A stretch of 51,276 nt of DNA from positions 1-51,276 of the forward strand of contig LBYF01000004.1 of NCBI GenBank assembly GCA_000996025.1, in the 5' to 3' direction. Positions 1 to 51,276 of the stretch are shown here, one piece after another. Numbering within the stretch: position 1 is the stretch's first letter; each line of letters opens with the position of its first letter. A program made the translations under genes and the position numbers. Under the pieces are notes generated by a model. It ran no database searches and was not told the DNA's origin. It saw only the letters and a program-made list of their open reading frames with translations. The stretch is from Parcubacteria group bacterium GW2011_GWA2_40_14. Lineage in GTDB: Bacteria > Patescibacteriota > Minisyncoccia > Phycocordibacterales > DATDWN01.

Positions 1-1
1 T

Positions 2-1936
2 ATTACGCCAACGGGATATGTCGGACCAATCACAAGAGCCAAAATAAACGCACTTTGCGGAGATGTAACAAGTGGAGGTGGAGGTGGAGGCGGTGGAGGA
101 TCTGTCCCACAGCCTCCCTGTGTTAATGGTGTTTGTCCTCCAAAAACTGAGCCACCAAAACCTATTTATGGTTCTCCTGTTATCAGCGGAATAAGTGGGC
201 CACAGTCGTTAAAGGTAGGTGAACAAGGAACTTGGACAGTAACAGCTTCTGACCCAAACAACGGAACACTTAGCTACTCTGTTACCTGGGGAGATGAATA
301 TCAATACCAAAAACCATCAGTTCAAGGAATGTATGCTACTACTCCAACCACCAGTCAGCAATCAGCAATATTTACTCACACTTATTCACAAGTAGGAACA
401 TACACACCAGTATTTACCGTAACCAACAACAATGGCCAGAGCGCAAAAACAAGTTTGAGTGTGAATGTGGGGGAAGTAACTAGCACCAACCGTGCGCCAG
501 TAATCACTGACAATAGTGGTGATCATAGTACTCCGTCTGGACAAGCAGTAAATTTTTATTTTAAAGCTACCGATGCAGACAATGATGATCTTGCTTGGGG
601 AATTTCTGATTGGGGAGATGGTAGTCCGGGTTCAAATTCTACTTGTAGGGAAGGTGGTTCACAAAATGGAGCTAATCATAATTATTCTACCAGCCATACG
701 TGGAATAATCCTGGAAAATATTTAGTTACTGTATTTGTAAGTGACTGTCGTGGTGGCTCTGACTCAGAATCATTTAGTGTTTATGTGGGTGACACCCAAT
801 CTTCCAATTTTACTATCACTACTCCATCTCCACTGCCTAATGCAAAAGTTGGCACTCCTTTCAACACTCCCCTAACTGTTTCAGGGATTCCTACTGGTTA
901 CAATAGTAATTCTCTTGGTTGGGGAACCTCAAACGCTTCTCTCTTTCCTCCTGGTGTATATTTTGGGGCTGGTGAAGGTGGGCAGCAATATATGAATATA
1001 TATGGTACACCAACTGTAGCAGGTATTTATACTTTTTCCATTACTGTTTCTGCTGGTTCGCAATCTGTAAGTAAGCAGTTTACTTTGACCGTAGATCCAG
1101 CGACGACTGTCATCACACCAACCATTACGGTTATTTCTCCAAATGGGGGCGAAACTTTGACGACAGGAAATATTCAAAGGATAAGTTGGACTTCCACTGG
1201 CACCAGTTTGGTTAACTTGGTTAATTTATATATCGTTAATGGTAGCGTTAATACTGGTAGCGGTAATACCAATCTAATTGGTTCTTCTATTCCCACATCG
1301 CAAGGATACTATGATTGGACTATTCCACCAGTGGGACAATTGCCTGGTGGGGTGGGTGGCGGTAACTTCAAAGTTCGTATTGAAAATGCAAATAACTCAA
1401 CAGTGATTGATTACAGCAACGCGTCATTTAGTATCATCGCGCCAGTTACTACTGTACCCGGCTACCGCTATCTCAAAGTACAATCCACCAGTAATTCTTG
1501 GATAGCTTGGCATGAGATTCAGGCAATTGATAGTTCTGGTAATGTCCTCTCGCCAGTTAGTTGCACCCCACTTGCCAGTGGTAGTTACAATTCTTCTTGC
1601 GGGGATGTTTATCCTGGCAAGGGCGGATATTGGAATGCCGGAAGTTTGAGCGGAACTATCACTTTAGACTATGGTAGCGATAAAAATATTACCCAGGTTA
1701 AACTTTTACCCAGCAATAGCCCCACTCTTGCCAATGCCACGCATACGGTTTCTGCTTGGGCAGATGGGGCAAGTGAAGGTAGCGCCACTGTTCTAAAAAC
1801 TTTCAGCGGGCAAATTCAAGACCAAGTGTGGTTGACATATCAGAGTCCAATAGCCCAGTCTAACGCTTCTCAATTGGCAAGTATCTTAGATGCTCTCAAA
1901 TCTGCCCTAGCTTCTCTTAAAAAGTCTCTTCAATAA
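2..1936 (+). CDS. 5'-partial surface protein: end of a peptidoglycan-binding domain, PKD/Ig-like repeats, Ser/Thr-rich domain and discoidin-like C-terminus
   Basis: Frame is open from nt 2 (ITPTGYVGPITRAKIN, a PG_binding_1-type ending) through a Gly linker into the 329..1936 ORF. PKD motifs (WGD..HTY..G.Y) and ITVISPNGGE are present. Confidence 0.75.
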   Translation: MTPTGYVGPITRAKINALCGDVTSGGGGGGGGGSVPQPPCVNGVCPPKTEPPKPIYGSPVISGISGPQSLKVGEQGTWTVTASDPNNGTLSYSVTWGDEYQYQKPSVQGMYATTPTTSQQSAIFTHTYSQVGTYTPVFTVTNNNGQSAKTSLSVNVGEVTSTNRAPVITDNSGDHSTPSGQAVNFYFKATDADNDDLAWGISDWGDGSPGSNSTCREGGSQNGANHNYSTSHTWNNPGKYLVTVFVSDCRGGSDSESFSVYVGDTQSSNFTITTPSPLPNAKVGTPFNTPLTVSGIPTGYNSNSLGWGTSNASLFPPGVYFGAGEGGQQYMNIYGTPTVAGIYTFSITVSAGSQSVSKQFTLTVDPATTVITPTITVISPNGGETLTTGNIQRISWTSTGTSLVNLVNLYIVNGSVNTGSGNTNLIGSSIPTSQGYYDWTIPPVGQLPGGVGGGNFKVRIENANNSTVIDYSNASFSIIAPVTTVPGYRYLKVQSTSNSWIAWHEIQAIDSSGNVLSPVSCTPLASGSYNSSCGDVYPGKGGYWNAGSLSGTITLDYGSDKNITQVKLLPSNSPTLANATHTVSAWADGASEGSATVLKTFSGQIQDQVWLTYQSPIAQSNASQLASILDALKSALASLKKSLQ

Positions 1937-2101
1937 TTTTAAAGAAGACATACTATTGATTGACTTATTTTGTGGAGTAGAGTATACTGGAACCAATGTA
2001 AGTTTCTCGTATGTTTCTGGCGCAATTTATTTTGTTTGCTGTGAAAAAGAAGAGAGTTCGTCGCCTTACAGCTTAAAATAAAGACGAAGATAAAGAACAG
2101 T

Positions 2102-2419
2102 ATGGCAAAGAAGTTATACGTTGGCGGTATTTCATATACTACTAACGACAGTGCTCTGCGAGATGCGTTTGCGCAAGTAGGGGAAGTTACTTCCGCTACA
2201 ATTATCATGGACAGAATGACAGGCCGGTCAAAAGGATTTGGTTTCGTTGAAATGACCAATGATAGTGATGCAGATGCGGCAATCGCAAAGTGGAACGGTG
2301 TGGAACTTGATGGACGCAAGCTTACGGTAAATGAAGCTCGTCCAATGGAACCACGAGCGCCACGAACTGGTGGTGGTAGTTTTGATCGTGGGAACGATCG
2401 AGGTGGCCGAACTTGGTAA
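2102..2419 (+). CDS. RRM-domain RNA-binding protein
   Basis: RNP2 KLYVGGI, RNP1 KGFGFVEM, Gly/Arg-rich tail. Confidence 0.95.
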   Translation: MAKKLYVGGISYTTNDSALRDAFAQVGEVTSATIIMDRMTGRSKGFGFVEMTNDSDADAAIAKWNGVELDGRKLTVNEARPMEPRAPRTGGGSFDRGNDRGGRTW

Positions 2420-2424
2420 TATCA

Positions 2425-2550
2425 GAACTTCCAAATTTAGCGAAATTCTTTGTTGGAATGCAAAAAATAATTCTTCACCGTACTACCAGTACGCCTCGAA
2501 TTATTTTTCACATTCCGCCTCGAATTTCATCTAAATTATGAAAGTTTTGA
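2425..2550 (+). repeat. Long structured 3'-UTR hairpin, family F3 (apical TCACCGTAC-loop-GTACGCCT)
   Basis: Nested stems (gaaattc/gaatttc, ggaatg/cattcc, aaaataattc/gaattatttt). The apical motif is shared with 45435-45455. Confidence 0.7.
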
Positions 2551-2565
2551 AAAAATCAATTCAAC

Positions 2566-2591
2566 AAAAAGCGCCCTCACGGGTGTTTTTT
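2566..2591 (+). terminator. Intrinsic terminator
   Basis: aaaaagcgccc-tcac-gggtgttttt hairpin with U-tract. Confidence 0.6.
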
Positions 2592-2650
2592 GTTTGTTTG
2601 CGATATAATTAATACAGAATAGTTCTTAAAAAAATTTGGAGGACAAAATC

Positions 2651-3487
2651 ATGGAAAGTTCACAACTTGCCGAAAAACGTCCGTGGGAACTTCCATGGTG
2701 GAAACCTTCGGATGGTAACAGAAAAACGTTTACGTATATTGTTTCGATTCATGTTTTGGCACTGGTTGGAATATTTCTTTTTCCTATTCCAGGATGGGGA
2801 TTATTTCTTTTGGTGCTGGCAGTCATTTCTTGTGGCGGATTAGGTACCAGTTTGTGTTACCACCGCGCCCTAGCTCATCGGTCTGTCAAACTCCACCCGG
2901 TTGTTGAACAATCGCTCATTTTCTGCGCTGTTATAAACGGTTCGGGAACTCCGAGCACCTGGGTTCCAAATCACAGGAATCATCACGCAGATTCAGATAC
3001 AGTTGATGATGTTTCAAGTCCTCGTCACGGGGGATTTTGGTGGGCTCATCTACGCTGGGTTTATCAGTGGTCAGCTTCCAATTTGAAGAAATGGGCTCCC
3101 GACATCAATCAACCGAAGTATTTGATTTGGGCAAAACTTCAGCCAATTCTCATACTTCTTTCCATTTTCTCCGGCTATTTTGTGGCTGGTTGGAAAGGAT
3201 TTTTCTGGTTGGGGGCCATTCGGCTAGTTTACATTCTGCACATGCAGATGTTTGTAAACAGTCTGCTTCATATGACACCCGGACTTCCAGAGGGAGTTGA
3301 TTCAAGTCGAAACGTCTGGTGGCTCGGACCATTCCAAGCGACTGCTTGGGGAGAGAATTGGCACCGCAATCATCACTCCAAATCAGCTTCGGCCTGCTTT
3401 AGCCGAGAGTGGTGGCAGGTTGATGTACCTTGGTACGTCATTAAAATACTTTCGTTTGTTGGACTTGCTACAAACGTCAGAACTTGA
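2651..3487 (+). CDS. Membrane fatty-acid (delta-9 acyl-CoA/acyl-lipid type) desaturase
   Basis: Three His boxes (HRALAH, HRNHH, GENWHRNHH), GFWWAH, TM segments; GGAGG at 2638-2642 supports ATG 2651. Confidence 0.9.
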   Translation: MESSQLAEKRPWELPWWKPSDGNRKTFTYIVSIHVLALVGIFLFPIPGWGLFLLVLAVISCGGLGTSLCYHRALAHRSVKLHPVVEQSLIFCAVINGSGTPSTWVPNHRNHHADSDTVDDVSSPRHGGFWWAHLRWVYQWSASNLKKWAPDINQPKYLIWAKLQPILILLSIFSGYFVAGWKGFFWLGAIRLVYILHMQMFVNSLLHMTPGLPEGVDSSRNVWWLGPFQATAWGENWHRNHHSKSASACFSREWWQVDVPWYVIKILSFVGLATNVRT

Positions 3488-3553
3488 CAACAAATGTTGT
3501 CTCTCCGCTCCTGTCAAAGGGAGCGGATGATTTTTTATGATAAAATGATATTT

Positions 3554-4000
3554 ATGCTTTCAAATAATAAGATTTTAATTCTAATTATCACCATTCTTAT
3601 TTTTACTGTGATTTTTGGTTTCATTTACGGAAATAAAACTCAATCACAGATTATTTTAAATGGGAAAATTTTTCAGGCAGAGGTCGTTCGTAGTCAATCT
3701 GAACTTGGAAGGGGATTGTCTGGTCACAAAGGACTTTCGGATAACGAAGGAATGCTTTTTATCTTTGACAAGCCAGATAATTACGGTTTTTGGATGAAAG
3801 ACATGCGGTTTCCGATTGATATCATTTGGCTGGACCAAAATTTCAAAGTAGTTCATGTAGAAAAGTCGGTAGCTACTAGCACATACCCGAAAGTTTTCTA
3901 TCCAAGTGGTCCTGCCACATATGTTTTGGAGGTAAATTCAGGAATATCAGATTCGATTAATCTGCAAATTGGTGATGAAGCAAAATTTATAAAAAAGTAA
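3554..4000 (+). CDS. DUF192 family protein with N-terminal TM
   Basis: GMLFIF..FWMKDMRFPIDIIWLD..YVLEVNSG motif; start codon uncertain (3545 or 3554). Confidence 0.85.
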   Translation: MLSNNKILILIITILIFTVIFGFIYGNKTQSQIILNGKIFQAEVVRSQSELGRGLSGHKGLSDNEGMLFIFDKPDNYGFWMKDMRFPIDIIWLDQNFKVVHVEKSVATSTYPKVFYPSGPATYVLEVNSGISDSINLQIGDEAKFIKK

Positions 4001-4205
4001 CTTAAAAAAGCCCTTACTTTCGGCCTCTGGTAGCGTTCTTTTTATGACCACTTTACACACAAGTCTTTTTATTTTATGAGTTTAAAAAAGATGAGTTATC
4101 CACTTTTTTATAATTGAAAAAAGAGTACAATAAACAGACCAAAAGCAAAATTTTTCAATAAATTTTGCTAATTTTAATCATAAAAAGTTAATTTATTGGA
4201 AAAAT

Positions 4206-6506
4206 ATGTCAAAAGTCACAAAAAAGAGCAAATTAATCAAAAGTGTTGAGAAAAGAAACGGTCAGGTCGTAGCTTTTGACATTGAACGCATCACAATTGC
4301 TATTAAAAAGGCCATGCTTGCCGCTAATGAGGGTTCTTTGGAGGAGGCAGGTATGGTGGCCAACAAGGTTTTTGCCGACCTTGTTCGGATTTCCAAAAAA
4401 CATCCTACTTTTGTGCCGACTGTGGAGGGTATTCAGAATTCCGTTGAAAAAGAATTGATGCTTTCTGAATATGTTGTTACAGCAAAAGCATATATTTTGT
4501 ATCGCGAAGAGCGTACCCGCCTACGTTACAAAGGAATTGAGGTTTCAGAAAAGGTAAAAAAGTTGGCGATGGACAGTAAAAAATATTTCAGAAATCCTCT
4601 GGGTGAATTTGTCTATTATAGAACATATTCAAAATGGATTCCGGAGGAAAATCGTCGGGAGACTTGGATAGAAACAGTGGACCGATACATGGATTTTATG
4701 AAAGAGAATCTCGGCAAGAAATTAAAAGATTTGGAGTACAAAGAAGTGCGTGAGGCCATTTTGAAACAAGAAGCTATGCCATCCATGCGACTCCTCCAGT
4801 TTGCTGGTAATGCTACTCGAGTCAATAACATCTGCGCTTACAACTGTTCATATATTGCTCCGGAAAAATGGCGAGACTTCTCTGAAATAATGTTTATATC
4901 AATGAGTGGCACTGGAGTTGGCTGGTCAGTGGAAAGTGATAACATTCAAAAACTTCCCCAAATAAAAAGACAAACTGGGAAAAAATTAGCAACGTTTGTT
5001 GTGCCGGATAGCAAGGAAGGTTGGGCCGAGGCGTTGACACTTGGAATGGAGACATGGGCATCGGGGCTTGATATTGATTTTGATTTTTCACAATTGCGAC
5101 CAGTAGGAGCTAGACTCAAAACTATGGGAGGAAAGTCGGCTGGACCAGAGCCTTTGCGAGACCTCCTTGCTTTCACCAGAAGAAAGATGCTCACTCGCCA
5201 GGGCAAGAGATTAGAGAATATTAATGCTCATGATATTATTTGTAAAATAGGAGAAAATGTTGTTGCTGGTGGAGTTCGTCGAAGTGCCATGATTTCTCTT
5301 TCCGATTTGGATGATGTTGCAGTTCGTGATGCAAAAAAAGGACAGTTCTGGAACACTGACCCGCAGAGAATGCTAGCCAATAACTCAGCGGTGTATGAGA
5401 GTAAGCCAACAAATGAGGAGTTTATGGACGAATGGATAGCTTTGATGAAGTCTAAATCAGGTGAAAGAGGAATTTATAATCGTGAAGGATTGAAGTACAC
5501 ACTACCAAAACGACGTTTAGACCAATTCGGTCCTGACCAGACTCCGAGATGGGGAGGCAATCCATGCGGAGAAATTATTTTACAGTCAAAGCAGTTCTGC
5601 AACTTGTCAGAAATCGTTGCTCGGGTAGATGATACGGAAAAGTCACTTTTGCGAAAGCTACGCATAGCAACTATTCTCGGCACATATCAAGCATCACTAA
5701 CTAATTTTCCATATCTTTCAGCCGAGTGGAAAGAAAATTGCGAGAAAGAAGCTCTTCTCGGAGTTTCCATCACGGGTCAGTTTGACTGCCCGGCTGTCAG
5801 GACGCCAGAAATGATGAGAAAACTTAAACTTGAATCTATTAAAGTAAATAAAATGTATGCAAGACGATTTGGCATTAATCAATCCACATGTATTACTTGT
5901 GTCAAACCATCTGGCAATCTTTCTCAGACAGTAGATTCATCATCAGGAATTCACCCTCGCAATTCCGCATACTATATTAGACGTGCTCGCATTGCCTCAA
6001 CTGATGCTCTATTCAAAATGTTGCGTGATCAAGGCGTGCCATTTCACCCAGAGGTTGGTCAAACATTGGCTTCCGCCACAACATTTGTTTTTGATTTTCC
6101 TGTGAAAGCTCCGGATAAATCAGTTTTCAAAGACGATCAGACAGCTATAGAACAACTGGAGTACTGGAAAATGGTCAAAGAAAATTTCACCGAACACAAT
6201 CCCTCAACCACTATCTCTATTGGCGACGATGAATGGATAGAAGTAGCCAACTGGATTTATAAAAATTGGAATATTGTCGGTGGGCTGGCATTCTTACCGC
6301 GAGACAATCATGTTTACCAGCTTGCGCCATATGAAGCTATTGACGAAACAACATATAAAGAAATGCTCAAACGCTTTGAACATATCGATTTTTCAAAGAT
6401 TGTAACCTACGAAGTGACAGACGAACTAAACCAGAAAGACGAGCTGGCATGTGTTGGAGGAGTTTGTACCATAGACGATATACCGGTTGAAGTGACTAAG
6501 GTCTAG
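4206..6506 (+). CDS. nrdJ: Class II (adenosylcobalamin-dependent) ribonucleotide reductase with N-terminal ATP cone
   Basis: ATP cone (VEKRNG..FD..RI), GGVRRSAMISL, NPCGEI, TCVKPSG, C-terminal CVGGVC. Confidence 0.92.
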   Translation: MSKVTKKSKLIKSVEKRNGQVVAFDIERITIAIKKAMLAANEGSLEEAGMVANKVFADLVRISKKHPTFVPTVEGIQNSVEKELMLSEYVVTAKAYILYREERTRLRYKGIEVSEKVKKLAMDSKKYFRNPLGEFVYYRTYSKWIPEENRRETWIETVDRYMDFMKENLGKKLKDLEYKEVREAILKQEAMPSMRLLQFAGNATRVNNICAYNCSYIAPEKWRDFSEIMFISMSGTGVGWSVESDNIQKLPQIKRQTGKKLATFVVPDSKEGWAEALTLGMETWASGLDIDFDFSQLRPVGARLKTMGGKSAGPEPLRDLLAFTRRKMLTRQGKRLENINAHDIICKIGENVVAGGVRRSAMISLSDLDDVAVRDAKKGQFWNTDPQRMLANNSAVYESKPTNEEFMDEWIALMKSKSGERGIYNREGLKYTLPKRRLDQFGPDQTPRWGGNPCGEIILQSKQFCNLSEIVARVDDTEKSLLRKLRIATILGTYQASLTNFPYLSAEWKENCEKEALLGVSITGQFDCPAVRTPEMMRKLKLESIKVNKMYARRFGINQSTCITCVKPSGNLSQTVDSSSGIHPRNSAYYIRRARIASTDALFKMLRDQGVPFHPEVGQTLASATTFVFDFPVKAPDKSVFKDDQTAIEQLEYWKMVKENFTEHNPSTTISIGDDEWIEVANWIYKNWNIVGGLAFLPRDNHVYQLAPYEAIDETTYKEMLKRFEHIDFSKIVTYEVTDELNQKDELACVGGVCTIDDIPVEVTKV

Positions 6507-6509
6507 GAT

Positions 6510-6537
6510 AAAAGACGCACCGTCTGGTGCGTCTTTT
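6510..6537 (+). terminator. Intrinsic terminator after nrdJ
   Basis: aaaagacgcacc-gtct-ggtgcgtctttt perfect hairpin. Confidence 0.8.
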
Positions 6538-6561
6538 GATTTGTTTTGATACAATATATTA

Positions 6562-7602
6562 ATGAAAATAATCAAAGTTGCTATAAACGGTGTCGGACGG
6601 ATTGGACGGGCATTTCTTAGAGTTGCAATCCTGCGAGAAGATATAAATATTGTTGCCATAAACGACTTGGGCGATATAGACAATATTGCTTATCTTTTGA
6701 AATACGATACTGTCTACGGACAAAAGTTTTCTTCTGTGGTTGTTTCTCCAGACAAAAAGAAAATAATTATAGATGATAAAGAGATAACATTTTTCTCTGA
6801 AAAAGACCCTAGTCTTTTACCGTGGAAAGATTTAGACATAGATGTGGTAGTAGAGTCTACTGGATTTTTTACAACTTATGAAAAAGCTCGTGCGCATGTT
6901 ACTGCTGGAGCAAAAAAGGTAGTCATTACCGCTCCGGCTCACGATGATCCGGCTGGTAATGTTTGCGCTCCAGACGAGGGCACTATACTTACGGGTGTTA
7001 ATTGTGATTCACTGTCGGAAAAAGTTGTTACATCAAATGCTTCTTGCACTACAAATGCAGGCAGTCCTGTCCTGAAAATTCTAAATGATGCTATTGGCAT
7101 TGAAAAAGCGGTATTGAACACTGTCCACGGCTATACTGCCAGCCAGAATTTGGTAGATGGACCGAATGCAAAAGATTGGAAAGAAGGTCGAGCTGCCGCT
7201 GTCAATATTGTACCGACTAAAACTGGCGCAGCTCTGGCCACTACAAAAGCCATGACAGAACTTGCGGGGAAATTTGACGGCATTGCTATGCGTGTGCCTG
7301 TGGTCTGCGGTTCTATTGCGGATATTACTTTTATTGCCAAAAGAAATACAACAGTGGAAGAAGTAAATGACATACTGAAAAAAGCGGCAGAAGATAAACA
7401 CTGGGAGAAAATATTTTCTGTGACAGAAGATCCTATTGTTTCGTCGGATATTATTGGTAGTAAGTTTGCTTCTATCGCAGACCTTGGACTGACTCGCGTT
7501 GTTGATGGTAATTTAGTGAAAGTTATGGCGTGGTATGATAATGAAGTTGGGTATGCGCATGTTTTGGCTCTGCATGTTGTCAAAACCGCTTCATTTTTGT
7601 GA
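6562..7602 (+). CDS. gap: Type I glyceraldehyde-3-phosphate dehydrogenase
   Basis: INGVGRIGR, SNASCTTN, WYDNE. Confidence 0.97.
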   Translation: MKIIKVAINGVGRIGRAFLRVAILREDINIVAINDLGDIDNIAYLLKYDTVYGQKFSSVVVSPDKKKIIIDDKEITFFSEKDPSLLPWKDLDIDVVVESTGFFTTYEKARAHVTAGAKKVVITAPAHDDPAGNVCAPDEGTILTGVNCDSLSEKVVTSNASCTTNAGSPVLKILNDAIGIEKAVLNTVHGYTASQNLVDGPNAKDWKEGRAAAVNIVPTKTGAALATTKAMTELAGKFDGIAMRVPVVCGSIADITFIAKRNTTVEEVNDILKKAAEDKHWEKIFSVTEDPIVSSDIIGSKFASIADLGLTRVVDGNLVKVMAWYDNEVGYAHVLALHVVKTASFL

Positions 7603-7625
7603 TGCTCGGGTCTTTTTCACGAATC

Positions 7626-7707
7626 TCATCGTCTAAAATCTAAAACTTCCTCGTCACCTACCAACGAGGTAGGCTCCGAGTTAGTTCCAGATTTTATACG
7701 CGACCTT
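7626..7707 (+). repeat. 82 bp structured repeat, family F3
   Basis: TCATCGTCTAAAAT...TCACC...TCCGA...ATTTTATACGCGACCTT; same ends and length as 45407-45488. Confidence 0.85.
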
Positions 7708-7717
7708 CGCGAAACCT

Positions 7718-7815
7718 CCTTACAGGAGCAGTATACCTTTTGGATTTTTTGTTTCGCAAATCTCACAAAAATTCTCAAAAGGTTTTACGAAGTCATAACA
7801 TGACTTCTCACCTCC
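7718..7815 (-). repeat. Structured repeat, family F4
   Basis: Reverse complement shares GTGAGAAGTC.TGTTA.GACTTCG and CTGCTCCTGTAAGGA with 33669-33771. Confidence 0.8.
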
Positions 7816-7856
7816 GAGCTAGTTACAAATTTCTTGGATAGATGTAAAATAGGACA

Positions 7857-8318
7857 ATGAAACTATATATAGGATCGGATCATGCTGGGTTTGAAATGAA
7901 GCGGGAGTTAATCACTTTTCTTTCGGAAAGTGGTTTTGATGTTGTAGATTGCGGTCCAAATGTCTATGACCCAGAAGATGACTATCCGGATTATGTTTCT
8001 GTTGTGGCTAAAAATATTTCAGAGGATGTTTCAAAAGATATTGAGTCCTTTGGCATTGTCATCGGCAAGTCTGGGCAAGGCGAAGCTATGGTAGCCAATC
8101 GCTTTCCCAATGTTCGATGCACCGTTTTTTATGGTGGGTCAAAACACGTTTTGATGCTTTCTCGAGAACACAATAATGCAAACATGCTTTCGCTAGGTGC
8201 AAATTTTTTGACAAATGTGGAAGCACGACAAGCGATAGAATTGTGGCTTAACACCAAATTTTCCGGTGATGCAAGGCATGTTAGGAGAATACGGAAAATT
8301 GAAAATATCAAAATCTAA
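7857..8318 (+). CDS. rpiB: Ribose-5-phosphate isomerase B family
   Basis: GSDHAG, DYPD, REHNNANMLSLG, RHVRR. Confidence 0.93.
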   Translation: MKLYIGSDHAGFEMKRELITFLSESGFDVVDCGPNVYDPEDDYPDYVSVVAKNISEDVSKDIESFGIVIGKSGQGEAMVANRFPNVRCTVFYGGSKHVLMLSREHNNANMLSLGANFLTNVEARQAIELWLNTKFSGDARHVRRIRKIENIKI

Positions 8319-8422
8319 ACTTCCAATGTCAAATCAAATCCAAAATCCAAATATTAAAATTTTGAAATTTAATCATTTGATATTGATTGGAAATTTGGAT
8401 TTTGTGATTTGAAATTAAATAT

Positions 8423-9091
8423 ATGCAAGTCGTCCCAGCAATCATTCCTCAAACAAAAGAGCAGTTGGAAGAGGAAATAAATAAAGTAGCAAAATTTGCA
8501 AACCTGATTCAGGTAGATATCTCCGATGGTATTTTTACGGGAACTAAATCATGGCCTTACAACGGGCGTGACACTGATTTCTTTGATTCATTGACTAAAG
8601 AAACAGTTGGATGGCCTATGTGGGAGAAGTTGGATATAGAAGTTCATCTCATGGTTAAAAGTCCGGAAAATGTTCTTTCTGATTGGATACGTACTGGCGT
8701 ATCTGCCGTCGTCGCTCATATAGAAGCCACGGATAATTTTCAAAAAGTCATAGATATTTGTAGAGAACATACTGTGGCAGTAGGCGTTGCTATAAAGCCA
8801 TCAACTGACATCGCGCGACTTGAACCAGTTGTTTCCCAAGTTGATTTTATTCAAGTCATGGGTAACGACTTACTTGGAAAACATGGAGTAGAACTTGATC
8901 CAAAATCAGTAGAGCAAATAAAAAAATTGCACACGCTCTATCCAGAGCGTATAATTGCTATTGATATCGGTGTGTCTGAAGATACTGCGCAGACTCTGGT
9001 ATCTGCCGGCGCAAACAAACTGATTTCTGGTTCGGCTATTTTGGATTCAGAAAATCCAGAAGAAGTTTTTAAATATTTTGAATCTTTGTAA
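8423..9091 (+). CDS. rpe: Ribulose-phosphate 3-epimerase
   Basis: QVDISDG.F, EVHLMV, FIQVMG, IDIGV, ISGSAI; pentose-phosphate pathway gene context. Confidence 0.88.
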   Translation: MQVVPAIIPQTKEQLEEEINKVAKFANLIQVDISDGIFTGTKSWPYNGRDTDFFDSLTKETVGWPMWEKLDIEVHLMVKSPENVLSDWIRTGVSAVVAHIEATDNFQKVIDICREHTVAVGVAIKPSTDIARLEPVVSQVDFIQVMGNDLLGKHGVELDPKSVEQIKKLHTLYPERIIAIDIGVSEDTAQTLVSAGANKLISGSAILDSENPEEVFKYFESL

Positions 9092-9114
9092 TCATAAAAT
9101 TTCTTATTCAACAT

Positions 9115-9200
9115 ATCTGTTTTTGAGAGACGCCGTATTTTTCTACTGAAAAATCGTCTCGCTCTCGCACCGTCGTGCTCCGAGACTCTCAAAAACAGAT
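9115..9200 (-). repeat. Family F4 repeat enclosed by 15 bp perfect inverted repeats
   Basis: atctgtttttgagag (9115-9129) / ctctcaaaaacagat (9186-9200). The interior on the minus strand has TCGGAGC..GACG..GCGAGA..ATTTTTCAG.AGAAAAATA, as at 33698-33748. Confidence 0.75.
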
Positions 9201-9224
9201 ATGATTGAAACGAAATTTAATTTC

Positions 9225-10124
9225 ATGCTCAATAACCTTACCAATGAAAAAACAAAGTTCTTGGAGGAAAAGGCCAAAGATATCCGTATTTCTATCATAG
9301 AAATGCTGGTTTCGGCTGGCTCTGGACATTCGGCAGGTCCCTTGGGTATGGCAGATATTTTTGCCACGCTCTATTTTTACATTTTACGCCATGACCCAAA
9401 GGTGCCCACATGGCCTAGTCGTGACCGACTTGTCCTTTCCAATGGTCACATTTGTCCAGTTTTGTATGCCACAATGGCTCATGCTGGATATTTTCCTATT
9501 ACCGAGCTTCTGACTTTGCGCAAGTTCAAATCGCGCTTGCAAGGTCATCCTCATCGGGATTTTTTGCCTGCTTTGGAGACAAGCTCGGGACCCTTGGGTG
9601 CGGGACTCTCTCAAGCTGTGGGTATGGCTCTTGCTGATAGAATGGACAATGGCAAAACATCCGGCAAATTTTTCTATTGTATGATGAGCGATGGTGAGCT
9701 AGACGAAGGACAGAGTTGGGAAGCAATACTGCTGGCCGGCAAGGAAAAACTGGGAAACTTAATTGTTATTGTTGACCGTAACAACATTCAAATAGATGGC
9801 TATACCGAAGATATTATGCCGTTGGAAAATCTCTCGCATAAATTTGAAAGTTTTAATTTTCACGTGGAGGAAATCAATGGACATGATTTTAACGAAATAG
9901 TTTCCAGTGTCGGTCGAGCTCAAGCGGTCTTTGATGGGCCGTCTGTTATTATTGCCAGGACTATTCCTGGTAAAGGTGTTTCTTTTATGGAGCGCGATTA
10001 CAAATGGCATGGCTTGCCGCCAGGAACGGATATAGCAGGCGAACCACCAAAAGAGGAGCAAGCCAAAATCGCTCTTCACGAGTTACGAACATTAGGTGGG
10101 CAAATAAAAAGCGAACATGAATAA
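9225..10124 (+). CDS. Transketolase, N-terminal subunit
   Basis: GSGHSAG, RDRLVLSNGH, LQGHP, ThDP motif SDGELDEG..N; start at 9201 or 9225. Confidence 0.93.
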   Translation: MLNNLTNEKTKFLEEKAKDIRISIIEMLVSAGSGHSAGPLGMADIFATLYFYILRHDPKVPTWPSRDRLVLSNGHICPVLYATMAHAGYFPITELLTLRKFKSRLQGHPHRDFLPALETSSGPLGAGLSQAVGMALADRMDNGKTSGKFFYCMMSDGELDEGQSWEAILLAGKEKLGNLIVIVDRNNIQIDGYTEDIMPLENLSHKFESFNFHVEEINGHDFNEIVSSVGRAQAVFDGPSVIIARTIPGKGVSFMERDYKWHGLPPGTDIAGEPPKEEQAKIALHELRTLGGQIKSEHE

Positions 10125-11127
10125 AATGCTAAACCAATCACAAAAATTAAATCCGAAATTGTGGGACAAGAAAGTGGATGCAGTAGCCATCCGCAAGGGC
10201 TTTGGAGAGGGGCTTGTTTTGATAGGAGAAAAAAATCGCCATGTGGTTGGACTGTGCGCAGATTTGACTGAATCCACTCAAATGCACTTGTTTCGGAATA
10301 AATTTCCCGAGCGTTTTATAGAAATGGGTGTGGCCGAACAAAACTTGGCCAGTGTGGCTTCTGGTTTATCCGCTATGGGTAAAATCCCTTTCATTTCAAG
10401 CTACGCCATGTTTTCTCCCGGGCGAAACTGGGAGCAGATTCGTACAACTATTTGTTACAACAATCGTGCGGTAATAATTGCCGGTTCACACGCTGGCATC
10501 TCTGTCGGTCCAGATGGGGGAACTCATCAAGCGATTGAAGACATTGCAATAACTAGAGTGATTCCTCGGATGGTGGTTATCTCTCCATGCGACCATATAG
10601 AAGCACGCAAGGCAACCTTAGCTTCGGCAGAGCTTGGTGTGCCAGTCTATATTCGTCTTGCCCGCGAAAAAACTCCAGTCATTACCACAGAAGACACTCC
10701 TTTTGAAGTGGGGAAGGCGCAACTTTATTATGGTGATGAGGAAACTAAAGCTGATGTTGGGATTATTGCCACAGGGGCGCTTGTTTACAAAGCTTTGAAA
10801 GTTGCCGAAACTCTGAAAAAAGAAAACGTTTCGGTAAAAGTTTTAAATATTTCTACGATAAAACCGCTTGATACTGAAGCTGTTATTGCTCTTGCAAAAA
10901 CTTGCGGAGCAATTGTTACGGTAGAAGAACACCAGATTGCCGGAGGTCTCGGCTCTGCAGTTGCAGAAACTATCACACAGGGTTACCCTGTGCCGATTGA
11001 ATTCATCGGCGTCCGAGACCAATTTGGCCAGTCTGGAACTCCGGACGAACTACTTGAACACTATGGTATGGGGCAGTCGCACATTTTGGCTGCCTGTAAA
11101 AAAGTAATTGATCGTAAAAATCAATAG
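10117..11127 (+). CDS. Transketolase, C-terminal subunit
   Basis: GVAEQN, GPDGGTHQ, TIKPLD, VEEHQ..GGLGSAVAE. Confidence 0.93.
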   Translation: MNKMLNQSQKLNPKLWDKKVDAVAIRKGFGEGLVLIGEKNRHVVGLCADLTESTQMHLFRNKFPERFIEMGVAEQNLASVASGLSAMGKIPFISSYAMFSPGRNWEQIRTTICYNNRAVIIAGSHAGISVGPDGGTHQAIEDIAITRVIPRMVVISPCDHIEARKATLASAELGVPVYIRLAREKTPVITTEDTPFEVGKAQLYYGDEETKADVGIIATGALVYKALKVAETLKKENVSVKVLNISTIKPLDTEAVIALAKTCGAIVTVEEHQIAGGLGSAVAETITQGYPVPIEFIGVRDQFGQSGTPDELLEHYGMGQSHILAACKKVIDRKNQ

Positions 11128-11138
11128 AATAACATTTT

Positions 11139-11188
11139 TTAAAATCATACCAGATCTTTGCGATCGCAAGAATCTGGTATGATTTTAA
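11139..11188. repeat. 50 bp palindrome centred on GCGATCGC (F1-like)
   Basis: ttaaaatcataccagatctttgcga|tcgcaagaatctggtatgattttaa; two adjacent mismatches. Confidence 0.85.
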
Positions 11189-11231
11189 TTTTCAATATAT
11201 TTTTAAAAAATAAAATGATAAAATAAATACA

Positions 11232-11432
11232 ATGGAGCAAGAAACATTTTGGACACTGTTCTATAGTTTGCCTCATTGGGAATTTGAAATATTTCTGATG
11301 ATAATATTTGATGTGCTCATAGGTGTTCTTATCTGGCCGAAGATTAAAAAATTTACAAAGCATCACAAAAGCGATGACGAACGAATGGCAGATTTGGAAA
11401 GGGAGGTGGACAAACTCAAATCAAAACTATAA
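11232..11432 (+). CDS. Small membrane protein with C-terminal coiled coil
   Basis: 66 aa ORF, one hydrophobic segment, then ERMADLEREVDKLK. Confidence 0.6.
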   Translation: MEQETFWTLFYSLPHWEFEIFLMIIFDVLIGVLIWPKIKKFTKHHKSDDERMADLEREVDKLKSKL

Positions 11433-11480
11433 TTTGTAAAATTATTGTTTTATGCTAGTCTGTTGACAGGGAGGTTCTAT

Positions 11481-11930
11481 ATGAAAACTGAAACAGTGAA
11501 TACGATTGTACCCGGCATTTACCGACATTTCAAAGGCAATTTGTACTTTGTTTTGGGATTAGCCTGGTCTCGTGATGATTGGGCTAATCCTGAAAAAGCT
11601 GAGGTGATATATCACCCGCTCTATCCAGTAGAGAACCTTGGATGGAGGAGGGACATCACTTTGGAAAAGTTTTTTGGGCCAGCGGGAGCTCCAGAACCAA
11701 GTTCCTCGACACCTCGATTTCTCAAAGTCATTGATTGGGAGTTGCCCAACATTCTTCCCGGAAAAACTTTTGTTGAAAAGGGTCGGTCTGATCTTGGAGT
11801 TTTTACCATCAAACAAGTCATTCAGGTTTCAACTAGAGAAGTTCTAGTTGAAGCGACTGGAGTGAATGTTGGTCCGGTCAAAATTGGTGTCGAAGCCTTT
11901 AGGGCTTCGAAATACCAAATAATCAACTGA
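11481..11930 (+). CDS. DUF1653-like domain protein
   Basis: GIYRHFKGNLYFVLGLA..V.Y..LY motif; GGAGG before ATG 11481. Confidence 0.7.
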   Translation: MKTETVNTIVPGIYRHFKGNLYFVLGLAWSRDDWANPEKAEVIYHPLYPVENLGWRRDITLEKFFGPAGAPEPSSSTPRFLKVIDWELPNILPGKTFVEKGRSDLGVFTIKQVIQVSTREVLVEATGVNVGPVKIGVEAFRASKYQIIN

Positions 11931-11932
11931 AA

Positions 11933-11956
11933 AAAGCGCGGAGAAATCCGCGCTTT
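11933..11956. terminator. Terminator between convergent genes
   Basis: aaagcgcgga-gaaa-tccgcgcttt. Confidence 0.75.
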
Positions 11957-11962
11957 CTATTT

Positions 11963-12958
11963 TCATAACTTTTGGGGTTTGTAGTTGTCTGGGGCTTTTG
12001 CCAAATACTCTTCTATTTTTTCTATTGACAGGAGACCTTTTTGAGCGCCGACATATTGGGTAACGGACATGGAGTTAATCCCAGCCCACCGCAGGCCTTC
12101 TTCGAGAGTTTTGCCGAGAGCAAGAGCGGAGACTATTGTGGAAGCATAGGCATCTCCTGCGCCGGTGCGCTCTATAGGTGTATGCGGATAAATTGGCATA
12201 AACCAAGAATTGCTGTTGTCGTCTCTGATGTCATAGGCATAAGCTCCATTATATCCGTCAGTAATAATTACTATTTTGGGTCCAAGTATGGCAATATCAC
12301 GAAGAAGCACAGCAAGGTCGCGACTTTTTTTCCCAAGTATTAACTGCGCTTCTTCAACATTACAGATGAATATTTCCGTTCTTTTGTAAATTTTTTCTAA
12401 CTTTTGTACTCCCGATTTTATTTGGAATGTGCCGGGTTGAAATGCCAGTTTTACTTCTGGATTTTTCTCCAAATATTCGGCAATTTGCACATGGAAATCT
12501 AAAGAATTTTCACCAAGAGATGACAAGTATATCCATTTTGGAGCAGTTATGGTTCCAAGGTTGTATGTAAAAGTTTCATGTTTTACCAGTATAGTGCGGT
12601 CAACGTCGTACCACAAAACATAATGATAATTTGTTTGCTTGCCGGCTTCTGTCCTGACATACTCTATGTCAACATTATTTTTTTGCAATTCTTCCAGGCA
12701 CTCTTTACCATTTTGGTCATCTCCAATGTATGTAAGCAGTGACGAGGAGAGACCCAATCGTGATGCAGAGACAGAAGCATTGGCGCTGTTGCCGACCGCT
12801 CTCACTACTTCTACCGATTCATAGGGAATTTTACTGCCAAAATCCATGCAGAGTTTATAGTTTTCTTTGCCTATATCGCAATGCACTTCTGCTTTGCCGA
12901 GCTTGATAAAAGCATCTGTCGTAATATCGCCAATGGCGAGAATGTCTGTAGGTTTCAT
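11963..12958 (-). CDS. PfkB/ribokinase-family carbohydrate kinase
   Basis: GNSAN..SRLG, ERTGAGDAY signature; divergent from fba. Confidence 0.9.
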   Translation of the reverse strand: MKPTDILAIGDITTDAFIKLGKAEVHCDIGKENYKLCMDFGSKIPYESVEVVRAVGNSANASVSASRLGLSSSLLTYIGDDQNGKECLEELQKNNVDIEYVRTEAGKQTNYHYVLWYDVDRTILVKHETFTYNLGTITAPKWIYLSSLGENSLDFHVQIAEYLEKNPEVKLAFQPGTFQIKSGVQKLEKIYKRTEIFICNVEEAQLILGKKSRDLAVLLRDIAILGPKIVIITDGYNGAYAYDIRDDNSNSWFMPIYPHTPIERTGAGDAYASTIVSALALGKTLEEGLRWAGINSMSVTQYVGAQKGLLSIEKIEEYLAKAPDNYKPQKL

Positions 12959-12988
12959 AACAATATTATATCATGTTATACTTTTTAG
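12959..12988. promoter_or_regulatory. Back-to-back extended -10 promoters (leaderless) for pfkB and fba
   Basis: TGtTATACT 6 nt before the fba ATG on +; TGaTATAAT 6 nt before the pfkB ATG on -. Confidence 0.65.
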
Positions 12989-13855
12989 ATGAAAACACTA
13001 CGGGAATGCGTACAGGAAGCTGGGGAGAAGAAAGTTGCTATTGGACATTTTAATATTTCCAATACGGAAGGACTGTGGGGTGTCTTTCGTGCGGCCCAGG
13101 GTCTCGGTGTACCGGTTATTATTGGCGTGTCGGAAGGTGAGAGGGATTTTATAGGTGTTCGTCAGGCGGTGGCTTTGGTCAAAAGTCTGCGTGACGAGTA
13201 CGATTATCCGATTTTTATAAATGCAGACCACACTTATTCATTTGAAAAAGTAAAAGAAACTGTAGATGCTGGTTTTGATTCTGTTATTTTTGATGGAGCA
13301 AAACTTTCATTTGAAGAAAATGTAAAAATTACTAAGCAGTGTGTGGAATACGCAAGAAGTGTTAATCCGGAAATTATAGTGGAAGGTGAACTAGGGTTTA
13401 TTGGCACTTCCTCAAAAGTTTTTGATAAAATTCCTGAAGGAGTTAGTCTAGATGAGAAATCTTTGACCGACCCTGTCAAAGCAAAAGAGTTTGTCACAGA
13501 AACAGGAGTGGATATGCTTGCGCCTGCTGTCGGCAACTTTCACGGTATGCTTCGCGGGGGAGTTGACCCACGGCTAAACATTGACAGAATCAAAGAAATT
13601 TCCGGAGCTGTCGGTATTCCACTTGTATTACATGGTGGCTCGGGCAATAGTGAAGAGGATTTTAAAGAAGCTATCGCAAATGGTGTCGCAATCGTTCATA
13701 TCAATACCGAAATTCGTGTCGCCTACAAACAAGGTCTTCAAATTGGCCTGTCCGAAAACCCGGACGAAGTTGCACCATATAAATTCCTCCGTCCAGCAGT
13801 CCAAGCAATTTCTGATGTGGTAGAAAAGAAATTAAAATTATTTAATAACTTATAA
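12989..13855 (+). CDS. fba: Class II fructose-bisphosphate aldolase
   Basis: NADH, VEGELG, AVGNFHG, PLVLHGGSG, INTE. Confidence 0.93.
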   Translation: MKTLRECVQEAGEKKVAIGHFNISNTEGLWGVFRAAQGLGVPVIIGVSEGERDFIGVRQAVALVKSLRDEYDYPIFINADHTYSFEKVKETVDAGFDSVIFDGAKLSFEENVKITKQCVEYARSVNPEIIVEGELGFIGTSSKVFDKIPEGVSLDEKSLTDPVKAKEFVTETGVDMLAPAVGNFHGMLRGGVDPRLNIDRIKEISGAVGIPLVLHGGSGNSEEDFKEAIANGVAIVHINTEIRVAYKQGLQIGLSENPDEVAPYKFLRPAVQAISDVVEKKLKLFNNL

Positions 13856-13861
13856 ATCAGA

Positions 13862-14830
13862 ATGAAAGTATACATAACACAGCAGATTCCGGAAATTACG
13901 GAAAAGATGTTACGGGAATTAGGACATGAGGTAGATGTGAATCAACAGAATAAAATTCTTTCTAAACAGGAATTAATCACAGTGCTTAAAGCGAAACCAT
14001 ATGACGGAGTTGTTTGTTTGCTGACAAATACTATTGACGGAGAAGTTTTTGATGCAGTACCGACAGCCAAAATATTTGCAAACTACGCGGTGGGGTACAA
14101 CAATATTGACGTGGTGGAAGCAAACAAGCGGGGGATTATTGTGACCAACACTCCGGGAGCTTTGACGGATGCGGTGGCCGAACACACTGTTGCGCTGATT
14201 ATGTCAGTCGCACGGCGGGTTGTTGAATCAGACAAATATTTGCGTGAAGGGAAATTCAAAGGGTGGGAGCCACTTGGTTTTCTCGGGTTGGATATGAAAG
14301 GCAAAACAGTCGGTATTCTTGGCGCTGGACGTATTGGTTTTAGAGTTGGGCAGATTTTGCACAAAGGTTTTGATATGAATGTTATTTACTACGATGTTAA
14401 AAGAAATGAGATGTTTGAAAAAGATTTAGATGCAAAATATTTTGAAAGTCTGGAAGAACTTCTGAAAGTTTCTGACATTGTTTCGGTCCATGTTCCACTT
14501 TTGGATTCAACAAAACATTTAATAAACAAAGAAAGACTGCAAATGATGAAAAAGACTGCATATCTAGTGAACACATCGCGTGGTCCAGTGGTGGATGAAA
14601 CAGCACTGGTGGAAGCTTTGAAAAATGGTGTTATTGCCGGAGCTGGTCTTGATGTTTTTGAAAATGAACCTGCTCTCGCACCCGATCTTGCCGACCTATC
14701 AAACATTGTCATCACTCCGCATATCGCTTCCGCTACAGTCCATGCCCGCAACGAAATGGCAACTCTGGTTGCCCAAAATATAATCGATTTTCTAGAAGGT
14801 AAAGTCCCAGCTAACAAGGTTATAGCATAA
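13862..14830 (+). CDS. D-isomer-specific 2-hydroxyacid dehydrogenase (glyoxylate reductase/D-glycerate DH-like)
   Basis: AVGYNNID, GAGRIG, NTSRGPVVDE, LDVFENEP, TPHIAS. Confidence 0.92.
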   Translation: MKVYITQQIPEITEKMLRELGHEVDVNQQNKILSKQELITVLKAKPYDGVVCLLTNTIDGEVFDAVPTAKIFANYAVGYNNIDVVEANKRGIIVTNTPGALTDAVAEHTVALIMSVARRVVESDKYLREGKFKGWEPLGFLGLDMKGKTVGILGAGRIGFRVGQILHKGFDMNVIYYDVKRNEMFEKDLDAKYFESLEELLKVSDIVSVHVPLLDSTKHLINKERLQMMKKTAYLVNTSRGPVVDETALVEALKNGVIAGAGLDVFENEPALAPDLADLSNIVITPHIASATVHARNEMATLVAQNIIDFLEGKVPANKVIA

Positions 14831-14934
14831 TTTATTCTCATTCTAAAATATCCTCAAGAGTGGTGGTCAACTCTAGTCCGGTGTCGCAAGATTCCGGGCT
14901 TTTCTTTTGCAAAATAATCTAAAAAATGATTATC

Positions 14935-15037
14935 AATTACCACCAGTATACTGGTACTAATTATATTTTGGTACAGTATATTGTACCAAAATGAAAAAAG
15001 ACAATTTTGAATTAGCCACAGTATACTGGTGGTAATT
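14935..15037. repeat. Three tandem 28 bp palindromes with CAGTATA(C/T)TG core (family F2)
   Basis: 14935-14962, 14965-14992, 15010-15037; further copy at 19406-19433. Confidence 0.85.
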
Positions 15038-15053
15038 GTTAGTAAAATCACTA

Positions 15054-15233
15054 GCAAAATCTCGTCGAGATAAAATCTTTTCAGAGCATCCACAGGTCTT
15101 GAGCATGGTTTTTGTCAACGACCATGAGGTAATCCGAATGGCTCATTGACAAAATCAAGGCCGAGGACAGAGTAAACTTTTAGCTGGAAAAGTTTACGTC
15201 TCTGGAAAGGTTTTGATGAGAAAGAGATTTTGC
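15054..15233 (+). repeat. Structured MITE-like repeat, family F5 (ends GCAAAATCT...AGATTTTGC)
   Basis: Shares ends, CATCCACA and the GAGGACAGAG-stem-GCTGG-stem with 20809-20947, and its inner part with 34720-34828. Confidence 0.8.
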
Positions 15234-15279
15234 GAATATGGAAGTTGATTTTTTGTGACCTTTTCTATATACTGGCGCA

Positions 15280-15963
15280 ATGATTACTTTGGACGTACAA
15301 GTGCGGGACAAGTCGGCGAAACTTGCTGATTTGCGAAAGGTGGGCAAAATGCCGGCGGTTTTTTACGGCAAGAAAACGGCAAGCACTCCTATTTCTGTCT
15401 TGCAAAAAGATTTTCTGAAAGTGTGGAAAATAGCCGGCGAGTCCAGCGTGGTTACGCTGAAAGATGCCACAGCAGAAGTGGATGTTTTGATTCATGATGT
15501 TGATGTAGACCCTGTATCTGACATACCTCGCCATGCCGACTTTTACGTATTTGAAAAAGGAAAGAAACTTGAAATCTCCGTACCGCTCACATTTGTCGGC
15601 GTTGCTCCAGTTGTAAAAGACCTTGGTGGAAGTCTGGTTAAAGCTTTACACGAACTGAAAATTTCAGCAGACCCTCAGCATATTCCGCACAGTATTGAAG
15701 TAGATGTTTCGTCACTTGTTGATTTTGATAGTCAGATTTTGGCAGAGCAAATCAAACTTCCAGAAGGTGTGGATTTGGTTGAACTACCTGCTGAAGTCGT
15801 GGCTTCAGGGGCAAGGCCAAAAGAAGAAGAGGTAGAAGAAACCACTCCCGTAGACCTCTCTAGTATAGAAGTTGAAAAGAAGGGTAAGAAGGAAGAGGAG
15901 GGTGTTCCAGAGGCTCCTGAAAAAGCTGAAAAGGAAAAAGATTCAGAAAATAAAGCAAAATAA
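15280..15963 (+). CDS. rplY: 50S ribosomal protein L25 (Ctc type)
   Basis: LR..GKMPAVFYG, HADFY, VPL.FVG, IP.SIEVDVS.L, acidic tail. Confidence 0.95.
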   Translation: MITLDVQVRDKSAKLADLRKVGKMPAVFYGKKTASTPISVLQKDFLKVWKIAGESSVVTLKDATAEVDVLIHDVDVDPVSDIPRHADFYVFEKGKKLEISVPLTFVGVAPVVKDLGGSLVKALHELKISADPQHIPHSIEVDVSSLVDFDSQILAEQIKLPEGVDLVELPAEVVASGARPKEEEVEETTPVDLSSIEVEKKGKKEEEGVPEAPEKAEKEKDSENKAK

Positions 15964-15967
15964 CCCT

Positions 15968-15995
15968 AAAACCGAGGATTCCTCCTCGGTTTTTT
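15968..15995 (+). terminator. Intrinsic terminator
   Basis: aaaaccgagga-ttcc-tcctcggtttttt. Confidence 0.8.
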
Positions 15996-16016
15996 GTATG
16001 TGATATAATAGAGGTC

Positions 16017-17363
16017 ATGTACAAACGGTTTTTCTTATTGATTTTTCTTATTTTTTGCTTATTTTCCGGAGTATCGGGAAGTGTTTTTGCCTTGACAGAA
16101 GAAGAGCAGGAGGCCGAATGGCGTGCAGAGCTAGCCCAGACCGAGCTAGACATTGCCAAGTGGCAGGGCATATTGGATAGTACCAAGGCAAATACGGCTT
16201 CCTTGAAACAAGAAGCCGCGGTTCTAAATGCCAAAATTCAAAAAGCTAAAGCTTTTATAAAACAAAAAAATGTTGCCATTTCCAAGCTTGAAAAAGATAT
16301 TGTCCAAAAAAATGTCCACATTAAAACCTTGGAAGAGGATATCCGCGATGGCCATGAATCGCTCTCTCAAATCCTGCGCAAGACAAATGAGCTGGATGAA
16401 TTTAGTTTGCCTGAAGTTATTCTAGCAAACAAAGATATTTCTGATTTTTGGAGTGACTTGGACACATTTCAACAAGTCAATCGTTCTCTGGAGGACATGT
16501 TCAATCAAATTCGGGCAATGAAAGATTTGACCCTAAAGGAAAAAGTCGCCTTGGATGTCCAGAAAGATAAAGAGGCAGATATAAAAGCGGCTGCCCAAAT
16601 AGAGCAGAAAAAAGTTGAGGTAAATGAAAAAGAGAAAGAATATCTCATAAAAATAAACAAAACCCAGGAGAAAACATACACACAAGTTATCGCCGACAGA
16701 CAAGCCAAAGCTGCCGAAATCAGAGCAAAACTCTTCAAACTTGCTGGTGGTAGCGCGGCTATTCCGTTTGGCACCGCTCTTATATATGCTCAAAGCGCTT
16801 CCAGCCAAACAGGAGTCTCTCCGGCATTTGTCTTAGCTATCCTTACTCAAGAGAGCAATCTGGGTTCAAATGTCGGTAAATGTTATTTGACTGATGCTGT
16901 AACTGGAACTGGTGTCAATGTTAATAGTGGAAAAGTGTGGTCCAATTTGATGAAAGCGCCGAGAGATGTTGTACCTTTCCTGGATATCACTAACAAACTT
17001 GGGTTTAACGCCTTAAACACAGTTGTTTCTTGTCCAATAGCGCCTACTGGTGGCTATGGTGGAGCCATGGGACCTGCCCAATTTATTGCTTCAACATGGA
17101 AAATATTTGAAGACCGTCTTAGAGATGTATTGGGACATGATGCCAGTCCTTGGAACGCCCAAGATGCATTTATGGCTTCGGCTATGTATCTCGACGACCT
17201 CGGCGCGGGAAAAGGTACATATAGTGGGGAGATAAGAGCGGCATGCAGATATTATGGTAGTGGCGGTTCCACTTGCTCATATGGCAGGAGCGTCATGAAA
17301 CTTAAAGAGAGCATTCAAGCCGATATTGATTATCTGATTCAGTATGGAGTATCAAGAAGATAA
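16017..17363 (+). CDS. Secreted coiled-coil protein with C-terminal lytic transglycosylase (SLT_2/MltB-like) domain
   Basis: Signal peptide, long coiled coil, AILTQES, GAMGPAQFI.STW. Confidence 0.85.
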   Translation: MYKRFFLLIFLIFCLFSGVSGSVFALTEEEQEAEWRAELAQTELDIAKWQGILDSTKANTASLKQEAAVLNAKIQKAKAFIKQKNVAISKLEKDIVQKNVHIKTLEEDIRDGHESLSQILRKTNELDEFSLPEVILANKDISDFWSDLDTFQQVNRSLEDMFNQIRAMKDLTLKEKVALDVQKDKEADIKAAAQIEQKKVEVNEKEKEYLIKINKTQEKTYTQVIADRQAKAAEIRAKLFKLAGGSAAIPFGTALIYAQSASSQTGVSPAFVLAILTQESNLGSNVGKCYLTDAVTGTGVNVNSGKVWSNLMKAPRDVVPFLDITNKLGFNALNTVVSCPIAPTGGYGGAMGPAQFIASTWKIFEDRLRDVLGHDASPWNAQDAFMASAMYLDDLGAGKGTYSGEIRAACRYYGSGGSTCSYGRSVMKLKESIQADIDYLIQYGVSRR

Positions 17364-17401
17364 AATTTTAAAGCCGGAGTAGTTTGTGGTATACTTTATC
17401 C

Positions 17402-17458
17402 ATGGCAAAAGGCGAGACTCACAGAAAAGAAAAAAAGAAACCAAAGAAGAAGAAATAG
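17402..17458 (+). CDS. Putative 18 aa Lys-rich small protein MAKGETHRKEKKKPKKKK
   Basis: ATG 6 nt after TGgTATACT; below the ORF-track size cut-off. Confidence 0.5.
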   Translation: MAKGETHRKEKKKPKKKK

Positions 17459-17501
17459 GTTTGTTGCAAAGACAGTGGTATTTTGGTAGAGTATTTTGGC
17501 A

Positions 17502-17807
17502 ATGAAAACAGCAACAAAAATAGAACAAATTCTTCCGGAATACAGACCAGTACTTTTTATAGACGACTCTAACGGAGCCGAGTTTATTATCTCGTCAACA
17601 GTTGCTACTAAAGAAACTGCAAAAGCCAAGGATAAGAAAGAATATCCAGTTTTCCACCTAGAAATTTCAAGTAGCTCTCATCCATTCTATACAGGCAATG
17701 AAAAGATTTTGGATACTGCCGGACGCGTAGAGAAATTTAAAGCTCGACAAGCTGTAGCAAAAGAATCAAAATCTAAAGTTAAAAAAGTAAAAAAATCAGT
17801 AAAATAA
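17502..17807 (+). CDS. rpmE: 50S ribosomal protein L31 type B
   Basis: [28 protein letters not shown]; no Zn-binding Cys. Confidence 0.93.
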
Positions 17808-17811
17808 CCCC

Positions 17812-17905
17812 ATCTGCGTTGTTGCGTTTCAATTTTGCGAGCTCATCTGCGCAGCGAGGCAGGCTCACTCACAAAATCTCACGCGCCCAACATCCGGAGC
17901 TATTT
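17812..17905 (+). repeat. Structured 3'-UTR hairpin, divergent F3 member
   Basis: TCATCTGC-gcagcgag-GCAGGCTC resembles TCACCTAC-caacgag-GTAGGCTC at 7654; ACGCG on the 3' arm. Confidence 0.55.
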
Positions 17906-17936
17906 TGCTGATTTTTTGTTACCATATTTAAACACT

Positions 17937-18893
17937 ATGGAAGACTTAGAAAAATATTTACAAAATCAAAAGACGTCATATCTGGCCGAAAGTTATAAAA
18001 AACTGGAGAAAGAGGAGAAGGCGACGGAAGAGATGATAGCGGGAGACAATTCTCTTGCCGATTTGGCGCAGACGGAACTTTCGGAAATTAAAATACAAAA
18101 GGATGCTTTGCTGAAACAGATGGAAGAGATTTTAGTGGAGGATGAAAAGGAATCTCTTGACGAATTCGGGACAAACGAAGTCATACTAGAAGTCCGAGCA
18201 GGCGCTGGTGGGGAAGAAGCGTCACTTTTTGCCGAAGAGTTGGCTCATATGTATACGAGGTATGCAGAAAACCAAGGTTGGAGTGTGGCGAAAATAAATG
18301 AGTCACTCTCTCCTATTGGTGGTTACAAAGAAGCCTCATTTGAAATCCGAGGCAGGGATGTCTACAAAAATTTGCGTTTTGAAACAGGGGTTCATCGTGT
18401 TCAACGAGTGCCAGCTACAGAAAAAATCGGTCGTGTGCATACATCCACTGCGACTATCGCTGTCCTACCTGTGCGCAAGAAAACAAATATTGTCATAAAT
18501 CCAGCAGATATAGAAATAGAAACAAGTCGTTCTGGTGGCGCAGGCGGACAAAATGTTAATAAGGTGGAAACTGCAGTACGCATAATACATAAACCTAGTG
18601 GTATAGACGTTCGCTCTACCTCACAGCGAAGTCAGCTCAAAAACAAAGAGATGGCAATGTCGATTCTTATCGCTAAACTGGAAGCAAAAAAAGAAGAGGA
18701 GGAATCTTCCAAATATTCGGCAGATAGAAAGTCCCAGATAGGCACCGCCGACCGTTCCGAGAAAATACGGACATACAATATTTTACAGGATCGAATAACC
18801 GACCACCGCATCAAACAATCCTGGCACAACATTGAAAAAATAATGGAAGGAGGTATCGAGCCAATCCTTGAAGCAATGGCCAATAATTTTTAA
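17937..18893 (+). CDS. prfA: Peptide chain release factor 1
   Basis: GGQ motif and PAT specificity tripeptide (RVPATE); ATG 17937. Confidence 0.93.
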
Positions 18894-18965
18894 ATTCTTT
18901 ACTTTTTAAGAGTTTGTGATATATTCATAGAAGGTCTTCGTTGTCTTAACCGAAAGGAAAAGGCG

Positions 18966-19346
18966 ATGAGAAAAATATTCAAAATCTTTGCCGGGAACAA
19001 AGTTTCCCCACAAGATATTTCAGATAAAAAAGTGGAAAGGATAAAGAAACCGCGAGCGCCGAAAGTGGCCCGCACGGGAGAGAAACTTTCTTCGAAGCAA
19101 TGGGAGTACTTGGAGAATCTTCCGTGTTGGAATTTCTTTGAATGGAAAAAATTGTATGTGATGAAGAAGCATTACCCCAGACCAGTTACCCCAGACCAGT
19201 TTCGAGAGGAGTTTGGGAGTGAAGGGTTGTGGGTACAGAGCAGTTTTATAAACATTAATCAAAAGCTCAAAGACCTGCGCCTTCCATACCGAATCTCGGC
19301 TGTGGACGGAAGTTTTCAAGTTTTCGTAGTAGCTCCTGTTTCGTAG
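18966..19346 (+). CDS. Hypothetical protein
   Basis: 126 aa ORF with purine-rich RBS and a downstream hairpin (19351-19384). Confidence 0.6.
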   Translation: MRKIFKIFAGNKVSPQDISDKKVERIKKPRAPKVARTGEKLSSKQWEYLENLPCWNFFEWKKLYVMKKHYPRPVTPDQFREEFGSEGLWVQSSFININQKLKDLRLPYRISAVDGSFQVFVVAPVS

Positions 19347-19405
19347 TACAAATCGGGCTGTGCGTCACACGCGCAACCCGATTTATTTTTTTACATGGAA
19401 AATAT

Positions 19406-19433
19406 AATTACCCACAGTATACTGGTGGTAATT
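19406..19433. repeat. Family F2 palindrome
   Basis: aattacccacagta|tactggtggtaatt; 27/28 identical to 15010-15037. Confidence 0.85.
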
Positions 19434-19514
19434 AAAAATTATAGTCAAACTGTAGTGGAGATGATTTTGAATAATTTTGTTTGAAAATAGGTGATATGAT
19501 ACACTATATTAGTA

Positions 19515-19736
19515 ATGATATATTACACGGGACATGTCAGGGGGAGAATGCTTTTACGAGGAATTACGGAGGAAATGATACAGAAAGCTTTGGTCAATCC
19601 TGATAAAGTAGGTGTGGGTTATGATGTCAGAGATTTAGTTTTTAAAAAGTTTCCAAGAGGGATAATTAAAATTGTTTTTATAAAAAAGAAAACATCTTAC
19701 ATCATAATTTCTGCCATCTGGCACACAAAAATATGA
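19515..19736 (+). CDS. DUF4258 (BrnT/RelE-like) putative toxin
   Basis: YT.H...RM..RGIT...I...L.NPD pattern; ATGA overlap with next gene. Confidence 0.75.
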   Translation: MIYYTGHVRGRMLLRGITEEMIQKALVNPDKVGVGYDVRDLVFKKFPRGIIKIVFIKKKTSYIIISAIWHTKI

Positions 19737-19948
19737 AAATAACATACGATAAAAAAATAGACGCAATGTATCTCCACTTTCAAGAGGGAACTTTCTCGCG
19801 CAACAAGGAAGTTGAAGATGGTATTATTTTAGATATTGGAAAGGGCAACAAAATCCTCGGTATTGAGATTTTGAACGCAAGTAAACGAATAAAACCAAAA
19901 GGTTTGGATTATTTGGATTTCCAAATTCCTATCAAAACACTAGCATAA
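19733..19948 (+). CDS. DUF2283 putative antitoxin
   Basis: MKITYD...DAMY..F...IILD....ILGIEILNAS. Confidence 0.85.
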   Translation: MKITYDKKIDAMYLHFQEGTFSRNKEVEDGIILDIGKGNKILGIEILNASKRIKPKGLDYLDFQIPIKTLA

Positions 19949-20169
19949 GCTCAAAAACCCTTTATTTTCAGGGCTACTTTGACATTTCTATTTACAAAAT
20001 AGTAAAAGTATTGACAAATAACACTGAGTTTGCTATACTTACAGCAGATAAAAGGTTCCTCGTTCTGCTAAAGCGTCCCAATTTTTTGGGATTCTCCATC
20101 AGAACCGGGAATAAATACTTGCATGGTGCGAGTAAACTCCTGAAGGTTCTTTGAGATGAGGAGGTGTCT

Positions 20170-20499
20170 ATGAGTAAAGAAGTTGCTGAAATCGTTGGTG
20201 CCATGTCTGCTGGAGTTGCCAGTCGTCATGTCGCCGCCGAAATTCTTCAGAAAGTTGCAGAGCATGGAAGCTTCGGAAGCTTTCCAAGCGATGTGACTTG
20301 TGAAGAAGTTGGCCGGGCACTCTTTCGGATCGCGATGAACTCGCCTTCGAGAGACCCTCTCATGGACATTATGAGTGGGTATCGTGCCGCTGAAGCGGAA
20401 TACCAGCGACGCGCGGAAGAAAGCCACAATGAGTCCGTTGCAGAATTGCATCGGGATCTCAGAAGGCTCAATCCACGCTGGCCTAACCCGCCCAGATAA
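20170..20499 (+). CDS. Hypothetical protein (GC-richer, SD-led)
   Basis: GAGGAGGT RBS; TTGACA-17-TATACT promoter at 20011-20039; terminator-like hairpin about 20528-20560. Confidence 0.6.
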   Translation: MSKEVAEIVGAMSAGVASRHVAAEILQKVAEHGSFGSFPSDVTCEEVGRALFRIAMNSPSRDPLMDIMSGYRAAEAEYQRRAEESHNESVAELHRDLRRLNPRWPNPPR

Positions 20500-20705
20500 A
20501 ATACTGGATGTATTTCTTATCTTGGCAAAGCCCGACGTAATTCGTCTGGCTTTTTCTTTTCCCGGTAGTAGAAGTTGGCATTGCATGGAATATCGTGCAA
20601 GAAAAATAAATGCCAACTTCACTACGGGGTTTGTCTAAATAATTTATAAATTTATACGGAAACTATAATTACCCACAGAATTCTATACAAGATTCCACCT
20701 TGTAT

Positions 20706-20749
20706 CACATACACCTATCATACGCTATAGCGTATGATAGGTGTATGTG
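20706..20749. repeat. 44 bp perfect palindrome, family F1 (solo copy)
   Basis: cacatacacctatcatacgcta|tagcgtatgataggtgtatgtg. Confidence 0.95.
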
Positions 20750-20808
20750 TAGTTTGAAAGTATTGAAACATTTTAACATTGAAAATTGATTAAAAAAGAT
20801 GGCACTGA

Positions 20809-20947
20809 GCAAAATCTTCCACATACACTTTTTCGGAACATCCACATCCCTCCCCAGTTTTTGAAAAAACTGGGGAGGGAGAGGACAGAGCAAACTTTTG
20901 GCTGGAAAAGTTTGAGTTTCTGAAGAAGTGTGTGTGGGAGATTTTGC
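20809..20947 (+). repeat. Structured MITE-like repeat F5 upstream of rpsB
   Basis: GCAAAATCT/AGATTTTGC ends, outer stem with G-U pairs, internal 15 bp hairpin, GCTGG-loop hairpin. Confidence 0.8.
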
Positions 20948-21001
20948 GACGGTCTAACCATTTGCGGATAATGCCAAGTTCTGCTAGGATATACCCTACA
21001 T

Positions 21002-21727
21002 ATGTCAAAGACACAGGAAACTTCAAATACGGAAAATAGCGTTGTGGACGCCCTTTTTTCTGTCGGGGCGCACTTTGGATTTGTAAAATCTAGACGACAT
21101 CCGTCGGCAAAACCCTTTATTTTTGGGGTTAAAAACAAGATTGAGATATTTGACCTAGAAAAGACCTCCGAAGCTCTCCACAGTGCCCTGGAATTTGTGG
21201 AGACTTTGGGTTCCAAAAATGCTATGATTCTATTTGTCAGTGGCAAAGAAGAGGCAAAAAAAGCCATCGTCTCTACGGCAGAAAGTATCACTGCCCCTTA
21301 TGTCGCTGGACGATTCATTGGAGGAACACTAACCAACTTCCCTGAAATCCGCAAACGAGTGGAAAAAATGGAGCGTCTCGTTTCAGAAAGGGATAAAGGT
21401 GAACTTGCAAAGTACACAAAGAAAGAACGGCTCTTGATTGACCGTGATATTGCCAAATTAAAGGAATTTTTCTTTGGCATAAGCATAATGAAAAATCTGC
21501 CCCAAGCTCTTTTTGTGATAGATGCCAAAGCAGAATCAATTGCAGTCAAAGAAGCCAAAAAAATAGGTATTCCTGTAGTTGCCCTCTGTGGCACAGACAA
21601 CGATTTAAGCCAAATTGATTATCCTATTCCAGGAAACGATTCATCAAAAGCAAGCATTGAATTTTTTCTCCAAAAAGTTGCAAATAGTTACAAAATTGGC
21701 CAACTAAAGAAAGAGGAAGTTAAATAA
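21002..21727 (+). CDS. rpsB: 30S ribosomal protein S2
   Basis: GAHFG, RFIGGTLTN, IPGNDSS. Confidence 0.97.
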   Translation: MSKTQETSNTENSVVDALFSVGAHFGFVKSRRHPSAKPFIFGVKNKIEIFDLEKTSEALHSALEFVETLGSKNAMILFVSGKEEAKKAIVSTAESITAPYVAGRFIGGTLTNFPEIRKRVEKMERLVSERDKGELAKYTKKERLLIDRDIAKLKEFFFGISIMKNLPQALFVIDAKAESIAVKEAKKIGIPVVALCGTDNDLSQIDYPIPGNDSSKASIEFFLQKVANSYKIGQLKKEEVK

Positions 21728-21769
21728 GTATTTATTCGTAGCCATTCGTGTATTAATTCGTTATTTCGT

Positions 21770-22228
21770 ATGACTATAACAACAGAACTTGTCAAAAAGT
21801 TGCGTGACGAAACCGGCATCTCTGTCATGCAGTGTAAAAAGGCCCTAGAAGAAGTTGGGGGAGATATGGAAAAAGCCAAAGTTTTTTTACAGCAGAAAAG
21901 CGCTGAAATTAGTCAAAAGAAAGGCGACCGTACTCTCGGGGCTGGTGTTATTTCTTCTTATATTCACGCTACCGGCAATGTTGGCACTATGATAGAGCTT
22001 CTGTGTGAGACTGATTTTGTGGCTAAAAATGAGGAATTCAAAAGTTTGGCTCGTGACATAGCTATGCATGCCACAGCCATGAATCCGGAGAACGAACAAG
22101 CTCTTCTTGTTCAGCCATTTATCAAAAATCCTGAAGTGACAATAACGAACTTGCTCCAGTTGGCAGTGCAGAAATTTGGTGAAAAAATAGAAATTTCACG
22201 CTTTATTCGATATTCTGTTTCGCAATAA
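21770..22228 (+). CDS. tsf: Elongation factor Ts (short form)
   Basis: VKKLRDETG.S.M.CKKAL, ELLCETDFVA; follows rpsB. Confidence 0.95.
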   Translation: MTITTELVKKLRDETGISVMQCKKALEEVGGDMEKAKVFLQQKSAEISQKKGDRTLGAGVISSYIHATGNVGTMIELLCETDFVAKNEEFKSLARDIAMHATAMNPENEQALLVQPFIKNPEVTITNLLQLAVQKFGEKIEISRFIRYSVSQ

Positions 22229-22245
22229 TTTTTATTTGAAATCAT

Positions 22246-22626
22246 ATGATCACAATAATATTTTCATTATCTTGTTTATTTTTGTCTTTTATGCTTCTCT
22301 CAAAGATTTTTGAGATAAAAGTCAGAAAAATACACTTTCTATCAAATTTATTTAAAAAAGGTGACCACAAAATTCACGATTTTATAGAGCGCATACATAT
22401 AGTGATTTTCCGCTACAAAAAAATCGCTCGTATTTTCATTTTTGATTTTGTCCCTGCCTATTGTTACGAGCTTCTTGTTCGGATGAAAGATTATGTTTCA
22501 AAGAAATACTACGAGGCCGGCGACAACTTTCGTGGCCGACGGATACTGAAAAGTCGCGGTTCGGTATCGTTTTTTCTGGAAAAGCTCGCTGAAGAAAAAC
22601 CAAGCACGAATTCTCGTAAGGTTTAG
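22246..22626 (+). CDS. Hypothetical membrane-anchored protein
   Basis: 126 aa ORF with N-terminal hydrophobic helix. Confidence 0.6.
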   Translation: MITIIFSLSCLFLSFMLLSKIFEIKVRKIHFLSNLFKKGDHKIHDFIERIHIVIFRYKKIARIFIFDFVPAYCYELLVRMKDYVSKKYYEAGDNFRGRRILKSRGSVSFFLEKLAEEKPSTNSRKV

Positions 22627-22710
22627 ATTTGAATAAAGTCTCCAATGATGCTAGATTGATTGTGTTTCTTTTGTTTAGAAATTAGAAATTGAAAATTAAA
22701 AATTTCATCC

Positions 22711-22783
22711 GCCGCCTTAGCTCAGTTGGCAGAGCGTTACTTTTGTAAAGTAAATGTCCCCAGTTCGATCCTGGGAGGCGGCT
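22711..22783 (+). tRNA. tRNA-Thr(TGT)
   Basis: Acceptor GCCGCCT/AGGCGGC, D stem GCTC/GAGC, anticodon stem TTACT/AGTAA with loop TTTGTAA, T arm CCCAG-TTCGATC-CTGGG; CCA not encoded. Confidence 0.95.
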
Positions 22784-22819
22784 CTACAATGTTTTTCTTG
22801 ATAAGTCAATATGTTGTAT

Positions 22820-23953
22820 TTAGCGAACAGTCGCCTCGTAATTTTTTTTAGTAGCTTCTTCCAGCTTTTTGTGAATATTATCTATTTCGTTAGATGTTAG
22901 TGTACGGTCAAGTGAGCGGTAGGTGATACGAAAAGCATAACTTATCATACCGCTTCCAAATTTTTCTACATTCTCATATTTGTCCAGAAGTTCTACTTGC
23001 TCAACGATCTCCGGCGCAGTTTCGCGCACGATATCAAAATAATCATTAGGAACGAATGAATTTTTTACTACAAAAGAAATATCGCGGACAATCGGAGGAT
23101 ACTTGGAAACTTCCACAAATTTTGTTCCCAGTTTGAGCTGTTTTGTTACCCGCTCGTCAGATGACCAGAGGAGCCGGATGTCCGGGAGCTCCATGGAAAT
23201 AATCGCAAGTCGCTCCAAACCGAAGCCGAAGGCCCAACCATTGTATCCTTCAATGCCCATTTTTGAAAGCGAACTCTTTTTGGGCATCCCGCCGCCGAGA
23301 ATCTCAATCCATTCTCCATTGACTTCCACTTCCACCTGAAGCGATGGGTCAGTGTACGGAAATGTGTCATCCAAAAAGCGATATTTCACATTTTCACCGA
23401 AGAGACTTTTGACAATCTGCGAGAGGACTTTTCGCAGTTCTTCAATGGGTACAATGCCCATGCTGTCGGGTTGCAAATACAATCCGCCGAACTGGTGGAA
23501 AATATTCATGTGCTTTCTGTCAATTTCATCCTTGCGGAACACTTTGCCATAGCAGACGACACCCACAGCTTCCCCTTGTCCGATTTTTTCTTTGACCTCG
23601 GGAAGATTCAAATAGTAATACCACATGACGGTATCATGTGTGCGCAGGACATGCGTATCATCCGCATAATACGTATCCGACTTGCTTCGGGCCGGATGGT
23701 CGGCGGGGAAATCAAACAAATCAAAGAGTATTCGAGTGTCAATTATTTCCGGAATGTCGATATCGTCAAAGTCTTTGAGTGAAGGCGTGCTTTTGGCCTT
23801 TTCCACAATGTCGCGCAGCGGATTTCCTGGTGTGCGAGAAAGGTCCGGCATGGCCAAATAGCGCTTGATGCGCGCCGTCTCGGCATTCTGCCGCATCTCA
23901 AGCTTTTTCAATATCTCTTTCTCCTCGTCTTTCGAGGCGATGTAGTAGGCCAT
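22820..23953 (-). CDS. pheS: Single-chain phenylalanyl-tRNA synthetase (catalytic domain + ferredoxin-fold anticodon-binding domain)
   Basis: DHPAR..SDTYY, LRTH, FRKDEID..H...FHQ, FPYTDPS, GWAFGFGLERLA, then YPPIVRDISF...YRSLDRTLT..EI (FDX-ACB); start ATG 23953. Confidence 0.9.
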   Translation of the reverse strand: MAYYIASKDEEKEILKKLEMRQNAETARIKRYLAMPDLSRTPGNPLRDIVEKAKSTPSLKDFDDIDIPEIIDTRILFDLFDFPADHPARSKSDTYYADDTHVLRTHDTVMWYYYLNLPEVKEKIGQGEAVGVVCYGKVFRKDEIDRKHMNIFHQFGGLYLQPDSMGIVPIEELRKVLSQIVKSLFGENVKYRFLDDTFPYTDPSLQVEVEVNGEWIEILGGGMPKKSSLSKMGIEGYNGWAFGFGLERLAIISMELPDIRLLWSSDERVTKQLKLGTKFVEVSKYPPIVRDISFVVKNSFVPNDYFDIVRETAPEIVEQVELLDKYENVEKFGSGMISYAFRITYRSLDRTLTSNEIDNIHKKLEEATKKNYEATVR

Positions 23954-24077
23954 ACATTTAGAATACCGAAAATGAAGAAAAATAAGAACTTGACAAGTAA
24001 GTCGTAAGTATGTTAGCATGTGAGCTAGAAATCCTGACCGTATTTGGCAGGTGTATTGAAAAGGAAGGATGATACCG

Positions 24078-24761
24078 ATGTCACCATTGGCTACGTCTAC
24101 AACCGTCACAGATCGCGACCCGAAAGGCCTCCACTTCATGCAGAAGTGTGCGGCAGTCTACAACAAGGCTGGTCTCGATGAAGATCAGGCTCAGCAACTC
24201 AATGAGGATCCCGAGTTCGCAAAGGAACTGGCGATGCTCATCGACAAACGTTCACAACCGGACAATCGTTTCGAACTGATCAACAGCTTCGAGATTACGG
24301 TCCCGGCTGACTACGTTCACGCCACTCGCCTGACCAGCTTCGGCAAAGCGCACAAAAAGAAGTTTTACTACTACAATCCTGAATTGACCGACGCCAACTT
24401 CGCTAAGACACCTGCACTCGTTCCCGGCAAGAAATTTCTCGTCAAGGCGTTCCAAATCAAAGGACGCGTCACGTCGGATGACTGTCTGACTCAGCTCAAG
24501 CGTGTCAAAGCAACACTCATCGGCGCTCAAGGCGCCAGTCTGGCCTACGAACAGAAGAAAGACGAATTGACGGTTTCCCAGTGGTCACTCTCTTTTGATG
24601 AGAAGGACAACCTTCCTTTCGTTGACGGCTACCACAGGGTGCCGAGCGTGTACCGGGTCTCCGGTGGCGGTTTCGGGTTCGACCTCGACGGCTTCGAGTA
24701 TGATTGGAGCGACCGCTACGTTCTCCTGGCCTTCTGCGACTTGCCCGCCGGCGAGGCGTAG
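24078..24761 (+). CDS. DGR target-like protein with C-terminal variable region
   Basis: C-terminus HRVPSVYRVSGGGFGFDLDGFEYDWSDRYVLLAFCD is A-poor and NNC-codon rich; followed by hairpin and a DGR RT remnant; SD AAGGAAGG, start 24069 or 24078. Confidence 0.7.
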   Translation: MSPLATSTTVTDRDPKGLHFMQKCAAVYNKAGLDEDQAQQLNEDPEFAKELAMLIDKRSQPDNRFELINSFEITVPADYVHATRLTSFGKAHKKKFYYYNPELTDANFAKTPALVPGKKFLVKAFQIKGRVTSDDCLTQLKRVKATLIGAQGASLAYEQKKDELTVSQWSLSFDEKDNLPFVDGYHRVPSVYRVSGGGFGFDLDGFEYDWSDRYVLLAFCDLPAGEA

Positions 24762-24820
24762 ACCTTGGACGCTTGGTCACTCTGACATTGTTCTTGTATT
24801 TCTTTGGCTCTTTGAGCCCG

Positions 24821-24850
24821 GCCCCTGCTTCACCGCGGGGGTCTTTCTTT
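24821..24850 (+). terminator. Hairpin downstream of VR (terminator and/or DGR homing hairpin)
   Basis: gcccctgc-ttcacc-gcgggggt followed by ctttcttt. Confidence 0.55.
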
Positions 24851-25047
24851 ATCCAAAAATTTTATATACAATGACTCCGGATTTTCGATCGACATGCGAC
24901 AACAGGTTTTTCTGAAATCTCATGACTCGGAATCTCGTTTTAGGAATTTTGCCAGTAGTCTGTCGGTTACGTACTTACGGATGTGTGCAATCCTTTGCGA
25001 AAAAATAAATAAGTCGGTGCATCATACTATCGAGCGAATCAGTTTTT

Positions 25048-25695
25048 ACACACAAGGCTCTCGATCGGTTCAAAGTCTTTGCTGGGAAAGTTTCAAAAAA
25101 TTATACGCGCACATGTTATGTCCTGAAATGTGATATACGAAAATTCTTTGCCTCGATTGATCAAGAAGTAATGATAAAAGTGCTTGATAGACATGTTGAA
25201 GATCCGGAAATTAAGTGGCTTATTGGACAAGTGTTAAAAAGTTTTCACACAACAAAAGAAGGAATAGGTTTGCCTCTTGGCAACTTAACATCGCAGCTTT
25301 TGGTAAACGCGTATATGCACGAATTTGATGCGTTTGTAAAACAAAAGCTTCGAGTAAAATATTATATCCGCTATGCGGATGATTTCGTTTTTCTTTCGCC
25401 AGATAAAGGATATCTTGAAGAATTATTGCCAAAGATTGATTTATTTCTTCGAGACAAACTCCATCTCTCGCTACATCCCGACAAGGTGTACATACAGTCA
25501 TATACTTCCGGTATTGACTTCCTGGGTTGGACTCACTTTCCACATCATCGAACCATAAGGACGAGTACAAAAAGAAAAGTGCTCAAATCTCTTAAAGGAT
25601 ATCCCCGACCTGAAACTCTTAATTCATATCGAGGACTATTGAGTCATGGCAATACGTACGAAATCCAAAAGAAGACAGGAATCAATGTGCGGTAA
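25048..25695 (+). pseudogene. 5'-truncated DGR-type reverse transcriptase
   Basis: In frame from 25048: THKALDRF..KVSKNYTRTCYVLKCDIRKFFASID..GLPLGNLTSQ..RYADDF..GIDFLGW. In-frame stop at 25006-25008, and no RT N-terminus. Confidence 0.85.
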
Positions 25696-25749
25696 TTTTT
25701 GTCAATTTAAGCTTGTTTTGAATAGGTATTTTTGATATACTGGAAGTTC

Positions 25750-27855
25750 ATGGCAAAGGTAAAAGAAGACAAAAAGGCAGAGAAAACAAGTAGCTATGGA
25801 GCCGAACAAATCACCATATTGGAGGGCCTAGCGCCGGTGCGAAAGCGTCCCGGAATGTACATTGGTACTACTGGACTTGATGGCCTCCAACATCTCATAA
25901 CAGAGATTTTTGATAACGCTCGGGACGAAGCTATGGGTGGTTTTGCAAACGATATTGAGGTCACACTCCTTCCGAACAATCGTGTGCGAGTAACGGACAA
26001 TGGTCGCGGTATTCCGATAGACATTCATAAGCAATCAAAAGTTTCGGCTCTAGAAACTATTATGACCACTCTCCACGCTGGAGGAAAGTTCGGCGAAGAT
26101 AGTTCCGGCTACAAAGTTTCTGGAGGATTGCACGGTGTGGGAGCATCGGTTGTCAATGCCCTTTCTATATATTGTAAAGTGACAGTTCACAAAGATGGTG
26201 GAGTTTATATGCAGGAATACTCTCAAGGAAAGAAAAAAGCTAGTGTTAAAAAAGTTGGCACAACAAAACAGCATGGTACTATCGTCGTTTTTGAGCCAGA
26301 CCCAGCTATTTTTCCAGAAATTGCTTTTGATTTCCAAAAAGTTGTTGACCATTTGCGCCAGCAAGCATATTTGGTCAAAGGTTTGCGTATTACGGTCAAC
26401 GACGCGCGTGAGACACAAGAGAAAATCAAGGAGGATGAGGTTTTCAAGATAAGCGAACTCGGACTAGAAATCCCTAGTATGTCATTTTATTTTGAAGGGG
26501 GACTCTTGTCGCTTGTAAAGTTTTATAACAGTACTCAAAAGCCGATTCACAAAAATATTTTTTATGTGGAAAAGAAGACAAATGAATACGAGTCGGTGGA
26601 AGTGGCTCTCCAATATGTAGATGATATTTCTTCTCGAGTTTTGCCATTTGCAAACAACATTTATACTGCTGAAGGTGGTACGCATGTTACTGGTTTTAAA
26701 ACTGCACTGACTAGAACTTTGAATACATACGGTCGTAAAAATAATCTGATAAAAGAGAGCGAGGATAATTTCACTGGCGAAGATGTCTTGGAAGGATTAA
26801 CTGCGGTTATATCTGTAAAACTTCGGGAGATTCAATTTGAAGGACAGACTAAATCCAAACTCGGCTCCGTAGAAGCCCAGAGTTCGGTCAATACTGTTTT
26901 TTCGGAAAGTTTCTCGTATTTCTTGGAGGAAAATCCGGACGATGCCAGAGCTATTATTATGAAAGTAATTTTGGCCTTGAGAGCACGAAAGGCCGCAAAG
27001 GCGGCAAAAGATTCCATACTTCGCAAAGGGGCATTGGAGGGAATGACACTTCCCGGAAAACTTGCAGACTGTCAAAGTGGCACCACACCTGAAGATGCAG
27101 AACTTTTTGTGGTAGAGGGGGATTCTGCAGGCGGTACGGCTAAAACTGGTCGCGACAGACGAACACAGGCCATATTGCCTTTGCGTGGAAAGATTTTAAA
27201 CATTGAACGTGCTCGTTTGGACAGAATGCTTGAGTCAGAACAAATAAAAAACTTGGTTATCGCTCTCGGCACGGCTATCGGCGATACATTTGATATTTCC
27301 AAATTGCGTTATCACAAAGTCATTATTGCCACAGATGCTGATGTGGACGGCGCGCACATCCGCACACTCATTCTGACGCTCTTGTACAGATTTTTCAAAC
27401 CGCTTATAGACGGAGGATTTATTTACATTGCTCAACCGCCACTTTATAAAATAAAAAAGGGCAAAGAGATTCATTACGCGTACTCTGATGATGAAAAAAT
27501 GGCAGTGGTGGGCGACCTGCCCGCAGACATCGCAGACGAAACGCAGAATGACGCAGAAGTAGAAGTGGAATCTGAAATCGAGAAAGAACAAGCCGAAGGC
27601 AAATTAACATTAGGCGAAGCTACGACTGTAAAAAAATCGAAAATCTCAATCCAGCGTTACAAAGGTCTCGGTGAAATGAATGCCGAAGAGCTATGGGAAA
27701 CAACCATGGACCCCGCTCGTCGCATCCTAAAACAAGTAACCATCGCCGATGCTGTCCTAGCCGACAAAGTTTTTGATATCCTCATGGGCTCTGACGTCCC
27801 ATCCCGCAAGTCGTTCATCCAATCCAACGCCACCAAAGCTACTCTGGATATTTAG
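25750..27855 (+). CDS. gyrB: DNA gyrase subunit B
   Basis: VRKRPGMYIG, GGLHGVG, VEGDSAGG, PLRGKILN, DADVDG, QRYKGLGEMN. Confidence 0.97.
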   Translation: MAKVKEDKKAEKTSSYGAEQITILEGLAPVRKRPGMYIGTTGLDGLQHLITEIFDNARDEAMGGFANDIEVTLLPNNRVRVTDNGRGIPIDIHKQSKVSALETIMTTLHAGGKFGEDSSGYKVSGGLHGVGASVVNALSIYCKVTVHKDGGVYMQEYSQGKKKASVKKVGTTKQHGTIVVFEPDPAIFPEIAFDFQKVVDHLRQQAYLVKGLRITVNDARETQEKIKEDEVFKISELGLEIPSMSFYFEGGLLSLVKFYNSTQKPIHKNIFYVEKKTNEYESVEVALQYVDDISSRVLPFANNIYTAEGGTHVTGFKTALTRTLNTYGRKNNLIKESEDNFTGEDVLEGLTAVISVKLREIQFEGQTKSKLGSVEAQSSVNTVFSESFSYFLEENPDDARAIIMKVILALRARKAAKAAKDSILRKGALEGMTLPGKLADCQSGTTPEDAELFVVEGDSAGGTAKTGRDRRTQAILPLRGKILNIERARLDRMLESEQIKNLVIALGTAIGDTFDISKLRYHKVIIATDADVDGAHIRTLILTLLYRFFKPLIDGGFIYIAQPPLYKIKKGKEIHYAYSDDEKMAVVGDLPADIADETQNDAEVEVESEIEKEQAEGKLTLGEATTVKKSKISIQRYKGLGEMNAEELWETTMDPARRILKQVTIADAVLADKVFDILMGSDVPSRKSFIQSNATKATLDI

Positions 27856-27858
27856 TTT

Positions 27859-27924
27859 ATGAAAACAGTTTTAATTACAGGAGTGAGTCGGGGGATAGGC
27901 AAAGCATTAGCCCAGAGATTTTTG
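27859..27924 (+). pseudogene. N-terminal stub of a short-chain dehydrogenase/reductase
   Basis: MKTVLITGVSRGIGKALAQRFL (TGxxxGxG), after which similarity ends; ORF stops at 28038. Confidence 0.7.
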
Positions 27925-27982
27925 ATATACAGGTTAGTAGCGTACGGAATTTTTTGTGATATTATTATGAAGGAGGTGTTTT

Positions 27983-28195
27983 ATGAAAACAAGTCGCAAA
28001 ATTCTTCAAACGGAGTCCTGTCGATGTCTTTATTGTAACTTTTTTGTCCATCATACCGTAAAGGGGCAAAAAATAAATAAAGATATGCTTATGGCTTTCC
28101 ATTCTGGAAATGCTGAAAAAGGAGAGGTGCTTTTTGGTCTCTTGGAAACAATGCATAAAGAAACTGTGATAGAGGCATTAATGAGAGGAGGTTAA
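27983..28195 (+). CDS. Hypothetical small protein (CxCxxC)
   Basis: AGGAGGT RBS, 70 aa, terminator immediately after. Confidence 0.55.
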   Translation: MKTSRKILQTESCRCLYCNFFVHHTVKGQKINKDMLMAFHSGNAEKGEVLFGLLETMHKETVIEALMRGG

Positions 28196-28225
28196 AGTCC
28201 AGCAAAGAATTTCTTTGCTGGACTT
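28195..28225. terminator. Hairpin between convergent genes
   Basis: aagtccagcaaagaa-t-ttctttgctggactt. Confidence 0.7.
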
Positions 28226-28243
28226 CTCTGTTCTTGCTTGATT

Positions 28244-28804
28244 TTATTGTATTCCTGCTTGCCAGTGTTTAAGAGATTCAATGGGATGAATAAGCATTAT
28301 GATATTAATTGTCAGGTTGTCGCGGATGAAATACAAAAGCAAAAGTTCTATTAGCACTACAATTCCGAAGCTTACTTTTTTGGGAAATTTCCATGCAGCA
28401 AAAAATCCAACTGCCATGGCTATAATATCACCCACGCTATTGAATATACTATCACCGTAATAATCTAGAGAAATTGTTGCCTCACGGTAGCGGTTTATAA
28501 CATAGTCTGTGTTTTCCAAAATCTCCCAGGCGCTTTCCATGCCAATAGCTAGTACAAATCTCTGCAAGGTGTTTAAACGTCTTCCAAAAGCAAGCCAAAG
28601 TAGAAAGTAAAGTGCAATGCCATGAATGATATGTGTAAATGTGTATGGGTCGGCAAACTGCTGTGACTGTTCGCTACTCATCACGTCCGATGACCATATA
28701 GAAATCACTTCGCATTTGCAAAAAGGAAGCCGTCCCATGGAAAAGAGTATGGCGATTGAAATCAGGATAATCACAATCGATATCAAAATATATTTTCTAT
28801 ACAT
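28244..28804 (-). CDS. DUF2585 (UPF0314) membrane protein
   Basis: MGR.P.C.C....W......SQ..AD.YTFTHIIHG, WEILEN, Y.GDSI.NS.GD. Confidence 0.85.
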   Translation of the reverse strand: MYRKYILISIVIILISIAILFSMGRLPFCKCEVISIWSSDVMSSEQSQQFADPYTFTHIIHGIALYFLLWLAFGRRLNTLQRFVLAIGMESAWEILENTDYVINRYREATISLDYYGDSIFNSVGDIIAMAVGFFAAWKFPKKVSFGIVVLIELLLLYFIRDNLTINIIMLIHPIESLKHWQAGIQ

Positions 28805-28822
28805 CTATTATATTATCAAGGA

Positions 28823-30070
28823 TTATTTTTTGTTTTTAATTTCGCTAGTAAGTTTTTCTAAAACTTCTTCTTTTGAAAATGCTCCGATTTGGCCGTTATC
28901 GCGGGATTCCAAAGTTACTTTATCCGCCTCAATTTCTTTATCGCCGATAACTATCCAGTACGGGATTTTGTTATTTTTTGCATCACGGACTTTTGAACCG
29001 AGGTTCTCATCAGCGAGATCTAGTTCTGCGCGAATATTATTTTCTCGTAACATGTCAAAGACGGTCTTTGACATTGTGTTGTGATTTTCCCGCACCGGAA
29101 TAACTTTAACTTGAACAGGTGACATCCATAGTGGCAAGTTACCTTCATAATGTTCCAGAAGGACGGCCACACAGCGTTCAATAGAGCCGGTAATGGCGGA
29201 ATGAATCATAACAATGCGTTCTTTTTCACCTTTTTCATTTACACAAGTTAGATCAAATTTTTCTGGCATATTCATATCGAGTTGGATTGTAGCCACTTGC
29301 CATTCACGCCCAGCAGAATTTTTTGCCATGAAATCTAATTTTGGTCCGTATAGAGCGGCTTCTCCTGGACCTTCAAAATAATCCGCGCCACGGGATTTAG
29401 CAATTTCTCGCAACTCACTTTCTGCAGTATCCCAGATCTCTTTTGTTCCAATATATTTATTCATATCTTTTGGATCTCGGAAAGAAAGGCGAACCTGAAG
29501 TGTAAATCCAAATATTTTATAAAATGTATCAACAATATCCCAAATTTTTAGAAATTCTTCCTTTATTTGGCTCGTGCGGCAGAAAACATGAGAATCATCT
29601 TGAGTAATAGACAAAACGCGAGTTAGTCCTCCGAGCTCTCCTGACTGTTCATCTCGATAGACCATTGTAGTCTCGGCATAGCGTTGCGGCATTTCCCGAT
29701 ATGAATGTGGTTTGCGGGCAAAAATCTGCGTATGATGCGGACAGTTCATCGGCTTCAAGGCATATTCTTTGCCTTCACGTGAGGTAATCCGGAAAAGCTC
29801 CTCGGAAAATTTATCCCAATGTCCGCTTGTTTCGTACAAGTCCTTTTTTGTGATGTGGGGAATAGTTACTTTACCGTAGTCATTTTCGGAACGTAATTCC
29901 CAGACGAATTTATCAAGTTCTTCGCGCAAAATATTTCCTTTTGGTGTCCACAGGGGTAGTCCTGAACCAACAAGATCTGAAAAAGTAAAGAGATCAAGCT
30001 CCTTACCTATTTTTCGGTGGTCATTCTTCTGCATCTCGCTTTCTTTCTCTTTTGCTTCGTCATTTTCCAT
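28823..30070 (-). CDS. thrS: Threonyl-tRNA synthetase lacking N-terminal TGS/editing domains
   Basis: Starts just before DHRKIGKELDLF; KPMNCPHH, YGPKLDF, TIQLD, H.AITGSIER; 415 aa. Confidence 0.95.
   Translation of the reverse strand: MENDEAKEKESEMQKNDHRKIGKELDLFTFSDLVGSGLPLWTPKGNILREELDKFVWELRSENDYGKVTIPHITKKDLYETSGHWDKFSEELFRITSREGKEYALKPMNCPHHTQIFARKPHSYREMPQRYAETTMVYRDEQSGELGGLTRVLSITQDDSHVFCRTSQIKEEFLKIWDIVDTFYKIFGFTLQVRLSFRDPKDMNKYIGTKEIWDTAESELREIAKSRGADYFEGPGEAALYGPKLDFMAKNSAGREWQVATIQLDMNMPEKFDLTCVNEKGEKERIVMIHSAITGSIERCVAVLLEHYEGNLPLWMSPVQVKVIPVRENHNTMSKTVFDMLRENNIRAELDLADENLGSKVRDAKNNKIPYWIVIGDKEIEADKVTLESRDNGQIGAFSKEEVLEKLTSEIKNKK
29052..29074. repeat. In-frame palindrome, family F6, inside thrS
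   Basis: atgtcaaagac-g-gtctttgacat. Confidence 0.85.
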
Positions 30071-30175
30071 GCTATTTAGAGTATCAGATTTATTTCAAAA
30101 AATCTAATTACTTTGACTTTATTGGGTGTTCATAATTAGCTTGACATAGAGATTTTGTGGCAGTACCATTAAATC

Positions 30176-30353
30176 AATCTCCGTAGTCTTTCCTTACTCC
30201 TCGGTTGGAGCTTCTTTTCTCCTTTCGAAGTCGTGTGGATACTAAGGAGACATCAACGAGGGTGTGCCGTGAGGGGGGTCTTGCGGCACATGCCTTCCAT
30301 TTTGAGATATGTTCTCATCCAATCCGTCCGAGATCTGCACTCGGCGGTTTTTT
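30176..30353 (+). ncRNA. Candidate sRNA of about 175 nt
   Basis: TTGACA(30141)-17-TACCAT promoter, 11 bp hairpin 30263-30290, terminator 30324-30353. Confidence 0.45.
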
Positions 30354-33300
30354 ACTCCATTGATTTGACTTTATCAATCAAAATGGACTTTCCGCTGTTG
30401 CGCGTGGAAAAAGCGCCTTTGACCACGATGCAACTTTCCTGGATAAGAATGTCTCGAAACTCCTCATAAACTTTTGGGAAAGCCACGGCCTCAATAGAGT
30501 CGGATAAGTCGGCAAGCTTTAAAAATATCATTCTGTCTCCATTTTTGGTAGTAACAGCTCGTATTTCTTCAATGATACCACCCAGAACAACAGAGTCTTT
30601 TTCTTTTGCCGTTTCTTTTATTTTTTTAATATCATTTTTTTTATCTTCAAGTTTACGCTTGAAACTGTCCAAAGGATGTCCGGAAATATAAAGGCCGAGA
30701 AGTTCCTTTTCCCAGACCAATTTATCTGCCGGATTTGATTTGGGGGCAGGTTCAAGATGTATTTCGTTAGCCTGCGATGTAGCTCCTCTCATGATAGAGA
30801 ATAATGAATCTTGATCACTCTCTTTTTTCTGTTCTTCTTTATGAAATTCAAGTAAGCGGTCTAAATTGAAAAGAAGTAGGGCTCTATAGGTTACATTACC
30901 GGAAGCAAAAGAATCCAAAGCCCCAGTTTTTATTAGTGATTCAAGAGATTTTTTATTTAAATTTTTGTCTTTGACACGGCTCAAGAAATCAGAAAATGAA
31001 GAGAAAGGTCCATTTGCTTTTCTCTCGGTAATGATTGTTTGACTGATACCTTCGCCGAAATTTTTAATGGTAGTCAGTCCAAAACGAATGATATTATCGA
31101 CTGGTGCCACAGGCGTCCCGACAACATCAGGCACCGGGACGGTGAAGCCTCCAAAAGACTGATTGACATCAGGGGGAAGGATTGCAATACCCATTCTTTT
31201 ACATTCGTTCACAATTTCGGCAATCATTACAATATCACCGGATTCTGCCGTCAGCACTGCTGACATATATATGGCAGGGAAGTTAGCTTTCATATAGGCA
31301 GTTTGATAAGCCACCTTTCCGTAGCTTGCGGCATGGGCTTTGTTGAAACCGTATCCTTGGAATGGCTCAAATAAATTCCATAACTCCTCGGCCTTTTTTG
31401 CAGTAGTCCCTCCGTGTTTCTGACATCCCATAACAAAGGTGACGTGTTGTTTAGCCATCTCTTCACGTATTTTTTTTCCAACTGCCTTGCGAAATTTATC
31501 AATTTCACCCCAACTATATCCAGCAACTTCTATAGCCGTCATAAGAAGGTCATCTTGGTAAACTAGCACCCCGTATGTCTTGTCCAAAAACTTTTTCATA
31601 TTTGGATGAGGATAAGTGATAGGTTTTGTTCCGTGTTTTCTGGCGATATATTCGTTTATGTTGTCCATAGGTCCAGGACGATATAGCGCGACCATCACAT
31701 TTATATCGTAAATAGTTGTAGGTTTAAGTTCCTTCAGCCAGCGCGTCATACCGTCCCCGTTTAGCTGAAATAGTCCTATAGTTTCACCACGAGCTAACAT
31801 TTCAAAAGTTTTTTTATCGTCCAGTGGAATTTTATCTAGGTTAATTTTTATTCCTTTTAGTTTTTCCGTGATTTTGACAGCATCTGCCAGAATAGAAAGG
31901 TTGCGTATTCCAAGAAAATCAAATTTCAACAAACCAACACCATCGTATTCGTCTGTCAGAGAGTACATATCATACTGTGTAATAATTTTTCCTTCTCCTT
32001 TTGGGTCGTATTGAATAGGACTGTAATCCGTTATTGGTGTAGGTGGGATAACTACTCCCGCGGCGTGCACCGAGATATGCCTAGCACAACCTTCTATTTT
32101 CCTCCCCATATCGATTATTTTTTTCGTTTCCGCGTCCTCATTATAAAGTTTTTTCAGTTCGGGATTTTCTTTCATTGCTCGCTCTAATGTCATCGGAAAG
32201 CCTTGCGCGCCCAAGGGTATCATTTTGGCGATGTTATCACCAACACCATACGGAAATCCAAGCGCACGCGTGACGTCTCTGACGGCGCCACGAGCTGCCA
32301 TAGTACCGAATGTACCTATCTGTACCACCTTATCTCCTCCGTGTTTTTTCTTTGCATACTCAATCATTTCATCACGACGGTTGTCTGCAATATCCATATC
32401 AATATCAGGGGCTTTTGGCCGTTCAGGATTTAGAAATCGTTCAAAAGGAAGATTAAATACGATAGGGTCAATTGTTGTGATGTAATTTAGATATGAAACC
32501 ATTGACCCGCCAGCTGATCCACGAGTAGTAGTCAGGATTCCATGCTCTCTTGCATAATGTAAAAGGTCGGAGACCACTAGAAAATACGGCGAGTATCCTT
32601 TATCGCGTATGATTTTCAGTTCGTACTCAATACGCTCTACTATTTCTCTAGTTTCTTTTAAATCGTGTCCGGCAAGTCCTTCGTATGTCAGACGTTTCAA
32701 CTCCTCATCGTGAGACAGACCGTTTTCTACAGTGTAAGTAGGCAAAATCCATTTTCCCAAATCAAGCGTGAGGTTGCATCTGTTAGATATTTTGAGGCAA
32801 TTCTCCAGTGCCTCTGGCATGTCTTTGAAATATTTTTCTGCTTGCGACGGAGTAATAAAAGAAAAATCTTCATCGCTAACTTCTATTTTTTCGTCGTTTT
32901 GAGATTGGATTGCAAGAAGAGTTTGTCTGGCCACACGGTCTTCTGGAGCAATATAATAAACATCGTGTGTGGCGACAATAGGTGTCGCAGTTTGTCTTGC
33001 AAACTGCAACAATATTGCCATATTTTCTTCGTGACCCTTGATTTCTGGATGATGAGTTATTTCCAAATAAAAATGGGACTCGCTGTCATAAGACCCCGCA
33101 ATATCGGCAGCGGGACGAAAAGTTTTTTTGTACCAATCCAGTCGTTCTTGAGCTTGTTCCATATTTCCCATTTTGAGCGATTGCAGTATATCACTTGAAA
33201 ACGAGGGGGCGATAGCGATAAGTCCCTCGTGATATTTTTCCAGAAGCTCGTGGTCAATGCGCGGTTTGTAATAAAAACCCTCCATATGAGCCAGTGTTAC

Positions 33301-33630
33301 AAGTTGAATCAAATTTTTGTATCCAACCTCATTTTCTACAAGCAAGACCAAACGATAACGTTCTTTATCAATGCCAGTTTGTTTGTCCTTTCGCGAACGA
33401 TAGGCGACATAAGCATCAATACCGAGAATTGGTTTTATATTAGCTTTTTTGCATGCTTGGTAAAACTCAATAGCTCCGTACAAGTTGGCGTTGTCAGTCA
33501 GAGCCAGAGCTTTCATACCATTTTTCTTTGCAGTGTCCACAAGCTCGTCAATTTTCGGCAAAGCGTTGAGCAGGGAGTAGTGAGAGTGGGTATGGAGATG
33601 GACGAATTTTGCTATTCTATCTTCTTGCAT
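30352..33630 (-). CDS. dnaE: DNA polymerase III alpha subunit
   Basis: PHP HLHTHSHYSLL, RGSAGGS, PDIDMD, KFDFLG, FNKAHAASY, OB fold. Confidence 0.97.
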   Translation of the reverse strand: MQEDRIAKFVHLHTHSHYSLLNALPKIDELVDTAKKNGMKALALTDNANLYGAIEFYQACKKANIKPILGIDAYVAYRSRKDKQTGIDKERYRLVLLVENEVGYKNLIQLVTLAHMEGFYYKPRIDHELLEKYHEGLIAIAPSFSSDILQSLKMGNMEQAQERLDWYKKTFRPAADIAGSYDSESHFYLEITHHPEIKGHEENMAILLQFARQTATPIVATHDVYYIAPEDRVARQTLLAIQSQNDEKIEVSDEDFSFITPSQAEKYFKDMPEALENCLKISNRCNLTLDLGKWILPTYTVENGLSHDEELKRLTYEGLAGHDLKETREIVERIEYELKIIRDKGYSPYFLVVSDLLHYAREHGILTTTRGSAGGSMVSYLNYITTIDPIVFNLPFERFLNPERPKAPDIDMDIADNRRDEMIEYAKKKHGGDKVVQIGTFGTMAARGAVRDVTRALGFPYGVGDNIAKMIPLGAQGFPMTLERAMKENPELKKLYNEDAETKKIIDMGRKIEGCARHISVHAAGVVIPPTPITDYSPIQYDPKGEGKIITQYDMYSLTDEYDGVGLLKFDFLGIRNLSILADAVKITEKLKGIKINLDKIPLDDKKTFEMLARGETIGLFQLNGDGMTRWLKELKPTTIYDINVMVALYRPGPMDNINEYIARKHGTKPITYPHPNMKKFLDKTYGVLVYQDDLLMTAIEVAGYSWGEIDKFRKAVGKKIREEMAKQHVTFVMGCQKHGGTTAKKAEELWNLFEPFQGYGFNKAHAASYGKVAYQTAYMKANFPAIYMSAVLTAESGDIVMIAEIVNECKRMGIAILPPDVNQSFGGFTVPVPDVVGTPVAPVDNIIRFGLTTIKNFGEGISQTIITERKANGPFSSFSDFLSRVKDKNLNKKSLESLIKTGALDSFASGNVTYRALLLFNLDRLLEFHKEEQKKESDQDSLFSIMRGATSQANEIHLEPAPKSNPADKLVWEKELLGLYISGHPLDSFKRKLEDKKNDIKKIKETAKEKDSVVLGGIIEEIRAVTTKNGDRMIFLKLADLSDSIEAVAFPKVYEEFRDILIQESCIVVKGAFSTRNSGKSILIDKVKSME

Positions 33631-33668
33631 GAGATGATTATAACATGAAACAAATTGTCGGAATTGAA

Positions 33669-33771
33669 GTGAGAAGTCGTGTTACGACTTCGCAAGTCGG
33701 AGCGTGACGACGCGAGACGGGGTAGCAGAATTTTTCAGCAGAAAAATATCTATGACCTGCTCCTGTAAGGA
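33669..33771 (+). repeat. Structured repeat, family F4
   Basis: See 7718-7815 and 9115-9200. Confidence 0.8.
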
Positions 33772-33804
33772 TGTGGTAACATTAACTTTTAATATAAATA
33801 TGGC

Positions 33805-34521
33805 ATGAAATTTATAGTTGGTATAGATGAAGTGGGAAGGGGACCTTTGGCTGGGCCAGTGACGGTTTGCGTCGTGGCTTGCGAAGAAAAAATGTACAAC
33901 AAATTGAAACGTGACAGACGACTTCCGCCTACAGGAAAAGATAGTAAAAAACTTTCCCCGCTTGCTCGGGAAAAGTACGCAACATATTTAAAATTATTAG
34001 TGTCAAAGACTGCCTTTGACATGCGGAGCCAAATGTCAAAGGCAGTCTTTGACACGGCAATAGTCCATATTTCAAATAAAGTCATTGATGCGAAGGGAAT
34101 TTCTTTTGCAATAAAAAAAGCAATTACCGAAGGGATTAAAAAGTTAAAACTCAATCCAAGAAATTGTCGGGTTTTACTAGACGGGGGACTAAAAGCTCCA
34201 AAACAATTTAAAAATCAGAGGACTATTAGAAAAGGTGATGAGAAAGAAAAAATCATTGCTTGGGCCTCAATTCTAGCAAAAGTTTCGCGAGATGAACTTA
34301 TGCACAGAGCCGCAAAAAAGTTTCCGCGTTATGGGTTTGAAAATCATAAAGGATATGGAACTCTGAAACACAGATTAGCTATTTCAAAGTATGGAATATC
34401 AGTTGTCCACAGGGTAAGCTATTGCAGAAATCTTTCCTTCCACATTTTCTTACAGTTACAGCTTGAACAAGGTGCCGGGAGAGTTATCCCGGTGCCTTTT
34501 ATTTTTGAGTGTAGTAGTTGA
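33805..34521 (+). CDS. rnhB: Ribonuclease HII
   Basis: GIDEVGRGPLAGPV, DSKKL, KGD, ASILAKV.RD, HKGYGT. Confidence 0.95.
   Translation: MKFIVGIDEVGRGPLAGPVTVCVVACEEKMYNKLKRDRRLPPTGKDSKKLSPLAREKYATYLKLLVSKTAFDMRSQMSKAVFDTAIVHISNKVIDAKGISFAIKKAITEGIKKLKLNPRNCRVLLDGGLKAPKQFKNQRTIRKGDEKEKIIAWASILAKVSRDELMHRAAKKFPRYGFENHKGYGTLKHRLAISKYGISVVHRVSYCRNLSFHIFLQLQLEQGAGRVIPVPFIFECSS
34000..34055. repeat. Inverted pair of F6 palindromes in frame inside rnhB
   Basis: gtgtcaaagactgcctttgacat-N10-atgtcaaaggcagtctttgacac (exact reverse complements). Confidence 0.9.
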
Positions 34522-34554
34522 TTATTCTAAACTAATGTGATAATGTTCCAAATT

Positions 34555-34794
34555 ATGGTTGTACGAATGCGTAGCACAAAAAGCCACCGCAACAACAGGC
34601 GTTCACACGACAGCTTGTCTTTTCCCGCTGTGACTATGGATAAAAATACAAATGTGCCACATTTGCGTCACAGAGCCAGTTTGGTTACCGGTCAGTACAA
34701 AGGAAGGGTAGTCATTGATTGTCAACGACCGAGCACCATTGAGCCCCTATGGTGCTTCGGCTCATTGACAAAATCGCGGGCGAAGCCAGAGTGA
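34555..34794 (+). CDS. rpmF: 50S ribosomal protein L32 with repeat-derived C-terminus
   Basis: MVVRMRSTKSHRNNRRSH...HLRHRA....GQYKGRVVID; upstream of nusB/rnc. Confidence 0.85.
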   Translation: MVVRMRSTKSHRNNRRSHDSLSFPAVTMDKNTNVPHLRHRASLVTGQYKGRVVIDCQRPSTIEPLWCFGSLTKSRAKPE

Positions 34795-34828
34795 GCCTTT
34801 CGCTGGAAAGGTGAGCGTCTCTGGAAAG
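34720..34828 (+). repeat. Partial F5 repeat overlapping rpmF 3' end
   Basis: TGTCAACGACC..GGCTCATTGACAAAATC..CAGAG..GCTGGAAA..CGTCTCTGGAAAG, as at 15113-15209. Confidence 0.85.
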
Positions 34829-34880
34829 TTGTTTTCTGGAGATTACCTATAGTATACTTAAAGAGTAGTTATTTACACAT

Positions 34881-35777
34881 ATGGCAAACAGGCACCTTTC
34901 CAGGTCAATAGTTCTCCAGTCACTTTTTGAGTGGGACTTTGGTTCCAAAAGTTCTTTTGATGCCATTTCTATTTTCAAACGCAACGCCGAAGAATTCGCT
35001 CCTGGTTTGTCGGATTTTTCTTTTATGGATACCTTGCTCAAAGGTGTTTTGGAAAAACAAAAAGACGTAGACCTAATCATAGAAAAAGCCGCTCCAGATT
35101 GGCCTATAGATAAAATAAGTGTCATAGACCGAAACATTTTGCGCATAGGACTTTATGAGCTTTTGTTTTCTGACCGTTCTCAAGTGCCACCAAAAGTGGC
35201 GATAAACGAAGCAATAGAGTTGTCTAAAACATTTGGCGGAGATACATCCTCAAAGTTCGTAAATGGCGTTTTGGGCGCAGTCTACAAAGAACTCGGCGAG
35301 CCAGGCAAGGATGAAACTGGAAAAGACAAGAAAAATAATGGAAGCGGAAATCTGCCTGTACCAGTGTTCTATTTGGGGGGAGCGGTAGTTTATGCAAAGG
35401 ATGGTGATGATATTTATCTTGCTCTTGTCCACGATGTTTTTGGTAGATGGACTTTATCAAAAGGTAAAATTGAAGAGAACGAAGATGTGGAGGTAGGCAC
35501 TATACGCGAGATAAAAGAGGAGCTAGGGCTAGATATAAAAATCAAAGAAAAACTCGGTGAAAATGAATATGTTGCTTACAATCCTGAAAAAGGAAAAATA
35601 AAAAAGCATGTCGTCTATTTTTTGGCAGAATCAAAATTTGTAGACCTCACTCCGGAAGCCAAAGGCGGGTTGGACGATGCCAAATGGTTCAAAATGGGGG
35701 ATATACTTGATTTAAATTTTTATAATGATATATTGCCGTTGGTAACAAAGGCCATTAATATACTCTTGAAGAAGTAG
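34881..35777 (+). CDS. nusB: NusB fused to a C-terminal Nudix hydrolase
   Basis: NusB motifs (DRNILR...YEL, VAINEAIEL.K.FG, FVNGVLG) plus a complete Nudix box GKIEENEDVEVGTIREIKEELGL. Confidence 0.9.
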   Translation: MANRHLSRSIVLQSLFEWDFGSKSSFDAISIFKRNAEEFAPGLSDFSFMDTLLKGVLEKQKDVDLIIEKAAPDWPIDKISVIDRNILRIGLYELLFSDRSQVPPKVAINEAIELSKTFGGDTSSKFVNGVLGAVYKELGEPGKDETGKDKKNNGSGNLPVPVFYLGGAVVYAKDGDDIYLALVHDVFGRWTLSKGKIEENEDVEVGTIREIKEELGLDIKIKEKLGENEYVAYNPEKGKIKKHVVYFLAESKFVDLTPEAKGGLDDAKWFKMGDILDLNFYNDILPLVTKAINILLKK

Positions 35778-35865
35778 AAAGTTCTTAAAGTTATAAAGTT
35801 CATAAAGTAAAAATGCAAATGCATCATACTTTACAAACTTTAAGAACTTTATAACTTTATAAACT
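35778..35865. repeat. Short-period (8-9 nt) tandem repeats arranged as an inverted pair
   Basis: aaagttctt/aaagttat/aaagttcat ... actttacaa/actttaaga/actttata. Confidence 0.7.
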
Positions 35866-35871
35866 AATACT

Positions 35872-36558
35872 ATGGATTTTAATGAATTTGAAAAAAATAC
35901 AGGATTGAATTTTAGCGACAAGAGTTTGTTACAACAAGCTTTTGTTCACCGTTCATATATAAATGAAAACAAGGTCTCTGGATTAAATCATAACGAGCGT
36001 TTGGAGTTTTTAGGGGATGCCGTGCTGGAACTTGTTATTACGGACTTTTTATACAAAAAATATACAGATAAAGCGGAGGGGGACTTGACCGCATACCGTT
36101 CTAGTCTAGTTAACGCTGATACATGTGCCGGTATAGCTAACCAACTTGGAATGGGAGACTACTTGCTTCTTTCAAAAGGGGAGAGCAAAGATGTCGGTCG
36201 CGCGCGTCAGTACATACTAGCAAACGCCCTAGAGGCGCTCATTGGTGCGATTTATATTGATCAAGGACTAGATAGCTCAAAAGATTTTATTGAACGAAAC
36301 TTTACTCCACTTATTGAAAAAATAATTTCCGCTGGAAGTTTCATAGATGCCAAGTCACTTTTTCAGGAAAAAGCTCAAGAGTTTGACGGCATTACTCCGT
36401 CATATAAAACGATGAAAGAAACTGGTCCCGACCATGAAAAGAAATTCACTGTCGGTGTTTACGTTGGTCGTGACCTCATCGCAACAGGTGAAGGCGAATC
36501 CAAACAAGACGCCGAGCAATCCGCCGCCCGTTCAGCTCTTTCAGCTCGTGGCTGGTAG
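35872..36558 (+). CDS. rnc: Ribonuclease III
   Basis: HNERLEFLGDAVL, EALIGAIY.D.G, dsRBD. Confidence 0.97.
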   Translation: MDFNEFEKNTGLNFSDKSLLQQAFVHRSYINENKVSGLNHNERLEFLGDAVLELVITDFLYKKYTDKAEGDLTAYRSSLVNADTCAGIANQLGMGDYLLLSKGESKDVGRARQYILANALEALIGAIYIDQGLDSSKDFIERNFTPLIEKIISAGSFIDAKSLFQEKAQEFDGITPSYKTMKETGPDHEKKFTVGVYVGRDLIATGEGESKQDAEQSAARSALSARGW

Positions 36559-36678
36559 TAATTTTGATAGACACTTATTTAATACTAAATAATAGAATAA
36601 TTATAGTGTCAACTTGACAATATATATATGCTAGCTTGATTTTGGAGCGTTATTTAAAAAAAGGAGGTAGTGATAAGT

Positions 36679-37437
36679 ATGGAAGAGAAAAAAGAAGTGC
36701 TTAGGGAACATCTTGAAGATTGCCTGAAGCATTTCGGCAAATGGTTCAATTCCAAAGTGCCCCGTCGTTCTCGTGGTCGGACCGAAGCCATGAAGCCGAT
36801 GGCCGAATTCCTTGGTGTTACGCCTGGCACTGTTCAGCGCATGCTTGACGATATGTCCCCTTTACCTAGAGGGGAAACTCATATCAAGCTTCTGTGTTAT
36901 CTGGACTTGCACGGTTACAAAATCATTGAATTTGAGAGAATGCCGAAAATTCGACGAAACTTCTCGGAGCTCATCGGATTCGAGCTTCTCTCTCCTGTCG
37001 AAGCGTCTAATCTGGTTGGGTATCACGATACTCAACAGATTTATCAAGCGATCTTCGGTAGAGAAGGAGTAAACAAGAAGAGAGAAAACTTGATGTGGAC
37101 TATCTGGAAGGAAAAAAGGGTAGAGCTTGAACGTAGGAAAAAAGATGCCTACGACACTCTCCGACTCGAAGTTCTTTTCAGTGTTCCGTTAGAAGTTGGC
37201 TCGGTTTCCGTCGCGGTTCAACAACTTGTCTTGTCAGCCAGTCAGCCGGTTATAACAAATGCCGGAATGCGGCTAGCTGTTTTGAACATACTGGAAAATT
37301 CAGTTCTCTTGTTTGAAGATAGTCTGTTTGACAGTCTTTCGGACAGTGAGCTATGTGAGTTTTCTCAACCAATTCTTCGACTATCGTCCCATTTGAGTAC
37401 CTTGAGTTCGAAGATTTTAACAAGGAAAGTTGGTTGA
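36679..37437 (+). CDS. Hypothetical protein with probable HTH (MAEFLGVTPGTVQRM)
   Basis: AGGAGG RBS; first gene of a tight 3-gene operon. Confidence 0.6.
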   Translation: MEEKKEVLREHLEDCLKHFGKWFNSKVPRRSRGRTEAMKPMAEFLGVTPGTVQRMLDDMSPLPRGETHIKLLCYLDLHGYKIIEFERMPKIRRNFSELIGFELLSPVEASNLVGYHDTQQIYQAIFGREGVNKKRENLMWTIWKEKRVELERRKKDAYDTLRLEVLFSVPLEVGSVSVAVQQLVLSASQPVITNAGMRLAVLNILENSVLLFEDSLFDSLSDSELCEFSQPILRLSSHLSTLSSKILTRKVG

Positions 37438-37440
37438 CGT

Positions 37441-37713
37441 ATGGAAAATGAGAGCTACACGGCTGTTGTCCAAAAAGTTATGGACAACGGCAAACATGGG
37501 CCGTACGTAGTAGCAACGAATGAAAAAATCGGGACAATCACTTTTTCTCTCGAACCGCTGGTTTGGCAGGAAAAAGGTAGGCCTGAAAGAGGAAACATCG
37601 TTGTTCTCTCCGAGATTCGCAAAAAGCGCGCCGGTTGGCGTGCCAACAGTGGGCGGTTCTTTCGACCGTCCGACGAGCAATCAGAAACCAAACATAGCAA
37701 GGAGTTAAAATGA
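37441..37713 (+). CDS. Small hypothetical protein, possibly OB-fold-like
   Basis: 90 aa, beta-rich; overlaps next start (ATGA). Confidence 0.6.
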   Translation: MENESYTAVVQKVMDNGKHGPYVVATNEKIGTITFSLEPLVWQEKGRPERGNIVVLSEIRKKRAGWRANSGRFFRPSDEQSETKHSKELK

Positions 37714-38519
37714 GAGTGAAGAAAACCCAGAAGATTAAACTGACGGACATCAAGCCGAACTTGTTTGTCCGTCAGGAACTGGATACCGACCATGTCATCT
37801 ATCTCGCTCAACTGATTGAGGGCGGAACAGAGATGAGGGACCGAATCAAGGTCACGGAAGATTTGATCATTGTCGACGGTCGTCATCGCAAGGAAGCTTT
37901 TGACCTTGTCGGCACAAAGGAAATTGAAGTTGATGTTGTTCATAACATGGACGAGGTCACTCTGATTTCCGAGGCCTACAAAGCCAATACCGGTGGCTCC
38001 AAACCGCCCACTCCAGCCGACACTGAACATACCGTCATGCTCTTGCTTCAGCGTAGTCAGGGTATGAAGCTTATCGGAGAACTTCTTGCCTTGCCGACCA
38101 GTATGGCCCGCAAATATGTCAACGAAGTGAAGTCGCGAATGAATCGCGCTCAGCTTCAGCGGGCCACGGAGGCTGTGACTGAGGGTGGACTGAACATCAA
38201 ACAAGCTGCCGAGCAGTACCAAGTGGATGCGGAGAAATTGAAGGAAGTTCTTTCTGGACACAAACGTAAGACCAAAAACGGTGTTGCCGAAGTTCAGAAG
38301 CATCTCTCCAGGTTTTACAACAGCATCGGGACAAAGAATGCTCGCATGATCAGGTCTCTCATCGAGAAGTTTCAGGACGGCGACGTGACTGAAAAACAAA
38401 TGAAGGAGCTTTTCGCGCACATCGAACGTCTGCAGAAAAAGTCTGCGCGGGTCACCGCCGACTGGAAGAGTCGTTTTGAAGCGGTAACAACCAAGTCCAA
38501 GGATTCTCCCGCCGCCTAG
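37710..38519 (+). CDS. ParB/Srx N-terminal domain protein with HTH and helical C-terminus
   Basis: IKLTDIKPN...RQEL...IIVDGRHRKEA ParB-N motif. Confidence 0.8.
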   Translation: MRVKKTQKIKLTDIKPNLFVRQELDTDHVIYLAQLIEGGTEMRDRIKVTEDLIIVDGRHRKEAFDLVGTKEIEVDVVHNMDEVTLISEAYKANTGGSKPPTPADTEHTVMLLLQRSQGMKLIGELLALPTSMARKYVNEVKSRMNRAQLQRATEAVTEGGLNIKQAAEQYQVDAEKLKEVLSGHKRKTKNGVAEVQKHLSRFYNSIGTKNARMIRSLIEKFQDGDVTEKQMKELFAHIERLQKKSARVTADWKSRFEAVTTKSKDSPAA

Positions 38520-38528
38520 TTCTGTCTC

Positions 38529-38565
38529 AAACCCCTATCGCAGGAAGCGATAGGGGTTTCTTTTT
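38529..38565 (+). terminator. Intrinsic terminator
   Basis: aaacccctatcgc-aggaa-gcgataggggttt + T-tract. Confidence 0.85.
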
Positions 38566-38596
38566 ATATTTTCTTAAAAAATTTTGATATACTATA

Positions 38597-38875
38597 TTGG
38601 TGAAAAAAATAGACACTGTTTCAAAAAATCAGCAGGAAATTGTCATTTATAAAAGCGGGCGGGGGAATGTAACGCTTCGGGCTGATATAAGTAAAGATAC
38701 GATTTGGGCAACACTTAATCAGATTGCCGAGCTTTTTGGTGTTCAAAAAGCGGCTGTTTCCAAGCATATAAGTAACATATTTGACTCTGGAGAACTAGCT
38801 AAAAAAGCAACTGTTTCCATTTTAGAAACAGTTCAAAAAGAAGGAAACAGAGAGGTTTTACGTAAAATCAGATAG
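38597..38875 (+). pseudogene. Truncated RhuM/Fic-associated DNA-binding protein
   Basis: EIVIY..G...DTIWAT..QIAELFGV...VSKHI.NIF..GEL....TV...ETVQ.EG.REV.R; stops just before the usual YYNLDAIISVGYRVNS. Confidence 0.75.
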
Positions 38876-39194
38876 GATATTTAAAAAGAATTATTGTGCT
38901 TAGAAAAAGTAAAAATGAATATGAGACGATGATTAATCCAGTAATCTTACAAAGAAAATTTCCATTTTTATATTTAGAGAGATGTTATAGTATAAAAGGG
39001 TTAATATATTGTTAAAAGATATTTGTGGGTTATGGTGAGATATCAAAATTTGGATGGTGTTTGGCAGACGAGAATTTTGAGAGGACTGAGCGGAATATAT
39101 CATGAAATTGACCATATTAACGGCATTACAGTTTCGAAAATTGGATTTCGTATTTTATAGTTTTTTACTATTTTTGCATAATAATAATTTTCTC

Positions 39195-39234
39195 CATACA
39201 TTTAACAAACGCTATAGCGTTTGTTAAGTGTATG
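39195..39234. repeat. 40 bp palindrome F1 (1 mismatch), 30 bp downstream of the PaaX/Cas2-like gene
   Basis: catacatttaacaaacgcta|tagcgtttgttaagtgtatg. Confidence 0.95.
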
Positions 39235-39264
39235 AAGAAATATACGTAAATTGTTAAATAAAAG

Positions 39265-39840
39265 TTAGTTATCTAACAATAGATTGAAGTATTTTTTGTA
39301 ACTTTTATCATATTCAATGGAATCAACAATTAAATATAAAAGATCTTTGCCGATTTTAAAATCAGCCTTTAGTAGAGTCACAAAGTCTTCACAGTCGTAA
39401 GGATATATCCACACGCTGTCTTGAATTCGAAGGAAGCCGATATGTAATAGGGTGTGACGGACTTTATCCCGAAGTGATTTTCTGGTTTCTGGTATGTCAA
39501 ATATAAGCATGCGCCATTTACCATCCCATTTTTTTGGCTTATCTATTTTCCAATCTTTTAGTTCTAGAGATTCTAGTACAGTTTGCCCTTTATCTGTTAG
39601 TTTAACAAATTTACCATCATATTTTAGCAACCCATCTTTGACCAACCTATCTCTGGACCGAGCCATGATTTCCTTTTGCCTTTTTCCTGGAGTAATTCCA
39701 AACGATTTTAGATATTGAAGTGAATTTGGTGCTACCATAGCAAGAGTTAAAAAACCACCTATCTTAACAGCAGTGAGTACGGCTTTTCGTATGTCATTTT
39801 TCGATTTTCTTTTACGGTATCTTTCTTCGATTGTTCCCAT
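39265..39840 (-). CDS. wHTH + PaaX-central/Cas2-like domain protein
   Basis: RL...GLL....VKLTDKG wing, then WDGKWRMLIFDIPE..R..LRDK.R..L...GF..IQDSVW. Confidence 0.85.
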   Translation of the reverse strand: MGTIEERYRKRKSKNDIRKAVLTAVKIGGFLTLAMVAPNSLQYLKSFGITPGKRQKEIMARSRDRLVKDGLLKYDGKFVKLTDKGQTVLESLELKDWKIDKPKKWDGKWRMLIFDIPETRKSLRDKVRHTLLHIGFLRIQDSVWIYPYDCEDFVTLLKADFKIGKDLLYLIVDSIEYDKSYKKYFNLLLDN

Positions 39841-39888
39841 ATATTTTAGAGATATTTTGGATAATTATTTCTTCAAACACATTTTATC

Positions 39889-39930
39889 ACATACACTTAT
39901 AATACGCTATAGCGTATTATAAGTGTATGT
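39889..39930. repeat. 42 bp perfect palindrome F1, upstream of the PaaX/Cas2-like gene
   Basis: acatacacttataatacgcta|tagcgtattataagtgtatgt; abuts a minus-strand TGaTAAAAT -10. Confidence 0.95.
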
Positions 39931-40079
39931 CTATATGTATATTAAATATGTGAATTGTTTCTATTTTGGAACAAGTTTAGTTAGTGCAATATCTTTGCAT
40001 ACTGAAGCTGAATGAGCAATGTGCAAAAAATGCACATTGCTCATGTTTTGATATACTAATGAGAACTTTAATTTATATT

Positions 40080-42347
40080 ATGTATCTTAAATCTATTGAA
40101 CTAACTGGGTTTAAATCTTTTGCCAAGAAGAGCGAGTTGACTTTTTCGTCGCCGATTTCGGCTATTGTCGGGCCGAATGGTTCGGGCAAGAGTAATATTG
40201 CCGAAGCTTTTAGTTTTGTTTTAGGTGAGCAATCCATTAAGTCATTGCGGGGTAAAAAAGGTGAGGATTTGATTTGGAATGGTTCGACTGACTCACCACG
40301 AGCGGGGAGGGCTTCAGTTAAAGTTGTTTTTGACAACAGTACATATTTTCTTCCGTTGGATTATGAAACAGTTACAGTGGAGCGGGTAGTGCATCGCGAT
40401 TCTGTAAACGAGTACATAATAAACAGCTCGCAAGTGCGGCTGCGAGATGTGGTGGAACTTTTGGCCAGCGCCCATATTGGCTCATCCGGACACCATATTA
40501 TTTCACAAGGCGAAGCGGATAGGATTCTGAACTCTAGTGGGAAAGAGCGCAAGAGCATGATAGAGGACGCATTAGGATTGAAAATGTATCAATATAAAAA
40601 GCAGGAGAGTGAAAGGAAATTAGAAAAGACTCGGGAAAATATTGTACAGGTAGAATCTTTGCGACGAGAAATCTCGCCTCATATAAAATTTTTGAAAAAA
40701 CAAGTTGAGAAAGTTGAGAAATCTTTGCAAATGAAACAAGAGCTGGAAGCCAAAGCTCTGGAGTATTGCAATCGTGAAGACAAATATGTCAAACGGACAG
40801 AAGAAAGACTAACAAGAGAAAAAAATCCGCTTATACAAAAAGAAAGAGAATTACATTACGAGTTGGAAAAAGCAAAAGCAGTTTTGGAAATGGCAAAACA
40901 CAAGGACGAAAAGAGTTCCAAACTGATTGAACTTGAAAAAAGCTTACATGAATTGCGGGATGAAAAAGATAATCTGTTTCGCGAAGCTGGGCGTTTGGAC
41001 GGAGAAATTACGGCGTTTGTGAGGATGGTTAAAAAGCAGGAGGAAGTAGAGCATTTGGATGCTCATAAGACAGTAACACTTGCTTCAGTGGAAATATTAA
41101 GAGAGCAAATTACTGCTAAAATCCAATCCGCAAAGAATTTAGACGATATATCGTCTATTTTGAAAATCTTTGATGAAGTCACAGGGCTTCTTTCGGACTT
41201 TGTAGACAACAACAAAAACAAAATAGACAATTCTCTTATTGCCGATGTGCAAAAAGATATTGAAAACCTAAAATCGGAGAAAAAGAGAATTGAAAAGTCG
41301 CTCCAAGAAGTCAAGAGAAAAGAAGGGGAATTGTCGCATCAATACAGCCAATTAAAAAGCGCAATTGAAAAAGAAAAAGATTCAAATCGAGATGCAGAGA
41401 AAGCTGTTTTTCGGATAATGGCAGAATCGCAAGAGGTGCGGTCAGGGTTGCAAATAATTAGGAGAGAAGAAGAAACATTGCATCTGGTCCGAGAGGATTT
41501 CAAAAGAGAACTTTCGGAGCTTGGTATGATGCTCGGAGCTCATTTTTTGCAGTTTAATAATTTGTCGTTTGATTATGATGAACCACGTATTAACCAGGAG
41601 GAGCGTCGGCGGGCAATAGAGAAAATAAAAATCCGTTTGGAAGAGGTCGGCGGAGCAGGTGGAGCTGATGTTTTGAAAGAATACACAGAGGCAAGCGAGA
41701 GAGATACCTTTTTAGAAAAAGAGCTGGCAGATTTGGAACAATCGGCAAATTCTTTGACAGAACTTATTCTAGATTTGGATACGCGACTTTCTACAGAATT
41801 TAAATTGGGAATAGAAAAAATCAACACTCAATTCAAAGAATTTTTTGCACTTATGTTTGGTGGTGGCGAGGCAAAATTGTCTGTTACAGTACCAGTAAAG
41901 CGAAAGAAAAAAGATACAGACGATTTATTTGAAAAATCAGAAGATGAAATTGAGGAGGAGCTTGCCCTGCGTAATCTTGATGAAGCAGGGGAGGAAGGGA
42001 TTGATATTGAGGTTAATTTGCCCAAGAAAAAGGTTAAAGGGCTTATGATGCTCTCTGGTGGTGAAAGAGCTCTTACATCAATCGCCCTTCTTTTTGCTCT
42101 GTCTCAAGTCAATCCGCCACCTTTTATTATTTTGGATGAAACAGACGCCGCTTTGGATGAAGCCAATTCTAAAAAATACGCTGACATGGTGGAAAATCTC
42201 TCAAAATTTTCACAGCTCATCGTTATCACTCACAATCGCGAAACAATGTCTCGCGCTGGTATTCTCTACGGTGTGACAATGGGTATGGGTGGTGGCTCAA
42301 AACTTCTCTCGGTTTCTTTTGATACTGCAGTAGCTGTTGCAAAATAA
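40080..42347 (+). CDS. smc: Short SMC-family chromosome segregation ATPase (755 aa)
   Basis: YLKSIELTGFKSF, GPNGSGKSN, coiled coils, LSGGE, LDETDAALDEAN, ITH. Confidence 0.9.
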   Translation: MYLKSIELTGFKSFAKKSELTFSSPISAIVGPNGSGKSNIAEAFSFVLGEQSIKSLRGKKGEDLIWNGSTDSPRAGRASVKVVFDNSTYFLPLDYETVTVERVVHRDSVNEYIINSSQVRLRDVVELLASAHIGSSGHHIISQGEADRILNSSGKERKSMIEDALGLKMYQYKKQESERKLEKTRENIVQVESLRREISPHIKFLKKQVEKVEKSLQMKQELEAKALEYCNREDKYVKRTEERLTREKNPLIQKERELHYELEKAKAVLEMAKHKDEKSSKLIELEKSLHELRDEKDNLFREAGRLDGEITAFVRMVKKQEEVEHLDAHKTVTLASVEILREQITAKIQSAKNLDDISSILKIFDEVTGLLSDFVDNNKNKIDNSLIADVQKDIENLKSEKKRIEKSLQEVKRKEGELSHQYSQLKSAIEKEKDSNRDAEKAVFRIMAESQEVRSGLQIIRREEETLHLVREDFKRELSELGMMLGAHFLQFNNLSFDYDEPRINQEERRRAIEKIKIRLEEVGGAGGADVLKEYTEASERDTFLEKELADLEQSANSLTELILDLDTRLSTEFKLGIEKINTQFKEFFALMFGGGEAKLSVTVPVKRKKKDTDDLFEKSEDEIEEELALRNLDEAGEEGIDIEVNLPKKKVKGLMMLSGGERALTSIALLFALSQVNPPPFIILDETDAALDEANSKKYADMVENLSKFSQLIVITHNRETMSRAGILYGVTMGMGGGSKLLSVSFDTAVAVAK

Positions 42348-42374
42348 CAGGTGATGGTGTAGCAATAAACACTC

Positions 42375-42399
42375 TTCCCCTAGGTTACACCTAGGGGAA
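42375..42399. terminator. Hairpin between convergent smc and rnr
   Basis: ttcccctaggt-tac-acctaggggaa. Confidence 0.55.
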
Positions 42400-42405
42400 A
42401 TTCTT

Positions 42406-44358
42406 TTATACCAACGCGTAATCCAAAACTCGTTTTTCTAAATCTGCTGAAACAACTTTAAATCGGACGGTGTCGCCAAGGGTGAATTTCTTTCCAGTTT
42501 TTTCGCCCTTGATTGTGTAGTTTTTCTCATCCAATGTGTAGAAATCATTTCCGAGGTCGCGTAGTTTTATCATACCCTCGCATTTTGTTTCTTTTTCTTC
42601 TATATAGATACCCCATTCAACCACGCCGGTTATTGTTCCATCAAACTCTTTACCAATGTGGTCTTGCATGTATTCAACCTGTTTGTACTTTATGGACGCC
42701 CGTTCTGCATCAGAGGCTTTTTTCTCCAGCTCGGACGATGCCAGGCAAATCCGTTCAAACTTTTCGTATTCGTTCTGTTCTATTTTTCCGCCTTTTAATT
42801 CTCGTTCAAGAAAACGATGTACGATGAGGTCTGGATATCTGCGAATAGGGGAGGTGAAGTGTGTGTAATATGTAAAGGCCAATCCGAAATGACCGATATT
42901 TTTTGTTGAATAGGCTGCCTTTGCCATACTACGGATTGTGGCTGTTTTTATAAGCTCCTCGTTTGGAGTTCCTTCAACTTCCTTTAAGAGTGTATTGATG
43001 TCTTTTGACATGACAGCACCTTCTTTGTTTTTCAAATTAAAACCAAGGGCCTTTAGAAATGTTACAAGATTTTCTATCCGCTCTTTGTCAGGTTTTGCAT
43101 GGATACGGTACACAGATTGCTTTCCTTTTCCCATCAAATTTTTATTTTGTGACATGAAAATAAATTTGGCCACAGCACGGTTGGCAAGGAGCATGAATTC
43201 TTCCACCAGTTTGTGTGTATCTAGACGGCTTTTTTTGTACACTCGTAAGGGTTTACCAGCACTATCTAATTCAAATTTTACTTCGTCTTTTTCAAAATTG
43301 ACTGCGCCGTTTATTGAGTTTGCTTTCTGTAGTTTTTTGGCAATCTCATTTAGTTTTAGCAGTTCTATTTTGTGAGGACCTGTCTGTTTTCCGATTATCA
43401 CATCATTTGCCTCTTCGTATGTAAATCGTTTATCGGAATGTATAACAGTACGACCAAACCACTCATCCAAAACTTTTCCTTGATTATCCATTTTGAAAAC
43501 TGCAGAAAATGTAAATTTATCTTCGTTTGCGTTCAGGGAACACAGGTCGTTTGAAAGAATCTCTGGCAACATCGGTATAGTACGGTCCACTAGGTAAACC
43601 GAAAGTCCGCGTTTCTCCGACTCATGGTCAAGTGGAGTGTTTGGTGTGACAAAGTATGACACGTCGGCAATGTGTACACCTATTTCAAATGTATTGTTTC
43701 CAAGGTCTACAAAAGAAATAGCATCGTCAAAATCTTTTGCATCAAACGGGTCTATTGTCATGGTTGTGACATTTCTCATGTCCCTACGCTTTGCAATTTC
43801 TGTCGTAGCTGTCGCCTTATAAGCTCCGCGAATTTTCTCCGCTTCACGTTCCACTTCGGCAGGGAATTCAATTCTGAAGCCCTTTTCCAAGACAATAGCT
43901 TCCATTTCGGTATTATTCTCGCCCGCTTTGCCTATGACCTTTATCACTTCGCCTTCCAGCGTGTCCCATTTTTTTATTTTAACGAGCACCTTATCATCTT
44001 CAGAGACTTCGCCAACACTCTGGTGTATGGCGGAAAGAAAAATATCCACATATAGCCGCTTATCGTCTGGCACCACAAAAACTTTTTCCTCACCTGTGTC
44101 AAGGACAGTCCTTGACACAGTGCCGACAAACTCATCGCGGGCGCGAGTGATTATTTTTATCACTTTGCCTTGCTCACGGTTTTTAATTTTCTCCCCGGTC
44201 AGTTCAATCTCCACAATGTCACCGTGAAAAGCTCGATTGATATTTTCTGGCTGTATTTCAACTGAATTCTCCCTGTCTTTTTTTTCCGGCTCTCTATCAA
44301 AAAAACCAACACCTTTTGTGTTGATGCTTATTGGACCAATAAAAACCTCTTTATTCAT
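42406..44358 (-). CDS. rnr: Ribonuclease R (RNB + S1, no N-terminal HTH)
   Basis: TIDPFDAKDFDDA, HIADVS, EEFMLLAN, HFTSPIRRYPDL, S1 domain. Confidence 0.95.
   Translation of the reverse strand: MNKEVFIGPISINTKGVGFFDREPEKKDRENSVEIQPENINRAFHGDIVEIELTGEKIKNREQGKVIKIITRARDEFVGTVSRTVLDTGEEKVFVVPDDKRLYVDIFLSAIHQSVGEVSEDDKVLVKIKKWDTLEGEVIKVIGKAGENNTEMEAIVLEKGFRIEFPAEVEREAEKIRGAYKATATTEIAKRRDMRNVTTMTIDPFDAKDFDDAISFVDLGNNTFEIGVHIADVSYFVTPNTPLDHESEKRGLSVYLVDRTIPMLPEILSNDLCSLNANEDKFTFSAVFKMDNQGKVLDEWFGRTVIHSDKRFTYEEANDVIIGKQTGPHKIELLKLNEIAKKLQKANSINGAVNFEKDEVKFELDSAGKPLRVYKKSRLDTHKLVEEFMLLANRAVAKFIFMSQNKNLMGKGKQSVYRIHAKPDKERIENLVTFLKALGFNLKNKEGAVMSKDINTLLKEVEGTPNEELIKTATIRSMAKAAYSTKNIGHFGLAFTYYTHFTSPIRRYPDLIVHRFLERELKGGKIEQNEYEKFERICLASSELEKKASDAERASIKYKQVEYMQDHIGKEFDGTITGVVEWGIYIEEKETKCEGMIKLRDLGNDFYTLDEKNYTIKGEKTGKKFTLGDTVRFKVVSADLEKRVLDYALV
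44094..44120. repeat. In-frame F6 palindrome inside rnr
   Basis: ctgtgtcaaggac-a-gtccttgacacag. Confidence 0.85.
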
Positions 44359-44604
44359 TTGATGATGAGTATAACAGATTATTGACCTTAATCCAATCTT
44401 TTGCTACTATCACAGAACCTCGAACAATAAATAATGAGTAAGTATAAACGGCAGAATTCTGAGGAAAAAATAGAGGATGAGACAGGAAGCCTAGTTCAAG
44501 CTAAGCTGAGTGGCGAAACTCTATTTTTTACCAGAATTCTGATGTTTAGACACTCAAGCGCATCTCATATTTATTACTAGCGTTTATTTTTGAGAGAGGT
44601 TCTT

Positions 44605-45012
44605 ATGTTAAAAATACGACTACAAAGAGTTGGTAGGAAGCACGAGCCGGCTTTTCGCTTGGTTTTGACTGATTCAAAAAACTCCACCAAAAGCGGAAAA
44701 TTTCTAGAAATTTTGGGTAACTATGATTCTCGCAGAGGAGAAAATGCCGCTTTTAAAGCAGACCGAATCACACACTGGATATCCAAAGGGGCTCAAGTTT
44801 CAGGAACAGTTCACAACCTGCTTGTTAGTAAAAAAATTATAGAAGGTAAAAAGATAAATGTTTTGCCTTTGAAAAAACCTATAATAAAAATTAAAGAAGA
44901 AGAAAAAGCACCAGAGGTAAAGGAAGAAAAAATAGAAGAAATTATAGAAGAAACGACCATTGAAACTCCTATAAATGAAGTTCAAACTGAAGTGGCAGAA
45001 CCCGTTGCCTAG
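44605..45012 (+). CDS. rpsP: 30S ribosomal protein S16 with acidic tail
   Basis: MLKIRLQRVGRKH.P.FR.V..DS....SGKFLEILG.Y, WISKGAQ.S.TV. Confidence 0.95.
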   Translation: MLKIRLQRVGRKHEPAFRLVLTDSKNSTKSGKFLEILGNYDSRRGENAAFKADRITHWISKGAQVSGTVHNLLVSKKIIEGKKINVLPLKKPIIKIKEEEKAPEVKEEKIEEIIEETTIETPINEVQTEVAEPVA

Positions 45013-45072
45013 TTTACCCCCGATTGTTATAATTATACTGTACGATTATAAATATTTAACCGATTGACCATT

Positions 45073-45387
45073 ATGGAAAATGATGTAAAATTTCTTGATT
45101 TTGTTATAAAAGCTTTGGTTGAAAATCCACAAGATGTAAAAATAAATCGCACTGTAGATGAGATGGGTGTGCTTATGACTTTGGATGTAAACTCGGCAGA
45201 TATGGGCAAGATTATTGGAAGGGAAGGCAACACGGCAAAGGCTATTCGCACACTTCTGCGTGTTGTCGGAATGAAAAACAACGCTCGAGTAAATCTGAAA
45301 ATCAACGAGCCAGCCGGAGGAATAAAGGAGACAAAAACAACTGCGACGAAGTCACTGGACGATGCCATGTCCGACCTGAAGTTATAA
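45073..45387 (+). CDS. khpA: KH-domain RNA-binding protein KhpA
   Basis: LVENPQDV, DMGKIIGREGNTAKAIRTLL; follows rpsP. Confidence 0.9.
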   Translation: MENDVKFLDFVIKALVENPQDVKINRTVDEMGVLMTLDVNSADMGKIIGREGNTAKAIRTLLRVVGMKNNARVNLKINEPAGGIKETKTTATKSLDDAMSDLKL

Positions 45388-45406
45388 TCCGCATCTTTGG
45401 GTAATT

Positions 45407-45488
45407 TCATCGTCTAAAATACAAAACCGCATCGTCACCGTACCCATGTACGCCTTCCGATGCGGTTTTGTATTTTATACGCGACCTT
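45407..45488 (+). repeat. 82 bp structured repeat, family F3
   Basis: Same ends as 7626-7707; stem acaaaaccgcatcg/cgatgcggttttgt. Confidence 0.85.
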
Positions 45489-45601
45489 ACCTCAAATCTG
45501 CGAATTCTAAACACCATATCAACTATCACGTTGACGCTTGACTTTTTGTGTAGAGTCCTATATGATTATATTCAGAAAATAGTTTTGAAAGGAGCTCAAT
45601 A

Positions 45602-46252
45602 ATGAGAAAACTTTTGTTGGCTACCAATCTTGCCTTATCGGCTTTTTTGGCGATATTGCTTTACGAAAATGCGCCAAAACCTGTTACAGAAATAACTATC
45701 GCAGAAGCTTCTGGAGAAAGTGTTAGAGACCTGCAAAAGGAATACAAGGAACTGAAAGCAGAGTCGGAAAGTGTACTTTTGAAAGCCCAAATACGACCAT
45801 CACAGCGTCCTTGTTTCGCATATGAGCAGTATCTTGAAATGACTTATTTGCGAGAACAATATATTCAGGTCAAGGGGCTTAGCGTTCCTGACGACCTGCC
45901 GATGGTCCTTGAAAATCTTGCCATATCCGCAGCGGAGCAAGTGTACGAAAAAATAAAAAAGGAAGAACTCCTTAATTGTGGCGGCAACGATAGCAATATC
46001 GTGGAAATGTCCGCGCGTATTATGGACGAATACCGGAAGGGTTTTATCCGAGAGGATGTCATTCGTGAGGCCTATCTGCGTGAAGTTAGGCGAGAGATCA
46101 AAGCGGTTTTGAACGCATTCAAGGAAGACCGCACGGAAGACACGCGAGAGTATGCCATGCTACTTATTGGCCACGCCGAGAATGTCTGGCAGTTTACACT
46201 GCTAGAACTTGGTGTTTCAAGGGCAGTGTACAAAGAGCTTTTCCTAGAGTAA
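45602..46252 (+). CDS. Hypothetical exported/membrane-anchored protein
   Basis: AAGGAG RBS, N-terminal hydrophobic helix, hairpin after stop. Confidence 0.65.
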   Translation: MRKLLLATNLALSAFLAILLYENAPKPVTEITIAEASGESVRDLQKEYKELKAESESVLLKAQIRPSQRPCFAYEQYLEMTYLREQYIQVKGLSVPDDLPMVLENLAISAAEQVYEKIKKEELLNCGGNDSNIVEMSARIMDEYRKGFIREDVIREAYLREVRREIKAVLNAFKEDRTEDTREYAMLLIGHAENVWQFTLLELGVSRAVYKELFLE

Positions 46253-46345
46253 CCATAGGCGGAAGCCGCCGGCAGGTGAGACAACAATCTCGTCTGCCGG
46301 TTTTCATTTTACTTAATTTAAATTTTGTTGTATTATACTTACGCA

Positions 46346-47074
46346 ATGAATTTTCATATAATTACTTTATTTCCTGACTCCTTCAGCTCGTACCTCGGCG
46401 AGTCTATTATTGCGCGGGCGATTGCCGATAAGAAAATTTCTGTAAGGTTTTATAATCCGCGCGATTTTACAAAAGATAAATGGAGGAGGATTGACCAAAA
46501 GCCGTACAGTGGGGGTCCAGGTATGGTCATCCAAGCCCTTCCAGTTATCAAAGCTATTGAAGCAGCTTTGAAACGAGTTAAGAGTAACGAGTTAAGAGTA
46601 ACGAAAAGGAAAAATAAAAAACTCAAATCTCGTGACTCTAAACTCGTATCTCGTACCTCTATTATATTTCTCTCGCCGGGTGGCAAACAATTTGATACGG
46701 CGTATGCAAAAAAATCTGCAAAAAAGTACACAGACATTATTTTAATTTCTGGACGATATGAGGGGATAGATGCACGAGTAAAAAAAGTCTTATTAAGATA
46801 TAAGGCGAAAGCTACGACAGAGGATATTTCCGTTGGACCTTTTGTGTTGACCGGTGGGGAATTGCCAGCCATGATTATGATTGACTGTATAGCCCGCCAA
46901 GTGGAAGGTGTTCTAGGTAATTTTGATTCCCTGGAGGAATCTAGAATTTCAAGTTCTGAAGTCTATACCCGTCCAGAAGTTTTTACATACAAAGGCAAAA
47001 AATATCGTGTGCCAAAGGTATTACTTTCGGGGAATCATGCTGAAATTGAAGATTGGAAGAAAAAACAAAAGTAG
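46346..47074 (+). CDS. trmD: tRNA (guanine-N1)-methyltransferase
   Basis: ITLFP, PYSGGPGMV, GRYEGIDARV, S.GPFVLTGGELPA, VP.VLLSGNH. Confidence 0.95.
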   Translation: MNFHIITLFPDSFSSYLGESIIARAIADKKISVRFYNPRDFTKDKWRRIDQKPYSGGPGMVIQALPVIKAIEAALKRVKSNELRVTKRKNKKLKSRDSKLVSRTSIIFLSPGGKQFDTAYAKKSAKKYTDIILISGRYEGIDARVKKVLLRYKAKATTEDISVGPFVLTGGELPAMIMIDCIARQVEGVLGNFDSLEESRISSSEVYTRPEVFTYKGKKYRVPKVLLSGNHAEIEDWKKKQK

Positions 47075-47089
47075 TGCTAAACTGTAACG

Positions 47090-48808
47090 ATGCTACAATC
47101 AGAAGCTTTGGACATTTTGAAAATGGGAAAGAATGTTTTTCTGACTGGCCCTGCTGGGAGTGGAAAGACTCATGTGGTAAATGAATATGTAAAATATTTG
47201 AAATCCATGGCTGTGGATGTGGCGGTGACGGCTTCCACTGGCATTGCCGCCACGCACATTGGCGGAATGACCATACACTCGTGGTCTGGGCTTGGTATTC
47301 GCGACAGACTGACAGACTATGACATTGACGACTTGATGCAGAGACAGTATTTGTACAAAAGATTTGAGAGAACAAAAGTTTTAATAATTGACGAGGTTTC
47401 AATGTTGCATCATTATCGCTTGGATTTGATTGAGTGGATTTGTCGGCAGATGAAACGGAGCGACAGGCCGTTTGGCGGAATGCAAGTTGTTTTGTGTGGC
47501 GATTTTTTCCAACTACCTCCCGTAACTCGTGGTGATATTGTGGAATCCGAGTTTGCCTACAAAGCTGAGGTTTGGGGTAGTTCCAAATTGACTATTTGTT
47601 ATCTGTCGGAACAACATCGCCAAAAGGATAATATTTATCTTTCCATATTAAGTCAGATTAGAGAAAATAAAGTAACGGAAAAAACAATTGATTTGCTGAA
47701 GAGTCGGCTCAACGCACAGGACAATCTCGGCACGGGGACGACCAAACTTTACACCCACAATATAGATGTAGATGTTATAAACAATCGCCATTTGGATTTG
47801 ATAAAAGTGGCAGGAAAAAGTTACGTTATGTCTCACAAAGGTTCGCCAAACCTGACGGCTACGCTCCGAAAAAGTTGCCTGTCACCGGAAACGTTGGTAC
47901 TGAAAGTTGGGGCGCGGGTGATGTTTACCAAAAACCACATGGATGGCGGATTTGTTAACGGCACCTTGGGCGTTGTAAAGGATTTCAACCAGTTTGGCGA
48001 TCCTGTGGTGCGGACGACAACGGGTATGTTGTTTACAGTTTTGCCAGGGTCATGGAAAATAGAAGAGGAAGGCAAAGTCAAAGCTGAAATAACTCAACTG
48101 CCTCTGCGTTTGGCATGGGCTATCACCGTGCACAAGAGCCAGGGAATGTCTTTAGACGCTATGGAAGTTGATTTATCAAACGCTTTTGTTCGTGGTATGG
48201 GATATGTAGCGCTTTCCCGTGTGCGTTCTCTCGGCGGGATGAAACTCTTGGGATTTAACGAAATGTCTCTTCAAGTTGATCCGGAGGTTCTAGAACGCGA
48301 CCTTGAGTTTCGCCGTATGTCAGACTCCGCTAGGCAAGACCTAGCGGAGATGTCCCGAGCGGAGATTGCAGAGATTCAAAAAGGATATTTGAAAAAGATT
48401 GAGCCGAGTTCAGCCGAACGGCAATTAAAAAATAAGGCCAAGCTACGACAGAAAGAGAAACAAGAAAATCAGATAGCGAAAAAAAGCACAGTAGAGATAA
48501 CATCTGACATGATAGCGAAGGAGATGCCGCTTGCCGAAATTGCAGATGCGCGCAAAGTCAAACCGGAAACTATCGTTTCACATATTGAAGATATGGTCAT
48601 GGCTGACAAACTGGAGAAGACAAATCGCTGTCCGGATATTACGTATCTCAAGCGCGAGCTCAAGCGTTCAGAGATAGACGACATCCTCTCGGCATTTGCA
48701 AAAGCCGGAACCACAACACTTTCCCCAGTCTACAATCTCCTAGCAAAGCAAAAAAAGAAACCAAGTTATCTGAAAATCCGCCTCGCCCGATTGTTTTTAG
48801 ACAAGTAG
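47090..48808 (+). CDS. PIF1-family (SF1B) helicase with C-terminal HTH
   Basis: TGPAGSGKT, IIDEVSM, GDFFQLPPV, QLPLRLAWAITVHKSQGMSL, YVALSR. Confidence 0.9.
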   Translation: MLQSEALDILKMGKNVFLTGPAGSGKTHVVNEYVKYLKSMAVDVAVTASTGIAATHIGGMTIHSWSGLGIRDRLTDYDIDDLMQRQYLYKRFERTKVLIIDEVSMLHHYRLDLIEWICRQMKRSDRPFGGMQVVLCGDFFQLPPVTRGDIVESEFAYKAEVWGSSKLTICYLSEQHRQKDNIYLSILSQIRENKVTEKTIDLLKSRLNAQDNLGTGTTKLYTHNIDVDVINNRHLDLIKVAGKSYVMSHKGSPNLTATLRKSCLSPETLVLKVGARVMFTKNHMDGGFVNGTLGVVKDFNQFGDPVVRTTTGMLFTVLPGSWKIEEEGKVKAEITQLPLRLAWAITVHKSQGMSLDAMEVDLSNAFVRGMGYVALSRVRSLGGMKLLGFNEMSLQVDPEVLERDLEFRRMSDSARQDLAEMSRAEIAEIQKGYLKKIEPSSAERQLKNKAKLRQKEKQENQIAKKSTVEITSDMIAKEMPLAEIADARKVKPETIVSHIEDMVMADKLEKTNRCPDITYLKRELKRSEIDDILSAFAKAGTTTLSPVYNLLAKQKKKPSYLKIRLARLFLDK

Positions 48809-48832
48809 TCACATGGTATTATAATTATTATC

Positions 48833-49258
48833 ATGAATTTACATCCTGCTTTGGTCCACTTTCCCATAGCACTGCTCACTCTCTACGCAGTCTGTGAATT
48901 GGTGTGGTCGCAGAAGCTCTCGGAAAACATTTCCTGGTTTTGGTGGAAGTTTGGACTTCTCTTTTTTGGTGTACTTTCTTCCATTCCAACTATTTTGACC
49001 GGAATTTTGGCACGTGACCTTATTGGTAATTCTGAATTGATTAATCTGCACAAAAACTTTGCCTTTTCCACTATTGCCGTTTTTTCTATTATTTTGATTC
49101 TGTATTTCAAGCGGCTTTTGATTAATTCCACATCAATACGTCTGTATGCTCTCCTCGGCCTCGCTCTCATCACTATCACAGGGGCTTTGGGCGGAGCTGT
49201 TGCCTTTGGTCCAGATGTGGATCCTCTGGTTAGTTTTATTTATCACACATTCTTTTAA
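48833..49258 (+). CDS. DUF2231-like membrane protein
   Basis: HPALVHFPIAL, four TM segments, TG.LGG. Confidence 0.8.
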   Translation: MNLHPALVHFPIALLTLYAVCELVWSQKLSENISWFWWKFGLLFFGVLSSIPTILTGILARDLIGNSELINLHKNFAFSTIAVFSIILILYFKRLLINSTSIRLYALLGLALITITGALGGAVAFGPDVDPLVSFIYHTFF

Positions 49259-49290
49259 ATCCTACAGACACTCCGTGTCTGTAGGATTTA
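49256..49290. repeat. Perfect 16 bp-arm hairpin with 3 nt loop
   Basis: taaatcctacagacac-tcc-gtgtctgtaggattta. Confidence 0.85.
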
Positions 49291-49318
49291 GGTTTACTCA
49301 TACCTGTCCCTTAGCAAG

Positions 49319-49356
49319 ATACGTTAGAATCCTGCTATAGCAAGATTCTAACGTAT
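49319..49356. repeat. 38 bp palindrome F1 (1 mismatch; solo copy, divergent arms)
   Basis: atacgttagaatcctgcta|tagcaagattctaacgtat(gtg). Confidence 0.85.
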
Positions 49357-49439
49357 GTGAGTAAAATTATGTTATTAAGGAATATGCGTGGATTTATTCA
49401 TAGTGATTTATAATAGTAAGTGCTACAATAATATGTAGT

Positions 49440-51275
49440 ATGAAATTTTCTGGCATCGTATTGCGTCTTGGATTTTTGTTTTCTTTCGCGTTTCTTCTAT
49501 TTTTTGGTGGAACAAAATACACATTTGCATATATTATTTTTGACCAATCACCTGTAGATGAAACATTCAATGCGGCTATTTTGAATACTCCGCAGTTTGT
49601 AAGTTTTGGTTGTACCGCCGAGCTCAATTGCAAGGTTTCCGGACAAACTGTCTATGATGTTGGTGTTTGGATTAAAAAAGTGGGCAATCCAGCTGCTATC
49701 CGTCTGCAAGTGGCCAACACATGGAATGACCCGACAGGAGGAACTTCTATATTTTCCGATTCCATTTCCGTCAGTTCAATTTCTGACACGACATATAATC
49801 TAGTCTGGTTTCATTTTCCGCTCGGTGTGATTATCGGCAATCAGTCCAGTTACAGTCAGTTTTTTCAGTTCCAATTTACCAATGCAAATGGCACATACAA
49901 TGCGGTGGATTATTACAGAGTTCTTCAGCGTGATAACGACTACTCGGCTCCACAGCAATGGTGCAAAACTGGCTCTGGATGCGCCTCGTCAGATTTTTTC
50001 TGGCAAATGGACAATGGTATTGTGGACACACCCATACCACAAGAACAAATTGGCGACCCGAACAATCTACCTGTCACTATTTCTCCTGCAGGCGATGTGT
50101 CCAGTGTTGCAATAAATTGTACTATCGGGCGTAACTATACGACTACATTAGTTCACAGAGATGGAAATATTGTTTCTCACGGTTATGGAGTGGTAGCCCG
50201 CAAGTATTGCACTAACGGCACACTTTCTTTTGACGGGTTTAATATAAACAGTCTTTTGACGACTGGTGTTGACCCAGAGTGGTGGCGCTTTGTTCACACA
50301 CCGCTGGAGTACATTATAAAAGACACCACGGGTCTGTACTTTTCTGAATGTGACAGAAATGTCTGTACACTTATAAATTTGGTAAGAGATTATAATACAT
50401 ATGACCCTGATATTTATCTGGCCTCGTCCACATACTGGACGACGGTCGGCAAGGGTCCTATTTTTGATAGCACTGACCATGTCACATGGTTTGACACCAG
50501 ACCCACTACACCACCTCCGCCACCACTACCGACATGTTGTTCCAGCATTTTGTTTCTTCCTGGTTTTGAAGCTTCGCGACTTTACAAGACAAGTGTTACA
50601 AGTTGTACAGTAAATTGCGAAGATACTTTATGGGAGCCAAACGGAAACAGTGATGTGGAAGCTCTTTTTATGACAGTTCTTGGTGAAAGTGTGGATGATA
50701 GTATTTACACTCGGGATGTTTTGGATGAAGCTTATTCTGTTTTAAATATTTACAAATCGTTTCTAGAAAAGATGCAAGATATGAAATCGGATGGTGATAT
50801 CACGGATTTTTCGGCCGTTCCATACGATTGGCGACTGCCCTTGAGTGATATTTTGGAAAGTGGAAAGAAAATAGATGCAAATAATATTTCGTATCTTGCC
50901 GCGACTTCTTCACCTTACATTTTGCAAGAATTGCGCAGGTTGGTCTCCAGTTCGCAAAACGGAAAAGTGACTATCGTGGCGCACAGTAACGGCGGACTTT
51001 TGGCAAAAGCACTTCTGAAAAAACTAGCAGATGAAAATGACCCACTTCTCGGGAAGGTTCTCAAACTGATTCTTGTTGCTGTGCCACAACTTGGTACACC
51101 CTCTGCTGTTACCAGTCTGCTTCACGGATACGACCAAGGGATACCTACGACTATGGGACCATTTCTCTCCTCTAGGACAGCGCGAACATTTGGACACAAC
51201 GTTTCGTCTGCTTACAATTTCCTGCCAAGCGATGAATATTTTGACCAAGTAGACACACCAATCGTAACTTTTGAC
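49440..51275 (+). CDS. 3'-partial secreted protein with LCAT/lipase-type alpha/beta hydrolase domain
   Basis: Not in the ORF track because it has no stop in the window. Signal peptide MKFSGIVLRLGFLFSFAFLL; ILFLPG, PYDWR, nucleophile elbow AHSNGG (50979), VPQLGTP. Confidence 0.85.
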   Translation, partial: MKFSGIVLRLGFLFSFAFLLFFGGTKYTFAYIIFDQSPVDETFNAAILNTPQFVSFGCTAELNCKVSGQTVYDVGVWIKKVGNPAAIRLQVANTWNDPTGGTSIFSDSISVSSISDTTYNLVWFHFPLGVIIGNQSSYSQFFQFQFTNANGTYNAVDYYRVLQRDNDYSAPQQWCKTGSGCASSDFFWQMDNGIVDTPIPQEQIGDPNNLPVTISPAGDVSSVAINCTIGRNYTTTLVHRDGNIVSHGYGVVARKYCTNGTLSFDGFNINSLLTTGVDPEWWRFVHTPLEYIIKDTTGLYFSECDRNVCTLINLVRDYNTYDPDIYLASSTYWTTVGKGPIFDSTDHVTWFDTRPTTPPPPPLPTCCSSILFLPGFEASRLYKTSVTSCTVNCEDTLWEPNGNSDVEALFMTVLGESVDDSIYTRDVLDEAYSVLNIYKSFLEKMQDMKSDGDITDFSAVPYDWRLPLSDILESGKKIDANNISYLAATSSPYILQELRRLVSSSQNGKVTIVAHSNGGLLAKALLKKLADENDPLLGKVLKLILVAVPQLGTPSAVTSLLHGYDQGIPTTMGPFLSSRTARTFGHNVSSAYNFLPSDEYFDQVDTPIVTFD

Positions 51276-51276
51276 G

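Follow-up and report, generated by a model that had tools for sequence, protein, structure and literature searches.

A 21-bp palindrome, written in frame into three housekeeping genes of Parcubacteria group bacterium GW2011_GWA2_40_14, is very probably the REP of a REP/REPIN-RAYT system. Its copy number tracks the presence of Y1 genes and it flanks RAYT orthologues, which therefore argues for such a system and against a parS-type site. The original prediction of a coding-compatible selfish palindrome proved essentially right, the partner being, in all likelihood, two palindrome-bracketed RAYT genes located outside the window (the whole stretch of DNA analysed, 51,276 nucleotides). REPs are extragenic by definition and REPINs are likewise regarded as extragenic; here, in a 0.64-Mb genome, nearly all of the putative REP-RAYT system sits in essential genes, where it is translated.

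Copies of the palindrome in the window and the genome

In its full form the REP reads R-TGTCAARG-N5-CYTTGACA-Y, with R at the flanking position -1 and Y at +1. A pattern search of the window reproduced the coordinates and frame of all four copies reported earlier (Table 1), and none of 100 dinucleotide shuffles contained any match to the 21-bp pattern. The two rnhB copies are indeed exact reverse complements of each other and are translated as VSKTAFD-MRSQ-MSKAVFD; the heptapeptides of ThrS, RnhB and Rnr are all encoded in one common frame relative to the palindrome.

Table 1. Features of the putative REP-RAYT system, its host genes and orphan half-sites. Positions refer to the window unless a contig is named.
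Feature	Position	Strand	Description
thrS	28823..30070	-	415 aa, short form; Pfam tRNA-synt_2b, HGTP_anticodon
REP singlet in thrS	29053..29073		minus-strand reading MSKTVFD; 0 mismatches to 21-bp pattern; residues 333-339, within anticodon-binding domain; same-length substitution of YAKKVFD-type helix segment of orthologues
rnhB (RNase HII)	33805..34521	+	238 aa; Pfam RNase_HII, residues 5-208
REPIN in rnhB	34001..34054		inverted REPs 34001-34021 and 34034-34054 (1 mismatch each to 21-bp pattern), 12-nt spacer; 54 nt = 18 codons; residues 66-83
rnr (RNase R/II family)	42406..44358	-	650 aa; Pfam OB_RNB, CSD2, RNB, S1
REP singlet in rnr	44097..44117		minus-strand reading VSRTVLD; 0 mismatches to 21-bp pattern; residues 81-87; loop between cold-shock-type domains
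orphan half-site, rpsB start	21003..21012	+	outside the element
orphan half-site, dnaE	30967..30976	+	outside the element
RAYT-type Y1/HUH gene	contig C5, 3717-4334		outside window; one of two paralogues; Pfam Y1_Tnp
RAYT-type Y1/HUH gene	contig C5, 20093-20716		outside window; one of two paralogues; Pfam Y1_Tnp

Two half-sites, to which attention had also been drawn, are present at the rpsB start and in dnaE but have no part in the element. Genome-wide, orphan half-sites number 34, 10, 30 and 6 against 25.0, 10.2, 22.9 and 9.1 expected from a third-order Markov model. Because these counts lie near expectation, half-sites occur at chance level and were ruled out as a component of the system.

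For the motif itself we used third-order Markov and dinucleotide-shuffle nulls. TGTCAARG-N5-CYTTGACA occurs in 26 exact copies in 637.5 kb, or one copy per 24.5 kb, where the Markov null expects 0; the motif is enriched, as had been anticipated. Copies with one mismatch number 0 and those with two number 1 (null 0.1 and 1.2), and among all spacings from 0 to 40 nt scanned, the arms are spaced by 5 nt only. The loops fall into more than ten types, while none of the 26 copies has a mismatch in its arms. This lack of decayed copies fits neither simple birth-and-decay nor neutrality.

Four copies stand beside transposase genes on contig C5; the earlier statement that there is no intergenic full copy is thus correct within the window and fails for the genome as a whole. 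The 22 copies that do not flank these genes are all within open frames, 20 of them in Pfam-identified genes, and 21 of these 22 share one frame. The frame bias is strong (P = 1e-5 for 20 of 21 copies). The codons for Ser, Asp, Lys/Arg and Phe/Leu in the REPs are invariant, and both loop orientations are found on coding strands. Invariant codons, both orientations and a single frame together amount to a constraint at the DNA level. A recurrent peptide motif under protein-level selection would explain why one heptapeptide pattern recurs in many proteins, yet we give this reading practically no credence, since even synonymous positions do not vary, the DNA stays identical whichever strand is read, one copy lies in another frame (translated as CQGASLT) and four copies are intergenic. 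Nor did the orthologue alignments contain the peptide kept with different codons, a pattern that had been named beforehand as speaking against the prediction.

The genome holds four REP doublets with a 12-nt spacer. Folded as single-stranded DNA, the rnhB doublet gives a 23-bp hairpin of -27.1 kcal/mol (z -10.8). The unpaired GTAG or CGTC tag of REPs is not seen here, TGTC sitting within the stem.

Sequencing runs gave a glimpse of strain variation. One contig from run X17 (depth about 5) carries both 34007 A>G and 34015 T>C in the rnhB REPIN, so that the two arms switch as a pair. Among the contigs of four DNA runs over 28500-44500, which drop rare variants, none of the listed joints removes a REP, a result with no bearing on mobility. 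An apparent 15-kb joint linking 29074 with 44097 was rejected: one side of it rests on just 22 letters, and the likeness between REPs accounts for it.

RAYT genes and distribution across the genus

On contig C5, palindrome copies at 3686 and 4343 and at 20062 and 20720 bracket, in inverted orientation, two ORFs encoding 205 and 207 aa. Their products match Pfam Y1_Tnp (PF01797) with 46.5 and 46.0 bits (cut-off 23); the NCBIfam model REP_Tyr_transpos (NF047646) gives 70.5 bits, below its curated cut-off of 80, and the IS200 model 16.6. The H85-F-H87 motif and Y145, which we take to be the catalytic residues, are invariant across all 11 aligned homologues. A search of PDB sequences by phmmer found no relative. 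The structure model of the RAYT (pLDDT 80, pTM 0.81) has as its top fold match 4er8, E. coli TnpA-REP on a REP hairpin (E 6e-7, TMt 0.74); the TnpA structures of IS608 and ISDra2 rank behind it (2a6m, 2xm3 and 2vjv, at E about 1e-3).

The two RAYT paralogues are not products of recent transposition, because they are only 81% identical. In this genome the copies beside RAYT-1 are of the AGG/CCT type and those beside RAYT-2 of the AAG/CTT type. These two types were considered as cognate REPs of two RAYT lineages and rejected, as RAYT-1, RAYT-2 and the RAYT of genome G015 form one clade regardless of type. A third Y1 gene of this genome is bracketed by a second REP family.

Among 41 genomes of the genus, all 11 with at least four copies have a Y1 match, and each of the 20 without a Y1 match has 0-2 copies; G004, with two copies and no Y1 match, is an assembly 78% complete. 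The relaxed motif has 0 copies in 18 of the 41 genomes and 1-2 copies in 12 more, and reversed-pattern controls gave 0-1 matches. Close RAYT orthologues (at least 62% identity) have a TGTCAA..TTGACA palindrome on both sides at seven of eight loci; at the eighth (G049) the upstream palindrome is a variant with one mismatch. The dominant loop variant differs genome by genome. In the same loop of RnhB, G009 carries a different palindrome, ATCCAAGG-N5-CCTTGGAT, which also flanks that genome's own Y1 gene.

This distribution bears on the proposal that the palindrome organises the chromosome as a parS/matS-type site, with a ParB-like protein or SMC as its binding partner. A dispersed, intragenic palindrome is what such a site might look like, and of the two candidate partners the SMC is really there (an SMC_N protein encoded at 39984-42347); no ParB family match, however, was found among the 45 window ORFs at E <= 1e-5. 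Presence that is patchy within one genus, copy number linked to Y1 genes and genome-specific loops leave the proposal unsupported, and the paired R/Y change with a free 5-nt loop indicates a hairpin and not two half-sites. We consider a chromosome-organisation role extremely unlikely.

REPs might instead be domesticated and not selfish. Here host selection, e.g. at replication forks or in mRNA, would keep the hairpins and the RAYT would be a maintenance enzyme. Perfect arms beside variable loops are what one would expect, all the more so as arms are identical between species whose host proteins share 50-85% identity, and parts of the REPIN literature favour long vertical persistence. Still, the 18 genomes devoid of copies manage without them, the occupied sites vary by genome (only 5 of 17 sites of this genome are shared exactly with any panel genome) and the loops are oriented both ways relative to transcription. 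On balance we think domestication improbable.

Proposed arrival of REPs in coding sequences

The earlier guess that the thrS copy replaces sequence of the same length while those of rnhB and rnr are insertions was borne out by alignment. The ThrS site has a REP in 4 of 30 genus orthologues and a gap in 0 of 30. At the Rnr site, where 2 of 30 orthologues carry a REP (this genome, G000, and G044), there is a net gain of five residues over the commonest orthologue form, and the RnhB doublet stands in a length-variable loop. One alignment omitted four rows: the three that contained an internal stop and a fourth that contained X residues. Insertion or substitution could be assigned for 17 sites. 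Length is kept at the REP sites of ThrS, Pgk and AlaS, and the net changes at the 11 singlet sites compared are 0, 0, 0, -1, +3, +3, +4, +4, +5, +5 and +6 residues; the +7 of a clean 21-nt insertion was seen at none of these 11. Orthologous sites have been recurrently occupied in non-sister lineages (AU p 6e-37 and 4e-7).

Some sites resembled the motif beforehand: the ThrS site matches it at 12 of 21 nt, and at the IscS-like site the Cys-Gln codons already read TGTCAR. Same-length substitution at such places, along with the strong frame bias, is what an uptake-signal-like motif accumulated through biased uptake and recombination (molecular drive) would produce, and uptake sequences had been suggested as an analogue. 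The analogy is a poor one. The density is low, the palindrome is strict with a single spacing, and intermediates with one or two mismatches are at most at null level; moreover, a transposase gene is bracketed by the motif in several species and many sister species lack the motif altogether. An uptake signal is thus very unlikely.

Under the REP-RAYT reading, the RAYT would recognise the hairpin formed by the 8-bp arms in single-stranded DNA and cut and rejoin beside it, and REPs would spread as singlets (21 nt, or 7 codons) and as inverted doublets (REPINs of 54 nt, or 18 codons). We infer that the RAYT catalyses this spread and may rewrite resident or hairpin-like target sequences, that REPs probably arrive by replacement and not by clean insertion, and that ongoing rewriting presumably maintains the perfect arms. 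Since a 0.64-Mb genome has little extragenic DNA, the survivors would be copies that keep the frame, avoid the TGA of the third frame and sit in tolerant parts of housekeeping proteins; the peptide they encode there is [M/V]-S-[K/R]-x-x-[F/L]-D.

More tentatively, the RAYT might exchange hairpins as cassettes, cutting to either side of whatever hairpin has a suitable geometry and putting a REP in its place; we regard this as possible, though doubtful. Quasi-palindromic coding sequence would then be overwritten at constant length, as in ThrS, Pgk and AlaS, loops would be trimmed, fitting the absence of +7-codon singlets, and resident copies would be kept updated to the current variant of the genome. 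Undecayed copies, species-specific loops at orthologous sites and the paired A-T to G-C switch would all have one cause. Cassette exchange, if true, would amount to transposase-driven, length-preserving gene conversion of essential proteins, recurring at the same codons in separate lineages.

Comparison with known systems

RAYTs are described as single-copy, and how they move REPs is still unsettled. If recurrent, length-preserving overwriting is true, it offers a direct handle on this movement and represents a new route by which a selfish element edits conserved proteins. The system described here resembles REP/BIME and REPIN-RAYT systems (E. coli TnpA-REP, PDB 4er8; Pseudomonas REPINs, PMC3116915): a short palindrome occurs tens of times, its inverted doublets give a long hairpin, copies bracket a Y1/HUH gene and variants are genome-specific. 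It differs in that all non-flanking copies are intragenic and translated, which departs from the extragenic location that characterises REPs; the palindrome shows full symmetry and no GTAG tag, resident codons appear to be replaced, and two RAYT paralogues accompany only 26 copies in an ultra-small genome. IS200/IS605 elements and their miniature derivatives share the transposase superfamily and hairpin recognition, whereas here it is the 21-nt hairpin that multiplies and not the gene, in keeping with the low score of the IS200 model.

Rickettsia palindromic elements (RPEs), another analogue put forward originally, are a fair one, being in-frame palindromic repeats of a reduced genome; the likeness is functional only. 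RPE-1 is several times as long as the 21-nt REP, and no transposase is known for it. In a part of PMC3733652 that cites work on them, RPEs are described as palindromic repeats in frame within still-functional genes of a reduced genome.

Our literature search found intragenic REPs only in that paper and turned up nothing on Patescibacteria with REP-RAYT systems; one preprint mentions an archaeal RAYT. Parts of Di Nocera 2013 (PMC3733652) describe REPs wholly inside ORFs of known proteins, as singlets and dimers, many of the hosts acting in DNA repair or replication or as tRNA synthetases. The CGTC-class REPs treated in these parts combine stems of 8-9 bp with loops of 4-5 nt, and TGTC sometimes serves as their tag; that tag is unpaired and they have no transposase, whereas here TGTC pairs within the stem and the palindrome comes with a RAYT. 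Intragenic copies form a minority of the large extragenic families in that paper, as against 22 of 26 here, and the same site is shared for recB only, in two Xanthomonas species, same-length substitution not being found in the parts concerned (PMC3733652). Where such segments of 7 or 18 codons occur in genomes of the present group, they can lead alignments, phylogenies and the placing of domain boundaries astray.

The palindrome and its reading frame

A search of the window with TGTCAARGACNGTCYTTGACA returned four matches with 0-1 mismatches, at 29053, 34001, 34034 and 44097, within the three housekeeping genes named in the original prediction; none of 100 dinucleotide-shuffled windows contained a match. 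The predicted peptides (MSKTVFD, VSKTAFD, MSKAVFD and VSRTVLD) were reproduced on translation, and the two rnhB copies, 12 nt apart, are indeed exact reverse complements.

The genome assembly (637,511 bases, 26 contigs; the window is all of contig C4) contains 26 exact copies of the REP core TGTCAARG-N5-CYTTGACA, against none expected under a third-order Markov model. Every one has spacing 5, and the arm pair gave no match at any other spacing from 0 to 40 genome-wide. R/Y complementarity is kept in 25 copies. Over the 16 defined positions, 26, 0, 1 and 8 sequences carry 0, 1, 2 and 3 mismatches, against 0, 0.1, 1.2 and 12.7 expected (40 simulations), so that REP copies are either perfect or background, with no intermediates. 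The 5-nt loops are of more than ten types, and one 21-mer is present 10 times, both orientations counted. The half-sites noted at 21003 and 30967 drop out of the system, since orphan half-sites occur at chance level genome-wide. Four doublets (RecJ, UvrB, RnhB and LeuS) share a 12-nt spacing, and in a fifth pair the distance is 29 nt. Folded as single-stranded DNA, REP singlets yielded -8.3 and -12.5 kcal/mol, and the rnhB doublet a 23-bp hairpin of -27.1 kcal/mol.

Four of the 26 copies flank transposase genes and the other 22 lie in open frames. For 20 of these the host was identified by Pfam, with one copy each in an RsmE-type methyltransferase, PGK, ThrS, Rnr, a thioredoxin-reductase-like protein, PolA, ArgS and AlaS, and two each in RecJ, UvrB, CysS, RnhB, a class-V aminotransferase and LeuS. 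The remaining two are in a 293-aa ORF without a Pfam name, conserved in the genus, and in UvrC, where the frame stays open for 32 codons before the REP and encodes a segment resembling GIY-YIG. The single frame noted in the window applies genome-wide to 21 of the 22 copies, which read xTG TCA ARG NNN NNC YTT GAC; the exceptional copy reads TGT CAA GGG GCA TCC TTG ACA, and the third frame is closed by a TGA. If two frames are taken as free of stops and the UvrC copy is left out, this bias (20 of 21) has P = 1e-5. Coding strands carry both loop orientations. A motif selected at the protein level fails as an explanation, because synonymous positions are invariant and one copy uses the alternative frame. 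Since about 84% of the genome lies within ORFs of at least 100 aa, REPs landing in genes are to be expected; it is their survival there, and in a single frame, that needs explanation.

Coordinates of genes and other features (C4, the window; C5 and C6, other contigs of the same genome)
Feature	Contig	Coordinates	Strand	Assignment
RVT_1-matching ORF	C4	25171-25695		174 aa, directly upstream of gyrB
thrS ORF	C4	28823-30070	minus	threonyl-tRNA synthetase (Pfam); REP at 29053
rnhB ORF	C4	33805-34521	plus	RNase HII (Pfam); REPs at 34001, 34034
RnhB C-terminal extension	C4	34444-34521		
Inverted array	C4	35778-35871		spacer between NusB/NUDIX and RNase III genes
rnr ORF	C4	42406-44358	minus	RNase R/II-type enzyme (Pfam); REP at 44097
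RAYT-1 gene	C5	3717-4334		Y1 transposase; with flanking REPs, 3686-4363
RAYT-2 gene	C5	20093-20716		Y1 transposase; with flanking REPs, 20062-20740
Third Y1 gene	C6	9833-10456		with flanking second-family REPs, 9770-10537

The transposase partner and its distribution in the genus

On contig C5, REPs at 3686 and 4343 and at 20062 and 20720, inverted relative to each other at both loci, enclose two homologous segments, each about 650 bp long (81.5% identity over 573 nt). Each contains an ORF, of 205 and 207 aa, with proteins 81% identical. Against Pfam Y1_Tnp (cut-off 23) they score 46.5 and 46.0 bits. The score was 70.5 bits with the NCBIfam model for REP-associated tyrosine transposases (RAYTs), below its cut-off of 80, and 16.6 with the IS200 model. 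A phmmer search of PDB sequences found no relative. A structure model built from 11 homologues (pLDDT 80, pTM 0.81) has as its best predicted fold match 4er8, a RAYT with its REP hairpin (E 6e-7), followed by the IS608, ISDra2 and IS200 transposases at about 1e-3. An H-F-H motif and a tyrosine, presumably the catalytic residues, are invariant across the homologue alignment.

The REPs around RAYT-1 are of AGG/CCT type and those around RAYT-2 of AAG/CTT type; a split of RAYT lineages along these types is not supported, the RAYT tree across species having no such separation. A third, distant Y1 gene (about 30% identity with RAYT-1 and RAYT-2) is bracketed in inverted orientation by a second REP family, TTGCTAACAC-YSR-GTGTTAGCAA, whose 13 copies lie at this locus and 11 further places. 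About seven are within long ORFs, translated LLTPSVSK or LLTLGVSK; the window contains none.

When 41 genomes of the genus were searched at the protein level, 21 proved to have Y1 genes, with close RAYT orthologues (62-85% identity) in G015, G044, G042, G047, G005, G049 and G002. At seven of eight close-orthologue loci a TGTCAA..TTGACA palindrome stands on both sides of the gene; the eighth, in G049, has an upstream variant with one mismatch. At six RAYT loci (L002, L003, L004, L005, L006 and L008, in G015, G044, G042, G047, G005 and G002) the downstream REP encodes the final residues of the transposase (e.g. ...MSRGVLDI) or its TGA stop. The relaxed pattern TGTCAA-N9-TTGACA was counted 26 times in the source genome (G000), 22 in G005, 19 in G044, 13 in G010, 10 in G015, 9 in G049, 8 in G019, 6 each in G017, G042 and G047, 4 in G002 and 0-2 times in the remaining 30, with reversed-pattern controls at 0-1 per genome. 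All 11 genomes with at least four copies have a Y1 match and the 20 without one have 0-2 copies, although these genomes are kin and not independent. Beyond the genus, the order was sampled in 16 families, one of which had a single copy. The dominant loop variant differs from genome to genome.

Taken together, this distribution, the bracketing of RAYT genes and the doublets make up the anatomy of a REP/REPIN-RAYT system. We conclude that the system is real and of this known kind, and that it is unusual in being almost wholly intragenic. The chromosome-organisation site of parS/matS type that had been proposed, with a ParB-like protein or SMC as partner, fails on both genus distribution and partner, no ParB family having matched any of 45 window ORFs at E <= 1e-5. 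An uptake signal fails as well, with the density, the strict symmetry, the transposase linkage and the absence of near-matches all against it.

Substitution and recurrence at orthologous sites

Orthologues were compared at 17 of 18 occupied sites (30 genus rows for each of six genes, 4-5 for the others), and net change was measured against the commonest orthologue length. Among singlet sites no change of +7 residues, that is, no clean insertion, was seen. The net change is 0 in ThrS, Pgk and AlaS, -1 at the second and about +6 at the first aminotransferase copy, +3 in ArgS and CysS-2, +4 in the RsmE-type protein and PolA, and +5 in Rnr and the TrxB-like protein; the RnhB, RecJ, UvrB and LeuS doublets and CysS-1 are in linkers of variable length. 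Same-length replacement in thrS, as predicted, is thus borne out, all 30 rows being equal in length. Of the supposed insertions in rnr and rnhB, the former adds five residues, not seven, and the latter lies in such a variable linker. The usual ThrS sequence (YAKKVFD type) is identical to the REP at 12 of 21 nt and, by our reading of the alignment, is itself weakly palindromic. At the aminotransferase site, the left arm (TGTCAA) coincides with Cys-Gln codons that are conserved in the orthologues.

Several sites are occupied in more than one genome: ThrS in G000, G005, G044 and G049 (4 of 30 rows), Rnr in G000 and G044 (2 of 30), Pgk in G000 and G049 (2 of 6, G000 plus a five-genome panel), ArgS in G000, G044, G005, G004, G010 and G049 (6 of 30, with one arm mismatch each in G010 and G049) and RnhB in G000, G019, G015, G044 and G049 (5 of 30). 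The REP-free genomes G008 and G041 had none at any site where they were compared. Loops at shared sites are species-specific; the G005 ThrS copy has that genome's dominant loop, and the G049 ArgS copy the arm variant of its own RAYT flank. In gene trees with REP columns removed (quick trees containing some long branches), REP rows do not form one clade. ThrS needs four changes, at least three forced by well-supported branches (AU p 5.9e-37), and ArgS five, at least two forced (AU p 3.8e-7). For ThrS, repeated gain is the better reading, since repeated reversion of a substitution to the common sequence is implausible.

Palindromes of other families occupy the same RnhB loop in five further rows, and one such family flanks the Y1 gene of G009 itself. 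Unrelated short palindromes also lie beside or in place of the TGTCAA-type REP in G044 UvrB (L138) and TrxB-like protein (L174) and in the RnhB loops of G019, G044 and G049 (L015, L019, L031). Judged from these alignments, several hairpin families seem to use the same loops of the three proteins as landing places.

Contigs from four public DNA runs show the window REPs intact and unchanged wherever they cover them, with the exception of one contig from run X17. It carries 34007 A>G and 34015 T>C, with no further listed difference within a kilobase. These are paired positions of the first rnhB REP, and with both changed it is identical to the first RecJ REP. Two independent errors would explain this less well than a paired change or a replacement would, but the evidence is weak, being one contig at a depth of about 5.

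Possible mechanism and related observations

The biochemistry of TnpA-REP and the IS200/IS605 transposases provides a model for RAYT action. By analogy, the RAYT most likely binds single-stranded DNA at the REP hairpin, with cleavage and rejoining next to it. In a gene-dense genome, selection would then leave as survivors the in-frame, stop-free copies in tolerant segments, which would be why the same few sites are struck repeatedly. No singlet falls in the +7 class, some substitutions keep the length, and no copy at all is decayed; these findings suggest, beyond insertion, an exchange of hairpin cassettes or a templated rewriting of resident hairpins. Insertion with later trimming, or purifying selection on the arms, may also account for these features, and a benefit to the host with a domesticated RAYT may play a part.

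According to PMC3116915, REPINs and RAYTs are extragenic. REPs within ORFs have been reported by Di Nocera et al. 2013 (PMC3733652) from several species. DNA-repair genes and tRNA synthetases are notable among the hosts there, and both gene classes are struck here too. The REP classes of that paper have an unpaired tag, GTAG or CGTC, and the CGTC class lacks a transposase. Its accessible text describes no same-length substitution, and recB, in two Xanthomonas species, is the one case of same-site sharing mentioned. Our literature search for REP-RAYT systems in Patescibacteria found nothing. The signs of length-preserving, recurrent overwriting of coding sequence by REPs are worth testing.

Several other features were observed. 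ThrS is of a short, 415-aa form, and its genus tree (L043-L072) has two deep groups, with seven rows at 73-85% identity to G000 and most of the rest near 50%, which hints at gene replacement in one lineage. RnhB (238 aa) is about 25-30 residues longer at its C-terminus than the 29 other genus orthologues (197-224 aa). In the spacer between the NusB/NUDIX and RNase III genes, short AT-rich words form a long inverted array; no tRNA was found in it, and its summed contig depth in the four runs is far higher, at 24-194 against about 5, with many loose ends. The ORF next to gyrB has a match to the C-terminal part only of RVT_1, a reverse-transcriptase family (E 1.4e-10), and may be a piece of a retroelement.
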